Part shown: positions 1 to 64,000 of the stretch, in pieces
Numbering within the stretch: the stretch's first letter is position 1
How the letters are laid out: every line of letters begins with the position of its first letter
Virus record (IMG/VR): IMGVR_UViG_3300035182_002586
Coordinates: 310,001-374,000 of that record
DNA: 64,000 nucleotides
Direction: 5' to 3' (one strand)
Notes under the pieces: model-generated
The model's database searches: none
The model's input: only the letters and a program-made list of their open reading frames with translations
What the model was told of the DNA's origin: nothing
Made by a program: the position numbers and the translations under genes

Positions 1-1
1 G

Positions 2-1009
2 GGTGGCGTACGCATCCCTCAGAGCCCCGATGCCGGCCTCCATCACGAAGGACAGGTACTCGTAGCTGGAGAGCGTCGTGAGCACGTCGTGGTACTTCTC
101 GCGCAGGTTCGTCTTGAGGCGCTCCACGTGCCCGTGCGCGGCCGAGACGAGCCCCGTTCGGTAGTGCGCCAGGTCATCGTAGATGCGGATGATCACGTCG
201 TTGGGCGCGCGGCCCTGGAAGACCTTCCCGAGCTGTGACTTGAGCGTCTGGAGCTGCTCCGCCTTGCCCTTGTTGCCGCGCTTCGTGAGGATCCCCTGCA
301 CGATCTCCATGACCCCCGTGTTGTCGGAGGAGGGGAGCTTCAACCGGGTCGCGAGCTGACGGATCTCGATGCAGGCGTTGACGGCCTTCATCGCATCGGA
401 GCGCGCTGCGGAGTCGATCTTCAACGCGTTCAGGACTCGAACGCCGTTGTTGACCTCGACCATGTGCTTGAAGATGTGGAAGTCCCCGCCCGTGCCGGCG
501 GCGTGGACCATCGCACGAAGGGAGGCTTCGAGGTCCGCCAGCTCGGAGGACTCGACGATCTCGCCGCCCTTCTGGACCCCCTCCTGCCGCCGCTTGAGGA
601 TCTTGATCTCGTTGGAGATCAGCGAGCGGAGGCGCTCCACGTCGGTCTTGTAGTGGATGTTGAGGAAGTTGACGATGCACTCGGAGCCGATGTGGAGCGT
701 CCGCTTCCGGATCTTGTTCTGGATCGGGAAGTTCCAGGCGATGGGCTCTTTCCCGCACAGCTCACAGTGCGAGTGGGGGGCCCAGTAGGGGGCCCCCTTC
801 CTCGCCCACTCCTTGATCGCCGTGGCGAGATCCTGGCTGGAAGACTCGGAGAGGAGCTTCGCGCGGATGCGCTGCCAGTAGGCGTCCCCTGTCCCGGCCG
901 GGCGTAGGTGGGCGTCGTCCAGCTCTTCGAGAGCCCGCTCGTACTCAGGGAGGTCGTGGACCGTCCCGTGGAGCGGACCCTGGCCTTCGGCGGCGTAGAA
1001 GAGGAACAT
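2..1009 (-). CDS. hypothetical protein with CxxC...C metal-binding motif; runs off the window edge
   Basis: Not in the ORF track. Manual translation from ATG at 1009: MFLFYAAEG...HCELCGKEPIAWNFPIQNKIRKRTLHIGSECIVNFL..., open to position 2 with high GC3. Confidence 0.7.
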   Translation of the reverse strand, partial: MFLFYAAEGQGPLHGTVHDLPEYERALEELDDAHLRPAGTGDAYWQRIRAKLLSESSSQDLATAIKEWARKGAPYWAPHSHCELCGKEPIAWNFPIQNKIRKRTLHIGSECIVNFLNIHYKTDVERLRSLISNEIKILKRRQEGVQKGGEIVESSELADLEASLRAMVHAAGTGGDFHIFKHMVEVNNGVRVLNALKIDSAARSDAMKAVNACIEIRQLATRLKLPSSDNTGVMEIVQGILTKRGNKGKAEQLQTLKSQLGKVFQGRAPNDVIIRIYDDLAHYRTGLVSAAHGHVERLKTNLREKYHDVLTTLSSYEYLSFVMEAGIGALRDAYAT

Positions 1010-1103
1010 GTGCGCAGAGGTCTCCCTTCACCTGCCCCGCGATAAGTGCCTTACCAGACAGGCTTTTCCTAGGGGTCCCAGGTGAAGGGTGTGCTCTGAG
1101 GGC

Positions 1104-2450
1104 CTAGCGGTGCTCTCCGATCGCGTCCGGTCTGATCGCCCGGTTCCACGGCATGAGCGTCGGGTAGCAGACCCTTGCCAGCTCAGCCATCTCCCAGGCG
1201 ACGCGGCGATACGAGATGTGGCCCTGCGGCTGCGTGCGCAGCTCGGTGATGTAGTACAGCTCACGCATGTCCATCTGGAAGATGGACCGGTGAAGGTAGC
1301 CGAGCGGTACGGCGTACTGGACGATCGAGGAGGACACGCCAGACGAGATCATCGTCCGGCACGCAGTGCCCACTTCGTCCATCGCCGAGCGGTAGGGGGC
1401 CTCGAACTCCGTGCCTTTGAGGTCGTCCGGCACGAGGTAGCCGTAGTCCGTCCCGAGGGGTTCGACGTACTGCTCGCACCGTCTGTGGCGCTGGAGGTCG
1501 CGGAAGGCGCCATAGTCCATCATCACGTCGAACGTGATCGGGACCGTCTTGAAGATCTCCGGGACCGGGTGCTTGCCCCGCGTCTCCATGAGTGCTCCGA
1601 ACGCCCCCCGGTCGAGCCCGTGCCAGTCGGAGACCCTCTGCCAGAAGCGCGTCTCGTGGCGGAACGCGTCGTCTGCGGTCATGGGGTCCTCGATGGTGAC
1701 CCGCCACTCGCTGCTCTTCGTACGGGGGACTCGACCCCTGCCGAGGTCTCGGATCGGGGGCTCGAACGTGTTCGCCTTCGCCCCCATCGCGAAGACCGGA
1801 GCGAACTTCGAGGCTGCCGCCACCATGCGCTCGCCGATGGCCCTCAGCTCGGGGTTCGAGCTACCGAGGAGGTCAGACATGACGTAGCGGGCATCGCGCG
1901 CGTTGAACACGCCTGCGAGGTTCGTCCCCGTGCCTGCGGGCAGCAGATAGCGGAGGTTGTCGAAGGCGCGGGCCTTGACCGAGGGCTTCTTCATCAGCTC
2001 CTCGATCGGTGCTCCGCCCACGAGCTTCGCCACGTGCTCCAGGACCGGGCGCTCCAGGTCACGGTACGTCCGGTAGGCGACCTTGGCGGCATCCCGCAGA
2101 AGGTCGGGCGCGCCCTGGGGCTCGATGAAGCTCTCTTCTGAGAAGACCTGGTAGCGCGTGGACTTCTCGCTGTACCCGGCCCGCTGATAGCGCTCCAGCA
2201 CCTTGCTCGCGATGATGCTGACCCCCTCGAAGCAGTAGGGCAGCGTGGTCAGCTCGGCGACCGAAGAGTGCCCGTACTCGACCCCCCACTTGCCCTGGAA
2301 TGTGTCTGCGTCTGCGGGGGTGACCCCATGAACGATCTCTTCTGCTGAGAGCGGAGATCGACTGTACTTCGCGAGGACCGTGGCCTGGATTGCGGGCGGG
2401 AGGAGCTTCCCGTCTTCTCCCGTGAGCACGAACACACTTGCCGTCTTCAT
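1104..2450 (-). CDS. thyX: FAD-dependent thymidylate synthase, tandem Thy1-domain type
   Basis: AKYSRS, GHSSVAEL, YSEKSTRYQ in the N-half; MDYGAFRDLQRHRR and ELRTQPQGHISYR in the C-half. Confidence 0.9.
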   Translation of the reverse strand: MKTASVFVLTGEDGKLLPPAIQATVLAKYSRSPLSAEEIVHGVTPADADTFQGKWGVEYGHSSVAELTTLPYCFEGVSIIASKVLERYQRAGYSEKSTRYQVFSEESFIEPQGAPDLLRDAAKVAYRTYRDLERPVLEHVAKLVGGAPIEELMKKPSVKARAFDNLRYLLPAGTGTNLAGVFNARDARYVMSDLLGSSNPELRAIGERMVAAASKFAPVFAMGAKANTFEPPIRDLGRGRVPRTKSSEWRVTIEDPMTADDAFRHETRFWQRVSDWHGLDRGAFGALMETRGKHPVPEIFKTVPITFDVMMDYGAFRDLQRHRRCEQYVEPLGTDYGYLVPDDLKGTEFEAPYRSAMDEVGTACRTMISSGVSSSIVQYAVPLGYLHRSIFQMDMRELYYITELRTQPQGHISYRRVAWEMAELARVCYPTLMPWNRAIRPDAIGEHR

Positions 2451-2469
2451 CTGAGGGTCCCTTTCCTAA

Positions 2470-3213
2470 TCACTTCATGCCTCGAAGAACTTCGTCGAGT
2501 CTGCATCCAGGCTTGTGTTTTGGAGCCTTGGCCGGGTGCAGGTAGTCCCCCGTCGTCCGGGCCCCGCACTCCTCACAGGTACGAGCCTCGGCGTCGCTCC
2601 CGAGGGAGACGTACGTGAATTCCCGCTCCTTGAGCAGCTCGTACACGTCCTTGCGTGAGGCGAAGGTCTTGGCCTTCTCGATGACCTCGGCCCACGTGTA
2701 AACGCGCCGGTCATCCATCTCGTGCATCATCCGGGTGTTCGGGATGTGCTTGAGCATTGCGAGGCCACCCGGGTGCTTGTTGCCCCAGTCCACGACGTGG
2801 TTGGGCTTGTCGTCGAGCAGACCGTCTGCGAGGACGACCTGCTTCGAGCCTGTGTGGACGACTTCGCCGGGCTTCCACCCGAAGTGCTTCCCGAGCCAGT
2901 AGGTCCGCTCGTACATCCACGTGGGGCTGTGGAAGGGGGAAGTCACCGGGAACACGTCTACGATCGTGCGCAGCTCCGCGACGGCCTCGATGGCGCCTTC
3001 CGTCGGCTGGAGGGCGGCGCACCAGCCAGGGCGCTCGATCTCAGCGAAGACCTCTCTCTTCTCGTCCTCGCTGAGGACCGAGAAGATGTCCCACACCACG
3101 AAGTCCTCGGGGCGGTACGCTCTCCCCGTGACCTTCTCCATGATCTGGAGGGCGGGGGTCTGAAAGTCCGCGAGGACTTCATCAACGTCGCTGGCCAGGG
3201 TCCTTCGTCGCAT
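2470..3213 (-). CDS. 5'(3')-deoxyribonucleotidase (HAD/NT5C family) with C-terminal CxxC extension
   Basis: DVDEVLADF HAD motif I, ERTYWLGKHF, LLDDKP. Start placed at MRRRTLASD. Confidence 0.85.
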   Translation of the reverse strand: MRRRTLASDVDEVLADFQTPALQIMEKVTGRAYRPEDFVVWDIFSVLSEDEKREVFAEIERPGWCAALQPTEGAIEAVAELRTIVDVFPVTSPFHSPTWMYERTYWLGKHFGWKPGEVVHTGSKQVVLADGLLDDKPNHVVDWGNKHPGGLAMLKHIPNTRMMHEMDDRRVYTWAEVIEKAKTFASRKDVYELLKEREFTYVSLGSDAEARTCEECGARTTGDYLHPAKAPKHKPGCRLDEVLRGMK

Positions 3214-3387
3214 GAGCACTCCGGCCAACCGTAGTGCCTTGCAGGTCCAACTCATCGAGGTCGTACGACCAGCAGAGTGCCGGTTCATCGACATCGAAGT
3301 AGCGGGTTTCCTTGAGCGCGGCGTTGGTGGCGGAGCGCGCCGGTACACCAGAACCGGCAGGGGTCGACAGCTCGGACATGACGTTTC

Positions 3388-3621
3388 CTACGACGGTGCG
3401 CGAGTATACCCGTGCCTCACCCCGAAAGCACTTGCCTCCTCGGGCGTCAGCAGGCGCAGGTAGCCTTCTCTCACAAGGTCCAGGACAAGAGCTTCCGTCT
3501 CTTCGACGGAGATCCACCACCCAAGGTGCAGGGCGAGCTTCCCTACGAGGATAGGCCCTTGGGCTCGTTGTATGAACCCAAGGGCCATCGCACGGACTTC
3601 ACCGGCGGTCAGGCGCCTCAT
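3388..3621 (-). CDS. small hypothetical protein, possibly winged-helix
   Basis: 77-aa ORF in a co-oriented run; EETEALVLDLVREGYL resembles a wHTH recognition helix. Confidence 0.55.
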   Translation of the reverse strand: MRRLTAGEVRAMALGFIQRAQGPILVGKLALHLGWWISVEETEALVLDLVREGYLRLLTPEEASAFGVRHGYTRAPS

Positions 3622-3916
3622 CGGCCAACCCTACCGAAGCGTTCACCACCTGCCCGACGTCGATGTGACACAGGCGCGGAGGGGAGGGTGGTGACGCGAG
3701 CGCGAGCAACATCTCGGGCTCAGCGGGCACGGGCTCGAACTGGTCGAGGGTGTTGCACTGAACGATACGTGCTCCGCTCTCCCTCAGGAAGGCGGTGAGT
3801 TCGTCGATGTCGTCGACCTCGACGTTGAAGGTGTTGACCCCGGGATCGAGCAGAACTCGACGTGCCTGGATCACGATCTCTGTCGGGGTCCACACGACCA
3901 GCGAGTAGTAGGCCAT
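3599..3916 (-). CDS. hypothetical protein
   Basis: 105-aa ORF, ordinary composition, overlaps the next gene start. Confidence 0.65.
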   Translation of the reverse strand: MAYYSLVVWTPTEIVIQARRVLLDPGVNTFNVEVDDIDELTAFLRESGARIVQCNTLDQFEPVPAEPEMLLALASPPSPPRLCHIDVGQVVNASVGLADEAPDRR

Positions 3917-3942
3917 CCACTAGGAGGGCCCGCATCAAAGGG

Positions 3943-5115
3943 CTAGGTGACGGAAGCCGTCCGGGTCACCCCGGACAGGGGCAGAGCACGCACCTTCTCC
4001 GGGTCCAGGTGCACCGCGAACTCGAACGTCGCGATGATCTCCCACCTGTCGTAGACTTCCCTCTCTTCACACCGGAAGCTCAAGGGGTCCACGACGATGG
4101 CCCCTGCCTTCGCGCCCACTCCTACGGGGAGTACGTCGCAGATGAGGCAAGAAGCCTCGGGCGAGACGGCTCGTAGAGCCTTCGCATCGTCGGCTCCCGC
4201 GACCCACAACAGAGCCGGGTCGACATCCCCCGGCTGGAGCGTCCTCACGTCCACAGGGGAGAAGCTCCCCGTGTGGGCGAGAGTCGACACCTCGTGGGCG
4301 ATCTCGGCCACCCATCCGAGCCCGATGGCGGCCTGGAGATGGCGAACGCGGTCGAACGAGAGGTTGAAGGTCGTGGGGTCGCTGATGGGGACACGCGCAC
4401 GCGCAACCCCGGCGCAGCGGATCGCAGACTGAACCTTGTAGGTAGTGGTGGGTTCGTCCTGCCGTACGTCGAAGCGGTCGAGGAACTCCTTGGCCGTCCC
4501 CTGCACCAGGCCCAGGCCCAGGGTTTCGGGGAGCATCTCGCGGATGTGGTTGAACACGCTGCGACGCCCACCGGCCGTAACCGGCAGGAGTCTACGATCG
4601 CCCATCTCCCGCAGCATCGGAGTCTGCGTCGAGCGGGCCAGCATCTCCGCGTGGATGCGCTTGTCGCGCTCCCTGTCGAACTGCCACCGGACGAGGAACC
4701 CCTCCACCTCGGGGCGAAGACGAGGGAGAGGCTTCGCCATGCCCCCGCCTTCACGAGGCACGGGGGCCGGCTGCCAGATGTCTTCCTCCGTCACACGGGT
4801 GACGGCGCGACCGGTCTCCCGGTCGATGATGAGGATCGCGTCCCCGATCTGCGAGTACTCGTCGGCCAGGTATTCGGTGGCCTGTTGGACATCACCCTCG
4901 TGCGTGTCCAACGTTTCGGCCATGATGGGGAGCACGGCTTCGATGAGGCGGTCTCGGCCCCAATGCTCTTCCTTGGACCACCGGAAGATGTCCTTGAGGA
5001 GGGAGCTGCGCTCGATGGCCCCACGGGCCGCCAAGAGCCCCGTAGCCGAAGGGTTGGCCTTCGTATCGACGGTGATGGCCCCGGCTTCGGGCCCGAGGTG
5101 TGCGAGGTCCGCCAT
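3943..5115 (-). CDS. hypothetical phage protein
   Basis: 390-aa ORF, high GC3, 10 nt downstream of the AAA gene. Confidence 0.75.
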   Translation of the reverse strand: MADLAHLGPEAGAITVDTKANPSATGLLAARGAIERSSLLKDIFRWSKEEHWGRDRLIEAVLPIMAETLDTHEGDVQQATEYLADEYSQIGDAILIIDRETGRAVTRVTEEDIWQPAPVPREGGGMAKPLPRLRPEVEGFLVRWQFDRERDKRIHAEMLARSTQTPMLREMGDRRLLPVTAGGRRSVFNHIREMLPETLGLGLVQGTAKEFLDRFDVRQDEPTTTYKVQSAIRCAGVARARVPISDPTTFNLSFDRVRHLQAAIGLGWVAEIAHEVSTLAHTGSFSPVDVRTLQPGDVDPALLWVAGADDAKALRAVSPEASCLICDVLPVGVGAKAGAIVVDPLSFRCEEREVYDRWEIIATFEFAVHLDPEKVRALPLSGVTRTASVT

Positions 5116-5124
5116 GTTGGTCTC

Positions 5125-6723
5125 TCAGCCCCCGCTGACCGAGGTGAACTTCGGCTTGTTCCGCTTGGGCGGCGCCGCGAAGCGGGCACGGATCCCGTCG
5201 TTCGTATCCTGGTCGTAGCCGACCCACTCCTCCAGCTCCTTGATCTCGTCGGGCATCGTACGGACGATGCGCGGCTTGCGCTGGAGGACTTCGGCCAGGA
5301 TCTCCTCGTCGAGGTTCTCCCGCCCCTGGTGGAAGCTCTCGATCATCGCCGCGCCGACCGCCTGCTCGATCTCGCGGCCCACGAGGTCCTTCGCCTTGTC
5401 GGCGAGAGCCACGAGATCGTGGAACCGCACCGGGTCCTGGCCCGCCTTGCGAAGGTGGATCTTGAGGATGTCAACGCGATCTTCGTCGTTCGGGAGCGAG
5501 AAATAGAACCGCTCGTCCATGCGGTTGACGAACTCGACCGGCAGGGTCTTGAGCCCGTTGGCCGTCATCGCGAGACAGACCGGGGCGTTCGTCTCCTGGA
5601 GCCAGGTAGAGAAGATGCCGATGATGCGGGCCGTGATGCCGCTGTCGGTCTGCGCCGACGACTGCATGCCGGAGAGGCTCTTCTCGGCTTCGTCGATCCA
5701 CACGACGCAGGGGGCCGCCGCCTCGATGATGCGAAGGGCCCGGTAGATGTTGCCCTCGCTACCGCCGACGGTCCCGGACCGGAGCCGCCCCATTTCGAGC
5801 TGGACCACCGGCATCCCCCACGCATGGCCGAGCGCCTTGACGGAGAGAGACTTGCCACAGCCCCAGATCCCCACGCAGAGGACCCCCTTGGGCGGCTTGA
5901 GCCCGAACTTCTTGCCCTCGGGCGTCCACGCCGCGCGGGTCTTGGTCGCCCAGTGCTTGAACCACTGCGCCCCGCCCACGTTCTCGAACGTCTCGTGCGA
6001 CGTGTCGATGTACTGCACGAGGTCGGTGCGCTGGATCGCCTGCTTCTTGAAGTCGTGGAGGAGAGCAGGGTTCAACCCGTTGAGGGGGAGCCCGTCGTTC
6101 TTGGCTCGGATCACGCTCTGCGCGATCGCAGTCTTGATCTCGAACGTGGTCATGCCCCGGAACAGGTCGCCGCACTCGTCGGGCGACGGAACGGGCATCT
6201 TGAGCGGCCCGCACGCTTCGGTGACCAGCTCGTGGATCTCCTCGCTCGTGAGCCCCTTGTCGTGCACGACCTGCACGTAGCGCTGGAGGCTCGGCGGGAT
6301 GTACTTCGCCGTCCCCACGAAGATGAGGATCTTGATGTTCCGGATGTCGGCGTTGAGCTGGTGGATGATACGCAGCACGCGGCGCTGGACGTGCTTGTTC
6401 TCCAGGTGTACTTCCGGATCGGTGAAGACGTAGAAGTTGATGAAGTTCTTCGGGTCCGCCTTGTAGACCTCGATGAGCGCCTGGTTGATGTTCATCAACT
6501 TGTCTTCGGCGGTCTCGTGCTTGCGCGACTTCCAGTCGTCCACGTACTCCGTCAGAGGCCGCAACCCCACCGCCGCGTCGAAGACGAACGTGTGATCGAT
6601 CGACTTCTTGAGCACGGCGCGGAGTTTCAGAAGGAACTGGTCCTCCTCGTCCGTGACGAAGTAGATCACACGCGAGAGGGCGCGGATCTGGAGGTTCAGC
6701 TCGGGATTCATCTTACCAGCCAT
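5125..6723 (-). CDS. Ycf46-like AAA+ ATPase
   Basis: PPKGVLCVGIWGCGKS Walker A, VVWIDEAEK Walker B, N-terminal degenerate domain, GREIEQAV lid. Confidence 0.85.
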   Translation of the reverse strand: MAGKMNPELNLQIRALSRVIYFVTDEEDQFLLKLRAVLKKSIDHTFVFDAAVGLRPLTEYVDDWKSRKHETAEDKLMNINQALIEVYKADPKNFINFYVFTDPEVHLENKHVQRRVLRIIHQLNADIRNIKILIFVGTAKYIPPSLQRYVQVVHDKGLTSEEIHELVTEACGPLKMPVPSPDECGDLFRGMTTFEIKTAIAQSVIRAKNDGLPLNGLNPALLHDFKKQAIQRTDLVQYIDTSHETFENVGGAQWFKHWATKTRAAWTPEGKKFGLKPPKGVLCVGIWGCGKSLSVKALGHAWGMPVVQLEMGRLRSGTVGGSEGNIYRALRIIEAAAPCVVWIDEAEKSLSGMQSSAQTDSGITARIIGIFSTWLQETNAPVCLAMTANGLKTLPVEFVNRMDERFYFSLPNDEDRVDILKIHLRKAGQDPVRFHDLVALADKAKDLVGREIEQAVGAAMIESFHQGRENLDEEILAEVLQRKPRIVRTMPDEIKELEEWVGYDQDTNDGIRARFAAPPKRNKPKFTSVSGG

Positions 6724-6802
6724 GATTTCGGAGCCTCGTGGAGAGTTGCGGTCCTTCCCTCTGATACACCGGAGGACCCTAAGTAGAGACGAGAGACCAA
6801 CG

Positions 6803-6844
6803 AAAAAGGCCCCACCGCTACAGCTCGTAGGGTTGGGGCCTTTT
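6803..6844 (-). terminator. intrinsic terminator, possibly bidirectional
   Basis: AAAAAGGCCCCA...TGGGGCCTTTT: GC stem flanked by A and T tracts, just downstream of the DUF1257-like gene. Confidence 0.7.
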
Positions 6845-6873
6845 CGGACCGCCTTGCGGCGCCGTTGGGGAGT

Positions 6874-7212
6874 TCAGCCCAACTGCGCTTCGGACTGGCG
6901 GACGACGATGACGATTCGATCGGCGGTCTCGGTCCGATCGTTGACCGACCCGCCACGGAGCTGCACGTCGTTGCGGAGCTTCGCTTCGGCGTAGAACGCC
7001 GAGACGCTCGCGAGGACCTCCGGGTTGTGGCGGTAGTCCGTGTCGCCCGACACGATGCCCGTGCCGAGGTCGATGAACGCTCGGTTCAGCGGCCCGCTGG
7101 TGATGCGGATGCCGTTGCCCTCGGCAGCGAAGGTGCTGCCCATCTGGCGCAGCGCGGCCTCGGCGAGCTTGCGATCCTTGATCTCGGTCTGCGTGGTGAC
7201 TCTGTGGGACAT
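6874..7212 (-). CDS. DUF1257/Ycf35-like protein
   Basis: MSHRVTTQTEIKDRKLAEAALRQMG N-terminus; next to Ycf46-like AAA. Confidence 0.75.
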   Translation of the reverse strand: MSHRVTTQTEIKDRKLAEAALRQMGSTFAAEGNGIRITSGPLNRAFIDLGTGIVSGDTDYRHNPEVLASVSAFYAEAKLRNDVQLRGGSVNDRTETADRIVIVVRQSEAQLG

Positions 7213-7262
7213 GCTTCCTCTTCGCGTGGCTGGGGTTCTCGTACCCCCGACTCGTGGTCGGG

Positions 7263-7439
7263 CTACTCCGTGGTGATCTCGTTCGCGCCGTCGCACGACG
7301 GACCCGTACGCTCGTCGGAGATCTGCCGGCCGAACTCCGCGGCGTAGGCGACGACCTTCTCGCAGTTCTCGCCTTCACGGTCGAGCACCTCGGCCACCAC
7401 CTGTCCCGTCTTCTTCATGATCGTGTACTGGATGATCAT
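7263..7439 (-). CDS. DUF2997-like small protein (58 aa)
   Basis: Manual translation MIIQYTIMKKTGQVVAEVLDREGENCEKVVAYAAEFGRQISDERTGPSCDGANEITTE; GGAGG upstream; canonical partner of DUF1257. Confidence 0.65.
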   Translation of the reverse strand: MIIQYTIMKKTGQVVAEVLDREGENCEKVVAYAAEFGRQISDERTGPSCDGANEITTE

Positions 7440-7483
7440 CGTCGTCGCCTCCGTGGGCTTTGTACACCGGCCCGGGTCACCAC

Positions 7484-8134
7484 CTACTCTTTCAATCGAA
7501 TCTTCGCACCTCTAGGGACGACGCGCTCGTCTCCAGGTCCGTGAGCAGGGGCAGGGGCGTTCCAAGGGTCCGCAGGCGGAGGCTTTGCCGTCCACGGGTC
7601 TGCGGGAGGGGCTTTCGCTTGTGCAGGAGCCCCATCCAACATTCGAGGCGCTACCCGAGGAGTGTTGAGAGCGCTGGAGAGGGGGTTGTTGGAGACCCCC
7701 CTTGCCCCCGGAGCCGCTGTCCGAGGTGCCTCTGCCGGAGGTTGGGGCCCGGCTGTGGGGGGCTCCGGCAGAGCCTTCGTCTCCGTAGGGAGGTCTGCCG
7801 GAGGAGCCGCAGCCGCAGCCGCAGCCGCAGCCGCGAGATCCCGAGGGTCGTGCCACTCGGAGGGCACGGAGATCATCGCCTTCCGAGTGACAGGGACCTC
7901 TGCGAAGAACTGCTGTGCGATCGTCGGAAAGCGCGGGTCGCTCTCAGACATCTTCGGAGGATTGAGGAAGAGGCGCTCCTCCCAGTTGAGCACGCGCTGC
8001 TCGAACGGCCCCCGGGCGAACGTGGCCCGGGTGCAATCCGAGTTGAAACAACGCTTACAGCAGCCCTCTACGAAGGCGTCGAGCGGAGCACCGTCGACGT
8101 TGCATTCCGCGTAGAGGTCGAGCTGAGCAGCCAT
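7484..8134 (-). CDS. hypothetical protein, Cys-cluster N-terminus and Pro/Ala-rich tail
   Basis: EC...GCCKRCFNSDC; directly downstream of the polymerase; start could be up to 8188. Confidence 0.7.
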   Translation of the reverse strand: MAAQLDLYAECNVDGAPLDAFVEGCCKRCFNSDCTRATFARGPFEQRVLNWEERLFLNPPKMSESDPRFPTIAQQFFAEVPVTRKAMISVPSEWHDPRDLAAAAAAAAAAPPADLPTETKALPEPPTAGPQPPAEAPRTAAPGARGVSNNPLSSALNTPRVAPRMLDGAPAQAKAPPADPWTAKPPPADPWNAPAPAHGPGDERVVPRGAKIRLKE

Positions 8135-8159
8135 GGCGTAGGGAAGGATAATACCTCGA

Positions 8160-11100
8160 TCACTCGGCGTCGATGGCCACCCCATCACTGAGCGCCAAGT
8201 TCCGAAGCTCCCGAGCGAACGTTTCGGGGTCGACGAGAACCCCGAAGGACGGGTCGATCAAGATGTTCCCGAAGGGGTCGATCAGTCGAAGAGGGGACCC
8301 ACGGTCCACGTCCCGAGCGATACCACAGCAGACGCCCTGCACGATTTTGACCGTCTGGCGAGAGACGTTGTTCAGGCGGATCGTGAAGGGCTTCCTCCCC
8401 GCCGCTGGAACCGGAGCCTTGGCGGGGGCCCGAGGGGCGTCCCAGACGTTCGGCTTGGCCGGGGTCATGACGATGGGGGCCGAAGCCTGAACGGGCGCTG
8501 ACGGGGCGCTGATGGGCGCCGGGGCAGCACTGGAAGGGGTCGGAGCTGCCCCTCCGGCGTTCACGGGAGCCGTCTGAGGCTGCATCCCCGCTACTTCCGG
8601 GTCCGTCTCCCACCCCGGCTTGAGGATGCCTTCGAGCCACGGTGGGACCTTGTGGTACAGCTTGTCCCCGACCTGGACGTGGAAGTCCTTCTCGTTGTCC
8701 TTGAGGTCCGAGAGCTTCCCCTTCTTCCCGCGGGTCAGCATGTCCCAGTTGTACTGACCGCCCCACGACTGACCGAGCAGGGGCTCTACGATCAGGGGGA
8801 CCCTCCACTTCGGAGAGAGCGGAGGCGAAGGCATGCTCGTCGGGGCCTCCATGATCCGCACAAGAACCGGCAAGACGACCGGCACGCGGTCGTTGCGGAT
8901 CTCGAAGACGATTTCGTCGTGCACCGTGAGCAGCATCCTCACGGTGTCGTCACCACCCTGCTTGAGCCACCCACGCTTGTAGAATTCCTTGTGCAGCAGG
9001 ATCATCACGATCTTCATGATGTCTGCGCCGGACCCCTGGATCGCGTAGTTGACCGCGTGGCGCTCGCACGCTGCTTTGATGGCGTTCTCGGGCGAATCGA
9101 TGTCGGGGATGGCGATCCACCGACCGAAGGCCGTGTAGACGCCCTTCTTCTCCTTGACCGTGGCGTGCTGCTTCTTGATCCACTTGGCGAACTCGGGGAC
9201 CGCCTTGTCGAAGAGCTGCTTCTTGCGAGCCGCTTCCTCACGCGTGCACCCGGGGATGGCGCGCATGATCGCTGCGGGTCCGCCGCCGTAGAGCAGTGCG
9301 AAGTTGGCGATCTTGCCGGCCTTGCGTTGTTCCTTGGTCGGCTTGTCCACGCCGAAGAACGCGCGCGCCGTGATGGTGTGGAGGTCCCCTTCCCCTTCGA
9401 GGAACTCCTTGATCCACACTGGCTCGCCCGAGACGTTCGTGGCGATGCGGAGTTCCTCGCCTGCGTAGTCCGACTTCACCATCGTGTAGCCGGGACGGGC
9501 GATGAACCCGTTGCGGAGTGCCGAGGCGCCAGGGATGCCGTGGATCGGCACGGCAGCGAACCCCTGCTCTGCGTCACCCTGCGGTGCGGAGAAGCGTCCC
9601 GTCGCGGCCCCGGTCTCTTTGAACTGGAACCGCATCTCGTGTGAGTCGGGGTCGAAGTTGGTCGTGAGCTTTTCGAGGTAGGTGCCGATCACCTTGTCCT
9701 CTTCACGCCAGTTCACGATCCACTGAAGCACCGGCGGGGCGTTGTCCCCCATCTCTTCGACGAGCGCTTCGAGCGTCTTGGCGTCGGTCTTGTACTGCCC
9801 ACTCTTCTCGTTGATCGGAGGCTTCCCCTTCGGCCAGTCCAGACTCTCGGTGACCGTGATGTTGAGGCCACGCTCCCCGGAGAAGAGGAAGTCACTGAGC
9901 TGCTTGGGTGACCCGGGCTCGAACCCGTGGAACCCCTTGCTCACCGCGAAGTCAATGATGCGCTTGTGCAGCTCGTCCCGCTTCTCGATGTGGACGACGA
10001 GCAGGCGACGGAAGCACTCCACGTCGATCTTGACGCGGTTGCGCTCCATGGTGCGCACGACCTGGATGACCTGCTTCTCGATGCGGTAGGTGCCTGAGAG
10101 GTCCTTCCGCTTCTTGACCTTGGGGATGATGTCGGGGATGTCGCAGAGACGACGCGTGCAGATGGCGTCCGAGCACGCGTACTTCTTGACCCCCTCTTCG
10201 TCCGGCGCGAGGGTGTCGAACTGGATGCGTCGCCCCTGCGTGAACAGATCCTTGAGCTTGATCATCTCGTACGCGTTCCCCTCGGGATCGCGCAGCAGCT
10301 CCATGGACTTGAACTTGAGACCGAGGGCCTTGTCCGCCGAGTAGATGACGAAGGACGCGAGCAGCCCGTCCTCGAAGCTCTCCGGGTGCCACCAGTCGAT
10401 GCCGGTAACCGGGTAGAGCATCTCCTGGTCAAACTTCGCGTTCCAGAAGTCGATGACGACCTGCGGGGGCTTCTCGAACACGCGGAACGAGAGGGGGTCC
10501 GTCTGGTCCGGCCCGGGCGTCGGCTGAGCCGCCCAGCAGAGGCGTGAGATCGCTTCCTCGACCTGCGTAACCGGGAGGTTGCCTGCGGGGCCGTCGTCGA
10601 TCGGGTTGTGGCGGACCGGGATGTAGTAGCCAGTCTTCGCGTCACCGACTGCGATGCAGAAGCCGACGATCTGGTGGACCGTGCGCGGCTTGCCCTTGGC
10701 GTCGTAAAAGATGCGGGTGTCGAGCCCTTGGGTCTCCAGGTCGAGCGCGCACCGCCCGACTCTGATCGCCTCGTCCACGATCTCGTTGACCTGCTCGATG
10801 CTCTTCACGAGGACGAAGTTGTGGTGCTTCATCCACGGCATCGTCGGGTTGGGGACCTGCCTCTCCGGCTGGATACCCGCGTTGAACATGAAGTCGTCCG
10901 GGCTATCCCCGTCGTCTTCCGGCAGCGGCGTGCCTGCATGTGCAGCAGCCACCTCTTCCGGGGGCGGCGGGTGTCCGTTGACCCGTTCGTAGAGCGCGGC
11001 CGCGCGCTGTTCCAGGCTCTCAGCATCCTGGCTCGGACCCGGGAGAGGGTCTCCCGGCAGATCGTCCGTCTCCCCCACCGCAGCCACAGGCGCGGGCGCG

Positions 11101-11213
11101 GGAGGGGCCGCAGCCGGGGTCGGCTCTGAGGGGCCGCTGAGCCCGAGGAAGGCGAGGGTGTCTTCCAGGTCGTCGTCTGCACTCGTGTTGGTTGTCACCG
11201 GCGTATCGCTCAA
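8160..11213 (-). CDS. polA: family A DNA polymerase with 3'-5' exonuclease domain
   Basis: ALDLETQG (Exo I), KSDYAGEELR (motif A), RKAGKIANFALLYGGG (motif B), TVHDEIVFE (motif C). Confidence 0.95.
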   Translation of the reverse strand: MSDTPVTTNTSADDDLEDTLAFLGLSGPSEPTPAAAPPAPAPVAAVGETDDLPGDPLPGPSQDAESLEQRAAALYERVNGHPPPPEEVAAAHAGTPLPEDDGDSPDDFMFNAGIQPERQVPNPTMPWMKHHNFVLVKSIEQVNEIVDEAIRVGRCALDLETQGLDTRIFYDAKGKPRTVHQIVGFCIAVGDAKTGYYIPVRHNPIDDGPAGNLPVTQVEEAISRLCWAAQPTPGPDQTDPLSFRVFEKPPQVVIDFWNAKFDQEMLYPVTGIDWWHPESFEDGLLASFVIYSADKALGLKFKSMELLRDPEGNAYEMIKLKDLFTQGRRIQFDTLAPDEEGVKKYACSDAICTRRLCDIPDIIPKVKKRKDLSGTYRIEKQVIQVVRTMERNRVKIDVECFRRLLVVHIEKRDELHKRIIDFAVSKGFHGFEPGSPKQLSDFLFSGERGLNITVTESLDWPKGKPPINEKSGQYKTDAKTLEALVEEMGDNAPPVLQWIVNWREEDKVIGTYLEKLTTNFDPDSHEMRFQFKETGAATGRFSAPQGDAEQGFAAVPIHGIPGASALRNGFIARPGYTMVKSDYAGEELRIATNVSGEPVWIKEFLEGEGDLHTITARAFFGVDKPTKEQRKAGKIANFALLYGGGPAAIMRAIPGCTREEAARKKQLFDKAVPEFAKWIKKQHATVKEKKGVYTAFGRWIAIPDIDSPENAIKAACERHAVNYAIQGSGADIMKIVMILLHKEFYKRGWLKQGGDDTVRMLLTVHDEIVFEIRNDRVPVVLPVLVRIMEAPTSMPSPPLSPKWRVPLIVEPLLGQSWGGQYNWDMLTRGKKGKLSDLKDNEKDFHVQVGDKLYHKVPPWLEGILKPGWETDPEVAGMQPQTAPVNAGGAAPTPSSAAPAPISAPSAPVQASAPIVMTPAKPNVWDAPRAPAKAPVPAAGRKPFTIRLNNVSRQTVKIVQGVCCGIARDVDRGSPLRLIDPFGNILIDPSFGVLVDPETFARELRNLALSDGVAIDAE

Positions 11214-11647
11214 GGCTTCTTCTCCTGCGTAACGACGACCACGTACACCCCTTCACGCCACAGGTTGATCGCCTCGGAGACGAGACGACGAAGTTCGTCG
11301 TCTACGAGACCTCCGGGCGTGTAGCACCAGGGCATTTTCTTCGCCGTGGGGTGACACTCGTTGGGGGCATACAGAGAGCACCGCGTACGCGTGTCACACT
11401 CACGGGCAACCACAGGGAGCTTTCTGAGAGCCCCTTGCGGTTGTACCCCGAGCGCATCAACGAGGGGTTTCGTCCACCCGACGAGAGCCTGGTCCATCAC
11501 CGTCTTCGTCACGACGGTGAAGAGGGCCGCGACCTCGTGATCTTGGAGGGCTCGCCAAGAAGACTCCCACTCCCCTGCTGTGTTGTAGATGAGGTACAGC
11601 TCCAGCTTCCCAAGCTCGCGCGGGCGGAGCGTCAACCGTCGGGGCAC
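11210..11647 (-). CDS. hypothetical Cys-containing protein
   Basis: GTG start at VPRRLTLR overlapping the upstream stop; ends overlapping the polA start. Confidence 0.6.
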   Translation of the reverse strand: MPRRLTLRPRELGKLELYLIYNTAGEWESSWRALQDHEVAALFTVVTKTVMDQALVGWTKPLVDALGVQPQGALRKLPVVARECDTRTRCSLYAPNECHPTAKKMPWCYTPGGLVDDELRRLVSEAINLWREGVYVVVVTQEKKP

Positions 11648-12285
11648 GAACGCTCCCTCTCCCCGATCTTGTCGAGGATTTTCCGCAGGATGGGGATGGC
11701 ATCCGTTGGCGTACGTGCTCCGTTGTTCAGCTCGTATGCCAGACGATCCAGAGCAGAACCGAGGGTGAGGTAGGGCCGCAGCTCGAAGCAGCGCTTGGCG
11801 CTGAGCAGGCGCCGCTCGCACACCTCGAAGAGCTTCCGCACTTCGTCGCTAGACTCGTCGTGAATCGCCTCCTCTTCGTAGCTCCCTCCGAAGGCCGGCG
11901 GTTCTGGCGGGGTGATGCCGTACGACTTCTCGATGTCTCGCAAGAGCCCCGTGAACCGGCCCTCGAAGTTGGTGAACTTCTTCCACAGCCCGATGCAGTC
12001 CCATCCGGGCTCCTGGCAGACGAAGCACCACATGTGCGAGGAGCCCTTCACGGACTCCGGGTAGAAGCGGCACGAGGGTTTCTTGTCCGCCCCGTGGAAC
12101 GGACAAGAGATCTGCTCCTCACGCGTGCCGTTGAAGCGAAGCTCGATCCCGTTGCGGGCGAGAACGTCGTACGCCGTCACCCGGTTGTGGATCAGCTCGA
12201 TTCGCTTCTTGACCCACTGCTTCGCCGCATCGGATTGCTCTACCTCGCGACGAGCCTCTCCTGCGAAGTCTCGTGCTCGTGCCAT
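11632..12285 (-). CDS. CHC2 (DnaG-type) zinc-binding-domain protein without TOPRIM domain
   Basis: ISCPFHGADKKPSC...WCFVC...GWDCIGL; between helicase and polymerase. Confidence 0.85.
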   Translation of the reverse strand: MARARDFAGEARREVEQSDAAKQWVKKRIELIHNRVTAYDVLARNGIELRFNGTREEQISCPFHGADKKPSCRFYPESVKGSSHMWCFVCQEPGWDCIGLWKKFTNFEGRFTGLLRDIEKSYGITPPEPPAFGGSYEEEAIHDESSDEVRKLFEVCERRLLSAKRCFELRPYLTLGSALDRLAYELNNGARTPTDAIPILRKILDKIGERERSCPDG

Positions 12286-12307
12286 CGGTTGCACCCCGTA
12301 CACCAGA

Positions 12308-13765
12308 TCAGACGTTGAGCAGGTCGGTGAGCTGGCTCGTGTGCTCCTCGACGCTCATGCCCTTGGACGCAGAGTTGTACGAGGTGATGTTGTAGATGCG
12401 GCGGCACGCGAAGGCGACCGATGCCTTGAACGGCTCGAACAGCGGGTTGTCGCGGTTCTTGAGGTTGCAGATGAACGTTGTCCCGTCCCGCCTATGGTCC
12501 TCGTTGAGGTAGGTCGTCGAGATCACGTCGGCGCTCTTCTCTGCCTCGTTCGCGTACGTGAGGGCCCGCATCTTGTACTTGCCCCCGTCCTTGTCCGCTG
12601 CGTCCTTCCCATCGCGGTTGATCTGGAAGAGCATCAGCACGGGGATCTTCTCGCCGTGGTTGAAGTGCAGCGCGAGCTTCTTGGCGTCGCGGATGACGCT
12701 GTTCAGCTCGACGGTGTAGTTGACGTTCCGCTTCTTCTTCCGGGCCTCGATGAGCTGTCCGTGGTCGAGGACGATCAGCCCGAGTTCCTTCTGCTTGTGG
12801 AGAAGCTCGGATTCGAGCTTCACGTCGTCCATCGTGACCTCGTGGTCCGGTGAACGCACCTCCAGAGCGCAGTACTCGGGGTTGTTGTTGAAGTCGTGGA
12901 TGACCTCTTGGAAGAACGCCTCTTCCTCCGGTGACAGCTCGCCGTCGCGCACCTTGCGGTAGTCGAGCGGCTTGTGCCCCTTCGCGAGCCAGATCTGGTT
13001 GGCCGAGTGCAGGACGTGGAGCTGGAGGCAGATCTGCTCGTAGGGCATCTCGAACGACCAGTAGAGGACGTTCGTGCGGTAGCGCGTGACGAGGTTGTAC
13101 GCCCAGTTCAGGGCGAAGGTCGTCTTCAACTCGCCCGGGAACGCAGCGTGGATCCACAGCTCGCCGCGCTTGATGCCGTGACACACCTTGTCGATGTCGT
13201 TGAGGCCAGTGAACTTGCCCCACATCTTGCTCTTGTCGCTCTTCGACCGGACGTACTCGTCCCACACGCGCTGACCGTCCGTCAGGACGTTGCCTGCGGT
13301 CTTCGCGTTCTGGTCGGGGACGATGAGGTCGTTGGCGCGTGAGGCGAAGTGTGTGAGGCCGTCTCGGACGCCGAACTTGCGGTCGCCGTCGATCTCCAGG
13401 CCCTTGGAGATGATCTCCTGAGACTCCTTGAGGAGCTGGACGGCCTTGTGCCGCATCCGCTCCGCCACCGCGTTGTCGAGGAGGTAGGCGAAGTTCGTGC
13501 GGACGAAGGGCTCGGCCCCCGCGATGTCCTTGAGGCGTTCCTCGATCTCGACATCCTTGAGCGCCCCGAAGTAGTGCGCGATGGTGCCCGCCGAAGGCAG
13601 CTCCATCCGGCGCTGGAAGTACTCCTTGACGAAATCGTAGATGCGCTGGTCGTCGGGACGATCCCACTCGAACTGCGAGGTGATGAGCTTCTGGAAGTTG
13701 AGGATCAGGTTCTCTTGCGAGATTGACCCTCCGTAGTCGACGATGCTGCGGAGGAGCTGTTTCAC
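12308..13765 (-). CDS. dnaB: DnaB-like replicative helicase
   Basis: AFPGELKTT Walker A variant, YWSFEM, LIVLDHGQLI, LFQINR, NEAEKSADV, KNRD. Confidence 0.85.
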   Translation of the reverse strand: MKQLLRSIVDYGGSISQENLILNFQKLITSQFEWDRPDDQRIYDFVKEYFQRRMELPSAGTIAHYFGALKDVEIEERLKDIAGAEPFVRTNFAYLLDNAVAERMRHKAVQLLKESQEIISKGLEIDGDRKFGVRDGLTHFASRANDLIVPDQNAKTAGNVLTDGQRVWDEYVRSKSDKSKMWGKFTGLNDIDKVCHGIKRGELWIHAAFPGELKTTFALNWAYNLVTRYRTNVLYWSFEMPYEQICLQLHVLHSANQIWLAKGHKPLDYRKVRDGELSPEEEAFFQEVIHDFNNNPEYCALEVRSPDHEVTMDDVKLESELLHKQKELGLIVLDHGQLIEARKKKRNVNYTVELNSVIRDAKKLALHFNHGEKIPVLMLFQINRDGKDAADKDGGKYKMRALTYANEAEKSADVISTTYLNEDHRRDGTTFICNLKNRDNPLFEPFKASVAFACRRIYNITSYNSASKGMSVEEHTSQLTDLLNV

Positions 13766-14691
13766 CAGTCACCTCCCCCGCGGTTGTTGCCCTTTTTCTT
13801 CTTCTCCCACGGTTTCTTCTTCGTCTTGTTCTCGCCGGGGAAAGCGGTCGCCACAGCCGTAGTGGCGAGACTCGGCTCCGGGGGCGGCCTCATCCCGCCC
13901 GTGCGTTTGGCCGTGGGGGCCTCGACTTGCCCGTGACCCTCCGGCACCGGCTCCTCACCGAGGCCCACTTCCTCCACGGCGGAGGCCGTAGGCTGACCCC
14001 ACTCGCTATACCCTTGGGGTGCAACACCCTCGTCTCGACCCTCATCGAAGTGGGACACCTCGACGACCTCGAAGCGGTTCTTGATGTACTCGTACACGTC
14101 TTCCGAGTAGGCGAAGTGGCCCATCGTGAACGGGGACTGCGGGGAGTCGATCAGCCAGGTTGGCTTGAGCGCCACCTCCCGGAGCATCAGCGCTTCCTTC
14201 AAGATTCCGGGCATGGCGACGTTCTTGTACCCCAAGTGCCCGAGTCGGATGATGACGAGATCGAAGTCACGCCCCACGATGTCCGCGAGCGTGTTGAAGG
14301 TCTGCATGTCGTCGCGCTTGCTACGTGCACGAGAGCTGTAGGACTCAGCGCCCACGTAGACCGTGCGGAGTCTCTCGTCGGTCAGCATCGTGTACTTGGG
14401 GAACACCCCTGAGGACCGGTCGGCCAAGGCACCGAGCGCCCACTTGATGTGAGGCATCACGTCGGTCCAGTAGCCGCGGATGACGAGGTTCTTTTTCGTC
14501 AGGTCCTCTGGCTCCCCGTTCGGAACGTGGACGAAGAGGGGGCTCCCCGGAGGCGTGGGCACGGCACACAGCTCCGGTCCGAGATAGGTTCTGATGGCCC
14601 GCTTCCGAGCACACCGACACTCCCGGACGTTCAGGTCATCTACCGGGATGACCCCCGCACCACCGCAGATCTCGCAGACCGGATCAGACAT
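13762..14691 (-). CDS. putative helicase loader (degenerate DnaC/IstB-like) with N-terminal Zn ribbon
   Basis: CEICGGAG...ECRC N-terminus; FDLVIIRLG; overlaps the dnaB start. Confidence 0.45.
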   Translation of the reverse strand: MSDPVCEICGGAGVIPVDDLNVRECRCARKRAIRTYLGPELCAVPTPPGSPLFVHVPNGEPEDLTKKNLVIRGYWTDVMPHIKWALGALADRSSGVFPKYTMLTDERLRTVYVGAESYSSRARSKRDDMQTFNTLADIVGRDFDLVIIRLGHLGYKNVAMPGILKEALMLREVALKPTWLIDSPQSPFTMGHFAYSEDVYEYIKNRFEVVEVSHFDEGRDEGVAPQGYSEWGQPTASAVEEVGLGEEPVPEGHGQVEAPTAKRTGGMRPPPEPSLATTAVATAFPGENKTKKKPWEKKKKGNNRGGGDW

Positions 14692-15157
14692 CGCGAAGGG
14701 TCTCCGTGTCTCCCGCTTGGTCGATGGCGGCCTGCATGCGCAGACCCCACGTGTACGCCGAGCGCTTCCGCCGCTCCACCTCTTCGTGATTCTCCTGTGA
14801 GTACCCCTCTTCGAGGTTCTTGAGGAGACGGTTGCGAAGAAGCTCCAGTAGGGTGGTGGGTGTGTCTCCGCACGGTCCCCTGTCCCACGGGAGGACCGTG
14901 CAGGACGAGGGCAACTGCAACTCTGTCAGCTTCCTGAACAGGAGGTGCACCATGTCCTTGTCGGTCAGCTCGGTGTCGGCCGACGAGGGGTCCCCCATTC
15001 TGGCCACGGCGTCGAGGACCTTGAAGACGCGCGCATCCTCGTACTCGCAGATACTATCGAGACCCACCGCATTCGTCGCCCCTCGGAAGACGCGGGCGTC
15101 TGACGTCGTGACTTCGAGCACGAGTCGCATCGACTGTACTTTGGGGTAGTCGGACAT
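14684..15157 (-). CDS. hypothetical protein
   Basis: ORF from MSDYPKVQ, GGTGTA motif upstream. Confidence 0.65.
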   Translation of the reverse strand: MSDYPKVQSMRLVLEVTTSDARVFRGATNAVGLDSICEYEDARVFKVLDAVARMGDPSSADTELTDKDMVHLLFRKLTELQLPSSCTVLPWDRGPCGDTPTTLLELLRNRLLKNLEEGYSQENHEEVERRKRSAYTWGLRMQAAIDQAGDTETLRDV

Positions 15158-15188
15158 GAGGTGGGCCTCGTCGTACACCAGGTGGGGG

Positions 15189-15449
15189 TCAGCCCTTCTC
15201 GTGCTTCTCTCCGTCGCGATCGACCCACTCGATCGCGGCCACGGCGACGGCTGCGACGATGACCATCTGGTGGCGGAACGTGCGGACGTTCCACGGCCAG
15301 TGCACGGCCCGACCAACGTGCTTCGTGAGGAGCCCGATCCAGTCGTTCGGCGCGTTGCACTCGTCGTGGTCGGGACCGCCCCACAGACGATCCTGCTTGC
15401 TGCGCTCGATGTTGATCTCGTTGTAGATGCCTTCGCGATCGTGGTTCAT
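15189..15449 (-). CDS. small all-alpha protein, possibly MazG/NTP-pyrophosphohydrolase-like
   Basis: ERSKQDRLWG...QMVIVAAVAVAAIEW helical pattern. Confidence 0.45.
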   Translation of the reverse strand: MNHDREGIYNEINIERSKQDRLWGGPDHDECNAPNDWIGLLTKHVGRAVHWPWNVRTFRHQMVIVAAVAVAAIEWVDRDGEKHEKG

Positions 15450-17191
15450 TGGCCTCGTTCCTCTTGCTGCATGCTGCGGATCAGGTCACGCGCAGACTGC
15501 TTCTCGGCGCCGAATTCCAGCGCCCCGACCGCCGCCTCGCCGAGCACCTTGTCGACGAGCCCCTTTTTGCCGCCGAGCAGCTTGAGGACGTGGTGGTCGA
15601 TAGTCTTGTTCGACTTGTACTTGCCCTCCGGCCGCTCTGCGATCAGGTGGTAGACGACCACCGTGTCGTGGACCGAGCCGATGCGCATCGAACGCCCGAG
15701 GAGCTGCACGTAGTTGCCCCAGCTCCACGGCGCGTCGTAGAAGATCATCGCTGACGCGGACTGTAGGTTGATGGCCTCGCTCCCGGCGTCCGTGATGAAG
15801 ATGACCTTCGTGTCGGAACTCATGTCCTGGAACGTCTGCTGCGCGGCGCGACGCTTGAGGTCCGACTCCTTGCCCGTGATGCGGACGCTCTTGATGTTCG
15901 CGTCCTTGAGGATCTGCTGGAGACGCGTGACGAGCTTCTCGAAGCGTGTGTAGATGATGATCTTTTCGTCGTCCAGCTCGCCCGTGATGAGGTCGAGAAG
16001 GGCCTCTTCCTTGCTCCCCTTCTCTTTGACCTTCGTGGACTCGTCGAAGTAGAACCCCGTCGAGATCTCTTGTCCGTCCTCGAACTTGAGGGTGTGGAGG
16101 GAGTTGACGATCTGCTGGCAGTAGATGAGAGAGGTGAGAGCCTTGGTCTCCGTGAACTCTTTCATCTCCCCGTCGCCGAGTTCGAGGATGCCGTCCAGGG
16201 CCTCCTTGTACTTCACGTCCTCCGCGAGGGACATCTCCACGGGGACCTCACGCGTCACGAGCTTCGGGAGTTCGTCTGAGACCATGTGCTTGGGCCTGCC
16301 GAGGAAGTAGGGGTCGATACGCTCACGGAAGATGTCGAGGTGCTTGTACCCAGTGATAATGGGGATCCGGCGCGCCCCGAATTTCTGGAGCACGACGTGG
16401 CAGAAGTCGTCCATGAACTTCTGCTTCGTGGTGAAGAGAGGCGGAACGACAGCCTTGTAGATCGAGAAGCCCTCGATCAAGTTGTTCTTCAACAGCGTGG
16501 CCGTCAGCCCGTAACACCGCTTCGAGCGATCCGAGAGGAAGCGGCACGTCTGCCACGTCTTCGTTCGCATGTTCTTGAACGCGGTCGCTTCGTCGAAGAC
16601 CGTCACCAGACTCGGGATGCCGGAGGTGAGCCGATCGAGCAGGCCGGGGGTCACCGGCTTCTTGGGGTCCGGGTGCCCGTTCGGGAGCAGAGGTACGTGG
16701 CCCCCGGCGTCCCAATCGCGTTGCAGGATGGGGTAGCTCAGGAGAAGGACCGCCTTCTCGCAGTTGGGGCCCGTAGGTGCCGCCTTCCACTCCTCATACA
16801 CGGCCCGTCGCTTCTCGGGGGTGCCCGAGACCACGTAGCACCGGACCCCGACCGTGAAGCGGGCGATCTCCCCTGCCCACTGGCGGAGCGCCGACTTCGG
16901 CGTGACGACGATCACCTTGTTGTGAGGCTCCTTGTTCGGCGCCCACAGGTGACACAGCGCCCCAATGACCTCGACGGTCTTGCCTAGGCCCGTGCCGTCC
17001 CCGAGCACCATGCGTGGCTGCACGAGCAGGTGGAAGATCCCTTGCGCCTGGTAGTAGCGAAGTCGCAAGGGCTGCGGCTTGCCGTCCTGCCCGATGATCT
17101 CCGTACGGAGCAAGGGCGTGGGCTTCAGCTCCAGCGTCTTGCTGGTTCGGATCTTCTTGAGCTTCTCGTGCAGCTCGCGGATGTCAGCCAT
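15446..17191 (-). CDS. SNF2-family helicase
   Basis: LGDGTGLGKT, VFDEAT, LTATLLKN, IIYTRF, DAGSEAINL, QLLGRSMRIG. Confidence 0.92.
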   Translation of the reverse strand: MADIRELHEKLKKIRTSKTLELKPTPLLRTEIIGQDGKPQPLRLRYYQAQGIFHLLVQPRMVLGDGTGLGKTVEVIGALCHLWAPNKEPHNKVIVVTPKSALRQWAGEIARFTVGVRCYVVSGTPEKRRAVYEEWKAAPTGPNCEKAVLLLSYPILQRDWDAGGHVPLLPNGHPDPKKPVTPGLLDRLTSGIPSLVTVFDEATAFKNMRTKTWQTCRFLSDRSKRCYGLTATLLKNNLIEGFSIYKAVVPPLFTTKQKFMDDFCHVVLQKFGARRIPIITGYKHLDIFRERIDPYFLGRPKHMVSDELPKLVTREVPVEMSLAEDVKYKEALDGILELGDGEMKEFTETKALTSLIYCQQIVNSLHTLKFEDGQEISTGFYFDESTKVKEKGSKEEALLDLITGELDDEKIIIYTRFEKLVTRLQQILKDANIKSVRITGKESDLKRRAAQQTFQDMSSDTKVIFITDAGSEAINLQSASAMIFYDAPWSWGNYVQLLGRSMRIGSVHDTVVVYHLIAERPEGKYKSNKTIDHHVLKLLGGKKGLVDKVLGEAAVGALEFGAEKQSARDLIRSMQQEERGQ

Positions 17192-17222
17192 GGGAGCGCG
17201 CCCGTACACCGGGCCGTACAGC

Positions 17223-17636
17223 TCAGGTGTCGCTCGGCGCGCTTTCGTCGTTCTGCGGCGGTTCCGGGGCATCCTCCGGCGTCTCGACCTTCACGAACGG
17301 GAACCGGCGCAGCATGTGCGCGTACTCCCGAACGGATACCTGCATACGATCCGAGCAGGTCGTGAACGTGGTCTTAGGCATCCCCTCAGCGAAACGAGCC
17401 GTGATCTGCGGCAGGGGCGCGTCGGCCGAGAGGCGCATGTCGAACGAGGACAGTACGCCGATCTGTCTCTCCCCCGCGTAGATCTTCGAGACGACGGAGT
17501 AGGTCTGCCCCGTGGCGTCCGCGTCCGCTCGCCCCTCGCGCTTCATCCGCTCCAGGTCGTCGGCCGGGACGGTACCCCTGCGCTGGCTGATCACCACCAC
17601 GAGGTCGTCGTCCCCCACTTCGATCGTCTTCGGCAT
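17223..17636 (-). CDS. hypothetical protein
   Basis: ORF from MPKTIEV with GGAGG upstream. Confidence 0.6.
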   Translation of the reverse strand: MPKTIEVGDDDLVVVISQRRGTVPADDLERMKREGRADADATGQTYSVVSKIYAGERQIGVLSSFDMRLSADAPLPQITARFAEGMPKTTFTTCSDRMQVSVREYAHMLRRFPFVKVETPEDAPEPPQNDESAPSDT

Positions 17637-17733
17637 CTGATCCTCCATCCCGGGCGGGGCCCGTACCCCTCGGAAGAGCGAAAAAGAGATCCTCCGGGAT
17701 GGATCAGACCCACCCACGCACGGTAGGAGGGAC

Positions 17734-18126
17734 ATGAGCGTCACTTTCAGCATCATCGGCGGGGAAACGGACATCGACAGCATGATCGACAGCATGCCGG
17801 AGGACGAGGACGCCATGTACGACAACATGGTGAACGTCTCCAACGCCAACGCGCGGGAACTCCTCATCGCCCTCGGCGCCCCCGGCGCCGACGAGTACCA
17901 GCCGTGTGGGTCGCTTCCGTCCCCCGAGTTCGCCCGCCTCTGCATGCAGGTGGTGAACAGCAACGTGGAAGACCCCGGCCGTGATGCCGTGGAGCCCCTG
18001 CGCAGCGCCGACCAGGCCCGCTTCATCATCTGCGGGCGTCGTCCCGACTACATCAAAGACACGGTGCGTCGTCTGTGGGCTCTGGCGCTCACGGCCCCCG
18101 CCGGCAGTGTAATCTCTTGGGGGTGA
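17734..18126 (+). CDS. hypothetical protein
   Basis: AGGAGG Shine-Dalgarno, high GC3. Confidence 0.75.
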   Translation: MSVTFSIIGGETDIDSMIDSMPEDEDAMYDNMVNVSNANARELLIALGAPGADEYQPCGSLPSPEFARLCMQVVNSNVEDPGRDAVEPLRSADQARFIICGRRPDYIKDTVRRLWALALTAPAGSVISWG

Positions 18127-18128
18127 CC

Positions 18129-18374
18129 ATGATCGACATCGACGACGAACGCATCGAGATGCTCAAAGAGCTGCACGCAGACGCCCGGGCCGAGATGCTC
18201 GACGAGCTGTACGCAGAGGCCCAAGAACAGGCCGCGAAGGAAGCGTACGAAGCCGAGTTCGAGGGCTGCGAGCCGCCGATGTCATTCGAGGAGTTCTTCG
18301 CTGCTTGGCGCAAGCGCGTGTCCACTCTGCCTGCACCCCCGCCGGTCGACGAGGACGACGACATCCCGTTCTAG
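18129..18374 (+). CDS. small acidic hypothetical protein ending DDDIPF
   Basis: MIDIDDERIEML...EDDDIPF; SSB-like acidic tail but no OB fold evident. Confidence 0.65.
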   Translation: MIDIDDERIEMLKELHADARAEMLDELYAEAQEQAAKEAYEAEFEGCEPPMSFEEFFAAWRKRVSTLPAPPPVDEDDDIPF

Positions 18375-18640
18375 CGACGGGGCCTGCGTTCGACAACTTG
18401 CAGAAGGGGGTCCAGAGGAACGTTCTCGTATATCGTCCCTGCCTCCATGAGGGCGACGAGATCCTCGTCCTCGACGTAGTACAGGGGAGCGTTCGGGTGC
18501 AGACCAGGCGCCTTGTTCACGATGAGCTGCCCCAACCTGGAGTGTGGCTGCATCAACCAGATCTGGAGCAACTTCTCGATGATAGCGCGCTTCTGCTCGG
18601 GGGTTTCGGCGCGTCCATGGATCGGGCGGTCGGCAGGCAT
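18371..18640 (-). CDS. hypothetical protein
   Basis: RLGQLIVN...LYYVEDEDLV; GGTGTA 11 nt upstream. Confidence 0.7.
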   Translation of the reverse strand: MPADRPIHGRAETPEQKRAIIEKLLQIWLMQPHSRLGQLIVNKAPGLHPNAPLYYVEDEDLVALMEAGTIYENVPLDPLLQVVERRPRR

Positions 18641-18664
18641 GGGGTCGGATCTACACCGGGCACG

Positions 18665-19024
18665 TTAGAAGTTGTCATCCGTGCGGAGCCGGTCCCACAG
18701 AGTTGGCCGAAAGATGGCGCTCAGCGTGATCATGGGAGCTGGAGCCAAGGGTTCCATGTCGATCCGCAAGTTCGCGAGGGCGCTCGGATCGATGAAGGCG
18801 CCACGCTCCGTCAAAATGGGCAGGATCTCCCTCATCTGACGCTCGATCCGACGCTGGACATCGGACACGAGCGTCAGACGTGCCAGGAGCAGATCCTCCC
18901 TCGTGAGAAGATACCGCAGACGCCCCCACTCCTCGTGCACTTGACGCGCATCTGTGGCGGCCAGGAACCGTTGCACGGTCGAAGTGAGTGCGTTCAGAAG
19001 CTCTTCGGCGTCTTTGGGGTCCAC
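18665..19024 (-). CDS. hypothetical protein
   Basis: 119-aa ORF; GGTGTA 10 nt upstream. Confidence 0.65.
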   Translation of the reverse strand: MDPKDAEELLNALTSTVQRFLAATDARQVHEEWGRLRYLLTREDLLLARLTLVSDVQRRIERQMREILPILTERGAFIDPSALANLRIDMEPLAPAPMITLSAIFRPTLWDRLRTDDNF

Positions 19025-19042
19025 CCTACGGATCTACACCGC

Positions 19043-19573
19043 CTAGACGCTCCAATAGAAGGTGAGGAACAGCTCGAACTCAGGGTTGGTGATGCCGAGG
19101 TCGGCCGCGACCTGAGGGAGCCCCCGAATCGCACAGTCGAGTTCGGTGTGGGGGACGGAACAGACCGGGTTGCTGCCTTGGGCTTCTCCGGTCTGGCGCA
19201 TCAACTTGAACCCCACCGCGAGAGGGCCCGACGGGTCCCGGATGCTCGACTCCACAGCTCCTACATCGTGGATGCCAAGGTCACAGTAGTCCCGATCCAC
19301 GAACTCGTAGATGCCGCTCTCTCGCAAGTCTGCCCAGCAGTCCTCGGCGTTGTTGTAGCCCGCGATGCTCTTCGCGAACTTGCGGAACCGCGCGGAGAAG
19401 ACTTCCTTTGGCTTTTCGGTGAAGGGGCCACCACACGAGGGGCAGAACTTCTGCCCCTCGGATTCCGGTGTGTGACCCCTGCTGCACAGCATCTCCGTGC
19501 CCTTCTTCTCGAAGAACTGGTCCCGCGTCACGCGAAAACCGTAGACGACGTACGCACTTCCATCCGCGCCCAT
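19043..19573 (-). CDS. hypothetical protein with zinc-ribbon insert
   Basis: MGADGSAYVVYGF...LCSRGH...FCPSCGG; GGAGG upstream. Confidence 0.7.
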   Translation of the reverse strand: MGADGSAYVVYGFRVTRDQFFEKKGTEMLCSRGHTPESEGQKFCPSCGGPFTEKPKEVFSARFRKFAKSIAGYNNAEDCWADLRESGIYEFVDRDYCDLGIHDVGAVESSIRDPSGPLAVGFKLMRQTGEAQGSNPVCSVPHTELDCAIRGLPQVAADLGITNPEFELFLTFYWSV

Positions 19574-19596
19574 GCTGTGACCTCCGAGCGCGCCGG

Positions 19597-19613
19597 TACA
19601 CCACGTCGGTGTA
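19597..19613. promoter_or_regulatory. back-to-back GGTGTA motifs between divergent genes (also 23959-23974, 28777-28794, variant 30988-31005)
   Basis: TACACC-N4..6-GGTGTA; motifs mostly ~10-12 nt from a start codon. Confidence 0.6.
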
Positions 19614-19623
19614 TTCCTAGAGC

Positions 19624-20172
19624 ATGAGAGCCGCTCCGATGCTGCACCTGGTCCCCCTCCACGAGTCCCACCTGGACCACGTGATGACGTGGGTGAACGA
19701 CCACGAGGTGATGGCGTACTTCGCGGCACGCCAGAAGGACATCACGCGAGAGGAAGAGGCGGCGTACCTCAAGACGCTCATCGCGTCGAAGAACGACCGG
19801 GCGTTCTCGATCTTCGCCACGGACCGCAAGCTCTTCGCCGGGGACGATCTGAACCCCGGCACGTACGTCGGCCAGTGCTCGATCAACCAGATTCACTGGC
19901 CCTCCAAGAACGGCCGTCTCTTCCTCACGATCCGCAAGGAGATGCAGGGGCAGGGGTACGGGGCAGCCGCCATCGACGAACTCCTGACCCACCACGCCTT
20001 CAACCCCAAGCGACTCGGACTGCACAAGGTCTGGCTGATCGTCCAAGCGGAGAACCTGGCGGCGCAAGCGATGTACCTCAAAGCAGGCTTCGCGTTCGAG
20101 GGTCTGCTGAAAGACGAGTACCTCGTCGGAGACAAGTACTACGACATGGTGCGCATGGGCCGCATCGCCTGA
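19624..20172 (+). CDS. GNAT acetyltransferase, RimJ/RimL/SpeG-like
   Basis: MQGQGYGAAA acetyl-CoA motif, LGLHKVWLIVQAENLAA...YLKAGFAFEG...YDMVRMG. Confidence 0.9.
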   Translation: MRAAPMLHLVPLHESHLDHVMTWVNDHEVMAYFAARQKDITREEEAAYLKTLIASKNDRAFSIFATDRKLFAGDDLNPGTYVGQCSINQIHWPSKNGRLFLTIRKEMQGQGYGAAAIDELLTHHAFNPKRLGLHKVWLIVQAENLAAQAMYLKAGFAFEGLLKDEYLVGDKYYDMVRMGRIA

Positions 20173-20174
20173 TC

Positions 20175-21110
20175 ATGCCGCGCCTGCTCATCGACTGGCT
20201 CCACGATGGGGAACTCCCCATCTTCCGTGCCCCGGGTGCCGTGTACCACGTCCTGCCCTACGAGGGCGACGTGCCTAGCTGGCAGCCGACCTTCAACCTC
20301 AGGGAGAAGGTCATCGTCCCCCTACGTGAAGTCCTCATCCAAGACCTAGTGCCCTTGCTCCGGGCCCTGCTCGACGAAGCCCCGGAGGAGGCCCTCGTCA
20401 TCGTCACATTCCGCACGTACTGCGAAGAGTTCGAGTTCACGTGCATGGGTGTCGCTTCCATCGACCCCTGCCCAGAGGAGCTGGCCTCCGGCACCGAGGA
20501 GCGAGGACCGCCTCCCCTGTCTTGGCGGGTCGACCCCGCCTCGTGCGGAACGCCAGAAGAGCTGGCCCCGCTGGTCCTCGATACCATCCGTGGTCGTGGG
20601 GGCCGGAACGTCGCGCGTCTTCACCCGGTCACCCGCGAGATGTATCGACGGATGATCGCGAAGCGTGAGGACCACCAGCGACGCCTCGACTGGAGCAGGG
20701 AGAACCCGGACCACGAAGAGAACGCGTGGTTTGAGGCCATGGCTCAGGGGTTGATCGACAGGTTCGAGCAGAGCCGTCTCGCGCGCGTGGAGAAAGAGCG
20801 GCAGGAAGCCAGGGCCCGAAGCCTCCTCCTGGAAGTGCTCTCCCCGGCACAGGCAGCGTCCCTACAGGAACACGGACACTTCGAGGTGCGGGGGCGAGAC
20901 GGGCGGAACTACCGCATCAAGAACGGCTTCGCCCACAACGTGTTCCTGCTCGACGAGGCCGGCACTGCCAAGGTCGAGTACTGCATCATCACGCGGGACC
21001 CTACGCCCCTCTCGGATCACATGCTCGCGCAGAAGCTCCTCCTGGAGTCCTGCCCCGAGGTGTTTCACGAGATCGCGAACTTCCGCGACCTGACGGCTCC
21101 GAGCCCCTAG
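20175..21110 (+). CDS. hypothetical protein
   Basis: ORF from MPRLLIDW, 2 nt after the GNAT stop. Confidence 0.7.
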   Translation: MPRLLIDWLHDGELPIFRAPGAVYHVLPYEGDVPSWQPTFNLREKVIVPLREVLIQDLVPLLRALLDEAPEEALVIVTFRTYCEEFEFTCMGVASIDPCPEELASGTEERGPPPLSWRVDPASCGTPEELAPLVLDTIRGRGGRNVARLHPVTREMYRRMIAKREDHQRRLDWSRENPDHEENAWFEAMAQGLIDRFEQSRLARVEKERQEARARSLLLEVLSPAQAASLQEHGHFEVRGRDGRNYRIKNGFAHNVFLLDEAGTAKVEYCIITRDPTPLSDHMLAQKLLLESCPEVFHEIANFRDLTAPSP

Positions 21111-21394
21111 TGCGCCTGCGCCTTCCGGCGGGACACCTTCTTGGTGACCTTGCGCTCCCGGGCGCGCTTCTCCCGGTGCTCGTTGCCGACCAGGTGGCCG
21201 ATGACGTGCGCCGTCCCGTTCGTCTGGTCGAGGATCTTCCTCCAGCGAGCGTCGACCTCCACGAAGCGCTGAACCCTTGGGTTGCGCAGGAGGCGGTCTC
21301 GCTCTTTCAGCAGCTCGACCCCCTCCTCGAAGAGGTCGGCGAAGCGGTCCACGGCCTCTTCGACGGCCACGGTCCGACCGGTCTTGCGGGCCAT
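21107..21394 (-). CDS. small basic hypothetical protein
   Basis: MARKTGRT..., start overlaps the upstream stop. Confidence 0.6.
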   Translation of the reverse strand: MARKTGRTVAVEEAVDRFADLFEEGVELLKERDRLLRNPRVQRFVEVDARWRKILDQTNGTAHVIGHLVGNEHREKRARERKVTKKVSRRKAQAH

Positions 21395-22074
21395 CAACCC
21401 TCCTCGCTGCGCTTGTAGCCTTCCACGTCGAACAGCTCGAAGGGCTCGCCGCCGTAGATGCGCTTCTTGCCAACGTCCTGGTCGAAGTTGTAGGGGCGGT
21501 GTTCGTACTGGAGTTCGTCGGCCTCGCCCTCTTCGCTGGGAGGCTGTTCGACGAGTCCCGTGGCAGCGAGGAACGCTGCCTGCTCCGTCTTGTTCATCTC
21601 GCCGTAGCGGACGACCCAAGGGTTCTCGTTCGCCGAGCAGAGGTTGAAGCACGCGCCACGGTGCGTCTCGTCCTTCGCCACCTCGTCGAGGAGCTTCGCC
21701 ACCCCGAGCATCGTCTCGGCCACTTGGGTCCGCTCAGTGCGCCACGGCTTGGACGGATCCATTTCAATCCACGAGTGCTCCTCGTAGAAGCTACGCAGCG
21801 CGGCCGCCAACGCACCGAGGTTCTCGCGCGCCACCCACACGCGGTCGTAGGTCGAGCCGAGGACCAGGTTGTCCCTCTCGGAGAGCTTCCCGGAGTTGAA
21901 GAGAGGCCAGAACTTGGCTAGCTTCGCCTTGTCGTTCCACGGGAAGTCGCCGAACCCGGTCTTCTTGGCGATCACGTCCCACGCATGGGGAGCGTAGGCG
22001 TGGTTGTTCCGGGCAGCGCCCACGTAGACCACATCCCCCTGCTTGTTGATGGCGTAGACCGAGCTGTAACTCAT
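21394..22074 (-). CDS. hypothetical protein
   Basis: MSYSSVYAINKQGDV...; GGTGTA 9 nt upstream. Confidence 0.75.
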   Translation of the reverse strand: MSYSSVYAINKQGDVVYVGAARNNHAYAPHAWDVIAKKTGFGDFPWNDKAKLAKFWPLFNSGKLSERDNLVLGSTYDRVWVARENLGALAAALRSFYEEHSWIEMDPSKPWRTERTQVAETMLGVAKLLDEVAKDETHRGACFNLCSANENPWVVRYGEMNKTEQAAFLAATGLVEQPPSEEGEADELQYEHRPYNFDQDVGKKRIYGGEPFELFDVEGYKRSEEG

Positions 22075-22155
22075 GCCCTCTAATACACCTCGGCCCGCAG
22101 ACCGACCCATCCGAAGATGGGGGTTGCGGGCCGAGAGGCGCTTGAGCGCGGTGGG

Positions 22156-22965
22156 TCACTCGTCGTCGTGGAGCTTGAGGTAGCGCTCGATGGCCGGCGT
22201 CACCTTCTTGCGCTTCCAGTTGTCGAAGGACTTCATCGCGAGGTCCCCCGTGAACTGCTTGGCGAACCCGGGCAGCAGGCCCTTGTTGATGATGTCCTTC
22301 GCCGTCAGACCTTCCGAGGTCATGTGGAAGAACTGCGGCAGGTCCGGGTGGATCGTCTTGAGGAACTCCATGAACTTGTGGAGCTGCTCGGCCGTCATGG
22401 CCTGATCCATCTTCTTGAAGGCGTTCGGATCCTCCGGGTCGATCTGAACGAAGTGCCCCTCGTCGTCCTCGTGCCCGCCGGGCCCGTGGTACTTCTGACG
22501 GCGCTTGTTCTTCGCCATCTTGTTGAGGGCGAACTTCTTGAGCCCATCGAGCACGTAGCTCTCGGCCTGATGGACGTTATAGCTGCCCGAGAAGCTGTGC
22601 CCGTGGAGCAGTTCGAGCTGGTAGTCGCTCAGCGTGTCGTGCACGTCGGGCGTCTTGAACCCGAGGGCGTAGAGCATCTTGGCGGCTCGATCCCCGAGCG
22701 TGGCTCCGTACCCGTGGGGAAGCTTGTTCATGAGACGCGGGCTCGACGTGTCGAACTCCGCAGCCGGGGTCCCGTGGATGTCGGGCATGTTCTTGACGCC
22801 CGCGCGGAGGAACTCGGCGTAGACGAGAAGACCGAACGCCTGCGCGACGGAATCCGTCGCGAGACGCATGAAGCCGAGCATCAGGCGGTAGCCCCTCGGC
22901 ATGGAGGCACCGATGCGGCGCTGGAGGTCGAGGGCGGCCGAGGCAAGGCGGCGCTGAAGGCTCAT
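22156..22965 (-). CDS. ECF sigma-factor-like protein with N-terminal extension
   Basis: Region 2-like DVHDTLSDYQLELL...ESYVLDGLKKFALNKMAKNKRR and region 4-like FFHMTSEGLTAKDI...NWKRKKV; recognised by pattern only. Confidence 0.5.
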   Translation of the reverse strand: MSLQRRLASAALDLQRRIGASMPRGYRLMLGFMRLATDSVAQAFGLLVYAEFLRAGVKNMPDIHGTPAAEFDTSSPRLMNKLPHGYGATLGDRAAKMLYALGFKTPDVHDTLSDYQLELLHGHSFSGSYNVHQAESYVLDGLKKFALNKMAKNKRRQKYHGPGGHEDDEGHFVQIDPEDPNAFKKMDQAMTAEQLHKFMEFLKTIHPDLPQFFHMTSEGLTAKDIINKGLLPGFAKQFTGDLAMKSFDNWKRKKVTPAIERYLKLHDDE

Positions 22966-22978
22966 GCCGTGCCTTTCC

Positions 22979-22984
22979 GATAAA
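22979..22984 (-). promoter_or_regulatory. CTTRTC/TTTATC motif upstream of late-type genes (also 43731, 40282, 36315, 1041, 55360; plus strand 25679, 27597)
   Basis: 13-14 nt before the start in five cases; longer spacing where an SD-like sequence is present. Confidence 0.5.
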
Positions 22985-23006
22985 AGGCGTATCAGCCGGG
23001 ACCCCA

Positions 23007-23246
23007 TTACTGCGCGGCTTCGTCGGAATACACCTCGTCTTCGACGAGCTTCGCGGGCACACCCCCCTTTTTCGGCCGTTTCGCGTACTGCGAAGGCCGG
23101 AAGAGGAAATCCGCCGCTGTGTCCAGAATGACGCTCGCCGGCACGTCTCGCTCCAGGGCCACCCCGTCGGCGTTCTTCCCGACGACAATCCACCCCCGGC
23201 GGAGGAGGACCTGTGCCGCCTTGAGGTTCTTGACCCTGATCTGCAT
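23007..23246 (-). CDS. hypothetical protein
   Basis: 79 aa; GGTGTA 10 nt upstream. Confidence 0.6.
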   Translation of the reverse strand: MQIRVKNLKAAQVLLRRGWIVVGKNADGVALERDVPASVILDTAADFLFRPSQYAKRPKKGGVPAKLVEDEVYSDEAAQ

Positions 23247-23255
23247 ACCTGGGGG

Positions 23256-23948
23256 TTACACCGGGAAAAGCGCGTCGACGAACGGTTCGTGATCCCCGTG
23301 GAGACAGCGCACGTACAGAGAGTTCGAGAGAGCCAGGGCTCGTGTGCTCTGGATGGTTCGTACCACCTGGTCCCCCTTCCACCCCGTCACCAGGTGGAGA
23401 GCCGTACCGAGCACCAGGCCCGATCGATTGTGCCCAAACTCACAGGTGACCAGCACGGTCTTGCCCGCCTCGACCAACGCGGCTGCACGTCGTGCCGCCG
23501 ACACAACGAAGCCGAGGTCCCCCGAACGAAACCCCTCGTCCGTATCCAAGAAGGGTGCGCGGATGACTTCGACGCCCGGGAACTCCTCGTTGCGAGGCTG
23601 GTACTGCTCGGCACAGAGCACGACCGCGTGAAAACCCGCCTCCCACAACGCGGGCCCAATCGGAGGACGGCCTCCCTGCCAGAGGCGTGGATGGATCTCT
23701 GTTGCGTCGATGGACGTTCGGGTCTCGACCAAGGTGCTCGTGCAGAGCCAGTGGTCCTTCAAGTCGGGCTCCAGGATATACAGCGCCCCACCCTGCGTGT
23801 GAGCCCGGGCTTGCTCCCAGCCCATCGCGGTCACCCGTGCCCGCTCCCCCGCAATGAGCACCTCGTCCCCTGCCGCCAAGTCCCCACGAAGAGCCGGTTC
23901 TCGGCCTCCATCCTGACGGATTCGAGCCACAGAAAGCGCACGGAGCAT
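23256..23948 (-). CDS. dual-specificity/tyrosine phosphatase-family protein
   Basis: VLVTCEFGHNRSG = CX5R P-loop; AVVLCAE...PFLD...IQSTRALALSN. Confidence 0.85.
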   Translation of the reverse strand: MLRALSVARIRQDGGREPALRGDLAAGDEVLIAGERARVTAMGWEQARAHTQGGALYILEPDLKDHWLCTSTLVETRTSIDATEIHPRLWQGGRPPIGPALWEAGFHAVVLCAEQYQPRNEEFPGVEVIRAPFLDTDEGFRSGDLGFVVSAARRAAALVEAGKTVLVTCEFGHNRSGLVLGTALHLVTGWKGDQVVRTIQSTRALALSNSLYVRCLHGDHEPFVDALFPV

Positions 23949-23986
23949 GGGCCGAGACTACACCAGCCGGTGTACCGGCGCGCCCG

Positions 23987-24364
23987 ATGACCCGCATCTT
24001 CCACGCCGTTCTCACCAAGAGACTGCACGTCACCGTCGCCGGAGAGTCCCTCGAAGAGGTCGAAGGGGCCCTGCGTAAGGCCGAGAAGGAAGATGAGATC
24101 GAGGACCTCCAGAAGACCGGGTGGTCCATCGAGGTCGACGACCCCATCGCGAACACGCTTCGGAGGACCACCGCCCGACCGGACGCCGTACCTACCACCT
24201 TCGACCCGCCGGACCACGGTGTTGTGAACGGCTACTGCGTCCCCCTCGGGGCGTACGTGAGGCAGAAGCCTGACTACCTGACCGAGGTGGAGAAGGACGC
24301 GCACGAGGCCGCACAGCAGCTCCACGCCAGGGTCCACAACGCAAAGCTGCCGGGGATCAAGTAG
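23987..24364 (+). CDS. hypothetical protein
   Basis: 125 aa, high GC3; GGTGTA 12 nt upstream. Confidence 0.65.
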   Translation: MTRIFHAVLTKRLHVTVAGESLEEVEGALRKAEKEDEIEDLQKTGWSIEVDDPIANTLRRTTARPDAVPTTFDPPDHGVVNGYCVPLGAYVRQKPDYLTEVEKDAHEAAQQLHARVHNAKLPGIK

Positions 24365-24366
24365 GG

Positions 24367-25077
24367 CTACTTCTCCCTCTTGTTCGCGTTGATCGCCGCC
24401 TGGATCGCCTGGTAGCGCTTGCGCGAGATGTCAGCGAGCTTCTCGATCGACCGGGACCTGACCGGTTTGTTGCACCACGCGGTCAGGTCCGCCGGGTGCT
24501 TCTTGTCGTCCCCGAAGTGCACATAGTGGTGGGGGACCGAGAGGAGCTGCGTGACCAACGCCTTCGAGTGCGTGACCACGAAGACCCCCTTGGTCATCTC
24601 CGGGAGGCTCTGCGAGAACTCTGCGATGGCCACCCCCACCCCGGCCGCCCATGAGTCCGAGAGCCCGAGGTCCGGCTCGTCCCAAAACACCATGTGTGGG
24701 TTCTTGCGGTTCCGACACGTGGCGATGCCAGTGGTCACGGTGCGCGCCGAGACCTGACCGGTCGACTCGAAGCCCTCGTCCCCGTAGATGAAGGCGTTCG
24801 CCATCCCGCCACCGGTGCGGCCCTGCATCGAGACCGCCATCGGCTCGATCCTCGGTTCCACCTCACGGCAGATCTGCGAGATGATTCGCCGGGCTACGCT
24901 CTTGCCAGAGGCGTTGTCCCCCACGAGGATGACGAGGTTCGACTCCGACTTCGCGGGGATCCACAGGTGGGGGACCGGGACTTTCCCGTCCGCCTGCGGG
25001 TGGAACATCACGAACTCGTCGAAGAGGATCTTGAGGATGTCCCCCGCCCCCTTGGCTTTCCACTTGCGGTCGCTCAT
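24367..25077 (-). CDS. stand-alone ABC-type ATPase domain protein
   Basis: GDNASGKS Walker A, VFWDEPDLGLS Walker B/D-loop, VVTHS H-loop. Confidence 0.8.
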   Translation of the reverse strand: MSDRKWKAKGAGDILKILFDEFVMFHPQADGKVPVPHLWIPAKSESNLVILVGDNASGKSVARRIISQICREVEPRIEPMAVSMQGRTGGGMANAFIYGDEGFESTGQVSARTVTTGIATCRNRKNPHMVFWDEPDLGLSDSWAAGVGVAIAEFSQSLPEMTKGVFVVTHSKALVTQLLSVPHHYVHFGDDKKHPADLTAWCNKPVRSRSIEKLADISRKRYQAIQAAINANKREK

Positions 25078-25158
25078 CTCCCCCTACTACTTCGTGGCGG
25101 GCCGCTGATCCATCGAAGGCTTCGCCTTGGCCGGCTGCCCTTCGAGCTTGCGCTTCTC

Positions 25159-25671
25159 CAATACGAGTCGACCTGCTCGAAGTGTCGACACCGCTGGCAG
25201 TGGACCGGCTACAAGACCGGGCTCGGCAAGACGGCCGCGCAGCTCGAAGAGATGCGTACGGCGGGCAAGACCTGCCCCCGCTGCGGTGGACCTGCGACGG
25301 TCGGCCTCGACAACACGAGCGAAGGGGCACAGGCGTTGAACGGTACGCTCGGGAGTCTCTTTGGCGCGCTCGTTCAGAAGCCCGCCCCGTCGCACGGCCT
25401 CCCCCCTCCCCCCTCCGCTTTCTCCACGGCGGAGCCTGTGGTCTTTCCACCCTCGCCATCGCCGCCCTCCCCGACGACGGAGATGTTTCACAGCGGTAGG
25501 CTAGCGCTGGAGACGTTCCACGCCGTCCAAGCCGCCCTCCTGAACTCGGAGTGCAGCCCCCGCGAGGCTGTCGCCGCCGCCCTCAAGGCCGTCGCGCAGT
25601 TCGCCGATGCCGAATCCGTCCTCGGATTCACCGACCTCGCCCGTACGGCGTGGGTGCACAAGGACGGCTGA
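25159..25671 (+). CDS. CxxC/CxxC protein with no identifiable start codon (possibly 5'-truncated)
   Basis: QYESTCSKCRHRWQWTGYKTGLGK...TCPRCGG with high GC3; upstream in-frame sequence looks like antisense shadow. Confidence 0.5.
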   Translation, partial: QYESTCSKCRHRWQWTGYKTGLGKTAAQLEEMRTAGKTCPRCGGPATVGLDNTSEGAQALNGTLGSLFGALVQKPAPSHGLPPPPSAFSTAEPVVFPPSPSPPSPTTEMFHSGRLALETFHAVQAALLNSECSPREAVAAALKAVAQFADAESVLGFTDLARTAWVHKDG

Positions 25672-25697
25672 AAAGCCTCTTGTGCGGCGGGCCGTGT

Positions 25698-27029
25698 ATG
25701 AGCCCGCCCCCGGTTGCCCCCATGCCGATCCGCGTCCTCGACCGCTACGCGGCCGAGACGAAACTCGCGGAAGACCTGACAAAGGGGTGGCTCCTCAAGG
25801 TCAAGAAGCTCTGGAACGACACCCTCAAGAACAACTGGTCGGCCTACAAGACGTTCCAAACACTGGAATACCTGGTGAAGGGCCTCCGTGAGCAGGTGGT
25901 CTTCCAGCGCCAGGGGTACAACACCAAGCACGACTTCTTCGCCCTCCGTCGGAAGATGGAAGCCGCTGTCGAGAAGGTGCTGCACGAGATCCAGGTCAAG
26001 AGCGCCGAGTACGAGAAGCTCAACAACGAGCACACGCACGCTTCGTACGCCGTGCAGGACGCTCGCCTCAAGATCGAGGACGAGACCGGGGACCGCCTCC
26101 AGAAGTTGGGGCCCGAGGAGTACTTCGCGAAGCACCCCGAGGTGAAGCCGCTCAAGGAGAAAGAGGACGCCCTCTACGACCGCCTCAAACCGTTCTCGTA
26201 CGGGCACCTCGTCAAGACACTCGCCCCCGTCACGCGCCACTTCGACGAGCTGATGAAGATCCTCTACGAGGACGCGGCCGACCTCGCCGATGCTCGTAGC
26301 AAGGGTGTAGATGTCGCGGACAAGACCGCGGATCGGGTCTTCGACATCTACGGGATGAAGGTCATCGTCATCGACCCCGAGCTGACGGCCACCGACGTCC
26401 GCAAGTACATCGGCTTCATCGACCAAGCCTATGCAGAGCTGTCGAGGAAGAAGCTGACGCAGGCCGTCTGGAAGGGAAAGTGCTTCATCGACCTCGGGAA
26501 GAATAAGGTCTACACCCCCGAGGAGATGGAGTTCCGCAAGCAGTGGGGGTACACGAACGACGGGGAGGCCGCCCACTACCTATACGGGAAGGACGAGATC
26601 CACCTCACGATGCCGGCGACGAACCACGTTGCCTACACGATCGTGCACGAGATGGGGCACCGCTACTGGTTCAAGGTCATGACCCCCGAGCAGCGGGCCG
26701 TCTTCAACAACCTCGTCCGCACGAAAGAGACCGTGCACAAGCGGGACTTCCCGCAGGGCCCGACGGACGACGAGGGGTACAAGAAGCCCGTGGCGCCGCT
26801 GAACGACTACGCCTCCTCCAACATCGAGGAGGCGTTCGCCGAGGTCTTCGAGGCGTTCGTGATGGGCGGGGAACTCGACCGGGACCAGTTGGAGTCGTTC
26901 AAGAGCGTCCTCCAGCACAAGTTCGCGAGCATCACCGCTCGCGTCCTGGCCCGCTACTTGGCCGCCGGTTCGACGTTCGCGTGCGTCGACCAGAACCACG
27001 CGGACTCCGCCCACTCCTCGGGCGTGTAG
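25698..27029 (+). CDS. zincin-like (HEXXH) metallopeptidase-domain protein
   Basis: IVHEMGHRYWF and downstream DYASSNIEEAFAEVF. Confidence 0.75.
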   Translation: MSPPPVAPMPIRVLDRYAAETKLAEDLTKGWLLKVKKLWNDTLKNNWSAYKTFQTLEYLVKGLREQVVFQRQGYNTKHDFFALRRKMEAAVEKVLHEIQVKSAEYEKLNNEHTHASYAVQDARLKIEDETGDRLQKLGPEEYFAKHPEVKPLKEKEDALYDRLKPFSYGHLVKTLAPVTRHFDELMKILYEDAADLADARSKGVDVADKTADRVFDIYGMKVIVIDPELTATDVRKYIGFIDQAYAELSRKKLTQAVWKGKCFIDLGKNKVYTPEEMEFRKQWGYTNDGEAAHYLYGKDEIHLTMPATNHVAYTIVHEMGHRYWFKVMTPEQRAVFNNLVRTKETVHKRDFPQGPTDDEGYKKPVAPLNDYASSNIEEAFAEVFEAFVMGGELDRDQLESFKSVLQHKFASITARVLARYLAAGSTFACVDQNHADSAHSSGV

Positions 27030-27541
27030 AGCCGCTGGAACGTCCCGCCAGTCTTCTGGAGCTGGTTACGCGCCATCGTCGTCGGGTCCATCGGGATGGG
27101 CCCGTCGTACGGACTCGCGTTGATCGAGACGACCTCCCAGTCCGCATCCGTCGAGGCGTCGGAACCGAGCGCGTCCCGGTGGTAGAGGATGATCTCCACG
27201 TGCTTCGCCGGGACCTTCACCCCCGTCATCACCGTACGCAGTACGGCCTCTTCCCCGGGGGCACGAGGCGCGAACGTGGTCCGAACCACGTCGCCCTCCT
27301 GGAGGGGGCGCACAGCCGTCCAGAAGCCCTCCACGGGCACCGAGACACGGAGGATGGTCCGCTCCTTGTTCACGGGGATCGCCTTCCCTAAGTGCTCTCG
27401 CACGAGCAGGAGAAGGTCGTAGTCCGTCTCGTCAGGTGTGGGGCCGGTGAAGTGGGCGAAGCTCGACTCCGGGGTCTGGCGACGCGCGAAGCCGATCTCG
27501 AACGAGGCGCCCATGCCGGGGGGACAGTTCATCATGCTCAT
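26954..27541 (-). CDS. DUF3228-like protein
   Basis: VEIILYHRDAL...DADWEVVSINA...PMDPTTMARN...GGT...AWFWSTHA pattern. Confidence 0.6.
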   Translation of the reverse strand: MSMMNCPPGMGASFEIGFARRQTPESSFAHFTGPTPDETDYDLLLLVREHLGKAIPVNKERTILRVSVPVEGFWTAVRPLQEGDVVRTTFAPRAPGEEAVLRTVMTGVKVPAKHVEIILYHRDALGSDASTDADWEVVSINASPYDGPIPMDPTTMARNQLQKTGGTFQRLYTPEEWAESAWFWSTHANVEPAAK

Positions 27542-27616
27542 GGCCCTAGAGACGCGTGAGGAATGCGCTGTCTGACACTACACCGAGCAGAACCCTCTTG
27601 TCCGCCACCCCTGGTG

Positions 27617-28390
27617 ATGGACACGGCTACCCGCGTGGCGACGCGCTTCCTCCTCGCCACCACCGACATCACGAAGGAATACGTCGAGGAGTTGCTCCAC
27701 ACCAAGGGCTTGTCCCCGATGGCGCTGAGCAAGCTCAAGTCCGTCGCCTACCAGCTCGACATCGGGGGCATGGACGCCTTCCCGGCTGTGGAGTTGCCCG
27801 CCTTCCTGGAGGAGCGCGGTGTTGATGAGGAGTCCATCGAGACACTCAAGAAGGCGCTCACCAAGAAGCCACCGAAGCCGAAGACCGGGGTGTCGTTCAA
27901 CGACGCCTGGATGCAGCTCGGGCGAGCCACCGGCAAGAGCGTCATCTTCCAGGGCGGGCTGGAGCACCAGAAAGACGCAGCGAAGGGCGTCCTCGGTTGG
28001 ATCAAGGCCCTCAAAGGCTTGAAACCAAAGGCAAAGAGCGTCTTCGACAACATGGTCCACAAGATCCGCCTCCGCTCCGGGCGGGGCTCGGAAGACGCTT
28101 CGTGGGACAGCGGGGGCGTCCTTAGCCTCGTCGTCGAGAGCGGTACGCACTCCTCGGGCACCCTCGCGTTCTTCGTCACCCACGAGCTGGGCCACGCCGT
28201 CGAAGAGCACGCCCACGTGCACACACACGAGGCCCCGTGGGGGGCCCCGCCGTTCATCTCTGAGTACGCCGCCTCCAAGCCCTTCGTCGAGGACTTCGCC
28301 GAGTGCTTCCGTGCGTACGTCTTGGAGCCGAGTGCCTTGAAAAAGGCCAGCCCGGCGAAATTCGACGCGGTGAAAGCCCTCGTTGGGTAG
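27617..28390 (+). CDS. second HEXXH metallopeptidase-domain protein
   Basis: VTHELGHAVEE and SEYAASKPFVEDFAECFRAY; N-terminal TRVATRF. Confidence 0.75.
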   Translation: MDTATRVATRFLLATTDITKEYVEELLHTKGLSPMALSKLKSVAYQLDIGGMDAFPAVELPAFLEERGVDEESIETLKKALTKKPPKPKTGVSFNDAWMQLGRATGKSVIFQGGLEHQKDAAKGVLGWIKALKGLKPKAKSVFDNMVHKIRLRSGRGSEDASWDSGGVLSLVVESGTHSSGTLAFFVTHELGHAVEEHAHVHTHEAPWGAPPFISEYAASKPFVEDFAECFRAYVLEPSALKKASPAKFDAVKALVG

Positions 28391-28618
28391 TCAGCCGGGG
28401 CCGAAGCTCGCCGTCGTACCCCCAAAGAGCGCTTTCACAAGGCGATAGGTCACACTCCCGCTGAGCCCGGCGAACGCGCCGAAAGCGATACGGGTTACCC
28501 CGGCCACCCCCGGCAGCATGAAGCCAGGGGAGAACACGAGCGCTCCCGTGAGAGGCAAGAGCAAGGGCTCGCAGAGGATGACCCACCGAGGCATGCGCCA
28601 CGGCACCTCGACAACCAC
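28391..28618 (-). CDS. small hydrophobic, probably membrane protein
   Basis: Hydrophobic segments VILCEPLLLPLTGALVF and IAFGAFAGL. Confidence 0.4.
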   Translation of the reverse strand: MVVEVPWRMPRWVILCEPLLLPLTGALVFSPGFMLPGVAGVTRIAFGAFAGLSGSVTYRLVKALFGGTTASFGPG

Positions 28619-28619
28619 C

Positions 28620-28766
28620 TCACGGTAGGTGTCGATCCCACGCGGAGGCTCCCGCTTGCTTAGCGTCCCGCGCGAGAACGTGAAGCAGCCTGCGCAGCCA
28701 GAAGCCGATGAAGCTCGCGATCCCGAACAGGATCAGCGTGGGCCACGAAAGCAGCAGGTCTGGCAC
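28620..28766 (-). CDS. small single-TM protein
   Basis: GTG start 10 nt after GGTGTA; LLLSWPTLILFGIASFIGFWLRR. Confidence 0.55.
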   Translation of the reverse strand: MPDLLLSWPTLILFGIASFIGFWLRRLLHVLARDAKQAGASAWDRHLP

Positions 28767-28805
28767 GCCTCTACTGTACACCGTCTGTGGTGTACCTGCC
28801 GGCGC

Positions 28806-29057
28806 ATGGGCTACCACCTGCGTGAGATCGAGACGAAGGGCTTCTACGGCGACCCCTCCAAGATCCGTGAAGAGCTGGAGGAACTCGAAGAGTCGCTCGA
28901 CCAAGACAACCGCATCCTCGCCCTCGTCGAGCTGTCAGACCTGTACGGCGCCCTCGAAGGGGTCGCCGAGAAGCTCGGTTCCAACATGGAGGAGCTGCGC
29001 AAGATGTCGGACGCGACGAAGCGGGCCTTCCGTGATGGCTCCCGGAGGTCGAAGTGA
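28806..29057 (+). CDS. MazG-like nucleotide pyrophosphohydrolase-fold protein
   Basis: KIREELEELEE...LVELSDLYGA (ExxE/ExxD helices). Confidence 0.6.
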   Translation: MGYHLREIETKGFYGDPSKIREELEELEESLDQDNRILALVELSDLYGALEGVAEKLGSNMEELRKMSDATKRAFRDGSRRSK

Positions 29058-29623
29058 TCAACTGGAGCGCCATCGGGGAGGCCGTCCAGTACTACCGACG
29101 TCACGGCTTCACGTACGTCGAGGTCCCATGGATCGTTCCCCGTGCAGTGATCGACGTCACCATCCCCCCGGGACACGTTCCCCACGAGACCACGGGTGGG
29201 GCCCTCGTCGGTTCCGCAGAGCAGTCTTTCGTCGCGATGATGCTCGACGGCCAGCTCAAGCGAGGCGAAAGCTACGTGGCTGCATCCCCCTGCTTCCGGG
29301 ATGATCCCCCGGACCGTCTCCATCAGACCACGTTCTTCAAGGTCGAGCTGGTCTACATCTCCGATGGCCAGGACCCGTGGGACGAAGACCTCAAGAGAAA
29401 GTTCGCGCACGGGATGGCGCTGACCGCACAGAGGTTCTTCCACTCCACCCTGCTCCCTAAGGGCTCTCCGGCTACAAGCATCGTCCAGACAGCAGACGGC
29501 TACGACATCGAGTACCAAGGCATCGAGCTTGGGAGCTACGGCGTCCGGGGACACAACGGCTGGACGTGGGTTTACGGCACCGGCCTCGCCGAACCTCGCT
29601 TCTCCATCGCCACCAAGGGCTGA
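29054..29623 (+). CDS. class II aminoacyl-tRNA-synthetase-like catalytic domain, no anticodon-binding domain
   Basis: GFTYVEVPWI (motif 1-like), SPCFRDD...HQTTFFKVEL (motif 2), IELGSYG...GTGLAEPRF (motif 3); GTGA overlap with the upstream gene. Confidence 0.75.
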   Translation: MINWSAIGEAVQYYRRHGFTYVEVPWIVPRAVIDVTIPPGHVPHETTGGALVGSAEQSFVAMMLDGQLKRGESYVAASPCFRDDPPDRLHQTTFFKVELVYISDGQDPWDEDLKRKFAHGMALTAQRFFHSTLLPKGSPATSIVQTADGYDIEYQGIELGSYGVRGHNGWTWVYGTGLAEPRFSIATKG

Positions 29624-29658
29624 CCGTACCCGCACACACGGCACGGGATGATGCGCAT

Positions 29659-29805
29659 TCAAGACGGGAGCGGTCGCCCCGTCTCGTGCGAGATCCCGTT
29701 GTCCGTGCAGACGCAGGCGCTCTCGTTCCCCGCCCACACCCCGCACGTCGACGACATGGGGTCCAGGGTGCACGGGCACAGGGAGGCAGTGGCGTCGCTC
29801 TTCAT
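29659..29805 (-). CDS. 48-aa Cys-rich peptide
   Basis: Manual: MKSDATASLCPCTLDPMSSTCGVWAGNESACVCTDNGISHETGRPLPS; ATG 10 nt after GGTGTA. Confidence 0.4.
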   Translation of the reverse strand: MKSDATASLCPCTLDPMSSTCGVWAGNESACVCTDNGISHETGRPLPS

Positions 29806-29861
29806 GGGAGAGAAGTACACCGGCCGCGTCAGAGATCGCTCCGCCCCTGCGTCTCTCGGGC

Positions 29862-30359
29862 ATGACCCACAACCCCCGCCACAACCCCTTCGGTTACTAC
29901 GCCCGCCTGGAAGACCCCACCCTGCTGCAAGCCAGCCTCGTGGGGGTCGTCCAAGGGCTTGCCGAGGATAGCTCCCCCGCCAAGAACCCCAACGAGTTCT
30001 CCCTGCCCATGGTGGTGGCCGGGGATACCATCCGCGCTCACTTCGAGGTCCCTGAGGTTCTCGAAGAGTGGCTCCTGAGCCACTCCGATGACGGCCCGCG
30101 TACGGCCGTCTCCCTCCACACGCGACTGATCGCGGACGGGGTGCTGCACCTCACGCTCTCGACTGCGGCCCTCGACGCAGAGACGCTCTACCTCCTCACG
30201 GAAGAGTTGCAGAGCATGCTCACCACCCTGGTGGTCATCTACGACGTGCCCGACAACGACCCGCTGGTGATGACGGCCGAGCAGGTCATCTCGGTCGCGA
30301 ACCGGGTTCTGGCGAAGTACGTGACCGACCTTCTCATCCGCGAGTTGACCTCGAACTAG
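29862..30359 (+). CDS. hypothetical protein
   Basis: 165 aa, high GC3. Confidence 0.7.
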   Translation: MTHNPRHNPFGYYARLEDPTLLQASLVGVVQGLAEDSSPAKNPNEFSLPMVVAGDTIRAHFEVPEVLEEWLLSHSDDGPRTAVSLHTRLIADGVLHLTLSTAALDAETLYLLTEELQSMLTTLVVIYDVPDNDPLVMTAEQVISVANRVLAKYVTDLLIRELTSN

Positions 30360-30451
30360 AGACGGGTAGGATTCCCCTATGCCCTCGCTGCCCCACCTGC
30401 GGCCCTCCGTCACTCTCGCGCGCCTGACGGGCGCGCGGAGTGGAGGAAATC

Positions 30452-30748
30452 ATGTCGCATCGAGGGGATCGAAGGGATCGGACCACCCGCTACGCTAGAC
30501 GTGCGCGTCAGGTCTGGGTGTCGTTCGGCTACAAGCCCCACCCCATCGGGTGGTTCGCCAAGGGAAAGGCCATCGGCTGCCGGTGCCGGCGTAGCCCGAA
30601 AGGTAACCCCAAGGTGCCGGGGTCGCTCTGCCACGTGGGCAACCATCGCTTCCATGAGACCGTGATGGAGCGCATCGAGGGCAAGCGCCTGTGCCGCGCA
30701 TGGCAGCGGAAGCTACTGGCGGAGGACCCGCTAGACGTGGAGCTGTGA
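30452..30748 (+). CDS. small Arg-rich, Cys-containing protein
   Basis: GGAGG then ATG at 30452. Confidence 0.55.
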   Translation: MSHRGDRRDRTTRYARRARQVWVSFGYKPHPIGWFAKGKAIGCRCRRSPKGNPKVPGSLCHVGNHRFHETVMERIEGKRLCRAWQRKLLAEDPLDVEL

Positions 30749-30976
30749 GACCGCTCCGGGGCCGCCGCTGAGGTCCTGAACGGGCTCCCCACACACAGGA
30801 CACGGCTTGGTGCGCGCCTGCCACGCCTTGATCTGTGCTTCCGTGTACCACACGCCGCCCGCCATGTAGATACGCTCCCCATCGACCTTGTAGCTGCACC
30901 CACCGCAGCGGAACGGGGAGATCATGTGGAGCGCGATGTGACGGCGCTCTTCGGGGGTCGTCTTCGATAGGTCCAT
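30731..30976 (-). CDS. small CxxC/CxxC protein
   Basis: MDLSKTT...RCGGCSY...PCPVCGE; divergent from 31016. Confidence 0.55.
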   Translation of the reverse strand: MDLSKTTPEERRHIALHMISPFRCGGCSYKVDGERIYMAGGVWYTEAQIKAWQARTKPCPVCGEPVQDLSGGPGAVSQLHV

Positions 30977-31015
30977 GGCCTCACTGTAACACCGGGTCTG
31001 GTGTAAGGGAGAGGC

Positions 31016-31762
31016 ATGAAGAAGCACCTGGAAGAAGCTCTCCGACGTTTCGAGGAGGACTGGAAGCCGCTCACGGAGAGGGTTCTCGACAAGGTGCTGC
31101 CCCTCCCCGGCCCGAAAGAGCTGGGGCGCTCGGAGTACAACGCCCTCCCCATGGAGGACTTCCTCGACGAGATGGAGGGAGAGGTCTACACGTGGGAGGC
31201 GTGGGGGGCCGAGATGCGCCGGGACTACCCCGTGGCGTGGTTCTTTCGCAAAGAAGTCCCCAAGCCCTTCCGTCGTGCGTGGAGAAGGGTCGACGACACC
31301 ATCTACTGGCTCAAGTGCCACACGCTTCCGAGCTACCGCTTCCACATCCTCGACCTTCGCAACCCCGGGGGTGGAGACGAGTGGGAGTACGGCTGGCGTG
31401 ACCGGAGTGCGGTGATGCTCTGGGCCTGCTTCAAGATTCTCGTCGAGTTCGTGGAGAAGGAAGAGCCGAGCGACCTGGAGTCCTACTGCGCGGGCAAGAC
31501 CGAGGAGCAGATCCGAGAAGAGGTCGGAAGCCAGCTCGATACTCACCGGGAGATGATGTCCCTCTACCGCTGGTGGAAGACGGAGCGGGAGGCGGAAGCG
31601 AAGCAGGTCGATGAGATGTTCGAGCGCTCGAAAGCGGCGCCGGACAAGAAGACGAGCCGCGCGCTTCGAGATGCTTGGTTCGAGGCGGACCAAGCCCGGG
31701 ACAGGAAAGATCAGGTTCAGCTCCAGAGGCTCGTCGCGATTCGAGGGTACCTCTGGACGTGA
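31016..31762 (+). CDS. hypothetical Trp-rich protein
   Basis: 248 aa; GGTGTA plus GGGAGAGG upstream. Confidence 0.75.
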   Translation: MKKHLEEALRRFEEDWKPLTERVLDKVLPLPGPKELGRSEYNALPMEDFLDEMEGEVYTWEAWGAEMRRDYPVAWFFRKEVPKPFRRAWRRVDDTIYWLKCHTLPSYRFHILDLRNPGGGDEWEYGWRDRSAVMLWACFKILVEFVEKEEPSDLESYCAGKTEEQIREEVGSQLDTHREMMSLYRWWKTEREAEAKQVDEMFERSKAAPDKKTSRALRDAWFEADQARDRKDQVQLQRLVAIRGYLWT

Positions 31763-31896
31763 GAGGTTCGGCGCCGTAGAACTGAGTCAATCCGCGGGGG
31801 TCACGATCCTATTGCCCCTTCGGGGTTGTCTTCGGGTCGGCTCGGGCCTGAGACGAACGCGGGCTGCGATCACTCCCTGGTACTGTCCCGTGCTCA

Positions 31897-31932
31897 CGAA
31901 GGTCACTCACAACGCGTTGTGAGTGACCTTCG
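31897..31932. repeat. perfect 36-bp palindrome
   Basis: CGAAGGTCACTCACAACG|CGTTGTGAGTGACCTTCG between convergent genes. Confidence 0.95.
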
Positions 31933-31939
31933 GCTTATT

Positions 31940-32887
31940 TCAGGGGAGGGTTCGGGGGCGCCCCACCTGACGAGGGTGTTGGATGCCGTGTTCGACGAGA
32001 TGCCGTCGCACGGTCGTCTCGGTCTGTCCTAGCTCCCGCGCGATGCGCTTGATGGGGACTCCCTTCGCGGACATCTCCCGGAGCACCTTCGGCGTGAGCA
32101 CCTGCCTGACCTGGTAGTGCGGCCCCTGAAAGCCGAAGGTGAGCTTGTGGGTCATGCACTCTGGCATGTGGGGCTTCACGAGGGCGATGAACCGGAGAGC
32201 CTGCTCTTCCCCCTCCAGGTGGAAGACTCCAGTGTTCCCCTTGCAGACCTCCCATCGGGGACGAAAGCCAAACTGGTCGAAGACACCCATCGCGATGCCC
32301 TGACTCACGGGGTCCATGCCGAAGGTGATGCGAGGCCACCAGCCTACCGAACCGTCGTCCATGAACCACACGGCTAGGACGAGACTGTCTACGACGTGGA
32401 GGACCTCCCGGGTAAGGTGCTTCGGGCCATCCCCGTCATAGAAGCGCTCATGCCACTCGACCAGGCTCGCATGGGAAACTGTGTGGAAGCGCCACCCGGG
32501 GAATTCACGCCCTTCCCTGCGCCACACAACAGGGGCTAGAGGGGCTTGCACCCACTGACCCCACTCCCTGGCTTTCCACTCGATGTACGCGTGCTGCGCG
32601 TCAGAGTGGTTCTCCTGATAACGAGCTGCATGAGGCGTTCGCGAGAGACGGCCATCACCGAGCATCGATCCCACCAGGATGGACTGGAGGCGCCCCTCAA
32701 TAGGCGTGACGGTGTTCCTCTCTGCACGCTCCAGCGTCCGAATGCCATAATGCTTCCGCCAAGAACGCACCCTTTTCAGGGTCGTGGGTTCTCCGAGGCG
32801 AGTGACGATCTCTTCGTCGGTCAGCTTCTCTTCGATGTACAGGCGAGCGAGTTCTTCGGGGGGTACGGGGCACTCGATACGACGCAT
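31940..32887 (-). mobile_element. free-standing LAGLIDADG homing endonuclease with flanking HTH-like segments
   Basis: ILVGSMLGDGRL and LVLAVWFMDDGS; downstream of the major capsid gene; ATG 10 nt after GGTGTA. Confidence 0.88.
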
Positions 32888-32908
32888 ACCGATAGTGTAC
32901 ACCACGTT

Positions 32909-32944
32909 GACGCTTTCGTCCTCAAGTGCTGTGACGAAAGCGTC
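32909..32944. repeat. 12-bp inverted repeat upstream of the LAGLIDADG gene
   Basis: GACGCTTTCGTC-N12-GACGAAAGCGTC. Confidence 0.85.
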
Positions 32945-32956
32945 TGGCGCCTTTTC

Positions 32957-32994
32957 AAAACGTCGAAGGCCGGTCCCTTTCGGAACCGGCCTTC
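32957..32994 (-). terminator. intrinsic terminator after the major capsid gene
   Basis: Minus strand GAAGGCCGGTTCC-GAAA-GGGACCGGCCTTC-GACG-TTTT. Confidence 0.75.
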
Positions 32995-33026
32995 GGAGCT
33001 TCTAGCCTGTTCTCAGGCCACTTCTA

Positions 33027-33959
33027 TCAGAAGCGGCTGATCACGAGACGGGTCAGGCCACGGGGGTTGAACGCCCCAATGCCGATGTTTTCGAAGCAAG
33101 AGAATCCGATCGTCCGGTTCTTCGGGTCGTCGGCGCTGAGCACGGTCAGCTCCGTACGAACCGGGAAGCGGCCGAAGTTCTCCGGCTCTGCGCACACGTA
33201 CACGAACCCGACCGGCACGAGGCGGCTCGTGATGATCTGCGCGCCCCAGAGGACGGCCTGGAGGCCCGTCTTGAGGAGGGTTGCCTGCGACTCGATGTCG
33301 AGGATGTCGCGGCCGAACTTGCGGATGTCCGCGTAGTCGACTGCGTTCATGTAGATGCGTGCCACGCGGAGGTCGTGGCGCTCGATCTCGGCGAACGCGT
33401 CCGCGAGGACCGACGGCGAGATGGGGGCGACCACGGCCACGTCCGGGTTCGTCTGACCCGGGAGGGTGTCGAAGCCCGACACCGCGATGCTGTCGAGGAC
33501 TGCGAAGACGCGCTCGTCTTCCGCCGCCTGGATCTGCGCCTTCGCGAGGTCCTGGCTGCGCTCGATCAGGTCGAAGCGACGCTCCTTGATCTGCGTGAGC
33601 GGGATCTCCGGGTTCGAGGCGATCTCGAACAGCGGGAAGATCACGCGGCGCGGCTTCTGGACGGCGAGGATGTTCTCGCCTTCCTCGCCGACGACGAAGG
33701 CCGTGACGTCCGGGTCCTTGTCATAGATCGGGAGTGCCCCGTCCGGAAGCTGCTCCACGAGGAAGGTCTTGCGACCGACCGCCGTGTAGTCGCGACGGAG
33801 GCGGAGCGGCTGGATCATCGATGCTGCGAGCTTCGCGCGGCCAGCGGCCGTCTTGATGTACTCGCTGATGATCGCCTGCTTGGTCTCGTTGGAGACCACC
33901 ATCTGCTGCTGGGCGACCGGGGAGAAGCCGCCCATCATCTGCTGCTGCGTCTGGAACAT
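33027..33959 (-). CDS. major capsid protein (HK97-fold expected)
   Basis: GRAKLAASMIQPLR..DY..VGR..VEQLPDGALPIYDKD, FEIASNP, AEDERVF; follows protease, scaffold and a decoration-like gene; followed by a terminator. Confidence 0.8.
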   Translation of the reverse strand: MFQTQQQMMGGFSPVAQQQMVVSNETKQAIISEYIKTAAGRAKLAASMIQPLRLRRDYTAVGRKTFLVEQLPDGALPIYDKDPDVTAFVVGEEGENILAVQKPRRVIFPLFEIASNPEIPLTQIKERRFDLIERSQDLAKAQIQAAEDERVFAVLDSIAVSGFDTLPGQTNPDVAVVAPISPSVLADAFAEIERHDLRVARIYMNAVDYADIRKFGRDILDIESQATLLKTGLQAVLWGAQIITSRLVPVGFVYVCAEPENFGRFPVRTELTVLSADDPKNRTIGFSCFENIGIGAFNPRGLTRLVISRF

Positions 33960-34006
33960 GTTCTGGTCCTTTACCTTTCAGCCGGGTCTGGGTTGATCGG
34001 GACCGA

Positions 34007-34636
34007 TCAGACCCGAACGTCCAGGACGAGGAGAGAGTTGTTCGCGTCGGGGGCGACCTTGCAGACGCCCATGAGGGTCACGAACTTGAGGTCGTTCTGA
34101 CCGGCGACCTGATACTCGTACGCGTCTTCGAGGACGTTCGTGAGCAGGCCGTTGACCGAGGCGAAGAGCATGTCGCCCGGCTGGAAGGTGATCGCGGCCG
34201 AGCCGGTGATCTGGTGCTTCGTCTCGTAGACCGAGACGCCGATCGTCGAGCCCGAGCCGCAGACGTACGGGCCACGGCCCGATGCGACGCCGGGGGTGTT
34301 CTCGAACGCGTTGCCGAGCGCGTCGTTGATGAAGAACCCGAGGGGCTTCATGCGCGCGTCGTACGCCGACGAGACCTTGACCGGACCGCCGACGAATCCG
34401 TTGCCGAAGTCGTAGCGGGGGAAGGCGATCGAACCGCCGAGAACGCCAGCCTTGACGATCCCTGCGAGAGTGGTGGACTTGTTGGCCGCCGCGGTGACGA
34501 TGGGGGGGTTGGCCTGCGTGAACGCATCCGGCGTCAGAACACCCTGCGAGTTGCGGGTGACGACGTAGAAGAGCTGCACGCGACCAGAGGTCTCCCGAAA
34601 GTCACCCGAGGACTGGCCGCCGAGGGGGGATGCCAT
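34007..34636 (-). CDS. putative capsid decoration/minor head protein
   Basis: Gly/Val-rich beta-type protein immediately upstream of the MCP; KPLGFF...GVCKVAP. Confidence 0.55.
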   Translation of the reverse strand: MASPLGGQSSGDFRETSGRVQLFYVVTRNSQGVLTPDAFTQANPPIVTAAANKSTTLAGIVKAGVLGGSIAFPRYDFGNGFVGGPVKVSSAYDARMKPLGFFINDALGNAFENTPGVASGRGPYVCGSGSTIGVSVYETKHQITGSAAITFQPGDMLFASVNGLLTNVLEDAYEYQVAGQNDLKFVTLMGVCKVAPDANNSLLVLDVRV

Positions 34637-34770
34637 TGTTGAATCTCCTGCGACAGTGGAACTGGGGTGGCTTTTGATTCGATTCGATCTTAGCACCCAC
34701 TAAGTGGGTGATTGACTCGTCGTGATGAAGGGCGGCGCGCCGAAGCGGGACGCCCTTCATCCCGGGGCGG

Positions 34771-36282
34771 TCAGGAGTTCCTGGGGAGTCCGAACGCCTC
34801 GCTGACGTCGGGGGCCGACGACCAGAGGGACGTGAGCTTGCCGATCTCGCCACCGCCGCTCGGAGCTGCGGGGGCTCCACCGACGCCGCCGATCTTGGCG
34901 ACGCCACCGGTCGGGCGAGTGCCGACGGTGCGGTTCGAGGCAGTGCGCATCGCGTGCTGCGAGGCCGTCTTCTGACCCTGCGCCTGCTGTGCTTCCTGCA
35001 CTTCCTGCTGGCCGGCGAAGAGGGTCTTGAGCACGTCGTCGTCGCTGGAGAGGACGACTTCGCCCACGTCCATCGAAGCCGGTTCGAGCTGGATCTCGCC
35101 CATCATCTCGGCAGCCGGAGCCGGCCCACCGAGCATCTGGTCGAGGAGCTGGTCATCGGCGTTGGTGAACGCCTGCTGACCCTGCTGCGCCTGCTGCGCC
35201 TGCTGCGCGTAGGTCGCGGCCTGCTGCGCAGCCTGCTGCGCGGCCTGCTGTGCCTGGATGGCAGCCTGCTGCGCCTGCTGTGCCTGCTGCTGGAGCGCGG
35301 CCTGCTGTGCCTGCTGTGCCTGCTGTGCCTGCTGTGCCTGCTGTGCCTGGATGGCGACCTGATCCTGCTGCGCCATCACCTGCTGACCGCCGGACTGCAC
35401 GGCGACCATCGGCTGCTGCCCGGCCATCGCCTGCTGGAGCGCCTGCTGAACCATCGACTGGATGGCGGCCTCCATCTGCTGAGCCTGCTGAGCCTGCTGA
35501 GCCTGCTGAGCCTGCTGAGCCTGCTGAGCCTGCTGAGCCTGCTGAGCCTGCTGCTGGAGCGCGGCCTGCTGGCTCGCCATCACGGGGGCCTGCTGCTGCG
35601 CCTGGAGCTGCGCCTGGACCATCGACTGGATGGCGGCCTGGATGGCCGTCATGTCGCCCGACTGGATGGCAGCCTGGAGCTGGGCGTTGGTGAACGCCTG
35701 CTTCTGACCCTGCTCCTGCTGGCCCTGGTCCTGCTGGCCCTGGTCCTGAGCCTGCTTCGCCTGCTCCTGACCCTTCGCCTGCTCCTGACCCTTCGCCTGC
35801 TGGTCCTGAGCCTGCTTCTGGCCCTGGTCCTGCTGGGCCTGCTGGCCCTGGTCCTGCGCGAGACGCGCGTGCGTCGCGATCAGGTTGGCGTCGGGGAGGT
35901 ACATGAGGGCGACGGCCTGATCCTCGACGGCGGCCTCGGTGGCCTTCGAGCCGAGCATCATCCGCGCGGTCGTCGTCGCGAGGTCCGCCTTCTTGATGAG
36001 GAGGCCCTGATCGGCCGCCGTCTTCTCCGGGTGGTTGAACGTCTCGGGACGGAAGGCCGGGAGGCCGATCTCGTCACGCTTCGTCTGACCACCTGCGTAC
36101 TCGACGGACCAGTCGTTGGGGTGGACGTCCTCGGCGAAGGTCGAGGGGTCACCCGTCACGTACTTGTCTGCCGGCGGCTGGACCTTCACGTGGTCCTGGT
36201 TCATGAGGTACGGATCGGCGGTCTTCACCACCGAAGCCTTCTTGGCGATCTCCTGATCGTTCCAGGTCGAGCGGACGCGCAT
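34771..36282 (-). CDS. putative capsid scaffolding protein with Gln/Ala low-complexity core
   Basis: Lies between protease and MCP; long AQQ and QDQGQ repeats. Confidence 0.6.
   Translation of the reverse strand: MRVRSTWNDQEIAKKASVVKTADPYLMNQDHVKVQPPADKYVTGDPSTFAEDVHPNDWSVEYAGGQTKRDEIGLPAFRPETFNHPEKTAADQGLLIKKADLATTTARMMLGSKATEAAVEDQAVALMYLPDANLIATHARLAQDQGQQAQQDQGQKQAQDQQAKGQEQAKGQEQAKQAQDQGQQDQGQQEQGQKQAFTNAQLQAAIQSGDMTAIQAAIQSMVQAQLQAQQQAPVMASQQAALQQQAQQAQQAQQAQQAQQAQQAQQAQQMEAAIQSMVQQALQQAMAGQQPMVAVQSGGQQVMAQQDQVAIQAQQAQQAQQAQQAQQAALQQQAQQAQQAAIQAQQAAQQAAQQAATYAQQAQQAQQGQQAFTNADDQLLDQMLGGPAPAAEMMGEIQLEPASMDVGEVVLSSDDDVLKTLFAGQQEVQEAQQAQGQKTASQHAMRTASNRTVGTRPTGGVAKIGGVGGAPAAPSGGGEIGKLTSLWSSAPDVSEAFGLPRNS
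35476..35547 (-). repeat. 9-bp in-frame tandem repeat (AQQ x ~8); further AQQ/QDQ arrays span ~35170-35860
   Basis: (ctgctgagc)n on the plus strand. Confidence 0.9.
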
Positions 36283-36325
36283 TTTCAGGTAACCTTTCCT
36301 CGCACTGAGAGTCTGATAAAAGGAT

Positions 36326-37993
36326 TCACGATGACCCCAACGCGAAGAGCCGACCCTTGGCGAGTAGGGCAGCCTTCTCTGAGTCTGTGAGGTTCCGGCC
36401 CATGGCCTGGCGGCAGGCCGTCAAATAGCTGTCAGCGTTACGGAAAGACCCGATTCCGCCGACAGCCATCACAGTTCGATAGATTCGCCCTTCCCCCGCC
36501 TGGGAAGCGCGCCTCGTGGCAAGGTCGAGGACCCGAGAGACAGCAAGGACTTCACGACCCGTGAGGGCACCTGAGGTCTGCACTGCCTTCCAACCCCCAG
36601 CCTTGTGGAGAACCAGGCCGAGGAACACCTTCCGCGCTGTCTCTCCGCCGCCCGTCATGGCGACCACCGTGCGGGCGATCTCTTTCCATGCAGCGTGCTT
36701 CAGCGCGGACTTGATCAAGCTGTCGTTCGTGGGGTTGGGCTCCAGAAGATCACGGACCTTCTCGCCTTCACCCTTGTTGATCTCGCCGCGCAGCTTCTCC
36801 ATGGCGCGTTCACGGAGAGCGCCTGCGAGGTCGTCGACGATCTTTGCGAGAGGATCCTTGTCCTCTGCGGCGGGGGCGGCATCGGCCTCAGGACGGGCAG
36901 GGAAGCCTTCACCCTGCTGCTGTTCGCCTTGTGCGATCCTGGGGGTCGCAACGATCTGGTCCTGGTTCCACTCCGCAGCGCGAGCTACGACCATCTCCTC
37001 GATGCGAGGATCACCCGCAGGGAGTTCCGTGGCGGCAAACTCGCGCGGGATGAGAAGAGCACCCTGGTGGTTCTCTTTGGTGATGAGCTTGGCCGTCTCT
37101 GCGTCCGGCGGGAAGAGATGTGCGGCGGCCTTCTGGATGGCGCCCGTGTCTGCCGTGCGCGGACCCTGTGCAATGGCCGACGCGAGGTAGACGCTCATGC
37201 GGGCTGCGTCTTCCTCCGAGAGGATGTTGCGGAGCACGGCGCCCGTGAAGGCGGGGTTCGCAACCCACGACGCCTCGATGAACTTGACCGAGCCGGGCTC
37301 CTCTGACAGGTGCCCGCACAGCTCCGCGATCTTGCGCTTCTGGCCAAGCTCGTCGATGAACTCGGAGCCCTTGAAGTACTTGATGTGCGGACAGAGCTGC
37401 GTCTCGTCGTAGGCGACGTTGCCGCACCGCGAACAGATCGTGAACTGCACCTGGCAGCCCATCGAGAGGGTCTGGAGCTGACCGCTCGTGATCGCCGAGA
37501 TGAGCGGGCGGTGTTCCTTCTTCGTCGCAACGAGGATGTCGACGTAGATGGAGTCGCCGATGTCGCGCGCTGCTGCGTCGATGATCTTCCCCTTCGACAG
37601 CTCGGGGATCTGGATGTGCTCGACGTAGTTCTCACCGCCCACGAACGTCTTGAAGCAGGCGAGGAGCAACTTGCGCTCCCACGCGTCCTGGTTGTTGTTG
37701 ACGTACTTCGTGGAGGGCAGTGTGATGTAGTAGTCGCCGTACTTGCGGTCGATCTGGAAGCCGTCGACCATCTGCTTACCGAGCTTCGAGGCCGGCGTCT
37801 CCGTGTCGACGGAGGCGATGATCGTGCAGTGCGTGAGCAAGTAGTCCTTGGGGTCGTACTTCTCGATTGTGACCTTGGAGGCTTCCTTCGAGAGAAGCGA
37901 CACCCCGCCCGTAGACGCAATACGATCCTGCCACCCCTGGTGGTGGATCGTCGGCTTCACGATCGCCGCTTTCGCGTACTTGAGGAATGCCAT
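36326..37993 (-). CDS. putative prohead maturation protease with Zn-cluster insert and C-terminal extension
   Basis: NYVEHIQ, TLSMGC (candidate catalytic Ser), CSRCGN...CPH, FIEASWVANPAF; upstream of scaffold and MCP. Confidence 0.7.
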   Translation of the reverse strand: MAFLKYAKAAIVKPTIHHQGWQDRIASTGGVSLLSKEASKVTIEKYDPKDYLLTHCTIIASVDTETPASKLGKQMVDGFQIDRKYGDYYITLPSTKYVNNNQDAWERKLLLACFKTFVGGENYVEHIQIPELSKGKIIDAAARDIGDSIYVDILVATKKEHRPLISAITSGQLQTLSMGCQVQFTICSRCGNVAYDETQLCPHIKYFKGSEFIDELGQKRKIAELCGHLSEEPGSVKFIEASWVANPAFTGAVLRNILSEEDAARMSVYLASAIAQGPRTADTGAIQKAAAHLFPPDAETAKLITKENHQGALLIPREFAATELPAGDPRIEEMVVARAAEWNQDQIVATPRIAQGEQQQGEGFPARPEADAAPAAEDKDPLAKIVDDLAGALRERAMEKLRGEINKGEGEKVRDLLEPNPTNDSLIKSALKHAAWKEIARTVVAMTGGGETARKVFLGLVLHKAGGWKAVQTSGALTGREVLAVSRVLDLATRRASQAGEGRIYRTVMAVGGIGSFRNADSYLTACRQAMGRNLTDSEKAALLAKGRLFALGSS

Positions 37994-37997
37994 AGGA

Positions 37998-38210
37998 CTA
38001 CGCGACCCTCCGCACCTCGGTCGAGGAGACCGTCGTGGGGTCGTCATCACCGTCGTAGAGAACGCTGAGGGTCAACCCGTGCGCTTCCACGACTGCGCCC
38101 TTCTTGCCCGCTGCGCCCATGACGCGCTCACCGGCTTGGATCGACATGGCTTCCGCCACGTTCGATCGCACCTGCGCAGGACTTCCGAACTTCGCGAAAG
38201 CCATCACCAC
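37998..38210 (-). CDS. small SH3-like hypothetical protein
   Basis: GERV...KGAVVE...VLYDG; head-gene cluster. Confidence 0.55.
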   Translation of the reverse strand: MVMAFAKFGSPAQVRSNVAEAMSIQAGERVMGAAGKKGAVVEAHGLTLSVLYDGDDDPTTVSSTEVRRVA

Positions 38211-38947
38211 CCCACCGGGTTGCCGTCGGGGCCGAGAAGGTTGTCCATCTTGATCAGATAGAGGTCCTTCGGGCAGGCGAAGAGACGGTGCCTCTCACCC
38301 TTTGACATCTTGTATGTCGTGCGTCGCATCTGCGTCCCGCAACGGGGGCAGGACGGACGCTTCGACAGGGACTCTTGCTGCGTGACGCGGTACTGGCGGT
38401 TCTGCGCGACCCAGTAGGCGGCGATCTTTGTGTGCGCCGACGCTACGATCGTGGACTCCACCGCTTGCTGGAGGAGCACGTCCACGAAGTTCGACCCCAC
38501 GAGGTAGAACTTCTGCACCTCGTCACGAAGCACATGGTCGGGGACGACTGAAGCGTGGCGGCGCCACAGCTCGTCGTACGCAGCGACCTCACTGGCCGAC
38601 CGGGACCAGAGGTGCGCTAGCTCACGGTGGAACGTGGGCGGGACTTCCGTAGTCCGCCAGAGGCGCGGAGTGCGTGATGCCTGACGGGCCTTCTCGATCT
38701 CGTACGAGCTATACGACTGGTCGAGGGTGGGCGGGAGGAACCGCTGGATCTTCGGGTTGACGATGACCAGCTCGTCTGCGGACACCCTCTCGTTGCCGTG
38801 CGGGAACTGCACGTCGACGAAGCCGATACCCGGCATGACCGCAGTGACCCTACCGACGAACGGTGAGAGTGCGGCGTACCCCGGGAAGAACTTCTGGACG
38901 GTATCCCCGACCGAAAAGTCCTTGCTCAGCTTCCAGTAGTCGATCAC
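38204..38947 (-). CDS. head-cluster protein, SH3-like N-terminus and C-terminal zinc ribbon
   Basis: FVGRVTAVMPGIGFVDVQFP; CPRCGTQM...FACPKD. Confidence 0.7.
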   Translation of the reverse strand: MIDYWKLSKDFSVGDTVQKFFPGYAALSPFVGRVTAVMPGIGFVDVQFPHGNERVSADELVIVNPKIQRFLPPTLDQSYSSYEIEKARQASRTPRLWRTTEVPPTFHRELAHLWSRSASEVAAYDELWRRHASVVPDHVLRDEVQKFYLVGSNFVDVLLQQAVESTIVASAHTKIAAYWVAQNRQYRVTQQESLSKRPSCPRCGTQMRRTTYKMSKGERHRLFACPKDLYLIKMDNLLGPDGNPVGW

Positions 38948-39041
38948 GTCAATCCCTCACGTCTTCTGGGGGTCGCACGGCCACGGGACGGTCGGACCAG
39001 CCGACCGTCCCTTCCCATGGAGGCCGAGGAAGAGCCGGGCG

Positions 39042-39443
39042 TCAGGGAGCGAGCGGACGGCCCGTCGTCGACTTGCCGTGGTGGACTGCGCTCGACTGGT
39101 CGTCCTTGTAGGCGGCCATGTACGGCTCGTCGCCCTCGACCTGAACGGGGGCCATCGGGTTCGCGAAGCCCTTCATGTACGCCTCGTCGGCGTCCTGCTT
39201 GATGACCTCGGCGGTCTTCGTACGGGCGGTGACTTCCTTCACCTGACGCGTCTCGAAGGACTCCTTGCCGAAGGTCGCGATCTCGATCTCGTCCGCCGTC
39301 TTGTCGAGGACGTTGACGATCGCCTTGGCTGCCTCGAAGGGCATCCCCCAGGACTTGTAGTTGAGCTGGATCTCGTGGGCGCACTTGTCGAGGGACTGAA
39401 GGGTCTCCTCGGCCTCTTCGGCTGCGAACTTGGGCATGGGCAT
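39042..39443 (-). CDS. head-cluster hypothetical protein
   Basis: GGAG upstream; shares DEPYM/KTA-type motifs with the scaffold N-terminus (KTADPYLM). Confidence 0.7.
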   Translation of the reverse strand: MPMPKFAAEEAEETLQSLDKCAHEIQLNYKSWGMPFEAAKAIVNVLDKTADEIEIATFGKESFETRQVKEVTARTKTAEVIKQDADEAYMKGFANPMAPVQVEGDEPYMAAYKDDQSSAVHHGKSTTGRPLAP

Positions 39444-39505
39444 GTACGTGTCTCCTTGGGGTCTCGGCGTGCCGAGCGATGACTTTGACGAAGAGGGCGA
39501 GTCGA

Positions 39506-42500
39506 TCAGCCGATCTGCTTGATGAGCTGGAGGACGGGCTTGAGCGCCTCGCGGACGAGCGGGTCGGCGGCTGCGGTGCGGATCACGGAGCTGCGGATCT
39601 GCGCGTAGGCGGACGCCTGCTTCTGCTGCTCCTCGGTGGCCTGCTGCACGACTTCCTGCTGCGCGGCCTGCTTCTTCTCGCCCTCTTCCTTCTTCGCCTC
39701 GGCCTCTTCCTTCTTCTTCTCCGCGTTCTCACGGAACTGCGGCGGCATCTCGCCGGCCTCGCGCGCGAACGCAACGAGGTCGTAGGCGATTTCCGGGTGG
39801 GTCGAGGCGATCTTGCTGGCGTAGTTCGAGAGCTTGACGGAAAGCGACATGGGGGTCTCCTCGTTCTTCTCCTCGTGGGCATAAGGAGAAGTTGCAGTCA
39901 CGCTGTTCGCCTGGACGGTAAGAAGGGTTCCCCCCTCTTCACCCGCCAGTTGGGCGAGCAGCTTGTTGTAGGTCGGAGGGTCGACCCCCGCCGAGTAGCG
40001 TCCATCACCGTGCGTACGGATTGCGAGGTCGAGAGCCGCACGGAGCTGCATGTCTCGCACGATCCCGTCGATGGCGACTGACAGAACGGGCGTCTTGAGC
40101 CAGTCCTGCGCCGCAGTCAGGAGGGACTGGAAGTCCGCCTGGCCGAAGTCTCGCTGGTGCGCCTGTGTCCACGGCACGTACGCAGCAAAGCCTTCGTGGC
40201 CCTTGGGGTAGGGCTCAACGCCATGGTAGACCGCTTCGCGGACGTGTGTGGTGGTCTCCGAGCCCATCGCCCAGACGAGGGGATAAGAAGAATACAGGGC
40301 GAAGCGTGTAGCGACTCGGGCGGCTGTCTTACCTAGACCCATCCGACCAAGCTGCTCTTCGAGCAGCTTGGCACTGTCCCCCTTCCCCTTCCCACGGTAG
40401 CCCGCAGGTGCCACAGGGGGTTCGGGGGGCGGAGCGGTTCGGTAGGGATCAGCAGAACCCTTCGCCCGTGCCTTCTCGTACCTCGTCCGCGCCTTCTCGT
40501 ACTCTTTGAGCTTCCGCTCGTAGTCCTTGTTCTCAAAGCCCTGGAGCTTCTTTCGGACCGCCTCAGCCTTCTCCGGGACGAGGATCTTGAGCTTGTCGAC
40601 GATGTTCCCGCGAAAGAGCTTTGCGGGGTCGAGAACGCTCTCCCCCTCGTACAGACTCTCACGGTCCCGCAACGCCTCACTGGCATCGATGAGACCTCTC
40701 GCGATGTCACTCGGGGAAGAGTGCTCGCTGATGCCGTTCTTCGGATCCCGGAACATCTCAGTCGCCCGCATGTAGTCGTTGGCTTGGAGGTAGCCGATGG
40801 CGAGCTTCTTGACGGCCGGGTCGGGGATACCAGAGAGCAGCTTCTTCGCTTGCCCATCCGAGATCTTCTTCGTAACGCCGCTGTCGATGACGTTCTCGTA
40901 GACACTACGAGCTTCATCCGAGAGGCGCTTGGCACGGGCCCCTCCATCCTCGCCCGACTTGTGGGACAGGATCGCGGAGGAAAGAGCGTTCGCCAGCTCT
41001 GTGGGTGCCCCGGACTTCTCGTAGTGCTCCCCGAGCCGGTGCTTGTTCGCAAGGGACAGAGCAACCGTTTGGATCTGGTGTTTGCGGTACTCCTCGGCCT
41101 GGCGCTCCGGCGGGAGTGACGAGAAGTCCTCCCAGTCCCCCTTGTTGTTCCGCACCTTCTCCGGCGGACGCACCTTCTCCGGGTCGGTCTCGTAGTACTC
41201 GTGCGCCGAAGACAGGAGGTGTTCGGTGTTCTTCGGGTTGAGGGGGATGGACCGGGCTGACTGGTAGGCTTCCAACGCCGCATCCATGTCATCGGGATGC
41301 ATCTCGGACAGGTGCCCGAGAAATTCCATTGTCTGCGCATCCTTCAGCTCGTGTGGGATGCTGTTCGAGATGCGGTGGTACGCCTCGTCCGCCTCCTCTT
41401 CGTCATACTCCCGACGCTTCGGCTTCGGGATCGGGGGGTGCAGCTTCTTCGCAGCTTCGGTCAACGCATCGACCGTGGCGTACCGGCCAGAGAGCCCCAT
41501 GCCCTTTAGCTCGGGGATCACCTTCTCGACGAGATGTCCGCCGGACTCCCGATCCTCCGAGAGGCGCTGTGATAGCTCACTCTCGGGGTTAGAGAGATCT
41601 TGGAGAATGTGCCGCAGCTTGGGGTTGTCCTTCTGAATCGTCCGAAGCCCATCGAGGTGCTTATGCTCCTCGAAACGATCCGCCACGTCCTGCTGTGCAC
41701 GCTCGTCCAGCTTCTCGAAAGGCACGAACTTCTTCGACGAAGCGTCGTAAAAGGCCGGCTTACCGCCTTCCATCGACAAGTCCTTCGACTTGTCTACGAA
41801 CTCCCGAAACGCGTCGGTGCTGAGTTCGCTCTTCGCAAACTCAGCCATGCGATCCTTGGCAGGGTGGATCTTCTTAGCGGCCTCGGACAGACCATCGACC
41901 GTCGAGTAGCGGGCCGGGAGCCACACCCCCTTCAACTCCGGGATGACTCTCTCCACAAGATGGTCACCAGACTCGCGATCCTTTGAGAGGCGCTGAGACA
42001 GATCGCTGTTCGGATCGGATAGGTCCTTGAGAACCTGTTGGAGATTGGGATGGTCCCCCTGTAGGACCTTCAACCCTTCGAGGTGCTTGTGCTCCTCGAA
42101 TCGGTCGACGATGCTCTTCTTCCCCCTCTCGTCGAGCTGATCGAAAGGCACCAACTCTTTGGTGGACTCGTTATGAAAGAGGGGTTGAGCTTCCCCTTCT
42201 TCATCGAACGAGATGTCCTTGGACCCCTCCGCAAAGGTGCGGAACTGCTTCGACTTGAGGACGTCTCGTTTGAAGCTCTCCGCCTCTTGCTTTTCGGTGT
42301 CAAACCCATCGGGGTTGACCGAAACCAGCTTCTTGAGATCGCCGATAGTGTGTACGCCCTTGGGCATGCGAATGCCTTTGAGCTGCGGTACACGCTCGAT
42401 CGCCACGTCGTCAGGAGTGATACGGTCTTCGGAGCTGGCGTTCTCGATGACCTTCACAACCGCCTTCGAGATGCTGCTCATCGAGTCGTCCAGACCCGAG

Positions 42501-43717
42501 ATCAGATCCTTCTGCTCCTTGTGGAGGCCGTTGGCGAATTCGTCCGCCTTCGTACGGAGTTCCGACCATTCCTTAGCCCTGGTCTTGAGCGCTTCTTGCT
42601 CTTCGGGCGGGAGCTTGTCGAAGGGGACGTACTTCTCAGCGGGGCCCTTCTTTCTTGCCCCCGGGTTCAGGAACACCGGACGACCCGTCGCTGGGTCGGT
42701 CCTGCTTGTAGGGAGAGCGTTGATGAAAGCGTCCGGTAGGGGGGTCTTGCCCCTCTCCCCCATCGCTTCCGGGGCGTTCGTCTTTGAGCCCTCTTCCGCG
42801 TCCGGGGCCTTCTTCGGCTTGTCTAGCTTGACAGTCTTGCCGGGGTCGCCAGCTTCCGGCTTGGCCGGAGCCCACCCTTCCTCTTTACCGAGGTCTTCCC
42901 ACTCCTGTGAGTAGTCGGGCTTCTTCGCCTCCTGCTTGGGAGCTGCCTCCTGCTTGGGAGCTGCCTCCTGCTTGGGAGCTGCCTCCTGCTTGGGAGCCAC
43001 AGGCTTCGCCTTAGGCGTCTTAGGCGCTTTGGCCTTGGTCTGCTGCTTGTCCCACTTCTCGACGGTTTTCATGGCAGCCGCCATGGCAGCCGCTTCGGTG
43101 AAGTCCTTCGCACCCCAGAACTGGTCGCGCTTCGCCTCGGGGATGGGGACCCGGTTCTTGGGATTGCCCGGGTGGGCCATCTGGTAGAACTGGTCGCCCG
43201 GCGTCAGAAGGGCATTGGCGAACTGCTTCGCCTTCGGGTCGCTCTTGACGGCCTGCAACGCCTTGCGGGCACCTTCGAGGATGTCCGGGTGGACGCCTTC
43301 CGGCCCCTCGGGCTTCGCTTCTTCGCGGGGCTCCCTCTCTTCGTCGTCCTCGTCCTCGCCCGCCTCGGGCTCCTCGTCCTCTTCGCCGTGGGTGTCTTCC
43401 TCTTCGTCCCGGATGACCTCATACTTCGCGGCGTCCGGCCCCTTGAGGGTCTCTTCGTTGATGTGGACGAGCGCCCCCGTGTCCTTCTTACGGACCGTAA
43501 CCAGCTCGGACTGCTTCTTGGCGATGACGTACAGGGCCGCAACGCGCAGCGCCGCATCCTTGATCTTATAGTCCGGGTCCTCTTCGAGGTCCGGGTCCTT
43601 CATCGTCTCGCGTCGAAGATCGCGACGAGGCGGCTTCGTCTTCGGCGAGGGGCGGACGAGGCGCTCCGCCTCTTCCTGCTCACGCTCGTACCTGTCCTTC
43701 GTCGCCCAGATGTCCAC
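39506..43717 (-). CDS. large (1403 aa) charged, probably internal-head protein with internal repeats
   Basis: Two ~142-aa repeats (VPFxxLDER...AAKKxHP), KQEAAP x4, RVAALY and RVATRF motifs. Confidence 0.75.
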   Translation of the reverse strand: MDIWATKDRYEREQEEAERLVRPSPKTKPPRRDLRRETMKDPDLEEDPDYKIKDAALRVAALYVIAKKQSELVTVRKKDTGALVHINEETLKGPDAAKYEVIRDEEEDTHGEEDEEPEAGEDEDDEEREPREEAKPEGPEGVHPDILEGARKALQAVKSDPKAKQFANALLTPGDQFYQMAHPGNPKNRVPIPEAKRDQFWGAKDFTEAAAMAAAMKTVEKWDKQQTKAKAPKTPKAKPVAPKQEAAPKQEAAPKQEAAPKQEAKKPDYSQEWEDLGKEEGWAPAKPEAGDPGKTVKLDKPKKAPDAEEGSKTNAPEAMGERGKTPLPDAFINALPTSRTDPATGRPVFLNPGARKKGPAEKYVPFDKLPPEEQEALKTRAKEWSELRTKADEFANGLHKEQKDLISGLDDSMSSISKAVVKVIENASSEDRITPDDVAIERVPQLKGIRMPKGVHTIGDLKKLVSVNPDGFDTEKQEAESFKRDVLKSKQFRTFAEGSKDISFDEEGEAQPLFHNESTKELVPFDQLDERGKKSIVDRFEEHKHLEGLKVLQGDHPNLQQVLKDLSDPNSDLSQRLSKDRESGDHLVERVIPELKGVWLPARYSTVDGLSEAAKKIHPAKDRMAEFAKSELSTDAFREFVDKSKDLSMEGGKPAFYDASSKKFVPFEKLDERAQQDVADRFEEHKHLDGLRTIQKDNPKLRHILQDLSNPESELSQRLSEDRESGGHLVEKVIPELKGMGLSGRYATVDALTEAAKKLHPPIPKPKRREYDEEEADEAYHRISNSIPHELKDAQTMEFLGHLSEMHPDDMDAALEAYQSARSIPLNPKNTEHLLSSAHEYYETDPEKVRPPEKVRNNKGDWEDFSSLPPERQAEEYRKHQIQTVALSLANKHRLGEHYEKSGAPTELANALSSAILSHKSGEDGGARAKRLSDEARSVYENVIDSGVTKKISDGQAKKLLSGIPDPAVKKLAIGYLQANDYMRATEMFRDPKNGISEHSSPSDIARGLIDASEALRDRESLYEGESVLDPAKLFRGNIVDKLKILVPEKAEAVRKKLQGFENKDYERKLKEYEKARTRYEKARAKGSADPYRTAPPPEPPVAPAGYRGKGKGDSAKLLEEQLGRMGLGKTAARVATRFALYSSYPLVWAMGSETTTHVREAVYHGVEPYPKGHEGFAAYVPWTQAHQRDFGQADFQSLLTAAQDWLKTPVLSVAIDGIVRDMQLRAALDLAIRTHGDGRYSAGVDPPTYNKLLAQLAGEEGGTLLTVQANSVTATSPYAHEEKNEETPMSLSVKLSNYASKIASTHPEIAYDLVAFAREAGEMPPQFRENAEKKKEEAEAKKEEGEKKQAAQQEVVQQATEEQQKQASAYAQIRSSVIRTAAADPLVREALKPVLQLIKQIG
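42927..42998 (-). repeat. 18-bp in-frame tandem repeat x4 (KQEAAP)
   Basis: (gcctcctgcttgggagct)n on the plus strand. Confidence 0.9.
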
Positions 43718-43876
43718 ACCGTGTGCGGGCGATAAGAGAAGATTTCACAGACGTTCCGGGTGGTTCCGTGAGGACACGAAAAACGACACGAGCTTTGCAC
43801 GGTGATCCACGAGACCCCGACGATTTTGTGCAACACGAGAGGGCCGTACGGGCCTTGTACCTAGAGGAGGCCCACC

Positions 43877-44239
43877 ATGCCGAAGATCTCTCGTAACCGT
43901 GCGCGCATTCTCGCCCTGCTGCTCGACGAGATGCCCCCGAACATCTCGATCTCGAAGACGTTTTCTGCTCGCTACCCCGTCATGGATGACGACTTCCCCC
44001 CGTTCGCAAAGTGGGAGGACACGGACCCCCTCGCATGGGAGGGGCTGGACCTCGACTTCGACACGGAGCTGTCACCCAAACTGTTCAGCTCGAAGGACCT
44101 GAACGAGATCGTGTGGGAGGTGGAGTACGCAGAGGAAGGCGAAGAGGGGTCCCTGATCGCGGAGGGTACGGACCTTGTAAGGGCCCTGCTTCTCGCGAGG
44201 AACCGGATCCGGCTCGCCTTCAAACGCCGGGTCGCCTAA
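43877..44239 (+). CDS. acidic hypothetical protein
   Basis: GAGGAGG Shine-Dalgarno then ATG. Confidence 0.7.
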   Translation: MPKISRNRARILALLLDEMPPNISISKTFSARYPVMDDDFPPFAKWEDTDPLAWEGLDLDFDTELSPKLFSSKDLNEIVWEVEYAEEGEEGSLIAEGTDLVRALLLARNRIRLAFKRRVA

Positions 44240-44745
44240 GAGCCGAGGTGCACACCATAGGTGCCCGGAGGATAGATCCGGATCACCCGTTTGCGCAGGT
44301 CAGGCGGGTTGACGAGTCCCTCGAAGACGCACCCTCCCTCCTGTGCGACCTCGCGGACACGGACTGCCAGGGACATCCAGGCGCTTCGTGGTACGGGGGT
44401 GGTGTCTGCCTCCCACGCGAGGATGGTCGCGGCCCCTCCAGGCTCCCCGAGGTACGCCGCACACTCGATGGGGTTGAAGGGGACGGCCATACGCATGAAC
44501 TGGAACGTCTGCCCGTCGATCAGCCCCATGTCCGCGAGACGGGCGGCCGCAGACCACACGGTCTTGATCACCAGATCCTCGTTGAACATCGGGATCCCGT
44601 GGTCGAGCAAGACACACGGAAGAGCTGCCACGAACTTGATGCCCGTCGTCCCTACCGGCATCTCGTAGTCCGCAATGGACCGCATGACGTTCGGGGCCGG
44701 GGGTACCGGACACTGACAGACCCTCTTCGGGAAGCGGACGGTCAT
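44236..44745 (-). CDS. hypothetical protein
   Basis: 169 aa, convergent overlap with 43877..44239. Confidence 0.65.
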   Translation of the reverse strand: MTVRFPKRVCQCPVPPAPNVMRSIADYEMPVGTTGIKFVAALPCVLLDHGIPMFNEDLVIKTVWSAAARLADMGLIDGQTFQFMRMAVPFNPIECAAYLGEPGGAATILAWEADTTPVPRSAWMSLAVRVREVAQEGGCVFEGLVNPPDLRKRVIRIYPPGTYGVHLGS

Positions 44746-44769
44746 GCTTGATGCGTTCCGACAAGGAGA

Positions 44770-45807
44770 CTACTTCCCCGGGTCAAACATCCCTTCGTCG
44801 ATCAAACGGTCCCGAAGATAGTCTGGGTCAGCGTAGGGCTCGTTTTCTCGCACCAGGAAGTACCGAAGGGTAGGATCCTCGTGGATCAGGTTCTCTTTGA
44901 TCCGGTCCCGCTCCTGTAGTGCAAAGTACCGCTCCTCGCACTTGATGTAAACGCTAGGGAAAACGTAGTGCTGGTAGCCGTGGAACTCCACGATGAGGTG
45001 GTGGGAGGGGAAGAAGCCATCGAAGCGGAAGAAGCCATCGAAGCGGAAGCGATGGCCGGTCGAGGGGTTGACGAAACGGCGAGGACTCCACTCCTGCTCG
45101 TACACGACACCCCCGAGAGCCCTCGACACTGCATCGAGGCAGAGAGTTTGACGGAGGCGGTGGCTGAATGTCTCCAGACCGTGGCGTTCGCACTCACGCT
45201 TGATGACCTTGAAGTCGCGCCCGAGTGCCGCCATCGCTTGAGCGATGACCACCCGGTTCCATCCTGCGCTGGCAGACATCTTTGCCCGGGTCTCGGCGGA
45301 GAGGGTGCGGCCCTTGCGGGTTGCCTTATCCCTGATCGCAGACCTGCGGGAGATGACGTCCCCTTCGTACTGGCCTTCGTGCTCTGGGTGCTTGGATCGG
45401 ATGTGACTCACCAGGCTCTCTGCGCGGTGACCGCAGAGGTGGCATGTCACATAGTCTTCCCTTTCGATCTTGCCCTGCCACACGACCTCATCATCTTGGG
45501 TCTTACACGACGGACACCGAAGATCCTTCGATGCGAAGGTCAACCCCACTTGATGGGAGGCACCACACGGGCAAGTGACGATCTTTTTCTGTCCCGTTCG
45601 GGGATTCTCAGCGTGAGCCCGTGTGATAGCGACTCGTCGGTTTGCTTCACATGTCTCGGACCGGATGCGGGCGTCAGGATACTGTGCCCGATATGCGTCG
45701 GCCGTGACCCCATGCGTAGCCTTGAGGTGGCTAGCCAGAGTCACGGCCGAGTGCCCACAGATACGACAGGTGACGGTTTCTCCCGCGGTTCCGAGCCTAC
45801 GCTCAGA
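44770..45807 (-). mobile_element. free-standing Vsr/DUF559-like PD-(D/E)XK endonuclease with zinc fingers; start uncertain
   Basis: CRICGH...SHLKATH, CHLCGH...SHIRSKH, FDGFF...IVEFHGYQHY...RDRIKE; lower GC3 than flanks. Confidence 0.75.
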
Positions 45808-45822
45808 CTACCAACCAGTCAA
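45794..45822 (-). promoter_or_regulatory. sigma70-like promoter
   Basis: TTGACT-N17-TAGGCT on the minus strand between the sheath stop and the endonuclease ORF. Confidence 0.5.
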
Positions 45823-45847
45823 CCTTTTCTTTAGATTGTGCTGGACC

Positions 45848-48800
45848 CTAGATCTGTGCTCTAAGGTTGAACGTGAGGACGAGGTAGAGCAGCGGGAAGA
45901 TCGGCTGATAGCTGGCCGAGAACCGGAGGATCGTGGGATCGCTCGGGTCCACCGCTGCGGTCACGTTCGCGAAGGCGCCGATGATCTCCGCCTGGATGAG
46001 CGTCTTGAAGAGCGCCGTCATCGAGACTTCGACTTCGTTGACGCGGTTCGAGAGGAACTTCGTCCCGACGAACGAGTCGAGGGTGCCGCGCGACTGCTGC
46101 TGCACGAAGTCGGCGATCTGCGTCACCGTCGGCAGACGCGTGAGCACATCCTGCATGTTGGTCGTGAAGCCCTGGCGGATGCGCAGGAACGTCACGAGGT
46201 CTTCGAGCAGGGTGACGCCCGCCACGGCCGTCTGGTTCGCTTCGACCGGATCCAGGATGCGCGGGATGCGCGTGAAGCCCTGGATGCGGCGCCGCGAGTA
46301 CGGGGTGGCCACGTCGACTGCGGGCGAGACCACCGCGCCGGCCACGGCCGCCGCGAAGAAGGTCCCGTCCACCAGGCTCTCGAACGAGTTCCCCACCTCG
46401 TCGGTCAGGGTGATGACCGCCGTGTCCGGGTAGAAGGCGACGATGCGATTCGAGAGCAGCGACTTGGCGACGCTCTGTGCCGCGGTCGGCGTGGTCCCAC
46501 CGGCGAAGCCGATGAAGCCCATGCGCTCGTTCTGGTAGCGAGCCCCCGACTGGACTTCGCAGTGGTTCGTCAGCGCCGTGTAGATCGACGTCGACGTACC
46601 GAGCGGGATGATGATGTCGGGCTTCACGTTCCCGGGGAGCGGCGTCGCCAGCGCGTTGATCGCGTTGATGAAGTCGGTGTCGCTCGCCTGGTTCGTGTTC
46701 GGGACCTTCGGCACCTGCTTGATCCCGACGAGGATGGCCCCGTTGAGGATCGCGAGGTAGGCGCCGAGGGTGACGCGGTTCTCTGCGCTCGTCGTGCCGA
46801 AGTTGGCTTCGACCGTCTTGAGCTGCTGGAAGAGCCGAGTCGAGAAGTCCTGCTTGAGGAAGCGGTACGAGATGAAGTAGAAGTCGCCGTTCTTCGGCTC
46901 GACGCCCGAGGGGGCGAAGGTGAAGAGGGTCGAGGTGTCGTTGACACCGATTCCCACCGTGTTCGCGACGATCAGCTCCAGGCCGCCGATCGCGTAGGTC
47001 GGGACGTTCGGCGAGACGTGGAACGTCTGCGAGACCGTCATGTTGAAGGACCCGCCCGGCGAGTAGCTGCCGGTCGTCGCCGGGAGCACCGTGAAGCGGA
47101 GACCCGTCACCGGATCCGTGTAGGTCTGGCCCGGGGTGCCCGTGCCGCTCGACCCGTTCGGGTTGGTGGACGTGACGGTGTAGTTGTCCTGTGCGTCCTC
47201 GCCCACGTCACCAGAGGTGCCCGGGATGATGCCCGTACCCGACTGGATGTTGAAGGCCGAGTTCGCGCTGTTCGTGAACCCGATCGACGAGGTGGCCGCG
47301 CCGGTCGTGAGCGACTCGAACGTGATGTACGTGTGACCCGCGACCGCTGCGGTGTAGGCCACCGCGCCGGCCGTGAAGGCACCGTCACTCATGAGCACGT
47401 CGACGACTTCCTGAGCCGCCACGAGGGTCTGGCTGGCCTGTGCCCCCTGCGTGAAGCCGAGGACCGTGTTGGCCGAACCCGACCCGATGATGATCGCGCT
47501 CGACGTGTCGTTCGTCGGGCTCGTGAGGCGCACCTTGTTGACGTTCGCGAGGGTACCCGCCGCCGCGACGCCCGAGAGGCCCGGGACCAGGTTGATGGCG
47601 GCTGCCACTGCGGCTGCCGTCACTGCTGCACCGCCGGGGAGGGTGACCGAGTAGTCGACCCCGTTGACCCGGACGAGGAGCGTGTCGTTGAGGCCCGTCG
47701 TGATGTTGAACGGACCGACGCTGGTGCCGAGGATGGTCGCCGGCTTGTTGACGGCGCCCGGGGTGCCGTCCGCACGGGCGAAGGTCGTGAACCCGAGGAG
47801 GGTCTCGGCCGTGCCCTGACGGACGCGCACGTAGCTCGCGGCGTCGAATCCGCCCGGAAGGGCAGCCGGCGTCGAGTAGCTCTGGATGGCGAAGAACACC
47901 GGACCGCCCGCGCCGCCGATCTGGAACGACGTGGCGAGGTTGTTCGGCGCCGTGCCCGCGAAGGCCGGGGCAGCGTCGATGGCGGCGTTGATGTCCGTGA
48001 GGATCTGCGCGACCGTACGGACGCCGGACGTGAGGGCCACCGACACGTCGGTGCCGTCGATCGTCAGGTTCAGCACGTTGTTCGGCGAGGCCGGCACCGT
48101 GATCTGGTTCAGACCCGTGACCGACACGCGCGCGCCGACGAGCCAGCCCTTCGAGGCGGTCGCGAGGTTGTCCGTGATGTCGACGCCGTTGACCTTCGTG
48201 ACCCACGTTGCCGAGGTCGAGGCGAAGAAGTTGTACGGCGAGCCGCCCGCGATCGTGTACGCGGCGTTCGTGGCCGATGCGGTCCCGAAGGTGACCGTGA
48301 CGGTCTCGGACACTGCCGTACCCGCACCCGTGTGGTACGCGTCGGGGATCGTCTCCGAACCACGCGGCCACTGGACCGTCTGCGACAGGCCCGACTTCGT
48401 GCCGAAGCGCACCTGGTAGAGACCCGCGTTCTTCAGCGTCGAGAAGAGCGTGTACTGACCCGACCCCACCGGCCCTGCGACCGTGTTGGTGAGGATGAAC
48501 GTGTCGTCCGAGACCTTGTTGTAGTAGAAGGTCGCGTAGACGTTCCAGTCCGGCGGCAGTGCGTTCTTGAGGGTGATGCGGCGGTTCACGCCGTCGACTG
48601 CCGTGACCGTCTGCACCGGACGGTTGAGAGCATCACGGAGGTTGCGACCCGCATAGACCACCACGAGGTCCGGGCGGTTCGTCACGAGGTCCTGACGCGC
48701 GTTCGCCACCGCGTTGTAGAGCGGGAGGCCGAGCGGCGTGTTGCGACCGTTGCCGGTCGTCGGGATCTCGGGGAGGAGGAAGTCCGTCGTCGAGGTCACC

Positions 48801-50116
48801 GCGGGGATGACCGAGGTGTCGACCACCGGCACGCAGGCCGCGAGCCACATCTTCTGGTCGATGAGGGTCGGGATGATCTGCTGCGTCCCGAAGGGCGTCG
48901 CACCCGGGGTCGTCGTGGTCGGCGTGACCGAGTAGCCGACGCCCCAGTTGACGATCGAGACCGTCGGGCTCGGGTTCGCGATCACGAAGTCCTGGCCCTG
49001 GAGGAAGTCGTTGCGGCCTGCCGAGATGCCGCAGCGGATCACGCTCGTGATCGAGGTGTTCGGCAGGTAGTCGAACGTCCCCTGCCAGGTGTTCGCCCAG
49101 TACTGGATGGTGACGCTGCTACCCGGGGCGGGCGGCGAGGCGAGGGTCACGATGCCGTTGGCACCGTCGACCGCCGTGGGGATCACCTGGATGTTGTTCA
49201 CCTTGACGACGACCTTCGAGGGGTCCGTCGTCGTCGTGCCGGCGCTCGTCCCGTCCACGATCGGACGCTGGAAGACGCGGAACGCGGCGTTGCGGCCGGT
49301 GCTCGCGCCCGACGTGAAGCCGAGCGGACCGTTCGCGTTGCCGTCTCCGATGAGGAGGGAGACCGTCGAGGTGAACTGGAGGTGGTTGCGGCCCTGCGGG
49401 TCGATGTAGACCGAGGTGGAGAGCCCCGGCACCAGCGCCGCATCGATCATCGCCTTGAGCGAGACCGCGGTGGTGGACGAACCAGGGGTCAACACGATGG
49501 TGGCCGTGCCACCGTTCACCGTGATGACGAACGTGTCGCTGATGCCAGCCTGGATGTTGAAGGGCTCGTAGCCCGGGCCGATCAGCGTCGCGTTGGTCGA
49601 GGTGACCTGCGACGACACGTCGTCGGTGAAGCTCGTGTCACCGCGGTGGAAGAAGTAGGTGCAGCGCACCGTGTCGGTCGGCTGGGTGGGCACCTGGAGG
49701 GTCACGAGACCCTTCGCGCCCTGCACCGAACCGATGGCGACCGGCGTGCCGTTCACCGTCACGACCACGCTGCGGACGTCGTTGGTGACGCGCCCGAAGC
49801 CCTGACCGTCGACGAGCGGGAAGTTGCGGACCCGGAAGGTCGAACGCGTGCCGTCCTGCGCACCGAGGACGAGGTTCTGAGGGTTCGTCGCATCGACGAC
49901 CCAGCTCAGGCTCACGTCTTCTGCGGTGACCTCGGTGTCGACCGTGGAGCTAGATCCACGGACCATCTCCAGGTCGAGCTGCTCCAGCTCTTCCTGACCG
50001 ACACCGATGATCGCCGGGATACGCAGACCCGCGACCACGTTCTGGAGGTTGACCTCCGCAAGGGTTCGCGTGTAGACGCCGGGCGGGACGTAGCTGATGA
50101 ACGGACCCAAGGCCAT
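45848..50116 (-). CDS. contractile tail sheath protein (very large, 1423 aa)
   Basis: N-terminal YVPPGVYT and C-terminal sheath core (ERMGFIG...GTFFAAAVAG...RIRQGFTT...PIFPLLYLVLTF). Confidence 0.88.
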   Translation of the reverse strand: MALGPFISYVPPGVYTRTLAEVNLQNVVAGLRIPAIIGVGQEELEQLDLEMVRGSSSTVDTEVTAEDVSLSWVVDATNPQNLVLGAQDGTRSTFRVRNFPLVDGQGFGRVTNDVRSVVVTVNGTPVAIGSVQGAKGLVTLQVPTQPTDTVRCTYFFHRGDTSFTDDVSSQVTSTNATLIGPGYEPFNIQAGISDTFVITVNGGTATIVLTPGSSTTAVSLKAMIDAALVPGLSTSVYIDPQGRNHLQFTSTVSLLIGDGNANGPLGFTSGASTGRNAAFRVFQRPIVDGTSAGTTTTDPSKVVVKVNNIQVIPTAVDGANGIVTLASPPAPGSSVTIQYWANTWQGTFDYLPNTSITSVIRCGISAGRNDFLQGQDFVIANPSPTVSIVNWGVGYSVTPTTTTPGATPFGTQQIIPTLIDQKMWLAACVPVVDTSVIPAVTSTTDFLLPEIPTTGNGRNTPLGLPLYNAVANARQDLVTNRPDLVVVYAGRNLRDALNRPVQTVTAVDGVNRRITLKNALPPDWNVYATFYYNKVSDDTFILTNTVAGPVGSGQYTLFSTLKNAGLYQVRFGTKSGLSQTVQWPRGSETIPDAYHTGAGTAVSETVTVTFGTASATNAAYTIAGGSPYNFFASTSATWVTKVNGVDITDNLATASKGWLVGARVSVTGLNQITVPASPNNVLNLTIDGTDVSVALTSGVRTVAQILTDINAAIDAAPAFAGTAPNNLATSFQIGGAGGPVFFAIQSYSTPAALPGGFDAASYVRVRQGTAETLLGFTTFARADGTPGAVNKPATILGTSVGPFNITTGLNDTLLVRVNGVDYSVTLPGGAAVTAAAVAAAINLVPGLSGVAAAGTLANVNKVRLTSPTNDTSSAIIIGSGSANTVLGFTQGAQASQTLVAAQEVVDVLMSDGAFTAGAVAYTAAVAGHTYITFESLTTGAATSSIGFTNSANSAFNIQSGTGIIPGTSGDVGEDAQDNYTVTSTNPNGSSGTGTPGQTYTDPVTGLRFTVLPATTGSYSPGGSFNMTVSQTFHVSPNVPTYAIGGLELIVANTVGIGVNDTSTLFTFAPSGVEPKNGDFYFISYRFLKQDFSTRLFQQLKTVEANFGTTSAENRVTLGAYLAILNGAILVGIKQVPKVPNTNQASDTDFINAINALATPLPGNVKPDIIIPLGTSTSIYTALTNHCEVQSGARYQNERMGFIGFAGGTTPTAAQSVAKSLLSNRIVAFYPDTAVITLTDEVGNSFESLVDGTFFAAAVAGAVVSPAVDVATPYSRRRIQGFTRIPRILDPVEANQTAVAGVTLLEDLVTFLRIRQGFTTNMQDVLTRLPTVTQIADFVQQQSRGTLDSFVGTKFLSNRVNEVEVSMTALFKTLIQAEIIGAFANVTAAVDPSDPTILRFSASYQPIFPLLYLVLTFNLRAQI

Positions 50117-50315
50117 GGGGGTGGTCTCCTCGGAGGGGCGGCAGAGCTTCTTTGATCCAGATTTCGGGTCAAACAATGACCCACACAACCGTCAAGCCGT
50201 CCCCACTTGGACGACCAGCCTTTGATCCCATCCGTTATGAATCCGATCTTGCCGCTGGTGAGGCGGCTACGACTCGGCGTACCGAGCCGTACAGCACACG
50301 GCCCGCATAAGACGA

Positions 50316-50756
50316 CTATTTGGCCACAGCGCCTTTCGGAGCTTTCCCGGATCGAAGCGTCTCGATGGCCTGCTTCGCCAACCGACGGCGAGCATCGCGG
50401 CCGGCTTCGCCCATGGGGCGGTACTCCGTCGCCTCGGAGGAGTCCTCTCGCATGAGGGCGTGGGTTCCCGCCGCCTCACGGGCCGCCTGCTTGATCTTGT
50501 CCCGCTCCTCGTTGAACTCCCGCTTTTTGTCCGCGTCCCTCCCGATCAGCTTGTCGGCCGTCGGGTAGTCGTGGTCGTGGACGCCCGAGTTGGCCGTCGC
50601 TGACCCCCCGGGAGCGAAGGCGAACGAGAACCCCTCGATGACCCTCGGCGCCCCTTCCTTACAAGAGGGGCAGGGGTGGCTCTCGTGGTCCCCCATCTTC
50701 AGGTTGCGGTCGAACTTGACGTTGCAGTCCTGGCACTCGAACGTGTACACGGGCAT
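50316..50756 (-). CDS. FmdB-family zinc-ribbon protein
   Basis: MPVYTFECQDC...CPSC...RVIEGFSFAF. Confidence 0.85.
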   Translation of the reverse strand: MPVYTFECQDCNVKFDRNLKMGDHESHPCPSCKEGAPRVIEGFSFAFAPGGSATANSGVHDHDYPTADKLIGRDADKKREFNEERDKIKQAAREAAGTHALMREDSSEATEYRPMGEAGRDARRRLAKQAIETLRSGKAPKGAVAK

Positions 50757-50786
50757 GGGACTTCTCCGATCTTCATCTGATGTAGG

Positions 50787-51965
50787 TCACAGGATGCGCT
50801 CGAACTTGTCGTTCCTCCCCACGGCGATGGGGACGGTCGCGAAGTAGAGCCCGCCAGGAATGTCGCTCACGAGGCCAGGCGGGCTCCCGTCCCTGGCTCC
50901 GGTGTAGCCAGGCGTGAGCTTGCTGATGGTCAGCGGGAGCGGGATGTGGATCTCCCAGTCCGACTGGAACGTCGCGGACAAGGAAGCCGTGTAGTACCGA
51001 ATGTCCGCCGTTTCGTCGTAGGACTCTTCGGCCTCACCACCCATGGAGAAGTCCGTCAGCTCGATCCCGTCGAAGGACAGGTTGGCTCGCTTCTCGCCCC
51101 ACATGTACATGATGGCGAGGTCTGCGACTTCTTCCATCGCGTTGGTGTCGTTCGCCACGATCACGGAGAGGTCGAAGTTGATGTCCCATCGACCGCCGTA
51201 GGCGTTCGCGGTGTCGACACGATCGGGGTAGACGACGATCGCCACCTTGTCCCCGACCTTCGACCGCTTGCCGAAAGCGAGCACGACCCCAGGAAGGGTC
51301 TTGAAGTCCGCGTTATTCCACTGGTACGGGACAGGACCGATCGACTGTGTGGCATAGCGGTAGTCCGCCGTCACGATCGCGTCCGGGGGGAACTGCCCGA
51401 TGAATCGGATCGCACCCGTCCTGTAGTCGACAGTGTAGTCGGCCCCCTCTTCGAGTAGGAACCGTCTGTCCTGCCACAGGCGCAGGGTGTTCTTCACTGG
51501 CACCTGCTGGAGTTGCGCCTCACGCTCGACGCCCGAGATGAAGTGCAGCAAAGCCTCGTCCGTGACCGTGAGAAGCGGGTCGATGACGAACGTGCCCGTG
51601 TCGTTGACGTTATCGGGAACCGTCAGGATCTCCAGGTAGTAGACCCCGGGCGGCGTGGGCATCACATCCCCGTTCGCCTTCACCGCTTCGAGGTCCTCTC
51701 GGACCCACTCGATCGGGTTGGCGATCGGGGGGACGTACGCGAGCATCACATAGCTCTTGACCGTCCCGATGAAGTTGTCGGCCGAGAGTTGGACCTTGTT
51801 GGCCGTCGACCCCTTCACCACGATGCCGAGCTGCGGCCGCTCATCGAAGGCGAACCGGTTCTGGATGAAGGGGGTGATCTTCTCGTAGATGGGGTGCCGG
51901 GAGAAACTGTCCTGCAACTCCGCGATCAGGCGACGCTTGAGGGAGTTGATGAGGTAGTAGAACAA
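50787..51965 (-). CDS. putative tail completion/terminator-like structural protein
   Basis: Upstream of the sheath; beta-rich insert (EEGADYTVDY); function inferred from position only. Confidence 0.45.
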   Translation of the reverse strand: MFYYLINSLKRRLIAELQDSFSRHPIYEKITPFIQNRFAFDERPQLGIVVKGSTANKVQLSADNFIGTVKSYVMLAYVPPIANPIEWVREDLEAVKANGDVMPTPPGVYYLEILTVPDNVNDTGTFVIDPLLTVTDEALLHFISGVEREAQLQQVPVKNTLRLWQDRRFLLEEGADYTVDYRTGAIRFIGQFPPDAIVTADYRYATQSIGPVPYQWNNADFKTLPGVVLAFGKRSKVGDKVAIVVYPDRVDTANAYGGRWDINFDLSVIVANDTNAMEEVADLAIMYMWGEKRANLSFDGIELTDFSMGGEAEESYDETADIRYYTASLSATFQSDWEIHIPLPLTISKLTPGYTGARDGSPPGLVSDIPGGLYFATVPIAVGRNDKFERIL

Positions 51966-52035
51966 GGGGGCCTCTGGCTTGCGCGGTGGAGGACCCGGCC
52001 AAGGGAAGCCTTACAGCCTCACCCCCAGGTCCCGA

Positions 52036-52449
52036 TCAACGAACGGTGAGATTGTCCGGGTTGAGCCGGGTGATGTGGCCGTGAACGAGGTTCGCGAGAT
52101 TGCGGCCCATCTCGTTGGCATCGATGAAGACGCTTCCGCCCCCGTGGACGTCGAATCGACCTTCCACGAGGATGGCCGACGCGATCGCCTTCACGGCCTT
52201 ACCGTCGGCGAAGAGGGACACGGAGATCTGGCCCCGCGTCTTGGGGTTCTCGATGATGAACGCCCCTGTCAGCTCGGTGTTCGAGGTCGTCACGCGACGA
52301 TCGAGCTTCCAGCCGAGGCCCATGGATGCCTCGAACGAATAGGCCAACGTCTGTGCGAACGAGGCGAAGTAGTCCGCCATGCTTGCACCCGAAGCCGTCT
52401 TCGGATCCGAGGCCGTCTTCCATGCAGGGTGGTTGGGGGCGTAGTGCAT
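52036..52449 (-). CDS. hypothetical protein with KTAS motifs
   Basis: WKTASDPKTASG N-terminus; AGGAG upstream. Confidence 0.65.
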   Translation of the reverse strand: MHYAPNHPAWKTASDPKTASGASMADYFASFAQTLAYSFEASMGLGWKLDRRVTTSNTELTGAFIIENPKTRGQISVSLFADGKAVKAIASAILVEGRFDVHGGGSVFIDANEMGRNLANLVHGHITRLNPDNLTVR

Positions 52450-52460
52450 CGAACGGTCTC

Positions 52461-53474
52461 CTACTCCGAGTGGGCATCACGCGCGAGAACCAGCAGGCCC
52501 TCGGCTACGGCGGTCATCGGGTCCTTCGCCTGACGGACCTCGCTGATCGGGATCGGGAAGCCGCGCTTCTTCACGGCCTCGAACTCTTCCTTGAAGATGT
52601 CCATGAACCCGTCGGCCTTCGACGTACCGCCGGAGACGACGAACGGGATGGCATCGGGGAGGTCGATCTTCGTTTGGCTCTTGCGGAACTGCGCTGCGAT
52701 GTTGTCGAGGCAGTACGTGATGAGGGCGCGGATGTAGAGCGCGATCGCCTCCTGCTCACGGCCAACCGGCTTCGTGAGATTGACGCCCTTCTCCTTGATC
52801 GCGCACATGCGGGCCGGCGTTGAACCCATCGCCTTGGCTGCGTGGGCGTCGACCCAATCACCGCCACGTGCGAGGGCGAACGAGAGACCCTCGACCGTCT
52901 GGTACGAGAGGGCCACGTTGCACATACCCGACCCGAAGCTCACCGCGAGACCTGAGAAGCCGTCGTCCGCGCAGTTCGAGTAGACGATGGCCATCGCCTC
53001 GTTCGTCGGGACGGCCTTGTACCCGTGCTCGGTGATGATCTTCCGGAAGATCTCAGTGTGGTACACGATGTCCTGGCCTTCGTCGTCGACCGGGGCAGCG
53101 GGCACGCTGTAGTAGCAGTTCTCGCCGGAGACGACCGGATCCTCCAGGACCTTGTAGACGAGAAGGCTCAGGATCTCCTGCGCGTCCACCTCGGCGGAGG
53201 ACACGACACCCCGTGCCAGCGGACGGCGCACGTCACGCTTGAACAGGTTTGCCATCGTAAGGGCACTGTCCCCGATGACGATGATCTGCCCATCCTTCTC
53301 GATGTACGAGACCTTGGACATCCTGAGAGAGCGTTTCGCCTCCGGGTCTAGATCCAGGAAGGCGTCGCGGACCCTCTGTGTCACGGTTTTGTCGTTGTCG
53401 TTCGTGCGAGCAGAAACCAAATTCATGGTTCCCACGTCGAGTCCGACCCCAGGTCTCATTTTCGCGTCGCCCAT
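52461..53474 (-). CDS. actin-like (ASKHA) ATPase
   Basis: GLDVGT (phosphate 1), NEAMA (connect 1), SFGSGMCNV (phosphate 2), VSGGTS (adenosine), DPMTAVAEG (connect 2). Confidence 0.88.
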   Translation of the reverse strand: MGDAKMRPGVGLDVGTMNLVSARTNDNDKTVTQRVRDAFLDLDPEAKRSLRMSKVSYIEKDGQIIVIGDSALTMANLFKRDVRRPLARGVVSSAEVDAQEILSLLVYKVLEDPVVSGENCYYSVPAAPVDDEGQDIVYHTEIFRKIITEHGYKAVPTNEAMAIVYSNCADDGFSGLAVSFGSGMCNVALSYQTVEGLSFALARGGDWVDAHAAKAMGSTPARMCAIKEKGVNLTKPVGREQEAIALYIRALITYCLDNIAAQFRKSQTKIDLPDAIPFVVSGGTSKADGFMDIFKEEFEAVKKRGFPIPISEVRQAKDPMTAVAEGLLVLARDAHSE

Positions 53475-54262
53475 TTGATCTTCTCCCTGATTCGATTTTC
53501 ACATGCTGCGGGGTCTGTCTGGATGTCACGTTCCCACAGACGAAGCACAGACAGCCCTCGCATCAAAGCCTGCTTGTCGGCCAAAGTGTCCAGCCCCTTG
53601 CGTTGTCTCTGCCTCGGGCTGAGTTGCTTGTAAACGGCTGGATTACCGTGCCAGTAATCTCCGGTTTGGATCACAACTCCCAGGGAGGGGATAAGAAAGT
53701 CCACGGTGAAGTCCCCCACCTGTCCCTGTGCGACGAAATCCACCGTGAGGCGTTCTAGTACCCCTCTGACCCAAGCCTCAATTTTCGTCTCCCGTCGTTG
53801 AAACTTGCGAAGCCTCTCTGGTGAGGCAGCTCGGAGCTTGGCCTTGTACTCCTCTGCCTGAGTTGGACCGTACGTTTCTTCGTAGGAGCGCCCCGCTTTA
53901 GACTGGACGTGTGCTCTGATCCCACGTGTGATCTCAGCGACGTACTTGGGATCTTGGTAGAGGTGTTTGACCCTGTGGACAGGGTTCGCTTCACCTCGCT
54001 GCTGCTCTCCGAACTCGGGGTGCACACGATGCCATCGACAAAGAGGGTTTCGGTCCCCCTCCAACCATGGCTTGTCCCTCTCAGAAAGCGTCTTGGTACG
54101 TAGCCCATGCCGACGTAGTTCACGCTGGATCGTTGCGGACCCGCAGTGGAAAAACGTCTTCAAATCTGACAGCCGTGCGTCTGGATTCGCAGCCAGTACG
54201 GCTTCCAGTTCGGCTTTGGGTATCTCTCGCCCAGGCATTGTTCCTACATCTGAGCCTGGCAT
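53456..54262 (-). mobile_element. free-standing Vsr/DUF559-like endonuclease, possibly degenerate
   Basis: ETKIE...FTVDFLIP...VIQTGDYWHGNP...LRLWERDI; lower GC3; overlaps the actin-like gene start. Confidence 0.75.
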
Positions 54263-54273
54263 AAGAGCAATCT

Positions 54274-55002
54274 CTAGCGGCAGTCGTACTTGTAGCCCGA
54301 CTGAGAAGCCGTCTTCGCCGTCCTCTGGTTCAGGAGGTAGACGAACTCCTCGTGCTTGTCGGCGATGCCCTGGAGCATGTTGTCCGTGCCCGACGAGAGC
54401 ATGTTGAGGGCCGTCAGGTCCGCCCTCACAGCCTCGACGAGCGCGATGGCCATCTTCACGACCGCCAGACTGCACGCAGGGAAGTTCGCAGGCCCTTCGA
54501 GACCTTCCGGCTGCGCGTAGGCCACGAGAACCGCCTGGTGGGCCATCTGGATGACCGGACCCACGTACTCGACGCCCCCCGTGCTGACCGTGCGCTCGGC
54601 CCACGAGTCGATCAGCCCGTTCGTGTCGTTGTAGAGGCGATCGAAGAGAAGGTGGTCCCCGTAGTAGTCCGGGCCCCTCGTCTGCCAGTGGTGCGTCTGG
54701 TGGATGACGGTCTCCGCCCGGAGCATCGACAGCAGCACGCCCATGAGCCCGAAGGGACCCGCGTACTGCGCCTTCAAGAGCCCGAAGACCTTCTCCGGAG
54801 ACGCTCCCGCAAGCCACTGTGACGGCGGCAGCATGAGCGGCGTGTCTGCGCCGACCGCCGCCGTCTTCGGACGTGCGGATGCAATCGGAGCCCCATCGAC
54901 GGTCTGACCGGGGAGGTAGGGCGGACCGTGCGCGAAGTGGTTGTACTGCGTAGGGTCGTGCCAGATCGCGTAGGCTGCCGCGCCGTTGGGATCGTGAGCC
55001 AT
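54274..55002 (-). CDS. Dps/ferritin-like protein with N-terminal extension
   Basis: HQTHHWQTRGPDYYGDHLLFDRLYND...IDSWAER...DKHEEFVYLL. Confidence 0.8.
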   Translation of the reverse strand: MAHDPNGAAAYAIWHDPTQYNHFAHGPPYLPGQTVDGAPIASARPKTAAVGADTPLMLPPSQWLAGASPEKVFGLLKAQYAGPFGLMGVLLSMLRAETVIHQTHHWQTRGPDYYGDHLLFDRLYNDTNGLIDSWAERTVSTGGVEYVGPVIQMAHQAVLVAYAQPEGLEGPANFPACSLAVVKMAIALVEAVRADLTALNMLSSGTDNMLQGIADKHEEFVYLLNQRTAKTASQSGYKYDCR

Positions 55003-55334
55003 CACTTCACCGCCTTGTCCTTCAGCAGCGTACGGAGGTGCTCGATGTCGCCCGGGAAGATCCAGCCTTCCCACGCCTTCGTGAGCTTGGCCTCCGCCGC
55101 CTTGAACGCGGGACCAACCTTCGGATCGAGCGCGATGGGAGAGTCGGACTCCAGGGCACTCAGCTCGATGTGGGCGTCCTGGAGGAGCTTCCCCGCTTCC
55201 TTGAGGGCGTGCTCGATCTTCGCGAGCTGCGCGAGGTACTTGGGCACGTTGGCCTGGAGCTGCTCCGGGTGCGGGACGACCCTGGCAAGGACCTCTCGCG
55301 ACTGCTGAATGAGACTGGCCTGACGAGCGTGCAT
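55002..55334 (-). CDS. hypothetical helical protein
   Basis: MHARQASL...; AGGAG upstream; ATGA overlap with the next gene. Confidence 0.65.
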   Translation of the reverse strand: MHARQASLIQQSREVLARVVPHPEQLQANVPKYLAQLAKIEHALKEAGKLLQDAHIELSALESDSPIALDPKVGPAFKAAEAKLTKAWEGWIFPGDIEHLRTLLKDKAVK

Positions 55335-55373
55335 GGGGGCTCTCCTACAGGGCGTCTTTGACAAGGAACTTTA

Positions 55374-56000
55374 TCAAGACGGCCCCTTCTCGCGGATCTT
55401 CCGGAGAGCAGCGGAAGCTGCCCCAACCCCACCAGCCTGCCCCTCGTCCTTCTGGACGTTCACGTAGTCCTTCACGTCGGTGGGCTTGATGGTGGACGGG
55501 ATGAAGAGGGGGGCGTCTCCCGAGGGGGCATCCGAGGCCGGCTTTTCGGCACGCGCAGCCGAGGAGGCTCCTCCACTGCCGGCGGAAACCCCGCGGATGA
55601 GCGCCGCCATCTCGTTGAAGCGTTCCTGCTGCACGATCAGCACGGCCGCAAATGCCTGGTCACGGTGCGACATCTCTTCGCGAAGCAGACGGTTCTGCTC
55701 CTCCAGGGCCGAAACGAGAGCCGTGGGAGGTGCTGCCGCCGTGGGGACGGGGGGTGGGGGTGCAGCCACCGTAGGAACGGGAAGCGGAGCGGGGTGAGGC
55801 ATTCCGTGAGGTGCCGCCGAATGAATCGACCCCCCGTGGAACTGGAACAAGAGACGCTGGCTGATGAGACGCCACAGGTCCTTGGAACGGTGAGCCTTCT
55901 CTGCGGAGATGGACACCACCACACCATGTGGCACGTCAACGAAGATATCCTCGATGAGGATCGTCCCTGTCTTCGTGTTGATCACCTTCACATCGTTCAT
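55374..56000 (-). CDS. hypothetical structural-region protein
   Basis: ORF from MNDVKVIN, coupled to the upstream stop. Confidence 0.65.
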   Translation of the reverse strand: MNDVKVINTKTGTILIEDIFVDVPHGVVVSISAEKAHRSKDLWRLISQRLLFQFHGGSIHSAAPHGMPHPAPLPVPTVAAPPPPVPTAAAPPTALVSALEEQNRLLREEMSHRDQAFAAVLIVQQERFNEMAALIRGVSAGSGGASSAARAEKPASDAPSGDAPLFIPSTIKPTDVKDYVNVQKDEGQAGGVGAASAALRKIREKGPS

Positions 56001-56512
56001 CACTTGGACCTGAATGCGGCTGCGACCTGGCGTTGAAGGTCTCGTTTGATGGCCTTCTTGATGTGCTCGCGAGCTTCCTTGCGAGCCTTCTCGATGATGG
56101 TCGTCGGCTCGTGACCCGGGTGGATCCACTTACCGTTCTTCATCGACCGCGGCGTAGCCGAGCGGAAAATCAGCTCTCCCTCTTCCGTGATGATCGGGAT
56201 GGGAGCCCGAGCCTTTACGAGCCACCGCATCTGCCCACCCTCGCGACCCATGAGAAGGGGTCGGAACGCCGGGTGGTTTGCCGTGATCTGAATGCTCGAT
56301 GCTTTCGCGACGACCTTCAACGCCCGACTGAGCGCGGCCCGCGCGCGCGTCGAGAAGGTCGTCTGCATCATGATGTTGTTCTTGACCCTCTTCATCACGT
56401 CAGCCCGGAGCTTGCGGAGAACCGCTTCCGGGTCGATCTTCCTCAGGGCTGCCGCTGAGGTGACGAGGGGCTTGAGGTTGATCTGCCCAACGGTGACGAA
56501 CGGGTGCGCCAC
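56000..56512 (-). CDS. basic virion morphogenesis (neck/tail-completion-like) protein
   Basis: Very basic; KWIHPGHEP motif; follows the putative head-closure gene. Confidence 0.5.
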   Translation of the reverse strand: MAHPFVTVGQINLKPLVTSAAALRKIDPEAVLRKLRADVMKRVKNNIMMQTTFSTRARAALSRALKVVAKASSIQITANHPAFRPLLMGREGGQMRWLVKARAPIPIITEEGELIFRSATPRSMKNGKWIHPGHEPTTIIEKARKEAREHIKKAIKRDLQRQVAAAFRSK

Positions 56513-56515
56513 GGG

Positions 56516-57871
56516 CTAGTACTCCAGGTTCTCCCAAGCGATCGTGCGGCCGCGAAGCTGCTGCTCACTCGGGATGTTGGGCTTGTTGGTGACACCAGAG
56601 GACGCCTCGTTCTCTGGGCCGTCCGGTGCGAACTGCACCGCGGGCGCGTGTAGAGGAGATCCCACCGGCACCTTGTATCGGATGTCCTTCTCGTCGAGGT
56701 GCCCGACCGTGAAGTGCTGCTGGATGATGTTCCCGCGGTTGTTCGGGAAGCGCACCCCGCCCACCGAGTAGCGCTCGCCGTTCACCTTCACGATGAAGTC
56801 GCGATGCGCGAGGATGGGGGTGGGCCCGGTCCAGGTCTCGTAGGAGTGCTCGACCGTTCGACCCAGTTCCGTCTGCGAGATCTTCCGTTCGGCGTCGTCG
56901 GGGGCAACGATGAGGTCGTACGGTCCCTCATACCCCCCAAGAATGCCCGTGCCGTAGCAGTTCAGGCAGTCGTTCTGCGGCTGCTTGTGCTGCTCGCTAG
57001 GGTCACAGGGGCACGGTACCCCAACGTTCTTGCGAAGGAACGCCTTCACACGCTCGCCGCCCTGCTCCAAGATCCACCGGTTGCGACGAACCGCTTCGCG
57101 CCAGATGTAGTCGAGCTTCTCAACTTCGTAGGACGAGGCAGCGGCCGCACTCTCCAGAGGGGTCTCCACGAGGTCCTGAGGTTGAACCGTGGCGAGGTCG
57201 AGGTTGATCGGGATGCCGACCGTGGCCACCCGCCAGAACACCCTCTGCGCCAGGTCCGTCTTGAGGAGGGTCCGGGTGTAGCGGTAGTAGCAGACCACCC
57301 GGCTGTTCGGACCCGGAATCACCGCCGGGGTGAGGCTCTGCGTCCCGACCTCCGGGAACATGCGAGGGTCAATTTCGACCTCCCCCGCCTTCCCGAAGAC
57401 ACGGAGCACCCGCGCCTCCACACCGTCCACGAAGACACGAACGTCGAGCGGGTAATCCGCAGGGATCTGCTGCGACCCCTCCTTGACGATCGGCGAGTGG
57501 AGGGTCCGGAAGACGTACCTCGGCGCATCCTGCCCGGAAGCCGTCGCCAGACCCTTGAGGATGAACTGGTCGGAGACGTCCTCCTCCAAGAGCACGTTGT
57601 CCGTCTGGTCACGCCAGAACGTCGCCCCCACAGGTAGGTCGGTCACCCGCTCGAACGGGCCGAACTCCGAGTCGAACGACCGGTACACGTTGACCCCGAG
57701 AATCCGGAACCGCCCGTTCACGGGGAGTTGGGCAGGGTCATCCCACTGGAGATCGAACACACCCGCGTGATACCCGCTCGACGAGAACAGGTTCAGCGGG
57801 GCCGCCGGCCAAGGCGCGCGTTCGATCTCCAGGGGCCCGGGGGTCCGGTCTCGTTGCGTCGAGTAGGGCAT
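56516..57871 (-). CDS. putative head-closure/neck protein
   Basis: FN3-like N-terminus (PLNL...LQWDDP...NVYRS); PCPC...CLNCYGTGILGGY...DFIVKVNGERY. Confidence 0.55.
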   Translation of the reverse strand: MPYSTQRDRTPGPLEIERAPWPAAPLNLFSSSGYHAGVFDLQWDDPAQLPVNGRFRILGVNVYRSFDSEFGPFERVTDLPVGATFWRDQTDNVLLEEDVSDQFILKGLATASGQDAPRYVFRTLHSPIVKEGSQQIPADYPLDVRVFVDGVEARVLRVFGKAGEVEIDPRMFPEVGTQSLTPAVIPGPNSRVVCYYRYTRTLLKTDLAQRVFWRVATVGIPINLDLATVQPQDLVETPLESAAAASSYEVEKLDYIWREAVRRNRWILEQGGERVKAFLRKNVGVPCPCDPSEQHKQPQNDCLNCYGTGILGGYEGPYDLIVAPDDAERKISQTELGRTVEHSYETWTGPTPILAHRDFIVKVNGERYSVGGVRFPNNRGNIIQQHFTVGHLDEKDIRYKVPVGSPLHAPAVQFAPDGPENEASSGVTNKPNIPSEQQLRGRTIAWENLEY

Positions 57872-57907
57872 CGGGCCTCCTCAAACCGGCCCGGACAAGT
57901 GGAAACG

Positions 57908-58240
57908 TCAGGAAGCGGCGGCCGCCTGCGCAGCCTGACCGTTCGGGGCATCTCCCTGGGGGACGAGAACCCGGATCTTGCCCGTACCCGCGTCGATCTC
58001 GACCGGCGTGGAGGGCGCGACGCCACGGTCGCTGAGGACCTTCTCGAAGAGCCGCTGACGCTCCACGTCGATCTGACGCGCCGCGACCATGATCTTGACC
58101 TTCTCGGCCTCCACATCGAGGAGCTGTGCTCCGAGGCGCATCCGCGCCGACTCCAGATCGCCGAAGCGCTGGAGGATGGCCGGGTCGATGGGGTCTTCGA
58201 CGGACAGGCGCTTGGTGTTCGGATCCACTTCGGTGCTCAT
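57908..58240 (-). CDS. small coiled-coil hypothetical protein
   Basis: MSTEVDP..., heptad-like helix. Confidence 0.6.
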   Translation of the reverse strand: MSTEVDPNTKRLSVEDPIDPAILQRFGDLESARMRLGAQLLDVEAEKVKIMVAARQIDVERQRLFEKVLSDRGVAPSTPVEIDAGTGKIRVLVPQGDAPNGQAAQAAAAS

Positions 58241-58322
58241 TTCGATCTCCATCTGGATGGATCGGTGCGGGGGCCGATCGGTAGTCCGCAGTAGGGTGTT
58301 TCTACAAGGAGAACCTCGACCG

Positions 58323-58616
58323 ATGGACCTTATGACCATGCCCAAAGGGGCACCTTCTCTGCACGCACTGAACAACGCAACCTCCGGAAATCTATTGGAT
58401 TTCGCGGGGTATTGCCGACAGCACGGCTTCACGGCGTCGGTCGTCGTTCAGACGGAAGGTCTGCATGACGACGAGGCGGTCCTGCACCTGCACGCAGCCA
58501 ACGCCTTCGGGCGGACCACGCACTTCGAGTCCCATCAGCTCACGGGGCGAGCGGCGAAGGCCGCCCGGGACCTCAAGAACCTGTCTCCGGATCTGACCTT
58601 CCGCTTCCGCCTGTAG
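58323..58616 (+). CDS. hypothetical protein
   Basis: AAGGAG upstream of ATG at 58323. Confidence 0.55.
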   Translation: MDLMTMPKGAPSLHALNNATSGNLLDFAGYCRQHGFTASVVVQTEGLHDDEAVLHLHAANAFGRTTHFESHQLTGRAAKAARDLKNLSPDLTFRFRL

Positions 58617-58974
58617 ACGGAGGAGGGACCTCAGCCTTCGTCTCGTACCTCTTCGCCAAAACGATCAGGACCCGCCGCCACACACGTAACGGGATCCCGT
58701 GCTGACGGATCAGCTCCCTGCGGGCTCGCTCCGACTGCGAGTTCGGGCAGGTGTGGAGGTGATGGTCGGAACGACGGCGACACAAGCGGCAGACCGGCTC
58801 TTTTGGCGGCCCGACAGCTTCCTGTGCCTCTCTCGTCAACTGGTGGCGTGCCTTGCGGATCGCCTTCGGATCCGAACGATTGACCCATGGGACGCAGGCC
58901 CGCCGATGTCGCCGCATCTGCGGGTACGTCCGGCAGGTGAACCCGCAGATGCAGGGGTGGATCCTGGTGGCCAT
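58573..58974 (-). CDS. Cys/His zinc-finger basic protein
   Basis: PCICGF...QMRRHRRAC and CRLCRRRSDHHLHTC. Confidence 0.55.
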   Translation of the reverse strand: MATRIHPCICGFTCRTYPQMRRHRRACVPWVNRSDPKAIRKARHQLTREAQEAVGPPKEPVCRLCRRRSDHHLHTCPNSQSERARRELIRQHGIPLRVWRRVLIVLAKRYETKAEVPPPSTGGSGRSDPETGS

Positions 58975-59104
58975 GGCTCGCACTTCCCAAGGGAGCTACC
59001 CCTCGTCGCAGCATGGTGATTCCCGGGTGCTTGTGCACCCGGGAACCGTCCCACCAAGCCGCAAAGTGCCCTCCATTCAAGGCGTTAGGTACACCAGCTT
59101 CACG

Positions 59105-59407
59105 CTACGCGTTCAGGAACGGCGACTCGATGCGGACAAACGGGAAGCACCGAAGCCCCCGGATCGCGTACACGATCGCGTCACGCATCGCAGGCGGAGC
59201 CTTCCGCGCCTCTTCCGGAGTCATCCCCTCCGCGAACCGGATGACCAGCAAGTGCTCGCCTGCCTCGGACATCCGCATCTCCAAGGACGACACGTGCTCC
59301 ACCTTGTGTCCGTCCACGAGCAGGTCGCCCGAGACTTGAAAGGGGAACGCTCCTGGTGCCACGTGTAGGTCCAGGTTCACAGAGATACGATGGGCGAGGG
59401 AAGACAT
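59105..59407 (-). CDS. hypothetical protein
   Basis: AGGAG upstream, 100 aa. Confidence 0.6.
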   Translation of the reverse strand: MSSLAHRISVNLDLHVAPGAFPFQVSGDLLVDGHKVEHVSSLEMRMSEAGEHLLVIRFAEGMTPEEARKAPPAMRDAIVYAIRGLRCFPFVRIESPFLNA

Positions 59408-59435
59408 GAACTCCTAGACGGTGTAGTAGACACCC

Positions 59436-59900
59436 ATGAGCCAAGGTGTGTTGGTCGTGTCTCTGGCCGATGGGAAGGTGGTGGTTTCTGCTGGGGATGA
59501 AAAGCGTACCTTTGCCCACGAGGACACGGAGAAGATCGGAGATTTCCTAGCGGAGCAAGAGCCGCACCGCATCATGTACTCTTCGTCGGTGAGCCACCCC
59601 GACGAGTACGGGTTCCCCGAGGACTTCAACCTGGACCCGTTTCTCGCGAAGGCCGAAGCACACGCCAGGATGAAGACGGCGGTGAGGTTCCCACCCCACC
59701 CTCTACAGGAGGCCACCGAAGCTCTCGAAGCGGCCACCGCCTCGGCACCCAAGGACAGACCTGTCGCGGTGCTGTTCCTCCAGGCGGGCAAAGAGGGTCA
59801 GGACGCCCTCGTCGAGTTCGCAGGCGAGTCCGAGCTGGAGATGTTCCTTGGGGGTATGCGGTACGCGAGGAACCTCGCCAAGCTCACGTCGAAGGACTAG
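59436..59900 (+). CDS. hypothetical protein
   Basis: GGTGTA 10 nt upstream, high GC3. Confidence 0.7.
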   Translation: MSQGVLVVSLADGKVVVSAGDEKRTFAHEDTEKIGDFLAEQEPHRIMYSSSVSHPDEYGFPEDFNLDPFLAKAEAHARMKTAVRFPPHPLQEATEALEAATASAPKDRPVAVLFLQAGKEGQDALVEFAGESELEMFLGGMRYARNLAKLTSKD

Positions 59901-61369
59901 GGCTTGTGTAGTTTCGACAGGAACTCTGCGACGCGCCCCTGTACTTCTTGGGGGTCTGCCTTGAGGTCGGACTCCCACACGACCAAGCAAGACACCCCGA
60001 TGTCTGCGTAGGCTCCGATCAGCTCTTGTTCGTGATCGAAGTTCGCTTTGCCCGTGAACATTCGGGAGTGCCAAAAGTCCCCAAACAACTCGACCGCTTT
60101 CGTAATACCCATTTTCGGGCGTGCGAGGTCCGGGCCGGGAAGAAGAAAATCGGGGTTCTTGTGTTGCCCCAGCTTAGGCAACCACCGCCAGAATGTACCG
60201 TTCCCCGTGTAGAGAAGCTGTGGGACGAGTGCATGAAGCATCCGTTCGGACAGGTTCGGCCCCGATCGTACATTCGCACAGAGGGCTTTGAAAGCCACAC
60301 CGGGGTCCATCATGGCATTGGGGACACCGTAGGTGTCCATACACGTAGCTTTGTACGACTCGACTGCCTTCACGTAGACTTCTGGGCTCTTCATGGGGTT
60401 ATCGAACCCATACCGTTCCAAGCATACGGTGCGTCGTTTCTCCAGCACCTCTGCAAGTTGCAGAGGGTGTGTCACGCCGTACTTGCGCAAGAAAGTCTCA
60501 ACGGCCCTATCCCAAAACCCGTCGATCTTTGCAGGATGATCGACCCCATACCTTTCTATGAGTGCCTCTCGGATCTTCGCTCGACCTTCATCCGAGGCTA
60601 GAAAGTGGCTGCCGTACCGTCCTTCCATGGTGTCGTACTGTTGCTGACGCACACCAGGATGTTGTGCGGTCCAGTCTACACCCCAGCGCTTCTGGTTCGT
60701 CTGGCGTGTACGCCCCACAACCTCTGCCGAGGCACCAGGAGATGGCCCCCCGTACCGTTTAGTGTTGGTCGCAATGATACGCGCCCGCACCTCAGGAGAA
60801 GCTAACACCTCCCCCACGCCATACCTATCCAAGTTCGTAGCGCGTGTCTGTGCCCGAACGACAGGTGACTGCTGAGGGTTCTCCGCTCCACGACGTGCGA
60901 GATGTGTAGCTCGGATCTTAGCTTTTACGTCAGCACGAGAGAAAGGATTGTCCTCCCCCGTAAGCGACCGGTGGTTCGCTTTCGACGCTGCTTGTACTTG
61001 AGCGAAAAGTGCGGACTCACGTGCGAAGTTGTTTTCCGCTCCGTACCTCTCTCTTAGCGTGGCTTTACGTCTTTCTTCAGCAGACGTAATGCTTCGGGGG
61101 TTTACCACACCTTCGCCATGATTTCGTTGGAGGGTCTCCGCAAGACGCTCCATCTGCACCTCCCCCCGATCGCGCTCCGCCCAACGTGTACACGATGTTC
61201 GATGGCGCTTCATCTGCGTAGCAGACATCGCCTCAAACCCACACAGACAGGGCCTTGGTCTGCGATCACCCAGTGCCTCTCGCCAGCCCTCACACACAGA
61301 CTTGTGGCGAGAGTTGATCACGTCAGAGGTAGCGAAGTGCTTTTGGCAGTGGGGGCAAGTGACGGGCAC
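59897..61369 (-). mobile_element. free-standing endonuclease with zinc fingers, repeated T-x3-RYG units and C-terminal Vsr/DUF559-like domain
   Basis: Repeats ATLRERYGAEN, ATNLDRYGVGE, TFLRKYGVTHP, VCLERYGFDNP; KNPDF...AVELFGDFWH...VVWESD; low GC3. Confidence 0.8.
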
Positions 61370-61396
61370 ACAGGTGTTGTACCGTAGGGCCCTACG

Positions 61397-62341
61397 TTAG
61401 GCAAGGTGTGGGGACAGCATATCGAGAATAACCTTACAAAACAGGAACAAGGGGATGACGAATCCTACGAACTTTCTAGGTGTGAGTACACCTGCACCTA
61501 CATAGGGTCCAAAACTCGACCTGATTCCCGTTCCGAACTTCGGCTGCTGAAGACCACGGACGAAGTTGACGGTGGCTTTCGCGCGATCAAGCTGCTTGTC
61601 GAATTGGTCAGCCGCCGCGTTCATCGCCGCTTCGTACTTGCTTGCCTTGTCGATGCCGAGCGAAACGCCGCCGATGGAGTAGTCGAACTCGTCCGCCACC
61701 CAGTTGATGCGGAGCGCCTGTAGGGCGTGAATCTGCGCGGCCGTGAGCAGGAGCGTGGTCCACTCGCGTCGCTCACGCACCATCACATCGACGCTCGGGA
61801 AGGGCGTGCGCGGCGGTGCCGAGACGATCATATCCAGACCGCGCTGGATGTACTCGTTCAGCTCTTCCTCTTCCCAGATGAAGCCGAAGACCCGGTTGAA
61901 CTGCCGGATGGTCGTCTCGTGGGTCGGGGGGCGGAAGTGGTAATTGCGGTCAGGGGAGTTCGAGACGAGCATCCCGGATCGGTGGAGAACGAAGTTGTGC
62001 CAGTCCTCCGCTGTCAGATCATACATGTACTGTCTGGAGGGCAGACGTTCCACAGAGAGAACCTGTACAGAGGCACTGTGACTCGCAACCTTGGTGTCTG
62101 TGCTCAGTCTCTCCGTCTCTACCTTGGTGCGCGGGGTCAGAAACACCCGGTGACCACCAGTCAGGACAGACGAACCCTTGGAGGTCGTCACCTTGAGGAT
62201 CGATTCCGGACCCACCTCAGCTCGATGAACGTGTAGGACGCGCTTCCACTCCGACTGACCCTCGGGGGAGACAGACTGCACACGCAACGACCCTTGTTCA
62301 AAGGCCGCTCGGATCTTCTCGCGTTGCAAGGGGCTCAGCAT
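61397..62341 (-). CDS. IntC (128 aa) fused to the C-extein of a putative neck/head-tail adaptor protein
   Basis: GGAGAAGGA-N6-ATG; VLTGGHRVF (block B), MYDLTAEDWHNFVL (block F), LVSN|S (block G); extein DEFDYSIGGVSL. Confidence 0.85.
   Translation of the reverse strand: MLSPLQREKIRAAFEQGSLRVQSVSPEGQSEWKRVLHVHRAEVGPESILKVTTSKGSSVLTGGHRVFLTPRTKVETERLSTDTKVASHSASVQVLSVERLPSRQYMYDLTAEDWHNFVLHRSGMLVSNSPDRNYHFRPPTHETTIRQFNRVFGFIWEEEELNEYIQRGLDMIVSAPPRTPFPSVDVMVRERREWTTLLLTAAQIHALQALRINWVADEFDYSIGGVSLGIDKASKYEAAMNAAADQFDKQLDRAKATVNFVRGLQQPKFGTGIRSSFGPYVGAGVLTPRKFVGFVIPLFLFCKVILDMLSPHLA
61958..62341 (-). mobile_element. split intein, C-terminal fragment
   Basis: Blocks B, F, G; terminal Asn at 61958-61960 followed by Ser+1. 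Confidence 0.85.
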
Positions 62342-63263
62342 CGAAGTCCTTCTCCGTCCAGATGAGGAAGTCCCACCCCATGCGCGCTGCATAGGAAGAA
62401 GCTGCTTCGAGCCTGCGCGTCACACGGTGGTCCGGGGGGAGGCTCAGGGTCCAGCTCGCCTTCACTTCGACCAGAACGATGGACCCGTCATGGTGGGTCA
62501 CAAAGAAGTCGGGAAGGATCCAACGACCATCTGGCAGCTCTACCCGTGGCTCAAACAAGTACTCTTTCACAGACGGGTCACGATCCAGAAGGCGCACCAC
62601 AACCCGCTCATAGCTGCTGCGCGTCCAAATGAGTGCCCGTGTGCACTTCTTGGGGGACACCCACTCGCCGCGACCCCGCTGCCACTTTTCGGGGTTGTCC
62701 AACATACGTTGTGTCTGCGCCGCAGACCGGAGCGCCCGCACATCCTCTCGGTGATGATACGCCAGAAGACGGCCACGCTCCTCAGGACGTTGCCACCTGC
62801 GAAGCGCGGATTCACGGCGGCGATGCTTTACATCGGGCCTCTGTGCGACAAGGCGTAGCGTTTCCCGCTCCTCAACAGACCGAATACGACCACGGTGAAA
62901 GTCGAACGAGCCGGCCTCCCACGCTTTCTGCATCCGCAATGAGAGCCACGGCTTCTCTCGGCCCTTACCTGCACGGCCAACGACAGCAGCGTTTGCGGCC
63001 CGGTTAGCTCTGGAGGCGTCGTTCCACGCTGCCTTGGTCAGTCGTTGTATGGCAGCGAGTGACAAGCCGGTCAGAGACATCATCCGCTTCCAGGGGGTCC
63101 CTGCGGCATGTAACTCTGTGACCAAAGCACTGCGTTTCTGGGCAACCCCCAAAGGAGGGCGACCGGGCTTTCGAAACACCTCCCAAGAAATACCGTGCTT
63201 CGCAAGCAACGGTACCAGTTCAGGGGGCGGGAGTAGTTCCGTGGATCGCCTCGTAGAGATCAC
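62298..63263 (-). mobile_element. TnsA-N-like PD-(D/E)XK endonuclease between the two intein halves
   Basis: RSSYE...DRDPSVKEYLFEP...PDFFV...LVEVK...GWDFLIWTEKD; basic N-terminal region; start uncertain. Confidence 0.82.
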
Positions 63264-63726
63264 GGATAGTAACTACCATTTTCTCGCCCCCCACGTCAAG
63301 TTCGACCTCTTCCTCCCCACCTACACAGTTGTCGCGGAGCAGGATGCGCAGGCGGCGCATCAGGTCGCTCTCGATCTGCGTGAACGTCGAGGTGCCCATG
63401 AGCGAGGCGGTCACCTTGTCGACGACCTCGAACTCCTGGAGCACCTGCTGGATCGCTGCCCCGACCGACTGCCTGAACGTCCATCGGATGCGGTAGCTGC
63501 CGATGTTGGCGTCGAGAGGGATGATGATCGACGAGTAGTACTCGCCGACCGACGGGTTCACCGGCGTCCGCTTCGCGGGACCGAGGAGGACCTCCATCCC
63601 CGTCGTGTAGTCGTAGAGGGCGTAGGAGATCTCCGCGGCGTTCACCGGCACGTCAGACGACGAGACGAGGAAGATGTTGAGGTCCTCCCGCCCGAGCTGC
63701 TGACCCTTGTAGAACGCCGTGGACAT
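63220..63726 (-). CDS. N-extein of a putative neck protein fused to IntN (35 aa)
   Basis: ...RRLRILLRDN|CVGGEEEVELDVGGEKMVVTIRDLYEAIHGTTPAP*. Confidence 0.85.
   Translation of the reverse strand: MSTAFYKGQQLGREDLNIFLVSSSDVPVNAAEISYALYDYTTGMEVLLGPAKRTPVNPSVGEYYSSIIIPLDANIGSYRIRWTFRQSVGAAIQQVLQEFEVVDKVTASLMGTSTFTQIESDLMRRLRILLRDNCVGGEEEVELDVGGEKMVVTIRDLYEAIHGTTPAP
63223..63327 (-). mobile_element. split intein, short N-terminal fragment (block A only)
   Basis: Cys1 at 63325-63327; C-x5-V...G...I.dLye is block A-like; codon usage shifts at Cys1. Confidence 0.8.
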
Positions 63727-63730
63727 CGAT

Positions 63731-64000
63731 TCACTCTTCCGACATGCTCTTGAGCCCGTCGATCACCGACTTGATCTTTTTGTGATCGACCTTCTGCGGG
63801 TTTGCTCCGGGAAGCTTCATGCCCTCCGGCAGGTCGAGATGCTGCTCCAGACTCTTGATCGTCGAGTCGATCTTCTTCTTGGAGACTGCTTCGCCCTTTT
63901 CGAGCGCACGGGCGATCTCGTTCATCGAGCCGCCGCCCTGCGAGAATTCGTACAGCTTGTTCGAGAGGTCGCGCACTGCACCAGCATCACCCTTGTGCTT
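63731..64000 (-). CDS. partial hypothetical protein, 5' end outside the window
   Basis: Frame open from the window end to the stop at 63731. Confidence 0.65.
   Translation of the reverse strand, partial: KHKGDAGAVRDLSNKLYEFSQGGGSMNEIARALEKGEAVSKKKIDSTIKSLEQHLDLPEGMKLPGANPQKVDHKKIKSVIDGLKSMSEE

Follow-up and report, generated by a model that had tools for sequence, protein, structure and literature searches.

YGGTGTAS, a probable compact promoter upstream of gene starts in a 529-kb phage and its uncultured relatives

Introduction

The closest described analogue of the element presented here is the gp36-dependent middle/late promoter of phage phiEco32 (tAATGTAtA). It is read by host core polymerase together with the phage sigma factor gp36, has its AATGTA centred at -11.5 and the start site 6-8 bp downstream of the 9-mer, and lacks a -35 element (PMC8948821, PMC12276001). 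The late promoters of phage T4 (TATAAATA at -10, read by gp55 with gp33 and the sliding clamp) are likewise minimal 8-bp single-element promoters without a -35, used by a large lytic phage for a whole temporal class, and their mRNAs have leaders with Shine-Dalgarno sequences. In Actinobacteria and Deinococcus, leaderless mRNAs arise from a -10 element (TANNNT) placed about 7 nt before ATG or GTG, without a Shine-Dalgarno and with the start site at the A or G of the start codon (e.g., PMC4007540, PMC4633059). Jumbo phages that encode their own multisubunit polymerases, such as AR9 (late AACA-N6-TA/G) and phiKZ (early and late promoters), carry short phage-specific consensus elements in dozens to more than a hundred copies per genome (PMC5312081), yet AR9 5' UTRs are 26-491 nt long and phiKZ showed no leaderless transcripts. 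Finally, the start-associated sequences of cluster K mycobacteriophages and the stoperators of cluster A are short conserved sequences repeated just upstream of many gene starts and oriented with transcription; the former contain the ribosome-binding site and lie 3-8 nt from the start, whereas the latter are repressor sites with no fixed distance to starts.

Here we analyze a 64,000-nt stretch (positions 310,001 to 374,000 of IMG/VR record IMGVR_UViG_3300035182_002586; hereafter the window) of a 528,957-bp virus record with 64% GC. A preliminary description of the window, made from the sequence alone, had noted the hexamer GGTGTA about 10 nt before many start codons, often back-to-back at divergent gene pairs and often without a Shine-Dalgarno, and had inferred a phage-specific -10-like element producing leaderless or near-leaderless mRNAs. 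A literature search for the hexamer in connection with phage promoters returned nothing relevant, and a megablast search with 6 kb of the window against cultured and deposited phages found no match.

Position and abundance of the motif

The observation of the preliminary description is confirmed and every coordinate it gave is correct, but it captured only the local part of a signal that is genome-wide and lineage-wide. The window contains 34 copies of GGTGTA against 10.0 +/- 3.4 in dinucleotide-preserving shuffles, and none of 100 shuffles reached 34. Thirteen of the 34 copies have an ATG 9-13 nt downstream, while the per-site null rate derived from the 59 permutations of the hexamer is 4.8% (binomial P = 3e-9). 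Genome-wide, 332 copies are present, of which 139 have the first ATG 9-14 nt downstream (about 19 expected) with a mode of 10 nt; the counts at gaps of 9/10/11/12 nt are 17/47/37/21, against about 3-4 expected per position (P about 1e-80). Positional enrichment over shuffled controls, which had been proposed beforehand as the test of the observation, is thus overwhelming. In total, 150 called genes carry the motif, and a motif-blind gene caller based on codon usage placed the start exactly at the motif-associated codon in 104 of them.

Within the window, single motif copies on the minus strand lie at 12299-12304 (13 nt before ATG 12285 of a primase-like gene, 11632-12285), 17205-17210 (13 nt before ATG 17191 of an SNF2-family helicase gene, 15446-17191; a variant of the extended GGTGTACSGGCGCGC form), 18652-18657 (11 nt before ATG 18640), 19035-19040 (10 nt before GTG 19024), 22084-22089 (9 nt before ATG 22074), 23257-23262 (10 nt before ATG 23246), 29816-29821 (10 nt before ATG 29805) and 32898-32903 (10 nt before ATG 32887 of a LAGLIDADG-type homing endonuclease gene beside the major head gene). 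On the plus strand, single copies lie at 31000-31005 (10 nt before ATG 31016) and 59420-59425 (10 nt before ATG 59436).

Three back-to-back pairs of the type TACACC-N4..6-GGTGTA are present in the window. In the pair at 19597-19613 (spacer 5 nt), the left motif (19597-19602, minus strand, extended 15-mer form) lies 23 nt before ATG 19573 with a GGAGG Shine-Dalgarno in between, and the right motif (19608-19613, plus strand) lies 10 nt before ATG 19624 of an acetyltransferase-like gene. In the pair at 23959-23974 (spacer 4 nt), the motif at 23959-23964 (minus strand) lies 10 nt before ATG 23948 of a phosphatase-like gene and the motif at 23969-23974 (plus strand, extended 15-mer form) lies 12 nt before ATG 23987. 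In the pair at 28777-28794 (spacer 6 nt), the motif at 28777-28782 (minus strand) lies 10 nt before GTG 28766, which opens only a 48-codon ORF that our gene caller did not call, and the motif at 28789-28794 (plus strand) lies 11 nt before ATG 28806.

At larger distances, the motif is found on the minus strand at 15174-15179 (16 nt before ATG 15157, with GAGG in between), 7463-7468 (23 nt before ATG 7439, with a GGAGG Shine-Dalgarno in the leader) and 6765-6770 (41 nt before ATG 6723 of an AAA ATPase gene, with GAGG 8 nt before the start). The extended 15-mer GGTGTACCGGCGCGC occurs at 3335-3349 (-), 19588-19602 (-) and 23969-23983 (+); at 3335-3349 there is no start codon at the usual distance and the downstream gene start is uncertain. 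This shared 3' extension defines a sub-family of seven copies.

Sequence and context of the motif

The information content is confined to Y-GGTGTA-S. At every position from -45 to -2 of the motif it is at most 0.09 bit, so that a -35 element is absent, and back-to-back pairs leave only 1-10 nt upstream of each motif. One-mismatch variants show no positional peak. Four nucleotides after the TA, the base counts are A16 C30 G59 T23 of 128; T is therefore not enriched at the position equivalent to -7, nothing is conserved between the motif and the start, and the motif is not a TANNNT-type -10 element. If transcription starts at the A of ATG, which is inferred, the TA of GGTGTA falls at -12/-11 at the modal gap of 10 nt. 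The motif resembles an extended -10 (TGnTATAAT) in principle only, because TG directly abuts TA and both preceding G are also required ([ACT]GTGTA shows no peak). A consensus scan for TTGACA/TATAAT found one site in 19 kb holding many transcription units, against 1.9 expected.

Motif genes are enriched at divergent junctions (59 of 150 against 104 of 510 other genes; P = 5e-6). In divergent intergenic regions as short as about 35 bp the motif is the only conserved element. Across the genome, 18 back-to-back pairs have spacers of 1-10 nt, so the whole signal for each direction fits into about 17 bp; most sites are single, and a fixed-spacing dimer site, as expected for the palindromic operator of a dimeric regulator, is excluded. 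The remaining 91 of 150 sites are inside same-strand gene arrays with only about 23 nt of spacer, which is equally what a translation signal would look like.

The occurrence of Shine-Dalgarno 4-mers at -17..-5 depends on distance. They are found in 14% of genes when the gap is 9-12 nt (n = 128) and in 83% when it is 16-30 nt (n = 12; Fisher P = 1e-6), compared to 45% in the remaining genes, where they peak at -14..-9. In addition, ATG is used by 86% of motif genes against 65% of others, and C at -1 occurs in 71% against 47% (both P < 1e-6). The absence of a Shine-Dalgarno and the strong preference for AUG are as expected for leaderless mRNAs, and pyrimidine(-1)/purine(+1) is the pattern preferred at transcription start sites. 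Two tRNA genes have the motif 13 and 15 nt upstream (0.07 expected, P = 0.002), where a translation signal has no role.

Search for a polymerase or specificity factor

Six-frame searches of the genome with Pfam models for Sigma70_r2, RNA polymerase beta, RNA polymerase beta-prime and the T7-type polymerase found nothing, although the T7-type model gave no hit in any control genome either, making that negative weak. Sigma region-4-like proteins are encoded, and one of them is 63-67% conserved in 6 of 6 lineage records. A 393-aa candidate has only a sub-threshold Sigma70_r2 match (E = 0.024), no PDB sequence match and three homologues in a word search; its AlphaFold model is poor (pLDDT 49.5), and its in-genome paralogue shares only the inserted domain. 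A 215-aa protein is predicted to fold acceptably (pLDDT 72.9), but shows only region-4-like domains, as Foldseek returned only sigma region-4 domains at E > 0.07. A phmmer search with phiEco32 gp36 against the 692 predicted proteins gave no hit below E = 2.8. The reader of the motif could thus not be identified.

Interpretation

We propose, with reasonable though not full confidence, that YGGTGTAS is a compact, single-element promoter without a -35 partner, specific to one lineage of huge phages and probably their middle-gene promoter (DNA replication and nucleotide metabolism). In this view, the RNA polymerase is most likely the host core enzyme redirected by a phage-encoded specificity factor; the polymerase would bind the motif at about -17 to -10 and start transcription about 8-11 nt downstream. 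With the start codon 9-12 nt after the motif, the mRNA would begin at the A of ATG or 1-4 nt before it and be translated without a Shine-Dalgarno, whereas a motif further upstream would give a leader with an ordinary Shine-Dalgarno. Our analysis directly establishes the motif with its spacing, orientation and enrichment, the absence of any other conserved element, the dependence of the Shine-Dalgarno on distance and the conservation across the lineage. That RNA polymerase binds the motif, where exactly transcription starts (and hence the leaderless nature of the mRNAs), which factor reads it and to which temporal class it belongs are inferences from sequence. The phage was found in four DNA sequencing runs only (sediment, microbial mat, groundwater); their contigs, aligned to window positions 18500-24400, gave no start-site information, and the partial variant table was too sparse to test conservation. 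Some sites also fit the model less well: in three of the five sites with a gap of 16-18 nt, the Shine-Dalgarno-like run begins only 3-6 nt after the motif and would be excluded by a start site 8-11 nt downstream, so that either the start can lie closer to the motif or those runs serve read-through transcripts. The evidence supports the interpretation given in the preliminary description, which nevertheless missed at least one other promoter class.

Compared to the phiEco32 promoters, the motif, likewise phage-specific, shares a single highly conserved element near -10 with an NNTGTA hexamer and the same TGTA core, the lack of a -35 and, as inferred here, a start site a few bp downstream and reading by host core polymerase with a phage factor. 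It differs by GG in place of AA before TGTA, by about 150 sites per genome instead of six, by the lack of a detectable gp36 homologue and by its coupling to the start codon at 10 +/- 1 nt, a feature not reported for phiEco32 in the texts consulted. The T4 late promoter has an unrelated sequence. In contrast to the leaderless promoters of Actinobacteria and Deinococcus, there is no conserved T at -7, the conserved GGTG lies upstream of the TA, and the signal is specific to the phage lineage rather than being the host housekeeping consensus. Unlike AR9 and phiKZ, no multisubunit polymerase is detectable here.

Among the alternatives, an initiator-type promoter survives best, but we consider it unlikely. 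Transcription would start inside or right at the end of GGTGTA, as with the TATG late promoter of phiKZ, by an unrecognized phage polymerase, giving leaders of about 10-13 nt without a Shine-Dalgarno rather than leaderless mRNAs. The early Shine-Dalgarno-like runs at some sites with a gap of 16-18 nt, which would be transcribed only if the start lies at or next to the motif, are in line with this, as is the position of the motif further upstream (-16..-11 if the start is at ATG) than a normal -10 hexamer; moreover, divergent phage polymerases can escape Pfam models. Yet, a Shine-Dalgarno-less leader of about 10 nt has no known reason to be so tightly constrained in length, whereas coincidence of the start site with ATG explains the sharp peak at 10-11 nt. 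The C(-1)/A(+1) signature and the excess of ATG starts sit at the start codon rather than at the motif, and the searches for RNA polymerase beta, beta-prime and T7-type families found nothing.

Slightly less likely still is a binding site for a phage regulator, either a stoperator-like repressor or an activator, next to weak, unrecognizable promoters. The motif is highly specific, asymmetric, oriented with transcription, numerous and located in short intergenic spacers, which are the properties of cluster A stoperators; the GGTGTACCGGCGCGC sub-family hints at an additional bound factor, and HTH proteins with sigma region-4-like domains are encoded and conserved. However, nothing else conserved in the minimal divergent spacers could serve as the promoter, a stoperator does not need a distance to the start codon fixed within +/- 1-2 nt, and the Shine-Dalgarno switch and the C(-1)/A(+1) signature point to start-site placement.

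A translation-initiation signal (GGUG pairing with the CACC of the anti-Shine-Dalgarno, or a site for a phage-modified ribosome) is very unlikely despite the complementarity of GGUG to part of the 16S 3' end, the lack of canonical Shine-Dalgarno sequences, the many sites in same-strand arrays and the investment of the phage in translation (54 tRNAs and a tmRNA), because GGTG, the only part able to pair, ends 12 nt before the start and thus too far for the CACC-proximal part, the invariant TA is unexplained, the required upstream start site would fall in the other gene's motif and coding sequence in back-to-back pairs with no conserved promoter, a normal Shine-Dalgarno is added when the motif is 16-30 nt away, and the motif precedes two tRNA genes. 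The related idea of a Shine-Dalgarno variant in a small cellular genome with an altered 16S 3' end was dropped, since the record is a virus without rRNA and the spacing is too long.

A more far-reaching reading remains possible but doubtful. A globally distributed lineage of 300-530-kb phages, with hundreds of contigs in IMG/VR and a major head protein more than 88% identical throughout, would run about a quarter of its genes through an 8-bp, -35-less promoter unrelated to any described consensus. The reader would be a specificity factor that is not a recognizable sigma, perhaps the lineage-conserved 215-aa protein built only of sigma region-4-like domains, or an undetected polymerase. The resulting transcriptome would be largely leaderless, letting the phage translate its early and middle genes independently of Shine-Dalgarno recognition.

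Conservation across the lineage and additional elements

The motif is conserved across a widespread lineage of huge phages. Eighty loci from relatives (1.07 Mb, 50-64% GC) give gap counts of 21/52/9 at 9/10/11 nt, and five records of 312-407 kb carry GGTGTA-N9-11-ATG 28-127 times, against 3-10 for the reversed control and 9-12 for N19-21. One orthologous gene (26-64% protein identity) keeps the hexamer at -15..-17 in 19 of 20 loci, while the flanking bases are near-random. The signal is strong in records whose major head protein is at least 88% identical, weak in LR745208.1 (83% identity; 17 sites against 6 for the control), and not enriched above the control in the cultured Tunturiibacter phage Tunturi_5 (49%; 5 against 5) and in the examined regions of more distant relatives. 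The motif is a simple marker for this lineage, but the cultured relative is not a usable model for it.

Gene regulation in huge phages known only from metagenomes has essentially not been described. The motif offers a sequence-only way to place about 150 transcription units and exact start codons per genome across hundreds of related contigs, and defines a probable temporal regulon of replication and nucleotide-metabolism genes. It further suggests large-scale use of leaderless mRNAs by a phage and points to an unidentified specificity factor, since no phage polymerase and no complete sigma is recognizable.

Besides GGTGTA, the window contains sites of a second promoter-like class, which was not part of the preliminary description. 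One bipartite site with the same leaderless geometry, ATGGATC-N16-GGTAGG-N6, lies at 17699-17733 (+) and ends at ATG 17734, and a site resembling this class, ATGGATC-N..-AGTAGTAGGGGGAG, lies at 25078-25113 (-) and ends at ATG 25077. A hairpin with a 16-bp stem at 31897-31932 (+), between the convergent genes 31016-31762 (+) and 31940-32887 (-), is a likely terminator that closes two transcription units of the GGTGTA class.

Genomic context

The record from which the window (bases 310,001-374,000) is taken is a single-contig IMG/VR virus record of 528,957 bp with 64% GC. It carries a cluster of 54 tRNA genes and a tmRNA outside the window (genome 123254-176528), including one tRNA with anticodon TTA, which would read UAA, and the tmRNA carries the tag ANDNGTVITALKAAA. 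No 16S rRNA is present. The phage is present at sediment, microbial mat and groundwater sites. IMG/VR labels the record, and several large relatives too, as 'provirus'. A protein identical to one of its products is on record on a 620,031-bp contig, so the record may have been trimmed from a longer contig. Within the window, the phage encodes a family-A DNA polymerase, a DnaB-like helicase, an SNF2 helicase, ThyX and a major head protein (phrog_2522). A search with 6 kb of the window found no near-identical relative among deposited phages. Based on the head protein, the nearest deposited records are the uncultured phage LR745208.1 (83%), the Acidobacteriota jumbo phage Tunturi_5 (49%) and Bacillus phage G (39%).

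Occurrence and anatomy of the motif

The preliminary description reported GGTGTA at a short distance upstream of many start codons, often back-to-back between divergent genes, and this observation is confirmed, all of its coordinates being correct. GGTGTA occurs 34 times in the window, against 10.0 +/- 3.4 in dinucleotide-preserving shuffles. Genome-wide there are 332 copies, for which the distance from the motif to the first ATG peaks sharply, with 17, 47, 37 and 21 copies at 9, 10, 11 and 12 nt, respectively, whereas the 59 permutations of the hexamer give about 3-4 per position (P about 1e-80). A motif-blind gene caller built from codon usage predicted 692 genes (85% coding). By its calls, 150 genes carry the motif 6-17 nt before a possible start, and in 104 of these the caller had independently chosen that very start. 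About 180 further copies are not tied to a start, while roughly 80-100 are expected by composition alone.

Alignment of 128 sites shows information only in Y-GGTGTA-S, with C or T before the hexamer (87 C and 31 T of 128) and C or G after it. Nothing is conserved from -45 to -2 of the motif, nor between the motif and the start. The hexamer is strict, since none of the one-mismatch families tested shows a positional peak, and it is the most enriched 6-mer upstream of genes (119 observed against 6.5 expected). A sub-family shares a longer form with a GC-rich extension, GGTGTACCGGCGCGC, with seven copies genome-wide, three of them in the window at 3335-3349 (-), 19588-19602 (-) and 23969-23983 (+), and others at genome positions 33813, 289071 and 409429. 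Its gaps are slightly longer (11-13 nt or more), and it may hold an extra regulatory site overlapping the start.

Evidence for a promoter

Several independent features point to a promoter. First, genes preceded by the motif are over-represented at divergent junctions (59 of 150 against 104 of 510; P = 5e-6), and there are 18 back-to-back pairs of the form TACACC-Nk-GGTGTA with k ranging from 1 to 10. The variable spacer rules out a palindromic operator of fixed geometry. It also means that everything needed for each direction lies within about 17 bp, because the next bases upstream are the other motif. Both genes of such a pair must be transcribed from somewhere, yet nothing else is conserved there.

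Second, the Shine-Dalgarno pattern depends on distance. GGAG, GAGG or AGGA at -17..-5 is present in 14% of genes when the motif is 9-12 nt away (n = 128), in 83% when it is 16-30 nt away (n = 12; Fisher P = 1e-6) and in 45% of the other genes, where it peaks at the canonical -14..-9. In the window, the starts at 19573 and 7439 have GGAGG in a 23-nt interval. A promoter that starts transcription shortly downstream explains both regimes, whereas a ribosome signal borne by the mRNA does not. Third, the motif lies 13 and 15 nt before two tRNA genes (tRNA-Thr at genome 139975 and tRNA-Ser at 150469), where 0.07 occurrences are expected (P = 0.002). Fourth, motif-associated starts are ATG in 86% of cases against 65% for other genes, and are preceded by C in 71% against 47%, as expected if the A of ATG is the +1 nucleotide. 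Finally, canonical TTGACA/TATAAT promoters are not enriched in a 19-kb stretch full of transcription units (1 found, 1.9 expected). A strong hairpin at window 31897-31932 (+), with a perfect 16-bp stem, lies between two convergent genes and is probably a bidirectional terminator that closes two convergent units.

With the modal gap of 10 nt and a presumed start at the A of ATG, the TA of GGTGTA would sit at -12/-11, the position of the two best-conserved bases of sigma-70-type -10 elements; however, there is no T at -7. If TGTA instead occupies -12..-9, as in phiEco32, where AATGTA is centred at -11.5, the modal transcript would have a 2-nt leader. 'Leaderless or near-leaderless (0-4 nt)' is therefore the robust statement on geometry. 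A start at the motif itself cannot be excluded, since three of the five sites with gaps of 16-18 nt have a Shine-Dalgarno-like run only 3-6 nt after the motif.

The preliminary description proposed a phage-specific, -10-like element giving rise to leaderless or near-leaderless mRNAs, and this interpretation is supported by every sequence-based test that we could run, although not by direct RNA evidence. The motif, its spacing to the start, the distance-dependent Shine-Dalgarno pattern and the conservation in relatives are read directly from sequence, whereas transcription from the motif, the position of the start site and the leaderless nature of the mRNAs are inferred, as are the factor that reads the motif and the temporal class of its genes.

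Other promoter-like classes

A second, bipartite class emerged from the k-mer analysis: ATGGATC-N15/16-KGTAGW-RGGGRAC-ATG. The gap from TGTA (or GGTA) to ATG is 8 nt, and all starts are ATG, with C at -1 in 92%. Forty-nine sites were tied to called genes, and about 75 are visible by eye among the 95 ATGGATC copies. They cluster at 422-524 kb and 1-10 kb of the genome, mostly before small genes of unknown function. This class has the layout of a bipartite sigma-type promoter with a GGG-rich discriminator and a start at ATG. Examples in the window are found at 17699-17733 (+) and 25078-25113 (-), preceding the starts at 17734 and 25077, respectively, and at 58257-58322 (+). A possible third class, YTTATC (TCTTATC or TTTTATC), precedes leaders that carry a Shine-Dalgarno, often before large structural genes. 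It comprises about 20 sites genome-wide, and in the window it is seen at 43731-43736 (-), before GTG 43717, and upstream of 36282 and 22965. TTATC occurs 21 times against 1.4 expected in otherwise unclassified upstream regions.

Genes behind the GGTGTA motif that have a recognizable function are replication or nucleotide-metabolism genes, namely primase-like, SNF2 helicase and methyltransferase-like genes, and uracil-DNA-glycosylase-like genes in relatives. A middle temporal class is a reasonable inference, but no more than that. A LAGLIDADG-type homing endonuclease with a C-terminal HTH (window 31940-32887, -) lies right next to the head gene and has its own GGTGTA motif; a homologue sits in the same place in some relatives (L028, L031) but not in others.

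Comparison with described promoters

The nearest analogue is the single-element promoter of phiEco32 sigma gp36 (tAATGTAtA), which has no -35 and a start 6-8 bp downstream (PMC8948821, PMC12276001). It shares the NNTGTA form, yet gp36 has no detectable homologue in this phage. T4 late promoters are a conceptual parallel. The jumbo phages whose transcription has been mapped behave differently, as AR9 has leaders of 26-491 nt and phiKZ has no leaderless transcripts (PMC5312081, PMC8244752). Leaderless promoters of Actinobacteria and Deinococcus share the geometry but use TANNNT. Phage-specific single-element promoters are already known; what differs here is the inferred coupling of such a promoter, genome-wide, to leaderless starts in an uncultured lineage of huge phages.

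Candidate specificity factors

No RNA polymerase beta, beta-prime or T7-type gene was detected in the genome, although the T7-type negative is weak, but sigma-related genes exist. A 215-aa protein (genome 71524-72171, -), encoded next to a 5'-3' exonuclease gene and a clamp-loader-like gene, is made of an acidic N-terminus and two sigma region-4-like HTH domains. It is 63-67% identical in all six lineage records examined and is a candidate transcription factor. A 117-aa protein (genome 479437-479790) is essentially region 4 alone. A 393-aa protein (genome 93299-94480) has a sub-threshold region-2 match and is present but fast-evolving in 6 of 6 records. None of them could be shown to be a complete sigma, and host core polymerase redirected by a phage factor is therefore an inference.

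Conservation in the lineage

The major head protein (window 33027-33959, -) is extraordinarily conserved. It has 576 matches in IMG/VR, of which the best 80 were kept; these are 88-97% identical at the amino acid level and lie on contigs of up to 407 kb, with a GC content ranging from 50 to 64% and with other genes that are far more diverged (SNF2 63%, PolA 64%). In the 80 corresponding loci (1.07 Mb), the GGTGTA-to-ATG gap counts are 21/52/9 at 9/10/11 nt. Whole-record counts of GGTGTA-N9-11-ATG in five records of 312-407 kb, one of which has terminal repeats and is rated complete, are 127, 58, 28, 51 and 60, while the reversed control gives 6, 8, 10, 3 and 4 and the same hexamer with N19-21 gives 9-12. 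For a fast-evolving gene near the head gene (26-64% protein identity between orthologues), 19 of 20 loci defined by tblastn keep GGTGTA at -15..-17, whereas the adjacent bases have major-allele frequencies of only 0.3-0.7. A locus with a 63%-identical SNF2 helicase keeps the motif before that gene. The signal fades outside the clade, with 17 sites against 6 for the control in LR745208.1 and 5 against 5 in Tunturi_5. The family-A DNA polymerase (window 8160-11198, -) matches its homologue in LR745208.1 (285047-289888) in four separate pieces spread over 4.8 kb, which suggests insertions (inteins or introns) in the gene of that relative.

What the first reader, a model, noticed from the sequence alone, without database searches (positions are those of the whole stretch)
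22156..55334. Recurrent [K/R]-x-A-[S/A] and RVAxR[F/Y] motifs: candidate prohead-protease sites that may flag capsid cargo
Seen: scaffold (KKAS, KTAD, KTAA, KQAF, KTAS, RTAS); 1403-aa protein (RVAALY, KTAARVATRF, KIAS, KQAA, KQAS, RTAA); 38204 (RQAS, KIAA); 39042 (KTAE); MCP (KTAA, KLAA); 52036 (KTAS x2); Dps-like (KTAA, KTAS); 55002 (RQAS); both HEXXH proteins (RVLARY, RVATRF); sigma-like (RLAS, RLAT). They tend to sit at domain boundaries or termini. Established: T4 gp21 and phiKZ gp175 process many head proteins at short consensus sites. Inference: an Ala-specific consensus here, which would predict packaged enzymes encoded outside the head cluster.
Basis: inference. Interest (0 to 1): 0.6.

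Follow-up and report, generated by a model that had tools for sequence, protein, structure and literature searches.

The report
Predicted capsid-protease cut sites in megaphage
A short peptide motif (Lys/Arg-x-Ala-Ser/Ala) is over-represented in the head-assembly proteins of this 529-kb phage and its many uncultured relatives; it most likely marks where the phage's herpesvirus-like capsid protease cuts, and a second motif (RVAxRF/Y) looks like a terminal tag on about a dozen other proteins.

Summary
In the head module (window 33-44 kb), [KR]xA[SA] occurs 23 times against 8.9 expected. The replication module shows 10 against 8.6. The refined [KR][TQS]A[SA] occurs 25 times against 5.7 expected in genome segment 340-400 kb and 37 against 34 elsewhere. 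None of 23 permuted orders is comparably enriched, and Glu-type (T4/phiKZ) motifs are at expectation.

Homologues from IMG/VR keep the motif in scaffold, the 247-aa protein, MCP, the 1403-aa protein, protease and the Dps-like protein. They lack it in the decoration-like protein, tail-terminator-like protein and volactin.

The protease (36326-37993) has the herpesvirus assemblin/T4 gp21 fold (Z 10-11) with invariant His and Ser. The motif flanks its catalytic domain in 82 diverse relatives, in phage G gp19 and in Tunturi_5 gp331. This layout resembles herpesvirus R and M sites, which are cut after Ala.

Cleavage itself is inferred, not shown. The 4-mer cannot flag cargo outside the head cluster, because its background density there equals expectation. 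RV[AL]xR[FYW] is a separate, mostly terminal motif: 14 observed against 1.7 expected. It sits on two zincins, a DnaJ-domain protein and a 2H phosphoesterase, and is a candidate targeting tag.

The parts
36326..37993 (-). Prohead protease, 555 aa (true start MAFLKY at 37993; the longer ORF runs to 38050). It has an N-terminal catalytic domain, an acidic or variable linker and a conserved C-terminal domain.
   Evidence: phrog_18299 head maturation protease E 4e-9; homologous to phage G gp19, E 1e-16; start fixed by alignment.
37151..37993 (-). Catalytic domain with the assemblin/T4 gp21 fold. The candidate catalytic residues are His126 (37616-37618, YVEH) and Ser177 (within TLSMG, 37457-37471). 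A Zn-ribbon is inserted (C187, C190, C201).
   Evidence: AF2 pLDDT 88.6; VIA Z 11.2 to VZV protease, 10.2-10.7 to PrV pUL26N, 10.2 to T4 gp21; residues invariant in 82 representatives.
37877..37888 (-). KEAS, the candidate N-terminal autoprocessing site (residues 36-39), lying in a low-confidence loop.
   Evidence: pLDDT below 50 at residues 30-40. Family columns read [QRK]-A61/82-[S42/A18]. Phage G gp19 has KTAA43 and Tunturi_5 gp331 has KTAA33.
37121..37132 (-). KAAA, the candidate release site directly after the catalytic domain and before the variable acidic linker.
   Evidence: In 82 representatives the columns read K56/R20 - A54/V11 - A79 - S41. Phage G gp19 has KVAS248 and KIAS274; Tunturi_5 gp331 has KVAS265.
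34771..36282 (-). Scaffold-like protein, 503 aa, with a Q/A-rich centre. Candidate sites are KTAA87 (36013-36024), KTAS438 (34960-34971), RTAS446 (34936-34947) and KKAS14 (36232-36243).
   Evidence: Homologues carry 3.19 motifs per sequence against 0.24 expected. FNHPE-[KR]TA[SA] is present in 50 of 59 and RTAS-x-RTVG in about 59 of 59.
33027..33902 (-). Major capsid protein (HK97 fold family). The likely start is M at 33902. KTAA lies at 33843-33854, residue 17 from that start.
   Evidence: phrog_2522 E 4e-53. KTAA is present in 80 of 80 relatives, and Tunturi_5 has KSAA at the same place. Phage G has ETEE and Myrna has no motif there.
38204..38947 (-). 247-aa head-module protein of unknown function. 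KIAA174 lies at 38417-38428.
   Evidence: The [KR]-[TS]-A-A-Y-W column is conserved (K36/R7, A36, A33 of 43). The family carries 0.86 motifs per sequence against 0.07 expected.
39506..43717 (-). 1403-aa K-rich protein, not the portal. KTAA-RVATRF lies at 40301-40330, just before a conserved 'YSSY' C-terminal domain. An N-terminal RVAALY lies at 43529-43546.
   Evidence: There is no similarity to the phage G portal. The family keeps [KR][TQ]A[SA] immediately upstream of YSSY, after an indel-rich region, and keeps the N-terminal RVxxR[FWY].
54274..55074 (-). Dps/ferritin-like protein; the likely start is the M giving MAHDPNG. KTAA lies at 54856-54867, in the linker between a conserved N-terminal peptide and the ferritin domain.
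   Evidence: Ferritin hits fall below the Pfam cutoffs (PF00210 3.5e-4; DUF5856). Nine of 10 homologue sequences (L086 has KRAD) carry at least one [KR]TA[SA] in this linker, at drifting positions. Protease-fold proteins annotated as Dps occur in BFVD.
52036..52449 (-). 137-aa protein with two N-terminal KTAS copies (52390-52419).
   Evidence: The gene is absent from most relatives. One positional counterpart has an N-terminal KTAD.
27617..28390 (+). HEXXH zincin-like protein, 257 aa from M at 27617, with RVATRF at residues 6-11 (27632-27649).
   Evidence: The database gene call is 257 aa (P0268). The N-terminal RV[AL]xR[FYW] is kept in 10 of 15 homologues.
25551..27029 (+). Second HEXXH protein, 492 aa, with RVLDRY (25731-25748) and a C-terminal RVLARY (26940-26957).
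45848..50188 (-). Tail sheath, used as an internal negative control.
   Evidence: Homologous to Tunturi_5 gp326 sheath, E 2e-51. [KR]xA[SA] occurs once against 1.4 expected, and the refined motif not at all.
34007..34696 (-). 229-aa protein in the position of the phage G decoration gene, used as a negative control.
   Evidence: No motif in the window copy and none in 77 homologues.

Best explanation
The window lies in a 529-kb tailed phage related to Bacillus phage G and Tunturiibacter phage Tunturi_5. Its head module encodes a serine prohead protease with the herpesvirus assemblin/T4 gp21 fold. [KR]-x-A-[SA], with T, Q or S favoured at x, is most likely that protease's recognition site. By analogy with assemblins, the cut would fall between Ala (P1) and Ser/Ala (P1').

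The proposed sequence of events is as follows.
1. The protease frees its catalytic domain by cutting at K36-E-A-S in a flexible N-terminal loop and at K-A-A-A directly after the domain. The second cut would correspond to a herpesvirus R site.
2. It cuts the scaffold at the conserved HPE-KTA-[SA] and RTAS-x-RTVG sites, the latter about 55 residues from the C terminus and so comparable to an M site. It also cuts at scattered KQA[AS] sites in the Q-rich core, so that the scaffold can leave the shell.
3. It trims about 19 residues from the MCP.
4. It separates linker-joined parts of internal proteins: the 1403-aa protein before its YSSY domain, the 247-aa protein, and the Dps-like protein ahead of its ferritin domain.

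Shown here: the enrichment, its order-specificity, its conservation, the protease fold and the invariant His and Ser. Inferred: that these sites are cut, which bond is cut, and that the substrates are inside the prohead.
For: - Enrichment is confined to the head and virion segment and is order-specific.
- The motif is kept in homologues at 40-60% identity. Scaffold has 3.19 per sequence against 0.24 expected, the 247-aa protein 0.86 against 0.07, the Dps-like protein 0.9 against 0.08, and MCP 80 of 80. It is absent from the decoration-like, tail-terminator-like and volactin families.
- In linkers the motif persists while its exact position drifts, as expected of a short linear motif.
- The protease fold matches VZV, PrV and T4 gp21 proteases at Z 10-11. 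The top 38 rows are all assemblins or gp21, and BFVD hits include named prohead proteases and phage G gp19.
- His126 and Ser177 are invariant.
- The motif brackets the catalytic domain in 82 representatives clustered at 50% identity (A invariant in 79 of 82 at the post-domain site), in phage G gp19 and in Tunturi_5 gp331.
- In Tunturi_5, head proteins carry 24 against 9.5 expected and tail proteins 5 against 10.2.
- Herpesvirus R and M sites are cut after Ala, at the protease-scaffold junction and near the scaffold C terminus (PMC4498786).
- Glu-type motifs are not enriched.
Against: - There is no proteomic or biochemical datum for any member of this clade. The phage G mass-spectrometry paper could not be read.
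- Phage G's MCP and its scaffold-like gp21 lack the motif at the aligned sites, and Myrna's MCP lacks it as well. The rule is therefore not universal in the wider family.
- MCP residues N-terminal to KTAA are themselves highly conserved, which is unusual for a discarded peptide.
- Some KQA[AS] copies lie in Q/A/E-rich repeats, where local composition helps to produce them.
- Conservation of a site does not distinguish cleavage from binding.
- The unbiased tripeptide scan alone is not significant after multiple-test correction.
- A co-fold of the protease with the scaffold C terminus gave no answer.
Confidence: 0.58

Rival explanations
1. The motif is a short linear binding or targeting element that is conserved but not cleaved. 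It could, for example, dock head proteins to the scaffold, the MCP interior or the protease C-terminal domain.
For: Conservation and linker location fit any short linear motif. The MCP segment upstream of KTAA is conserved, as if it were retained. RV[AL]xR[FYW] shows that this phage does use terminal peptide tags.
Against: The motif sits on both flanks of the protease's own catalytic domain across very diverse homologues, followed by a disordered acidic linker. It occurs in multiple scattered copies in the scaffold core. Both features are typical of processing sites rather than docking sites. The invariant Ala followed by a small residue matches the assemblin P1/P1' pattern.
Confidence: 0.15
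2. The enrichment is a by-product of structure or composition with no dedicated function. Examples would be helix and coiled-coil preferences of scaffold-like proteins, Q/A/K-rich repeats, or shared ancestry of paralogous segments.
For: Several copies lie in Q/A/E-rich repeats (KQAAEQQ units; the scaffold core). The motif and the region bounds were refined after looking at the data. KTA alone fails Bonferroni correction.
Against: Local 40-aa shuffles give the same expectation as global ones. The 23 permuted orders and single-position variants are not enriched. KTA[SA] sites outside repeats are the best conserved. The same positions recur in phage G and Tunturi_5 proteases, whose composition is very different.
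Confidence: 0.12
3. The sites are cut by a different protease: one of the two adjacent HEXXH zincins (25551-27029, 27617-28390) or a host enzyme.
For: Two zincin-like genes lie 5-8 kb from the MCP. Host-protease processing of capsid proteins is known in Staphylococcus phage 80alpha (own knowledge).
Against: The zincin cassette is absent beside the MCP in all 80 relatives that keep the motif. The motif brackets the serine protease's own domain. Phage G and Tunturi_5 keep the pattern in their proteases.
Confidence: 0.05
4. Separate claim on the second motif. RV[AL]xR[FYW] is a capsid-targeting or otherwise compartment-targeting peptide. It marks about 12 proteins, most encoded outside the head cluster, for packaging. 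In some it is juxtaposed to a [KR]TA[SA] site.
For: It occurs 14 times against 1.67 expected and is the best of 60 residue orders, the next best giving 5. Twelve of 14 copies lie near a terminus (P 0.001). It is conserved at the N terminus of the zincin family (10 of 15) and of the 1403-aa family. Juxtapositions include KTAA-RVATRF, KTAH-RVLARY and STAS-RVLKRY. Bearers include zincins, a DnaJ-domain protein and a 2H phosphoesterase.
Against: There is no evidence that any bearer is in the virion. The motif could equally bind a chaperone, a nucleus-like compartment or nucleic acid. The start codons of several bearers are uncertain. Conservation could be tested in only two families.
Confidence: 0.3

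Closest known systems
Herpesvirus assemblin (pUL26/UL80a) with R (release) and M (maturational) sites
   Same: The fold is the same (Z 9-11) and both are Ser/His enzymes. In both, the catalytic domain is followed by a linker and a C-terminal part. In herpesviruses the candidate sites have Ala at P1 and Ser/Thr/Ala at P1', one directly after the protease domain and one near the scaffold C terminus (PrV YLQA-T and VQA-S, PMC4498786).
   Different: Here the scaffold is a separate gene with no similarity to the protease C-terminal domain. The preferred upstream residue is Lys/Arg at P3 rather than a hydrophobic P4/P3. A Zn-ribbon is inserted in the domain. Sequence identity is only 8-13%. The third catalytic residue was not identified. 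Cleavage is unproven.
T4 gp21, phiKZ gp175 and SPN3US gp245 prohead proteases and their head-wide consensus sites
   Same: The concept is the same: one prohead protease and a 3-4 residue consensus recurring in scaffold, MCP, the protease itself and internal or ejection proteins (AXE for SPN3US, PMC10052503). The fold is shared with gp21 (Z 10.2).
   Different: Those enzymes cut after Glu. Here [LIV]xE, [SAG]xE and AxE are at expectation, with ratios of 1.0-1.2, and the enriched motif has Ala where they have Glu.
Bacillus phage G gp19 (prohead protease candidate) and Tunturi_5 gp331 (annotated head maturation protease)
   Same: They are true homologues (E 1e-16 and 4e-50). Gene order from protease through scaffold-like and decoration genes to the MCP is syntenic. 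K-[TV]-A-[AS] lies on both sides of the catalytic domain.
   Different: Those proteases are about 290-300 aa and lack the roughly 250-aa C-terminal domain. Phage G's MCP and gp21 lack the motif at the aligned positions.
T4 capsid-targeting sequence and encapsulin cargo-loading peptides (compared with RV[AL]xR[FYW])
   Same: Both are short terminal peptides shared by otherwise unrelated proteins. Ferritin-like cargo in HK97-fold shells is the encapsulin precedent (own knowledge). Protease-fold proteins annotated as Dps exist in phages.
   Different: There is no sequence resemblance to either. The motif occurs at N or C termini and twice internally. Packaging is untested.

Membership tests
Assemblin/gp21-fold prohead serine proteases (herpesvirus S21; phage T4 gp21 and HK97 gp4-like families) | Characteristic beta-barrel protease fold | tested here: met
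   AF2 model pLDDT 88.6. VIA Z 11.2 (VZV, rmsd 3.1, 126 aa) and 10.2 (T4 gp21, rmsd 3.0, 126 of 165 aa). The next unrelated fold (MCE) scores Z below 7. BFVD hits to named prohead proteases have E values of 1e-6 to 1e-7.
Assemblin/gp21-fold prohead serine proteases | Conserved catalytic His and Ser, with His about 50 residues upstream of Ser | tested here: inconclusive
   His126 and Ser177 are invariant in 82 representatives and are 51 residues apart. The residue-level superposition onto known catalytic residues was not available, the third triad member was not identified, and activity was not tested.
Assemblin/gp21-fold prohead serine proteases | Gene lies in the head module next to the scaffold and MCP | tested here: met
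   The gene order is protease 36326-37993, scaffold 34771-36282, 229-aa gene, MCP 33027-33902. The same order is seen in phage G and Tunturi_5.
Assemblin/gp21-fold prohead serine proteases | Sequence match to curated family models (Pfam S78, U9, U35) | tested here: not met
   There is no Pfam protease hit, even at E 5, for 30 members. Only PHROG 18299 matches (E 4e-9), together with the unnamed phrog_2774. No PDB sequence hit was found. Membership therefore rests on fold, not on sequence models.
Assemblin-type Ala-Ser specificity with R-site and M-site topology | Consensus with Ala at P1 and Ser/Ala at P1' directly after the protease domain and near the scaffold C terminus | tested here: met
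   This is met as sequence only. The post-domain columns read K/R - x - A(79 of 82) - S(41 of 82). The scaffold site RTAS is present in about all 59 homologues, about 55 aa from the C terminus.
Assemblin-type Ala-Ser specificity with R-site and M-site topology | Actual hydrolysis of the Ala-Ser bond at those sites | not testable with these tools
   This needs mass spectrometry of virions or an in-vitro assay. The co-fold gave no answer.
T4/phiKZ-type Glu-specific prohead protease sites | x-x-Glu consensus enriched in head proteins | tested here: not met
   The ratios are [LIV]xE 1.02, [SAG]xE 1.11 and AxE 1.24 in the head module, none significant.
Capsid-targeting or cargo-loading peptides (for RV[AL]xR[FYW]) | Short terminal peptide shared by unrelated proteins and conserved within their families | tested here: met
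   14 observed against 1.67 expected, with 12 of 14 terminal. The motif is conserved in the zincin family and the 1403-aa family.
Capsid-targeting or cargo-loading peptides (for RV[AL]xR[FYW]) | Bearers are found inside the capsid, and the peptide is necessary and sufficient for packaging | not testable with these tools
   No virion proteome is available for this clade.

The most novel reading that the evidence does not exclude
A globally distributed megaphage clade (phage G-like; 576 or more IMG/VR contigs) runs a herpesvirus-style maturation system. This comprises Ala-Ser cleavage, a release site after the protease domain and a maturation site near the scaffold C terminus. In addition, it uses a distinct terminal peptide, RV[AL]xR[FYW], to load enzymes into the capsid for delivery with the DNA. 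The candidate cargo includes two zincins, a DnaJ-domain protein and a 2H phosphoesterase with a sub-threshold Acb1 match; a Dps/ferritin-like protein, which lacks this peptide, may be loaded through its own N-terminal extension.
Probability: 0.2. Interest if true: 0.8.

Novelty: new variant of a known kind. Interest (0 to 1): 0.55.

Why it matters
Prohead-protease consensus sites are the main handle for predicting mature virion proteins and packaged or ejected proteins in giant phages. They are known experimentally only for T4-like and phiKZ-like phages, where the cut follows Glu. A testable Ala-type rule for the phage G/Tunturi_5/megaphage clade would allow annotation of mature capsid components across hundreds of uncultured genomes.

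It would also tighten the evolutionary link between phage and herpesvirus maturation, adding shared specificity and site topology to the shared fold. It would point to candidate injected enzymes as well.

Two cultured relatives, phage G and Tunturi_5, make the prediction directly testable by mass spectrometry.

Tried and rejected
- Nucleotide search of the head region against GenBank phages found no match.
- Pfam found no protease family for the protease, even at E 5 on 30 members. A profile search against PDB sequences returned only noise.
- The first AF2 run, on 30 close homologues, failed (pLDDT 41). It succeeded only after the library-wide profile search supplied diverse sequences.
- Complex prediction of the protease domain with scaffold residues 425-503 returned no answer (score 0.00). 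This is neither support nor evidence against.
- The idea that the 1403-aa protein is the portal was rejected. It has no similarity to the phage G portal or to Tunturi_5 gp328. The portal homologue lies at G000 57453-59399.
- A DNA-level motif was rejected, because the wobble bases differ between copies.
- Similarity between the protease C-terminal domain and the scaffold (a herpes-like nested arrangement) was not found.
- The phage G structure and mass-spectrometry paper (J Mol Biol 2020) is not held. Other phage G and Tunturi papers contain no cleavage data.
- Homologues of the + strand cassette, which includes the zincins, were not found beside the MCP in 80 relatives. A search for relatives of the 2H phosphoesterase in IMG/VR gave one distant hit.
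- ESM Atlas look-ups for the 247-aa protein and the C-terminal domain of the 1403-aa protein gave nothing usable.
- PHROG and Pfam left most genes at 374-397 kb unnamed. Whether the motif-bearing proteins there are head or tail parts is therefore unknown.
- Gene calls are my own crude GC3-based calls. Several start codons were corrected from alignments, and others remain uncertain.

Full report
**Context**

The window is bases 310001-374000 of a single 528,957-bp contig with 64% G+C.

- Window 0-18 kb holds replication genes: DNA polymerase, helicases, DnaB and thymidylate synthase.
- Window 33-44 kb, on the minus strand, holds a head module.
- The head module comprises the MCP (33027-33902, phrog_2522 E 4e-53), a 229-aa gene in the position of the phage G decoration gene, a Q/A-rich scaffold-like protein (34771-36282), a protease (36326-37993), and proteins of 247, 133 and 1403 aa.
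- The 1446-aa protein (45848-50188) is the tail sheath, and 50787-51965 resembles a tail terminator.
- The portal homologue lies far away, at G000 57453-59399.

The MCP has 576 relatives in IMG/VR. Among GenBank phages its relatives are an uncultured 485-kb phage (83% identity), Tunturiibacter phage Tunturi_5 (49%), Bacillus phage G (39%) and cluster C mycobacteriophages (29%). The window therefore belongs to a phage G-like megaphage.

**Observation**

The statistics are as follows.

Whole-protein shuffles and 40-residue local shuffles give the same expectation. The rest of the genome has a ratio of 1.04.
The replication module has 10 observed against 8.6 expected, and the head module has 23 against 8.9.
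- Refining P2 to T/Q/S gives 25 against 5.7 in genome segment 340-400 kb and 37 against 34 elsewhere.
- The other 23 orders of the same residue classes give ratios of 0-2.5. The highest of these overlaps the motif through KTAA.
- Replacing [KR] by [DE], Ala by Gly or Ser, or [SA] by G/T, D/E or L/I/V removes the enrichment. Glu-type motifs of the T4 and phiKZ kind are at expectation.
- Codons differ at wobble positions between copies, so the signal is in the protein.

Two caveats apply. An unbiased tripeptide scan ranks KTA 4th of 8000, behind only the scaffold's QQA, AQQ and QAQ. Its P of 4e-5 does not survive Bonferroni correction alone. The refinements were also made after looking at the data.

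**Conservation**

Neighbours of the MCP are only 40-60% identical among 80 fetched relatives, which makes conservation informative. With the window sequence excluded, the counts of motifs per sequence against expectation are as follows.

| Family | Motifs per sequence | Expected |
|---|---|---|
| Scaffold | 3.19 | 0.24 |
| 247-aa protein | 0.86 | 0.07 |
| Dps-like protein | 0.9 | 0.08 |
| MCP | 1.0 | 0.08 |
| 1403-aa protein | 1.2 | 0.5 |
| Protease | 0.47 | 0.19 |

The decoration-like, 321-aa, 146-aa, tail-terminator-like and 251-aa families have none, and volactin is at background.

Fixed sites in the scaffold include FNHPE-[KR]TA[SA] (50 of 59 homologues), ML[PA]-K[TS]AS (25 of 59) and RTAS-x-RTVG near the C terminus (in about all). 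KQA[AS] copies wander through the Q-rich core.

In the 1403-aa family, [KR][TQ]A[SA] sits immediately before a conserved 'YSSY' C-terminal domain and after an indel-rich region. In the Dps-like family the motif lies in the linker between a conserved N-terminal peptide and the ferritin domain. Its position drifts, which is typical of a short linear motif.

**The enzyme**

Pfam gives nothing for the protease. PHROG gives a weak 'head maturation protease' hit. The protein is homologous to phage G gp19.

A profile search of 1.84 billion representatives found 2044 relatives. With 82 diverse sequences in the alignment, AlphaFold gave a confident model with pLDDT 88.6. Structural alignment puts herpesvirus proteases and T4 gp21 on top: Z 11.2 for VZV, 10.2-10.7 for pseudorabies pUL26N and 10.2 for gp21. 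All of the top 38 rows are of this family. BFVD hits include phage G gp19 and many named prohead proteases.

His126 and Ser177 are invariant.

**Where the motif sits on the enzyme**

K36-E-A-S lies in the only low-confidence loop of the model, at residues 30-40. The family columns there read [QRK]-A(61 of 82)-[S42/A18].

Directly after the domain, the 82 representatives read K56/R20 - A54/V11 - A79 - S41, followed by a variable acidic linker.

Phage G gp19 has KTAA43, KVAS248 and KIAS274. Tunturi_5 gp331 has KTAA33 and KVAS265. In Tunturi_5, head proteins carry 24 motifs against 9.5 expected, while tail proteins carry 5 against 10.2.

Herpesvirus proteases cut after Ala at an R site between the protease and the scaffold part, and at an M site near the scaffold C terminus. 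For pseudorabies virus these are YLQA-T and VQA-S (PMC4498786). The layout here parallels that arrangement.

**Interpretation**

The best explanation is that [KR]-x-A-[SA] is the cleavage consensus of this protease, with Ala at P1. It would be used for autoprocessing, scaffold removal, MCP trimming and processing of internal proteins. I put this at about 0.58.

The points against are these.

- No proteomic datum was accessible.
- Phage G's MCP and gp21, and Myrna's MCP, lack the motif at the aligned sites.
- The MCP N-terminal peptide is conserved.
- Part of the KQA[AS] signal lies in repeats.
- A co-fold attempt gave no answer.

The rivals are an uncleaved binding motif, a structural by-product, and cleavage by another protease.

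**Cargo prediction**

The 4-mer cannot flag cargo elsewhere in the genome, because its density there equals expectation.

One outside candidate stands out. A 306-aa Q/A/E-repeat protein at G000 282455-283375 has 7 copies. It lies next to the homologue of Tunturi_5 virion protein gp329.

**The second motif is a separate element**

- RV[AL]xR[FYW] occurs 14 times against 1.67 expected. It is the best of 60 residue orders, and the next best gives 5.
- Twelve of the 14 copies lie near a terminus (P 0.001).
- It is conserved at the N terminus of the zincin family (10 of 15 homologues) and of the 1403-aa family.
- Bearers include both HEXXH proteins, a DnaJ-domain protein and a 2H phosphoesterase with a sub-threshold Acb1 match.
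- Three copies directly follow a TA[AHS] (TAA, TAH, TAS): KTAA-RVATRF, KTAH-RVLARY and STAS-RVLKRY.

This motif is a candidate targeting tag (confidence about 0.3), but nothing shows that its bearers are packaged. Protease-fold proteins annotated as Dps or ferritin in BFVD are an independent hint that ferritin-like proteins are linked to the capsid interior.

**Verdict**

The finding is a new variant (Ala-type specificity with a herpes-like site topology) of a known kind of system (prohead protease consensus sites). It is testable in the cultured phages G and Tunturi_5.

Noticed in passing
window 33027-33902; L001-L080: The MCP is 92-97% identical across the best 80 of 576 IMG/VR contigs, while the adjacent scaffold, protease and decoration-like genes are only 40-60% identical. 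This is an unusually sharp contrast in constraint, or it reflects recent spread of the capsid gene.
   Followed up: partly
relatives of window 36326-37993 (e.g. P0122, P0131, P0135): Many homologues of the prohead protease are 900-1960 aa and match the profile in 2-5 separate stretches. One that was checked carries Hint and LAGLIDADG hits at the break. Inteins therefore appear to interrupt the protease gene at several recurrent positions.
   Followed up: partly
window 52461-53474: A volactin-family actin homologue (PF25216, E 2e-75) lies between tail genes and the Dps-like gene. It is conserved directly next to the tail-terminator homologue in relatives.
   Followed up: no
G000 57453-59399: The portal homologue (phage G gp14-like, E 4e-46) lies about 285 kb away from the MCP, protease and scaffold module, so the head genes are split between distant loci.
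   Followed up: no
window 54868-55002 (N-terminal part of the Dps-like protein): A conserved N-terminal peptide, A-[IV]-W-[HQ]-D-P-x-x-Y...GPPYLP, precedes the linker and ferritin domain in all relatives and is unique in this genome. BFVD holds protease-fold proteins annotated as Dps/ferritin (622 and 679 aa), which suggests protease-Dps fusions elsewhere.
   Followed up: partly
G000 282455-283375 (outside the window): A 306-aa protein with KQAAEQQVAEEQA repeats carries seven [KR]xA[SA] copies. It lies next to the homologue of Tunturi_5 virion structural protein gp329 and may be a second scaffold-like or internal head protein.
   Followed up: partly
window 23800-31800 (+ strand cassette): A block of + strand genes that includes the two HEXXH zincin-like proteins has no counterpart beside the MCP in 80 relatives. 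It appears to be a variable insertion in the otherwise minus-strand module.
   Followed up: partly
window 53456-54250, 44770-45744, 59897-61369: A low-GC3 gene with a weak endonuclease hit, and HNH and homing-endonuclease genes, are interspersed in the structural region.
   Followed up: no
window 27617-28390 (P0268): The identical protein is recorded on a contig of 620,031 bp, longer than the 528,957-bp assembly held here. The assembly at hand may therefore be incomplete, or a longer version may exist.
   Followed up: no
G000 299997-300770 and 125601-126635 (outside the window): A 2H phosphoesterase (LigT-type hits above the Pfam cutoff, Acb1 model below it) and a DnaJ-domain protein each carry a C-terminal RV[AL]xRY peptide. 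If the peptide is a packaging tag, these would be injected enzymes.
   Followed up: partly

What the first reader, a model, noticed from the sequence alone, without database searches (positions are those of the whole stretch)
28806..29623. Coupled MazG-like + stripped-down class II aaRS-like pair
Seen: an 83-aa ExxE/ExxD helical protein overlaps (GTGA) a 189-aa protein with class II motifs 1-3 but no anticodon-binding domain, behind one GGTGTA motif. Established: aaRS-II paralogs (EpmA/PoxA, AsnA) ligate amino acids to non-tRNA substrates; LysRS-type domains make Ap4A; MazG folds hydrolyse (d)NTPs or alarmones. Inference: a two-gene module for nucleotide/base modification, protein aminoacylation or interference with nucleotide signalling.
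Basis: partly seen in the sequence, partly recalled or inferred. Interest (0 to 1): 0.6.

Follow-up and report, generated by a model that had tools for sequence, protein, structure and literature searches.

The report
Mini seryl-tRNA-synthetase core plus MazG-like partner
A huge phage carries a widely conserved but never studied two-gene unit: a stripped-down serine-activating enzyme derived from seryl-tRNA synthetase, coupled to (and in some lineages fused with) a tiny MazG/HisE-like nucleotide pyrophosphatase; what the pair makes is still unknown.

Summary
Window 28806-29057 (83 aa, A) and 29054-29623 (189 aa, B) overlap by GTGA behind one GGTGTA motif.

B folds with high confidence (pLDDT 95.8) as a class II synthetase core. 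Its closest relatives by fold and profile are bacterial-type SerRS, not LysRS/EpmA/AsnA. All SerRS ATP-, Mg- and serine-binding residues are invariant across the family. The N-terminal tRNA-binding arm is absent and the motif-2 loop is 7 residues shorter.

A is a three-helix protein with an invariant EExxE...ExxD motif, so it is probably MazG/HisE-like. The fold evidence alone is weak.

The pair is a real unit:
- It occurs in the same roughly 270 phage records.
- A lies within 1.1 kb upstream of B, or is fused to it, in 29 of 32 loci.
- The 4-nt overlap recurs in other genomes.
- Single-polypeptide fusions exist in both orders (Ma-LMM01 gp131, DPANN/CPR contigs, an NCLDV-like contig).
- Natural variants are mostly synonymous.

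Function is untested, and no paper in the searched library describes it. My best reading (about 0.4) is a two-part enzyme in which seryl-adenylate chemistry is coupled to an NTP-pyrophosphohydrolase step on a nucleotide-type substrate. The main rival (about 0.3) is a mini-SerRS acting on tRNA.

The parts
28789..28794 (+). GGTGTA upstream motif, 11 nt before the start codon of A. It is the right arm of an inverted pair GTACACC-N6-GGTGTAC (28776-28795).
   Evidence: The motif is enriched 3.4-fold in the window and sits 10-12 nt before at least 12 start codons. It is present before A and absent before B.
28806..29057 (+). Gene A: an 83-aa, three-helix, acidic protein (pI 4.9). It is a minimal MazG/HisE-like all-alpha NTP pyrophosphohydrolase candidate (phrog_6408).
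   Evidence: Translation. phrog_6408 at 4.5e-27. Invariant E22, E23, E26, E42 and D45, plus Y3, H4, K19 and R80. Model pLDDT 92.4. The Foldseek top list is MazG/HisE/iMazG/dCTPase but at E 0.2-2. VIA Z is at most 6.4 and not discriminating. A family member (P0270) passes the Pfam PRA-PH cut-off, 22.2 against 21.3.
29054..29057 (+). GTGA overlap of the stop codon of A and the start codon of B (translational coupling).
   Evidence: The same 4-nt overlap occurs in phi92 and in metagenomic loci L006, L008 and L010.
29054..29623 (+). Gene B: a 189-aa miniaturised seryl-tRNA-synthetase catalytic core (phrog_4806). It has motifs 1-3 and the serine-, ATP- and Mg-binding residues, but no N-terminal tRNA-binding arm.
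   Evidence: Translation. phrog_4806 at 7e-40. Model pLDDT 95.8. SerRS best by Foldseek (1e-9), by VIA (Z 17-19, 180 of 189 residues aligned, 19-24% identity) and by profile against PDB (1.7e-5). hhalign to E. coli SerRS residues 184-327 at probability 89%. Invariant S54, E56, R82, E98, E158, S161, T176 and R182.

Best explanation
The two genes encode one functional unit, a small two-part enzyme of large DNA viruses.

B is a seryl-tRNA-synthetase catalytic core reduced to its minimum. Because every residue that SerRS uses to bind ATP, Mg and serine is kept, B most likely condenses serine with ATP to form enzyme-bound seryl-adenylate (inferred from residue conservation, not assayed). Because the tRNA-binding arm is gone and the acceptor-stem-binding motif-2 loop is shortened, the serine is probably not delivered to tRNASer in the normal way (inferred).

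A is a minimal MazG/HisE-type pyrophosphohydrolase that cleaves PPi from a nucleoside-triphosphate-like substrate (inferred from its invariant metal-binding motif). A and B act together. What is shown: conserved adjacency, 4-nt overlap, correlated divergence, and natural single-chain fusions in both orders.

My preferred mechanism has the two activities meeting on one nucleotide-type molecule. Either A produces the NMP-type acceptor that B serylates, or B first modifies an NTP and A then removes PPi to make the step irreversible, as HisE does after HisG/HisZ. The outcome would be a serine-nucleotide product, or a nucleotide-pool function needed by large viruses and by ultra-small symbionts. 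The identity of the acceptor is not established.
For: Unit character:
- B occurs in 276 phage records and A in 268, with matching counts per host genus.
- A is within 1.1 kb upstream on the same strand, or fused, in 29 of 32 loci.
- B-A fusions: Ma-LMM01 gp131, loci L020, L022, L023 and L032, and P0325 and P0359. One A-B fusion: P0271.
- Mantel r = 0.52 between A and B distances, with 0 of 2000 permutations reaching it.

B chemistry:
- SerRS is the top match by fold and by profile.
- LVGSAEQSF aligns to LIPTAEVPL, PCFRDD to PCFRSE, and FFKVEL to QFDKVEM.
- E158/S161 and T176/R182 correspond to the SerRS EISS and GSGLAVGR elements.

Not a normal SerRS:
- B is 189 aa and aligns only to SerRS residues from about 184 onward. 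There is no Seryl_tRNA_N or tRNA-synt_2b hit.
- One contig encodes a full-length SerRS 0.9 kb from a B-A fusion.
- The cassette occurs in phages without a tRNA-Ser gene.

Nucleotide link:
- A's motif.
- Neighbours include frd and td, NrdD, NrdR, an RNR small subunit, pyrimidine genes and AAA_28 nucleoside/nucleotide-kinase-like genes directly upstream in L022, L024 and L027.
- The A domain is also fused to a PolB-type exonuclease and, weakly, to a CYTH domain.

From established knowledge: every characterised class II core-only paralogue (AsnA, EpmA, HisZ, amino acid:carrier-protein ligases, Pol gamma B) has a non-tRNA role.
Against: No enzymatic step has been measured and no acceptor has been identified. 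The complex prediction gave no verdict, so physical binding rests on the fusions and the genomic coupling only.

Several neighbourhoods are translation-related rather than nucleotide-related:
- A YqeY-like gene directly after B in phi92.
- PTH2 and Thg1.
- EF-Ts.
- EF-G, MetRS and R2K ligases.
- RF-1.

Some B homologues carry an N-terminal helix-hairpin-helix nucleic-acid-binding domain. Both points fit a tRNA or RNA acceptor.

A's assignment to the MazG fold is weak on structure alone. The A domain is promiscuous, with many other fusion partners, so A could be a generic accessory or oligomerisation module.
Confidence: 0.4

Rival explanations
1. B is a true minimal seryl-tRNA synthetase that charges host or phage tRNASer (or another tRNA) through the acceptor end only. 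It would support translation in infected cells. A would be an accessory subunit, or would serve a parallel function.
For: - Full conservation of the SerRS active site.
- The cassette is restricted to large, tRNA-rich viruses. The window's own genome has 53 tRNAs, including 3 tRNA-Ser, and a tmRNA.
- Translation-gene neighbours: YqeY, PTH2, Thg1, EF-Ts, EF-G, MetRS and RF-1.
- N-terminal helix-hairpin-helix fusions in Caulobacter phages and metagenomic members.
- No full-length SerRS in this phage.
Against: - B lacks the arm that recognises the tRNASer variable arm in all domains of life, and the motif-2 loop is 7 residues shorter.
- Both proteins are acidic, with median pI 5.3 and 5.0.
- There is no known role for a MazG-like partner in tRNA charging, yet the partner is nearly obligatory and even fused.
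- The cassette is present in phages without tRNA-Ser and beside a full-length SerRS.
Confidence: 0.3
2. B aminoacylates a protein, as EpmA/PoxA does with EF-P. The target would be, for example, a translation factor, a ribosomal protein or A itself.
For: - Precedent of EpmA, a core-only class II paralogue (established knowledge; the fold match to 3a5y is Z 13.4).
- Neighbours in L071 are two R2K ATP-grasp peptide ligases and EF-G.
- Small radical SAM genes lie next to the B-A fusion in L022, L023 and L032. This recalls the EpmA-EpmB pairing.
- A has invariant S18 and K19.
Against: - No conserved candidate target gene accompanies the cassette other than A.
- The radical SAM proteins are 229-256 aa, too small for a lysine-aminomutase-type enzyme, and they are absent from most phages.
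- A's invariant acidic motif points to catalysis, not to a substrate role.
Confidence: 0.1
3. The pair makes or destroys dinucleoside polyphosphates or alarmones. B would use seryl-AMP to adenylate ATP, NTPs or ppGpp (Ap4A-type products), and A would hydrolyse these or (p)ppGpp. The effect would be to manipulate host stress or immune nucleotide signalling.
For: - Established knowledge: aaRSs, including SerRS, form Ap4A from aminoacyl-adenylate.
- MazG-type enzymes act on NTP-like molecules.
- The cassette is self-contained and flanked by opposite-strand genes in the window and in L006 and L008, as accessory or anti-defence genes often are.
- A Tad2-like gene and an HD_4 gene occur nearby in L008 and L010.
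Against: - A synthase coupled or fused to a hydrolase of its own product would be futile.
- The cassette also occurs in DPANN/CPR genomic contexts and on an NCLDV-like contig, where bacterial alarmone or defence signalling is not expected.
- No defence-related association is seen consistently.
Confidence: 0.1
4. A and B are two independent enzymes, a house-cleaning NTPase and an aaRS-like enzyme. They are only co-regulated, or B is an inactive remnant of a full-length synthetase.
For: - The A domain occurs with many other partners and alone.
- Three loci have B without A within reach.
Against: - Fusions in both orders in independent lineages.
- Near-identical distribution of A and B.
- The recurrent 4-nt overlap.
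- Invariant catalytic residues and mostly synonymous variation.
- A stable length of about 180-200 aa in hundreds of clusters.
Confidence: 0.07

Closest known systems
Bacterial-type seryl-tRNA synthetase (SerRS), catalytic domain
   Same: Same fold: Z 17-19, 180 of 189 residues aligned, 19-24% identity. Same motifs 1-3. Same serine-binding elements: S/T-A-E, the E of KVE, and the T of G-T/S-G. Same ATP/Mg elements: motif-2 R, E..S, and motif-3 R.
   Different: B has no N-terminal coiled-coil tRNA-binding arm. Its motif-2 loop is 7 residues shorter, and several surface insertions and the C-terminal tail are deleted. It does not reach the Pfam or NCBIfam cut-offs. It always travels with a MazG-like partner.
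Core-only class II paralogues with non-tRNA acceptors: EpmA/PoxA, AsnA, amino acid:carrier-protein ligases (Bll0957), HisZ
   Same: All are a catalytic core without a tRNA-recognition domain. As with the aa:CP ligases, the ancestry is SerRS-like. All are encoded next to a partner gene.
   Different: The fold matches are weaker than to SerRS: Bll0957 Z 14.6, AsnA 13.5, EpmA 13.4, and HisZ 16-17 at only 9-10% identity. The partner is not a carrier protein, EF-P or HisG. B is about 100 aa shorter than any of them. Unlike HisZ, it keeps the catalytic arginines.
MazG / HisE (PRA-PH) / iMazG all-alpha NTP pyrophosphohydrolases
   Same: A has the EExxE-(15)-ExxD metal-binding pattern on two consecutive helices and a K/R-bearing third helix. 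Its size (83 aa) is like S. solfataricus MazG 1vmg or iMazG. The best sequence-bearing structural matches are 24-26% identical over 58-59 residues.
   Different: A has only three helices, plus a conserved extended N-terminus with an invariant G-Y-H. It is unusually conserved (60-85% identity across distant viruses). It is below the family thresholds. It is tied to an aaRS-like enzyme.
HisG(S)-HisZ plus HisE in histidine biosynthesis (an analogy of logic, not of membership)
   Same: A class II aaRS-like protein works with a nucleotide-modifying step. A HisE-type pyrophosphohydrolase then removes PPi from the modified ATP.
   Different: No HisG-like transferase is present. B itself is catalytically equipped and binds serine, not histidine. 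There is no histidine-pathway context.

Membership tests
Class II aminoacyl-tRNA synthetase catalytic-core superfamily | Antiparallel beta-sheet core with motif 1 (helix-strand with invariant Pro), motif 2 (fRxE ... F.K.E) and motif 3 (GxGxGxxR) | tested here: met
   Model pLDDT 95.8. At least 500 Foldseek hits, all class II aaRS. VIA Z up to 19. P25, R82, E98 and R182 are invariant in 43 sequences.
Seryl-tRNA synthetase (bona fide SerRS) | Serine- and ATP-binding residues of the SerRS active site (T/S-x-E, E of KVE, E..S metal site, T and R of motif 3) | tested here: met
   S54, E56, E98, E158, S161, T176 and R182 are invariant. Aligned to E. coli SerRS by hhalign and by inspection of the SerRS sequence.
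Seryl-tRNA synthetase (bona fide SerRS) | N-terminal coiled-coil arm (Seryl_tRNA_N) that binds the tRNASer variable arm | tested here: not met
   B is 189 aa and its residue 13 aligns to SerRS residue 184. The model starts at the motif-1 helix. No upstream in-frame extension exists in the window.
Seryl-tRNA synthetase (bona fide SerRS) | Full-length motif-2 loop and a score above the curated family cut-offs (Pfam tRNA-synt_2b, TIGR00414 serS) | tested here: not met
   The distance from R to E in motif 2 is 16 residues, against 23 in E. coli SerRS. serS scores 11.8 bits against a cut-off of 301. There is no PF00587 match in the whole phage genome.
Seryl-tRNA synthetase (bona fide SerRS) | Aminoacylation of tRNASer | not testable with these tools
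   This needs an in vitro charging assay.
MazG / HisE all-alpha NTP pyrophosphohydrolase superfamily | EExxE ... ExxD metal-binding motif on adjacent helices | tested here: met
   E22, E23, E26, E42 and D45 are invariant in 43 homologues. They align with the EEvGEl...EElaDv of S. solfataricus MazG 1vmg.
MazG / HisE all-alpha NTP pyrophosphohydrolase superfamily | Helical-bundle fold and a score above a curated family cut-off | tested here: inconclusive
   The Foldseek top list is dominated by MazG, HisE, iMazG and dCTPase, but at E 0.2-2. VIA Z is at most 6.4, within helical background. The window protein scores PRA-PH 12 bits against 21.3. Family member P0270 scores 22.2 against 21.3.
MazG / HisE all-alpha NTP pyrophosphohydrolase superfamily | Hydrolysis of an NTP to NMP + PPi | not testable with these tools
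   This needs an enzyme assay.
   EpmA 3a5y Z 13.4, AsnA 11as Z 13.5 and LysRS Z 14.1, against SerRS Z 17-19. The profile search against PDB finds only SerRS and PylRS.
Amino acid:carrier-protein ligases (Bll0957 type) | SerRS-like core encoded next to a phosphopantetheinylated carrier protein that accepts the amino acid | tested here: not met
   Bll0957 (3mey) scores Z 14.6. The adjacent small protein A gives no carrier-protein match in the fold or family searches.
HisZ (ATP-PRT regulatory subunit) | HisRS-like core without catalytic arginines, partnered with HisG | tested here: not met
   HisZ chains score Z 16-17 but at only 9-10% identity. B keeps the motif-2 and motif-3 arginines. No HisG-like neighbour is found in any locus examined.

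The most novel reading that the evidence does not exclude
The A-B unit synthesises a so far unknown serine-nucleotide conjugate, for example a 2'/3'-O-seryl-nucleotide that mimics the aminoacylated 3' end of tRNA. B would serylate an NTP or NMP, and A's HisE-like PPi release would make the step irreversible. Such a product would be needed by large DNA viruses of all three domains and by ultra-small CPR/DPANN symbionts. At about 180 aa, B would also be the smallest natural catalytically complete class II synthetase core.
Probability: 0.2. Interest if true: 0.85.

Novelty: new variant of a known kind. Interest (0 to 1): 0.62.

Why it matters
Phage genomes routinely annotate this gene as 'histidyl' or 'seryl tRNA synthetase' without comment. 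It is not a normal synthetase. It is a catalytic core of about 180-190 aa that always travels with a tiny MazG/HisE-like protein and is sometimes fused to it.

The unit is abundant:
- About 1000 clusters of A at 50% identity.
- About 400 clusters of B at 90% identity.

It is also widespread:
- Escherichia, Acinetobacter, Caulobacter and Microcystis phages, and huge phages.
- Contigs binned to CPR bacteria and DPANN archaea.
- One NCLDV-like contig.

Working out its reaction would do three things. It would correct a common misannotation. It would add a new member to the short list of aaRS paralogues with non-canonical acceptors, or define a natural minimal SerRS, which bears on ideas about ancestral 'urzyme'-size synthetases. 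It could also reveal a nucleotide- or translation-directed takeover function shared by large viruses. The isolates phi92, Ma-LMM01 and Acinetobacter phage Phab24 make it directly testable.

Tried and rejected
- Megablast of window 28000-30500 against the phage collection found no match. The phage itself is new.
- Sequence search of A and B against PDB chains found nothing useful for the single sequences. Only the family profiles reached SerRS and, weakly, MazG.
- Complex prediction on A+B gave 'no answer' (median score 0.05, mark 0.32). It is not used as evidence either way.
- Hypothesis 'the cassette serves phage-encoded tRNA-Ser': rejected as a general rule. Ma-LMM01 has only tRNA-Met and tRNA-Tyr, and in Phab24 ARAGORN typed only a tRNA-Arg (a second, weak 87-nt Rfam tRNA match, 30.5 bits, was left untyped).
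- Hypothesis 'a YqeY-like tRNA-binding protein is a third constant partner', from phi92 gp195 (PF09424, 30 bits): rejected. There is none in the window's genome, and no similarity to the extra domains of the Acinetobacter A-fusions or to the window's downstream ORF.
- Hypothesis 'A is a split-off SerRS N-terminal arm or a carrier protein': not supported. A is acidic, has short helices and an invariant metal-binding motif, and gives no carrier-protein or SerRS-arm matches.
- A search for A-B fusions among the first 240 word-search proteins found none. Fusions appeared only in phage and genome loci and in the exhaustive profile search.
- Pfam and NCBIfam scans of most extra domains fused to A, and of most phage neighbours, found no families.
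- Seven literature searches found no paper that describes the pair. The only mentions are annotation-level, for example phage RXM (PMC8953757).
- No RNA run holds the region, so expression could not be checked.
No alternative genetic code was used.
Full report
**1. What is in the window**

ORF A runs from ATG 28806 to the stop at 29055-29057 and encodes 83 aa. ORF B runs from GTG 29054 to the stop at 29621-29623 and encodes 189 aa. The two overlap in the tetranucleotide GTGA.

The mechanical ORF list offers a longer frame for A starting at 28629. All homologues begin with M-G-Y-H, exactly as at 28806.

A GGTGTA hexamer lies 11 nt upstream of that ATG. The hexamer occurs 34 times in the window, against 10.0 +/- 3.4 in shuffles. 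In at least a dozen cases it sits 10-12 nt before a start codon.

The cassette is flanked by small opposite-strand ORFs, each with its own GGTGTA: 28620-28766 and 29659-29805. It therefore looks like an autonomous two-gene unit.

**2. Where it comes from**

The window is bases 310001-374000 of a 528,957-bp virus record, and the source contig is 620 kb. The record has 63.9% G+C, 53 tRNA genes (three of them tRNA-Ser) and a tmRNA. A major capsid gene lies at 33027-33959.

The same DNA is held by sediment and microbial-mat metagenomes. No isolate phage is similar at the DNA level. The phage has no full-length SerRS core (PF00587), no canonical MazG and no YqeY protein.

**3. Protein B**

Curated family scans give only sub-threshold class II synthetase hits. 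B belongs firmly to phrog_4806 (7e-40). The word search finds 399 clusters, nearly all 178-200 aa long. Related ESM Atlas clusters are 91-100% viral.

AlphaFold with 43 homologues gives pLDDT 95.8. The comparisons with solved structures agree:
- By Foldseek, the best matches are SerRS and PylRS catalytic domains.
- By exhaustive structural alignment, bacterial-type SerRS chains lead with Z 17-19, 178-180 of 189 residues aligned and 19-24% identity. PylRS and HisZ/HisRS follow at Z 15-17. AsnA and EpmA follow at Z about 13.5.
- A family profile searched against PDB sequences finds SerRS first (1.7e-5) and then PylRS.
- hhalign places B residues 13-144 on E. coli SerRS residues 184-327.

The invariant columns of the family coincide with the functional residues of SerRS:
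- S54-A-E56 corresponds to the T-A-E that holds the serine amino group.
- R82 and D/E84 correspond to motif 2, fRxE.
- E98 corresponds to the E of F-x-K-V-E.
- E158 and S161 correspond to the E-I-S-S metal site.
- T176 and R182 correspond to G-S-G-L-A-x-x-R of motif 3.
- Motif 1, with its invariant proline (P25), is also present.

The following parts of SerRS are missing:
- The roughly 180 N-terminal residues, which include the coiled-coil tRNA arm.
- Seven residues of the motif-2 loop.
- Several surface insertions.

B is therefore a catalytically complete but minimal SerRS-derived core, not a gene fragment. In related metagenomic contigs laid on the region, 26 of 32 listed differences fall at third codon positions. 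Of those 32, 25 are synonymous and 7 are not, and five of the seven (residues 126-132) cluster in one variable loop.

**4. Protein A**

A belongs to phrog_6408, a family of unknown function (4.5e-27). The model (pLDDT 92) has an extended N-terminus and three helices.

Invariant residues include E22, E23, E26, E42 and D45, which is the EExxE...ExxD pattern of MazG and HisE. Also invariant are Y3, H4, K19 and R80.

The evidence for a MazG-like assignment has three strands:
- The Foldseek list is dominated by MazG, HisE, iMazG and dCTPase, but at E 0.2-2.
- The exhaustive aligner gives Z of at most 6.4. That is within the background for small helical proteins, although the hits with real sequence identity (24-26%) are again MazG and HisE.
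- Sub-threshold Pfam and NCBIfam hits point the same way. One family member passes the PRA-PH cut-off.

I take A to be a minimal MazG/HisE-like pyrophosphohydrolase, with a confidence of about 0.8.

A is markedly more conserved than B. Identity to the window proteins is 60-85% for A and 40-56% for B. The mean pairwise distance over 27 loci is 0.52 for A and 0.62 for B.

**5. The pair is a unit**

- tblastn finds B in 276 phage records and A in 268, with almost identical counts per host genus: Escherichia 112/113, Acinetobacter 61/59, Caulobacter 13/13, and so on.
- In 29 of 32 distinct loci taken from isolates, metagenomes and genome bins, A lies within 1.1 kb upstream on the same strand or is fused to B. 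In three loci B is alone.
- The 4-nt overlap recurs in phi92 (gp197/gp196), L006, L008 and L010.
- The distance matrices of A and B are correlated (Mantel r 0.52, 0 of 2000 permutations).

The most telling evidence is the set of natural fusions, which exist in both orders.
- B-A in Microcystis phage Ma-LMM01 gp131. B spans residues 3-184 and A spans 188-266, with the G-Y-H of A only about six residues after B's last helix.
- B-A in four contigs binned to DPANN archaea and a Woesebacterium.
- B-A in P0325 and P0359, and A-B in P0271.
- P0359 sits on a contig with an mRNA-capping enzyme, an XPG nuclease, an RNR small subunit and an SNF2 helicase. This is an NCLDV-like context.

Both fail, so the finding stands.

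**6. Clues to function**

(a) Nucleotide-metabolism neighbours:
- frd - x - x - A - B - td in the T4-like Morganella phage MP1.
- NrdD downstream in phi92.
- NrdR next to the fusion in L032.
- An RNR small subunit in L065.
- Pyrimidine-synthesis genes in L069.
- AAA_28 nucleoside/nucleotide-kinase-like genes directly upstream, and overlapping, in L022, L024 and L027.

(b) Small radical SAM genes abut the fusion in L022, L023 and L032, and one lies nearby in Ma-LMM01.

(c) Translation neighbours:
- A YqeY-like protein directly after B in phi92.
- PTH2 and Thg1 in L010.
- EF-Ts and a second truncated class II core in L070.
- EF-G, two R2K ATP-grasp ligases, MetRS and EF-Ts in L071.
- RF-1 in L069.
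- A full-length SerRS 0.9 kb from the fusion in L020.

(d) Some B homologues carry an N-terminal helix-hairpin-helix domain: the RNA-polymerase alpha-CTD type in Caulobacter phage CcrPW, and a Pol I thumb-like type in P0046 and P0047.

(e) The A domain is promiscuous. Among the best 150 representatives of 998 clusters, the architectures are:
- A alone: 48.
- A with an N-terminal extension: 58.
- A with a C-terminal extension: 29.
- Tandem A-A: 12.
- The extensions include a PolB-type exonuclease and, weakly, a CYTH domain.

(f) A phage tRNA-Ser gene is not required.

(g) Both proteins are acidic.

**7. Interpretation**

Shown: the anatomy, the family relationships, the coupling and the purifying selection.

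Inferred:
- B forms seryl-adenylate.
- A is an NTP-type pyrophosphohydrolase.
- The two act on a common substrate or as a complex.

The acceptor of serine is unknown. I favour a nucleotide-type acceptor or a nucleotide-pool role, at about 0.4, for four reasons:
- Every characterised core-only class II paralogue has a non-tRNA acceptor.
- The tRNASer recognition elements are gone.
- A nearly obligatory, sometimes fused, NTP-pyrophosphohydrolase has no place in ordinary tRNA charging, but fits a sequential nucleotide reaction. The logic would be that of HisG/HisZ followed by HisE.
- The unit sits beside a normal SerRS in one genome.

The mini-SerRS reading remains a serious rival at about 0.3, because of the translation-gene neighbourhoods and the appended nucleic-acid-binding domains. 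The remaining probability is shared by three readings: protein serylation (EpmA-like), Ap4A or alarmone metabolism, and mere co-regulation.

The complex prediction returned no verdict and is not used.

**8. Comparison with what is known, and novelty**

Both families are catalogued (PHROGs) and are annotated in GenBank as 'histidyl' or 'seryl tRNA synthetase' and 'MazG-like' or 'hypothetical'. The phi92 record even notes both folds.

I found no paper in the searchable library that describes the pairing, the fusions or any experiment.

I file the unit as a new variant of a known kind, the aaRS paralogues that lack tRNA-recognition domains. Three features distinguish it: SerRS ancestry, extreme miniaturisation and an obligate MazG/HisE-like partner.

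- Read laying was given 1201 letters.
- No alternative genetic code was invoked.
- The exhaustive protein search was used once, because the family scans left protein A open.

Noticed in passing
window, e.g. 18652-18657(-), 19035-19040(-), 19608-19613(+), 23959-23974, 28776-28795, 29816-29821(-), 31000-31005(+), 32898-32903(-), 59420-59425(+): GGTGTA is 3.4-fold enriched (34 sites against 10 expected). In a dozen or more cases it lies exactly 10-12 nt before an ATG or GTG start. Several sites form inverted pairs (TACACC-N-GGTGTA) between divergent genes. It is too far from the start codon for a classical Shine-Dalgarno site, so it may be a phage-specific promoter, a leaderless-start element or a translation-initiation element.
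   Followed up: partly
window 28620-28766 (-) and 29659-29805 (-): Two unannotated small ORFs of 48 aa flank the cassette on the opposite strand. Each starts 10 nt after a GGTGTA. The first has a clear single transmembrane helix and high GC3. The second is cysteine-rich.
   Followed up: no
window 25551-27029 (+), 27563-28390 (+), 26954-27541 (-): Two neighbouring proteins carry HExxH motifs (HEMGH and HELGH) and a shared EDFAE/EEAFAE-like C-terminal motif. One gives a weak Peptidase_Mx hit. A DUF3228 protein lies between them on the other strand. None has a PHROG family.
   Followed up: no
window 31940-32905 (-), next to the major capsid gene at 33027-33959 (-): A LAGLIDADG_2 homing endonuclease with a C-terminal HTH lies immediately downstream of the major capsid gene.
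   Followed up: no
own genome G000:C1:123254-176528 (outside the window): The 529-kb phage carries 53 tRNA genes, including one with anticodon UUA (which would read the UAA stop codon), and a tmRNA with tag ANDNGTVITALKAAA. The genes examined in the window read normally under table 11. No recoding was assumed.
   Followed up: no
L022:3370-5474, L023:3944-5469, L032:3237-4804, L024:3127-4534, L027:3043-4495: In contigs binned to DPANN archaea and CPR bacteria, with cellular-looking neighbours such as rpoC, NrdR, RtcA and transporters, the unit is embedded in a larger conserved operon. That operon has an AAA_28 nucleoside/nucleotide-kinase-like gene upstream, a small (229-256 aa) radical SAM gene abutting the B-A fusion, or both. 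Three DPANN loci also share a divergent 290-aa winged-helix-like gene.
   Followed up: partly
L020:1798-3093 and 3977-4792: A full-length bacterial-type SerRS (430 aa, 34% identical to E. coli SerRS) lies about 0.9 kb upstream of a B-A fusion on the same 23-kb contig.
   Followed up: partly
L070:689-1462; L071:139-7392: Other phage contigs with the cassette carry more translation genes close by. L070 has a second truncated class II core (257 aa, PF00587, with an LRPE-type motif) and EF-Ts. L071 has EF-G, two R2K ATP-grasp ligases, MetRS and EF-Ts.
   Followed up: no
L003:2857-3480 (Acinetobacter phage Bhz15), L005:2759-3499 (Phab24), L012:3495-3998 (Erwinia phage pEp_SNUABM_01): In these phages A is fused to extra domains of unknown family. 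In the Acinetobacter phages the extra domain is C-terminal and about 125-165 aa; the Phab24 one recurs on either side of A in metagenomic proteins P0266, P0318 and P0323, whereas the Bhz15 extension formed no cluster. In the Erwinia phage it is N-terminal and 85 aa. Tandem A-A proteins are also common (12 of 150 representatives).
   Followed up: partly
L001:3743-4597 (Caulobacter phage CcrPW gp140); P0046, P0047: Some B homologues have an N-terminal helix-hairpin-helix domain. In CcrPW it is the RNA polymerase alpha-CTD type (8e-6). In P0046 and P0047 it resembles the DNA polymerase A thumb. This suggests nucleic-acid contact in those lineages.
   Followed up: partly
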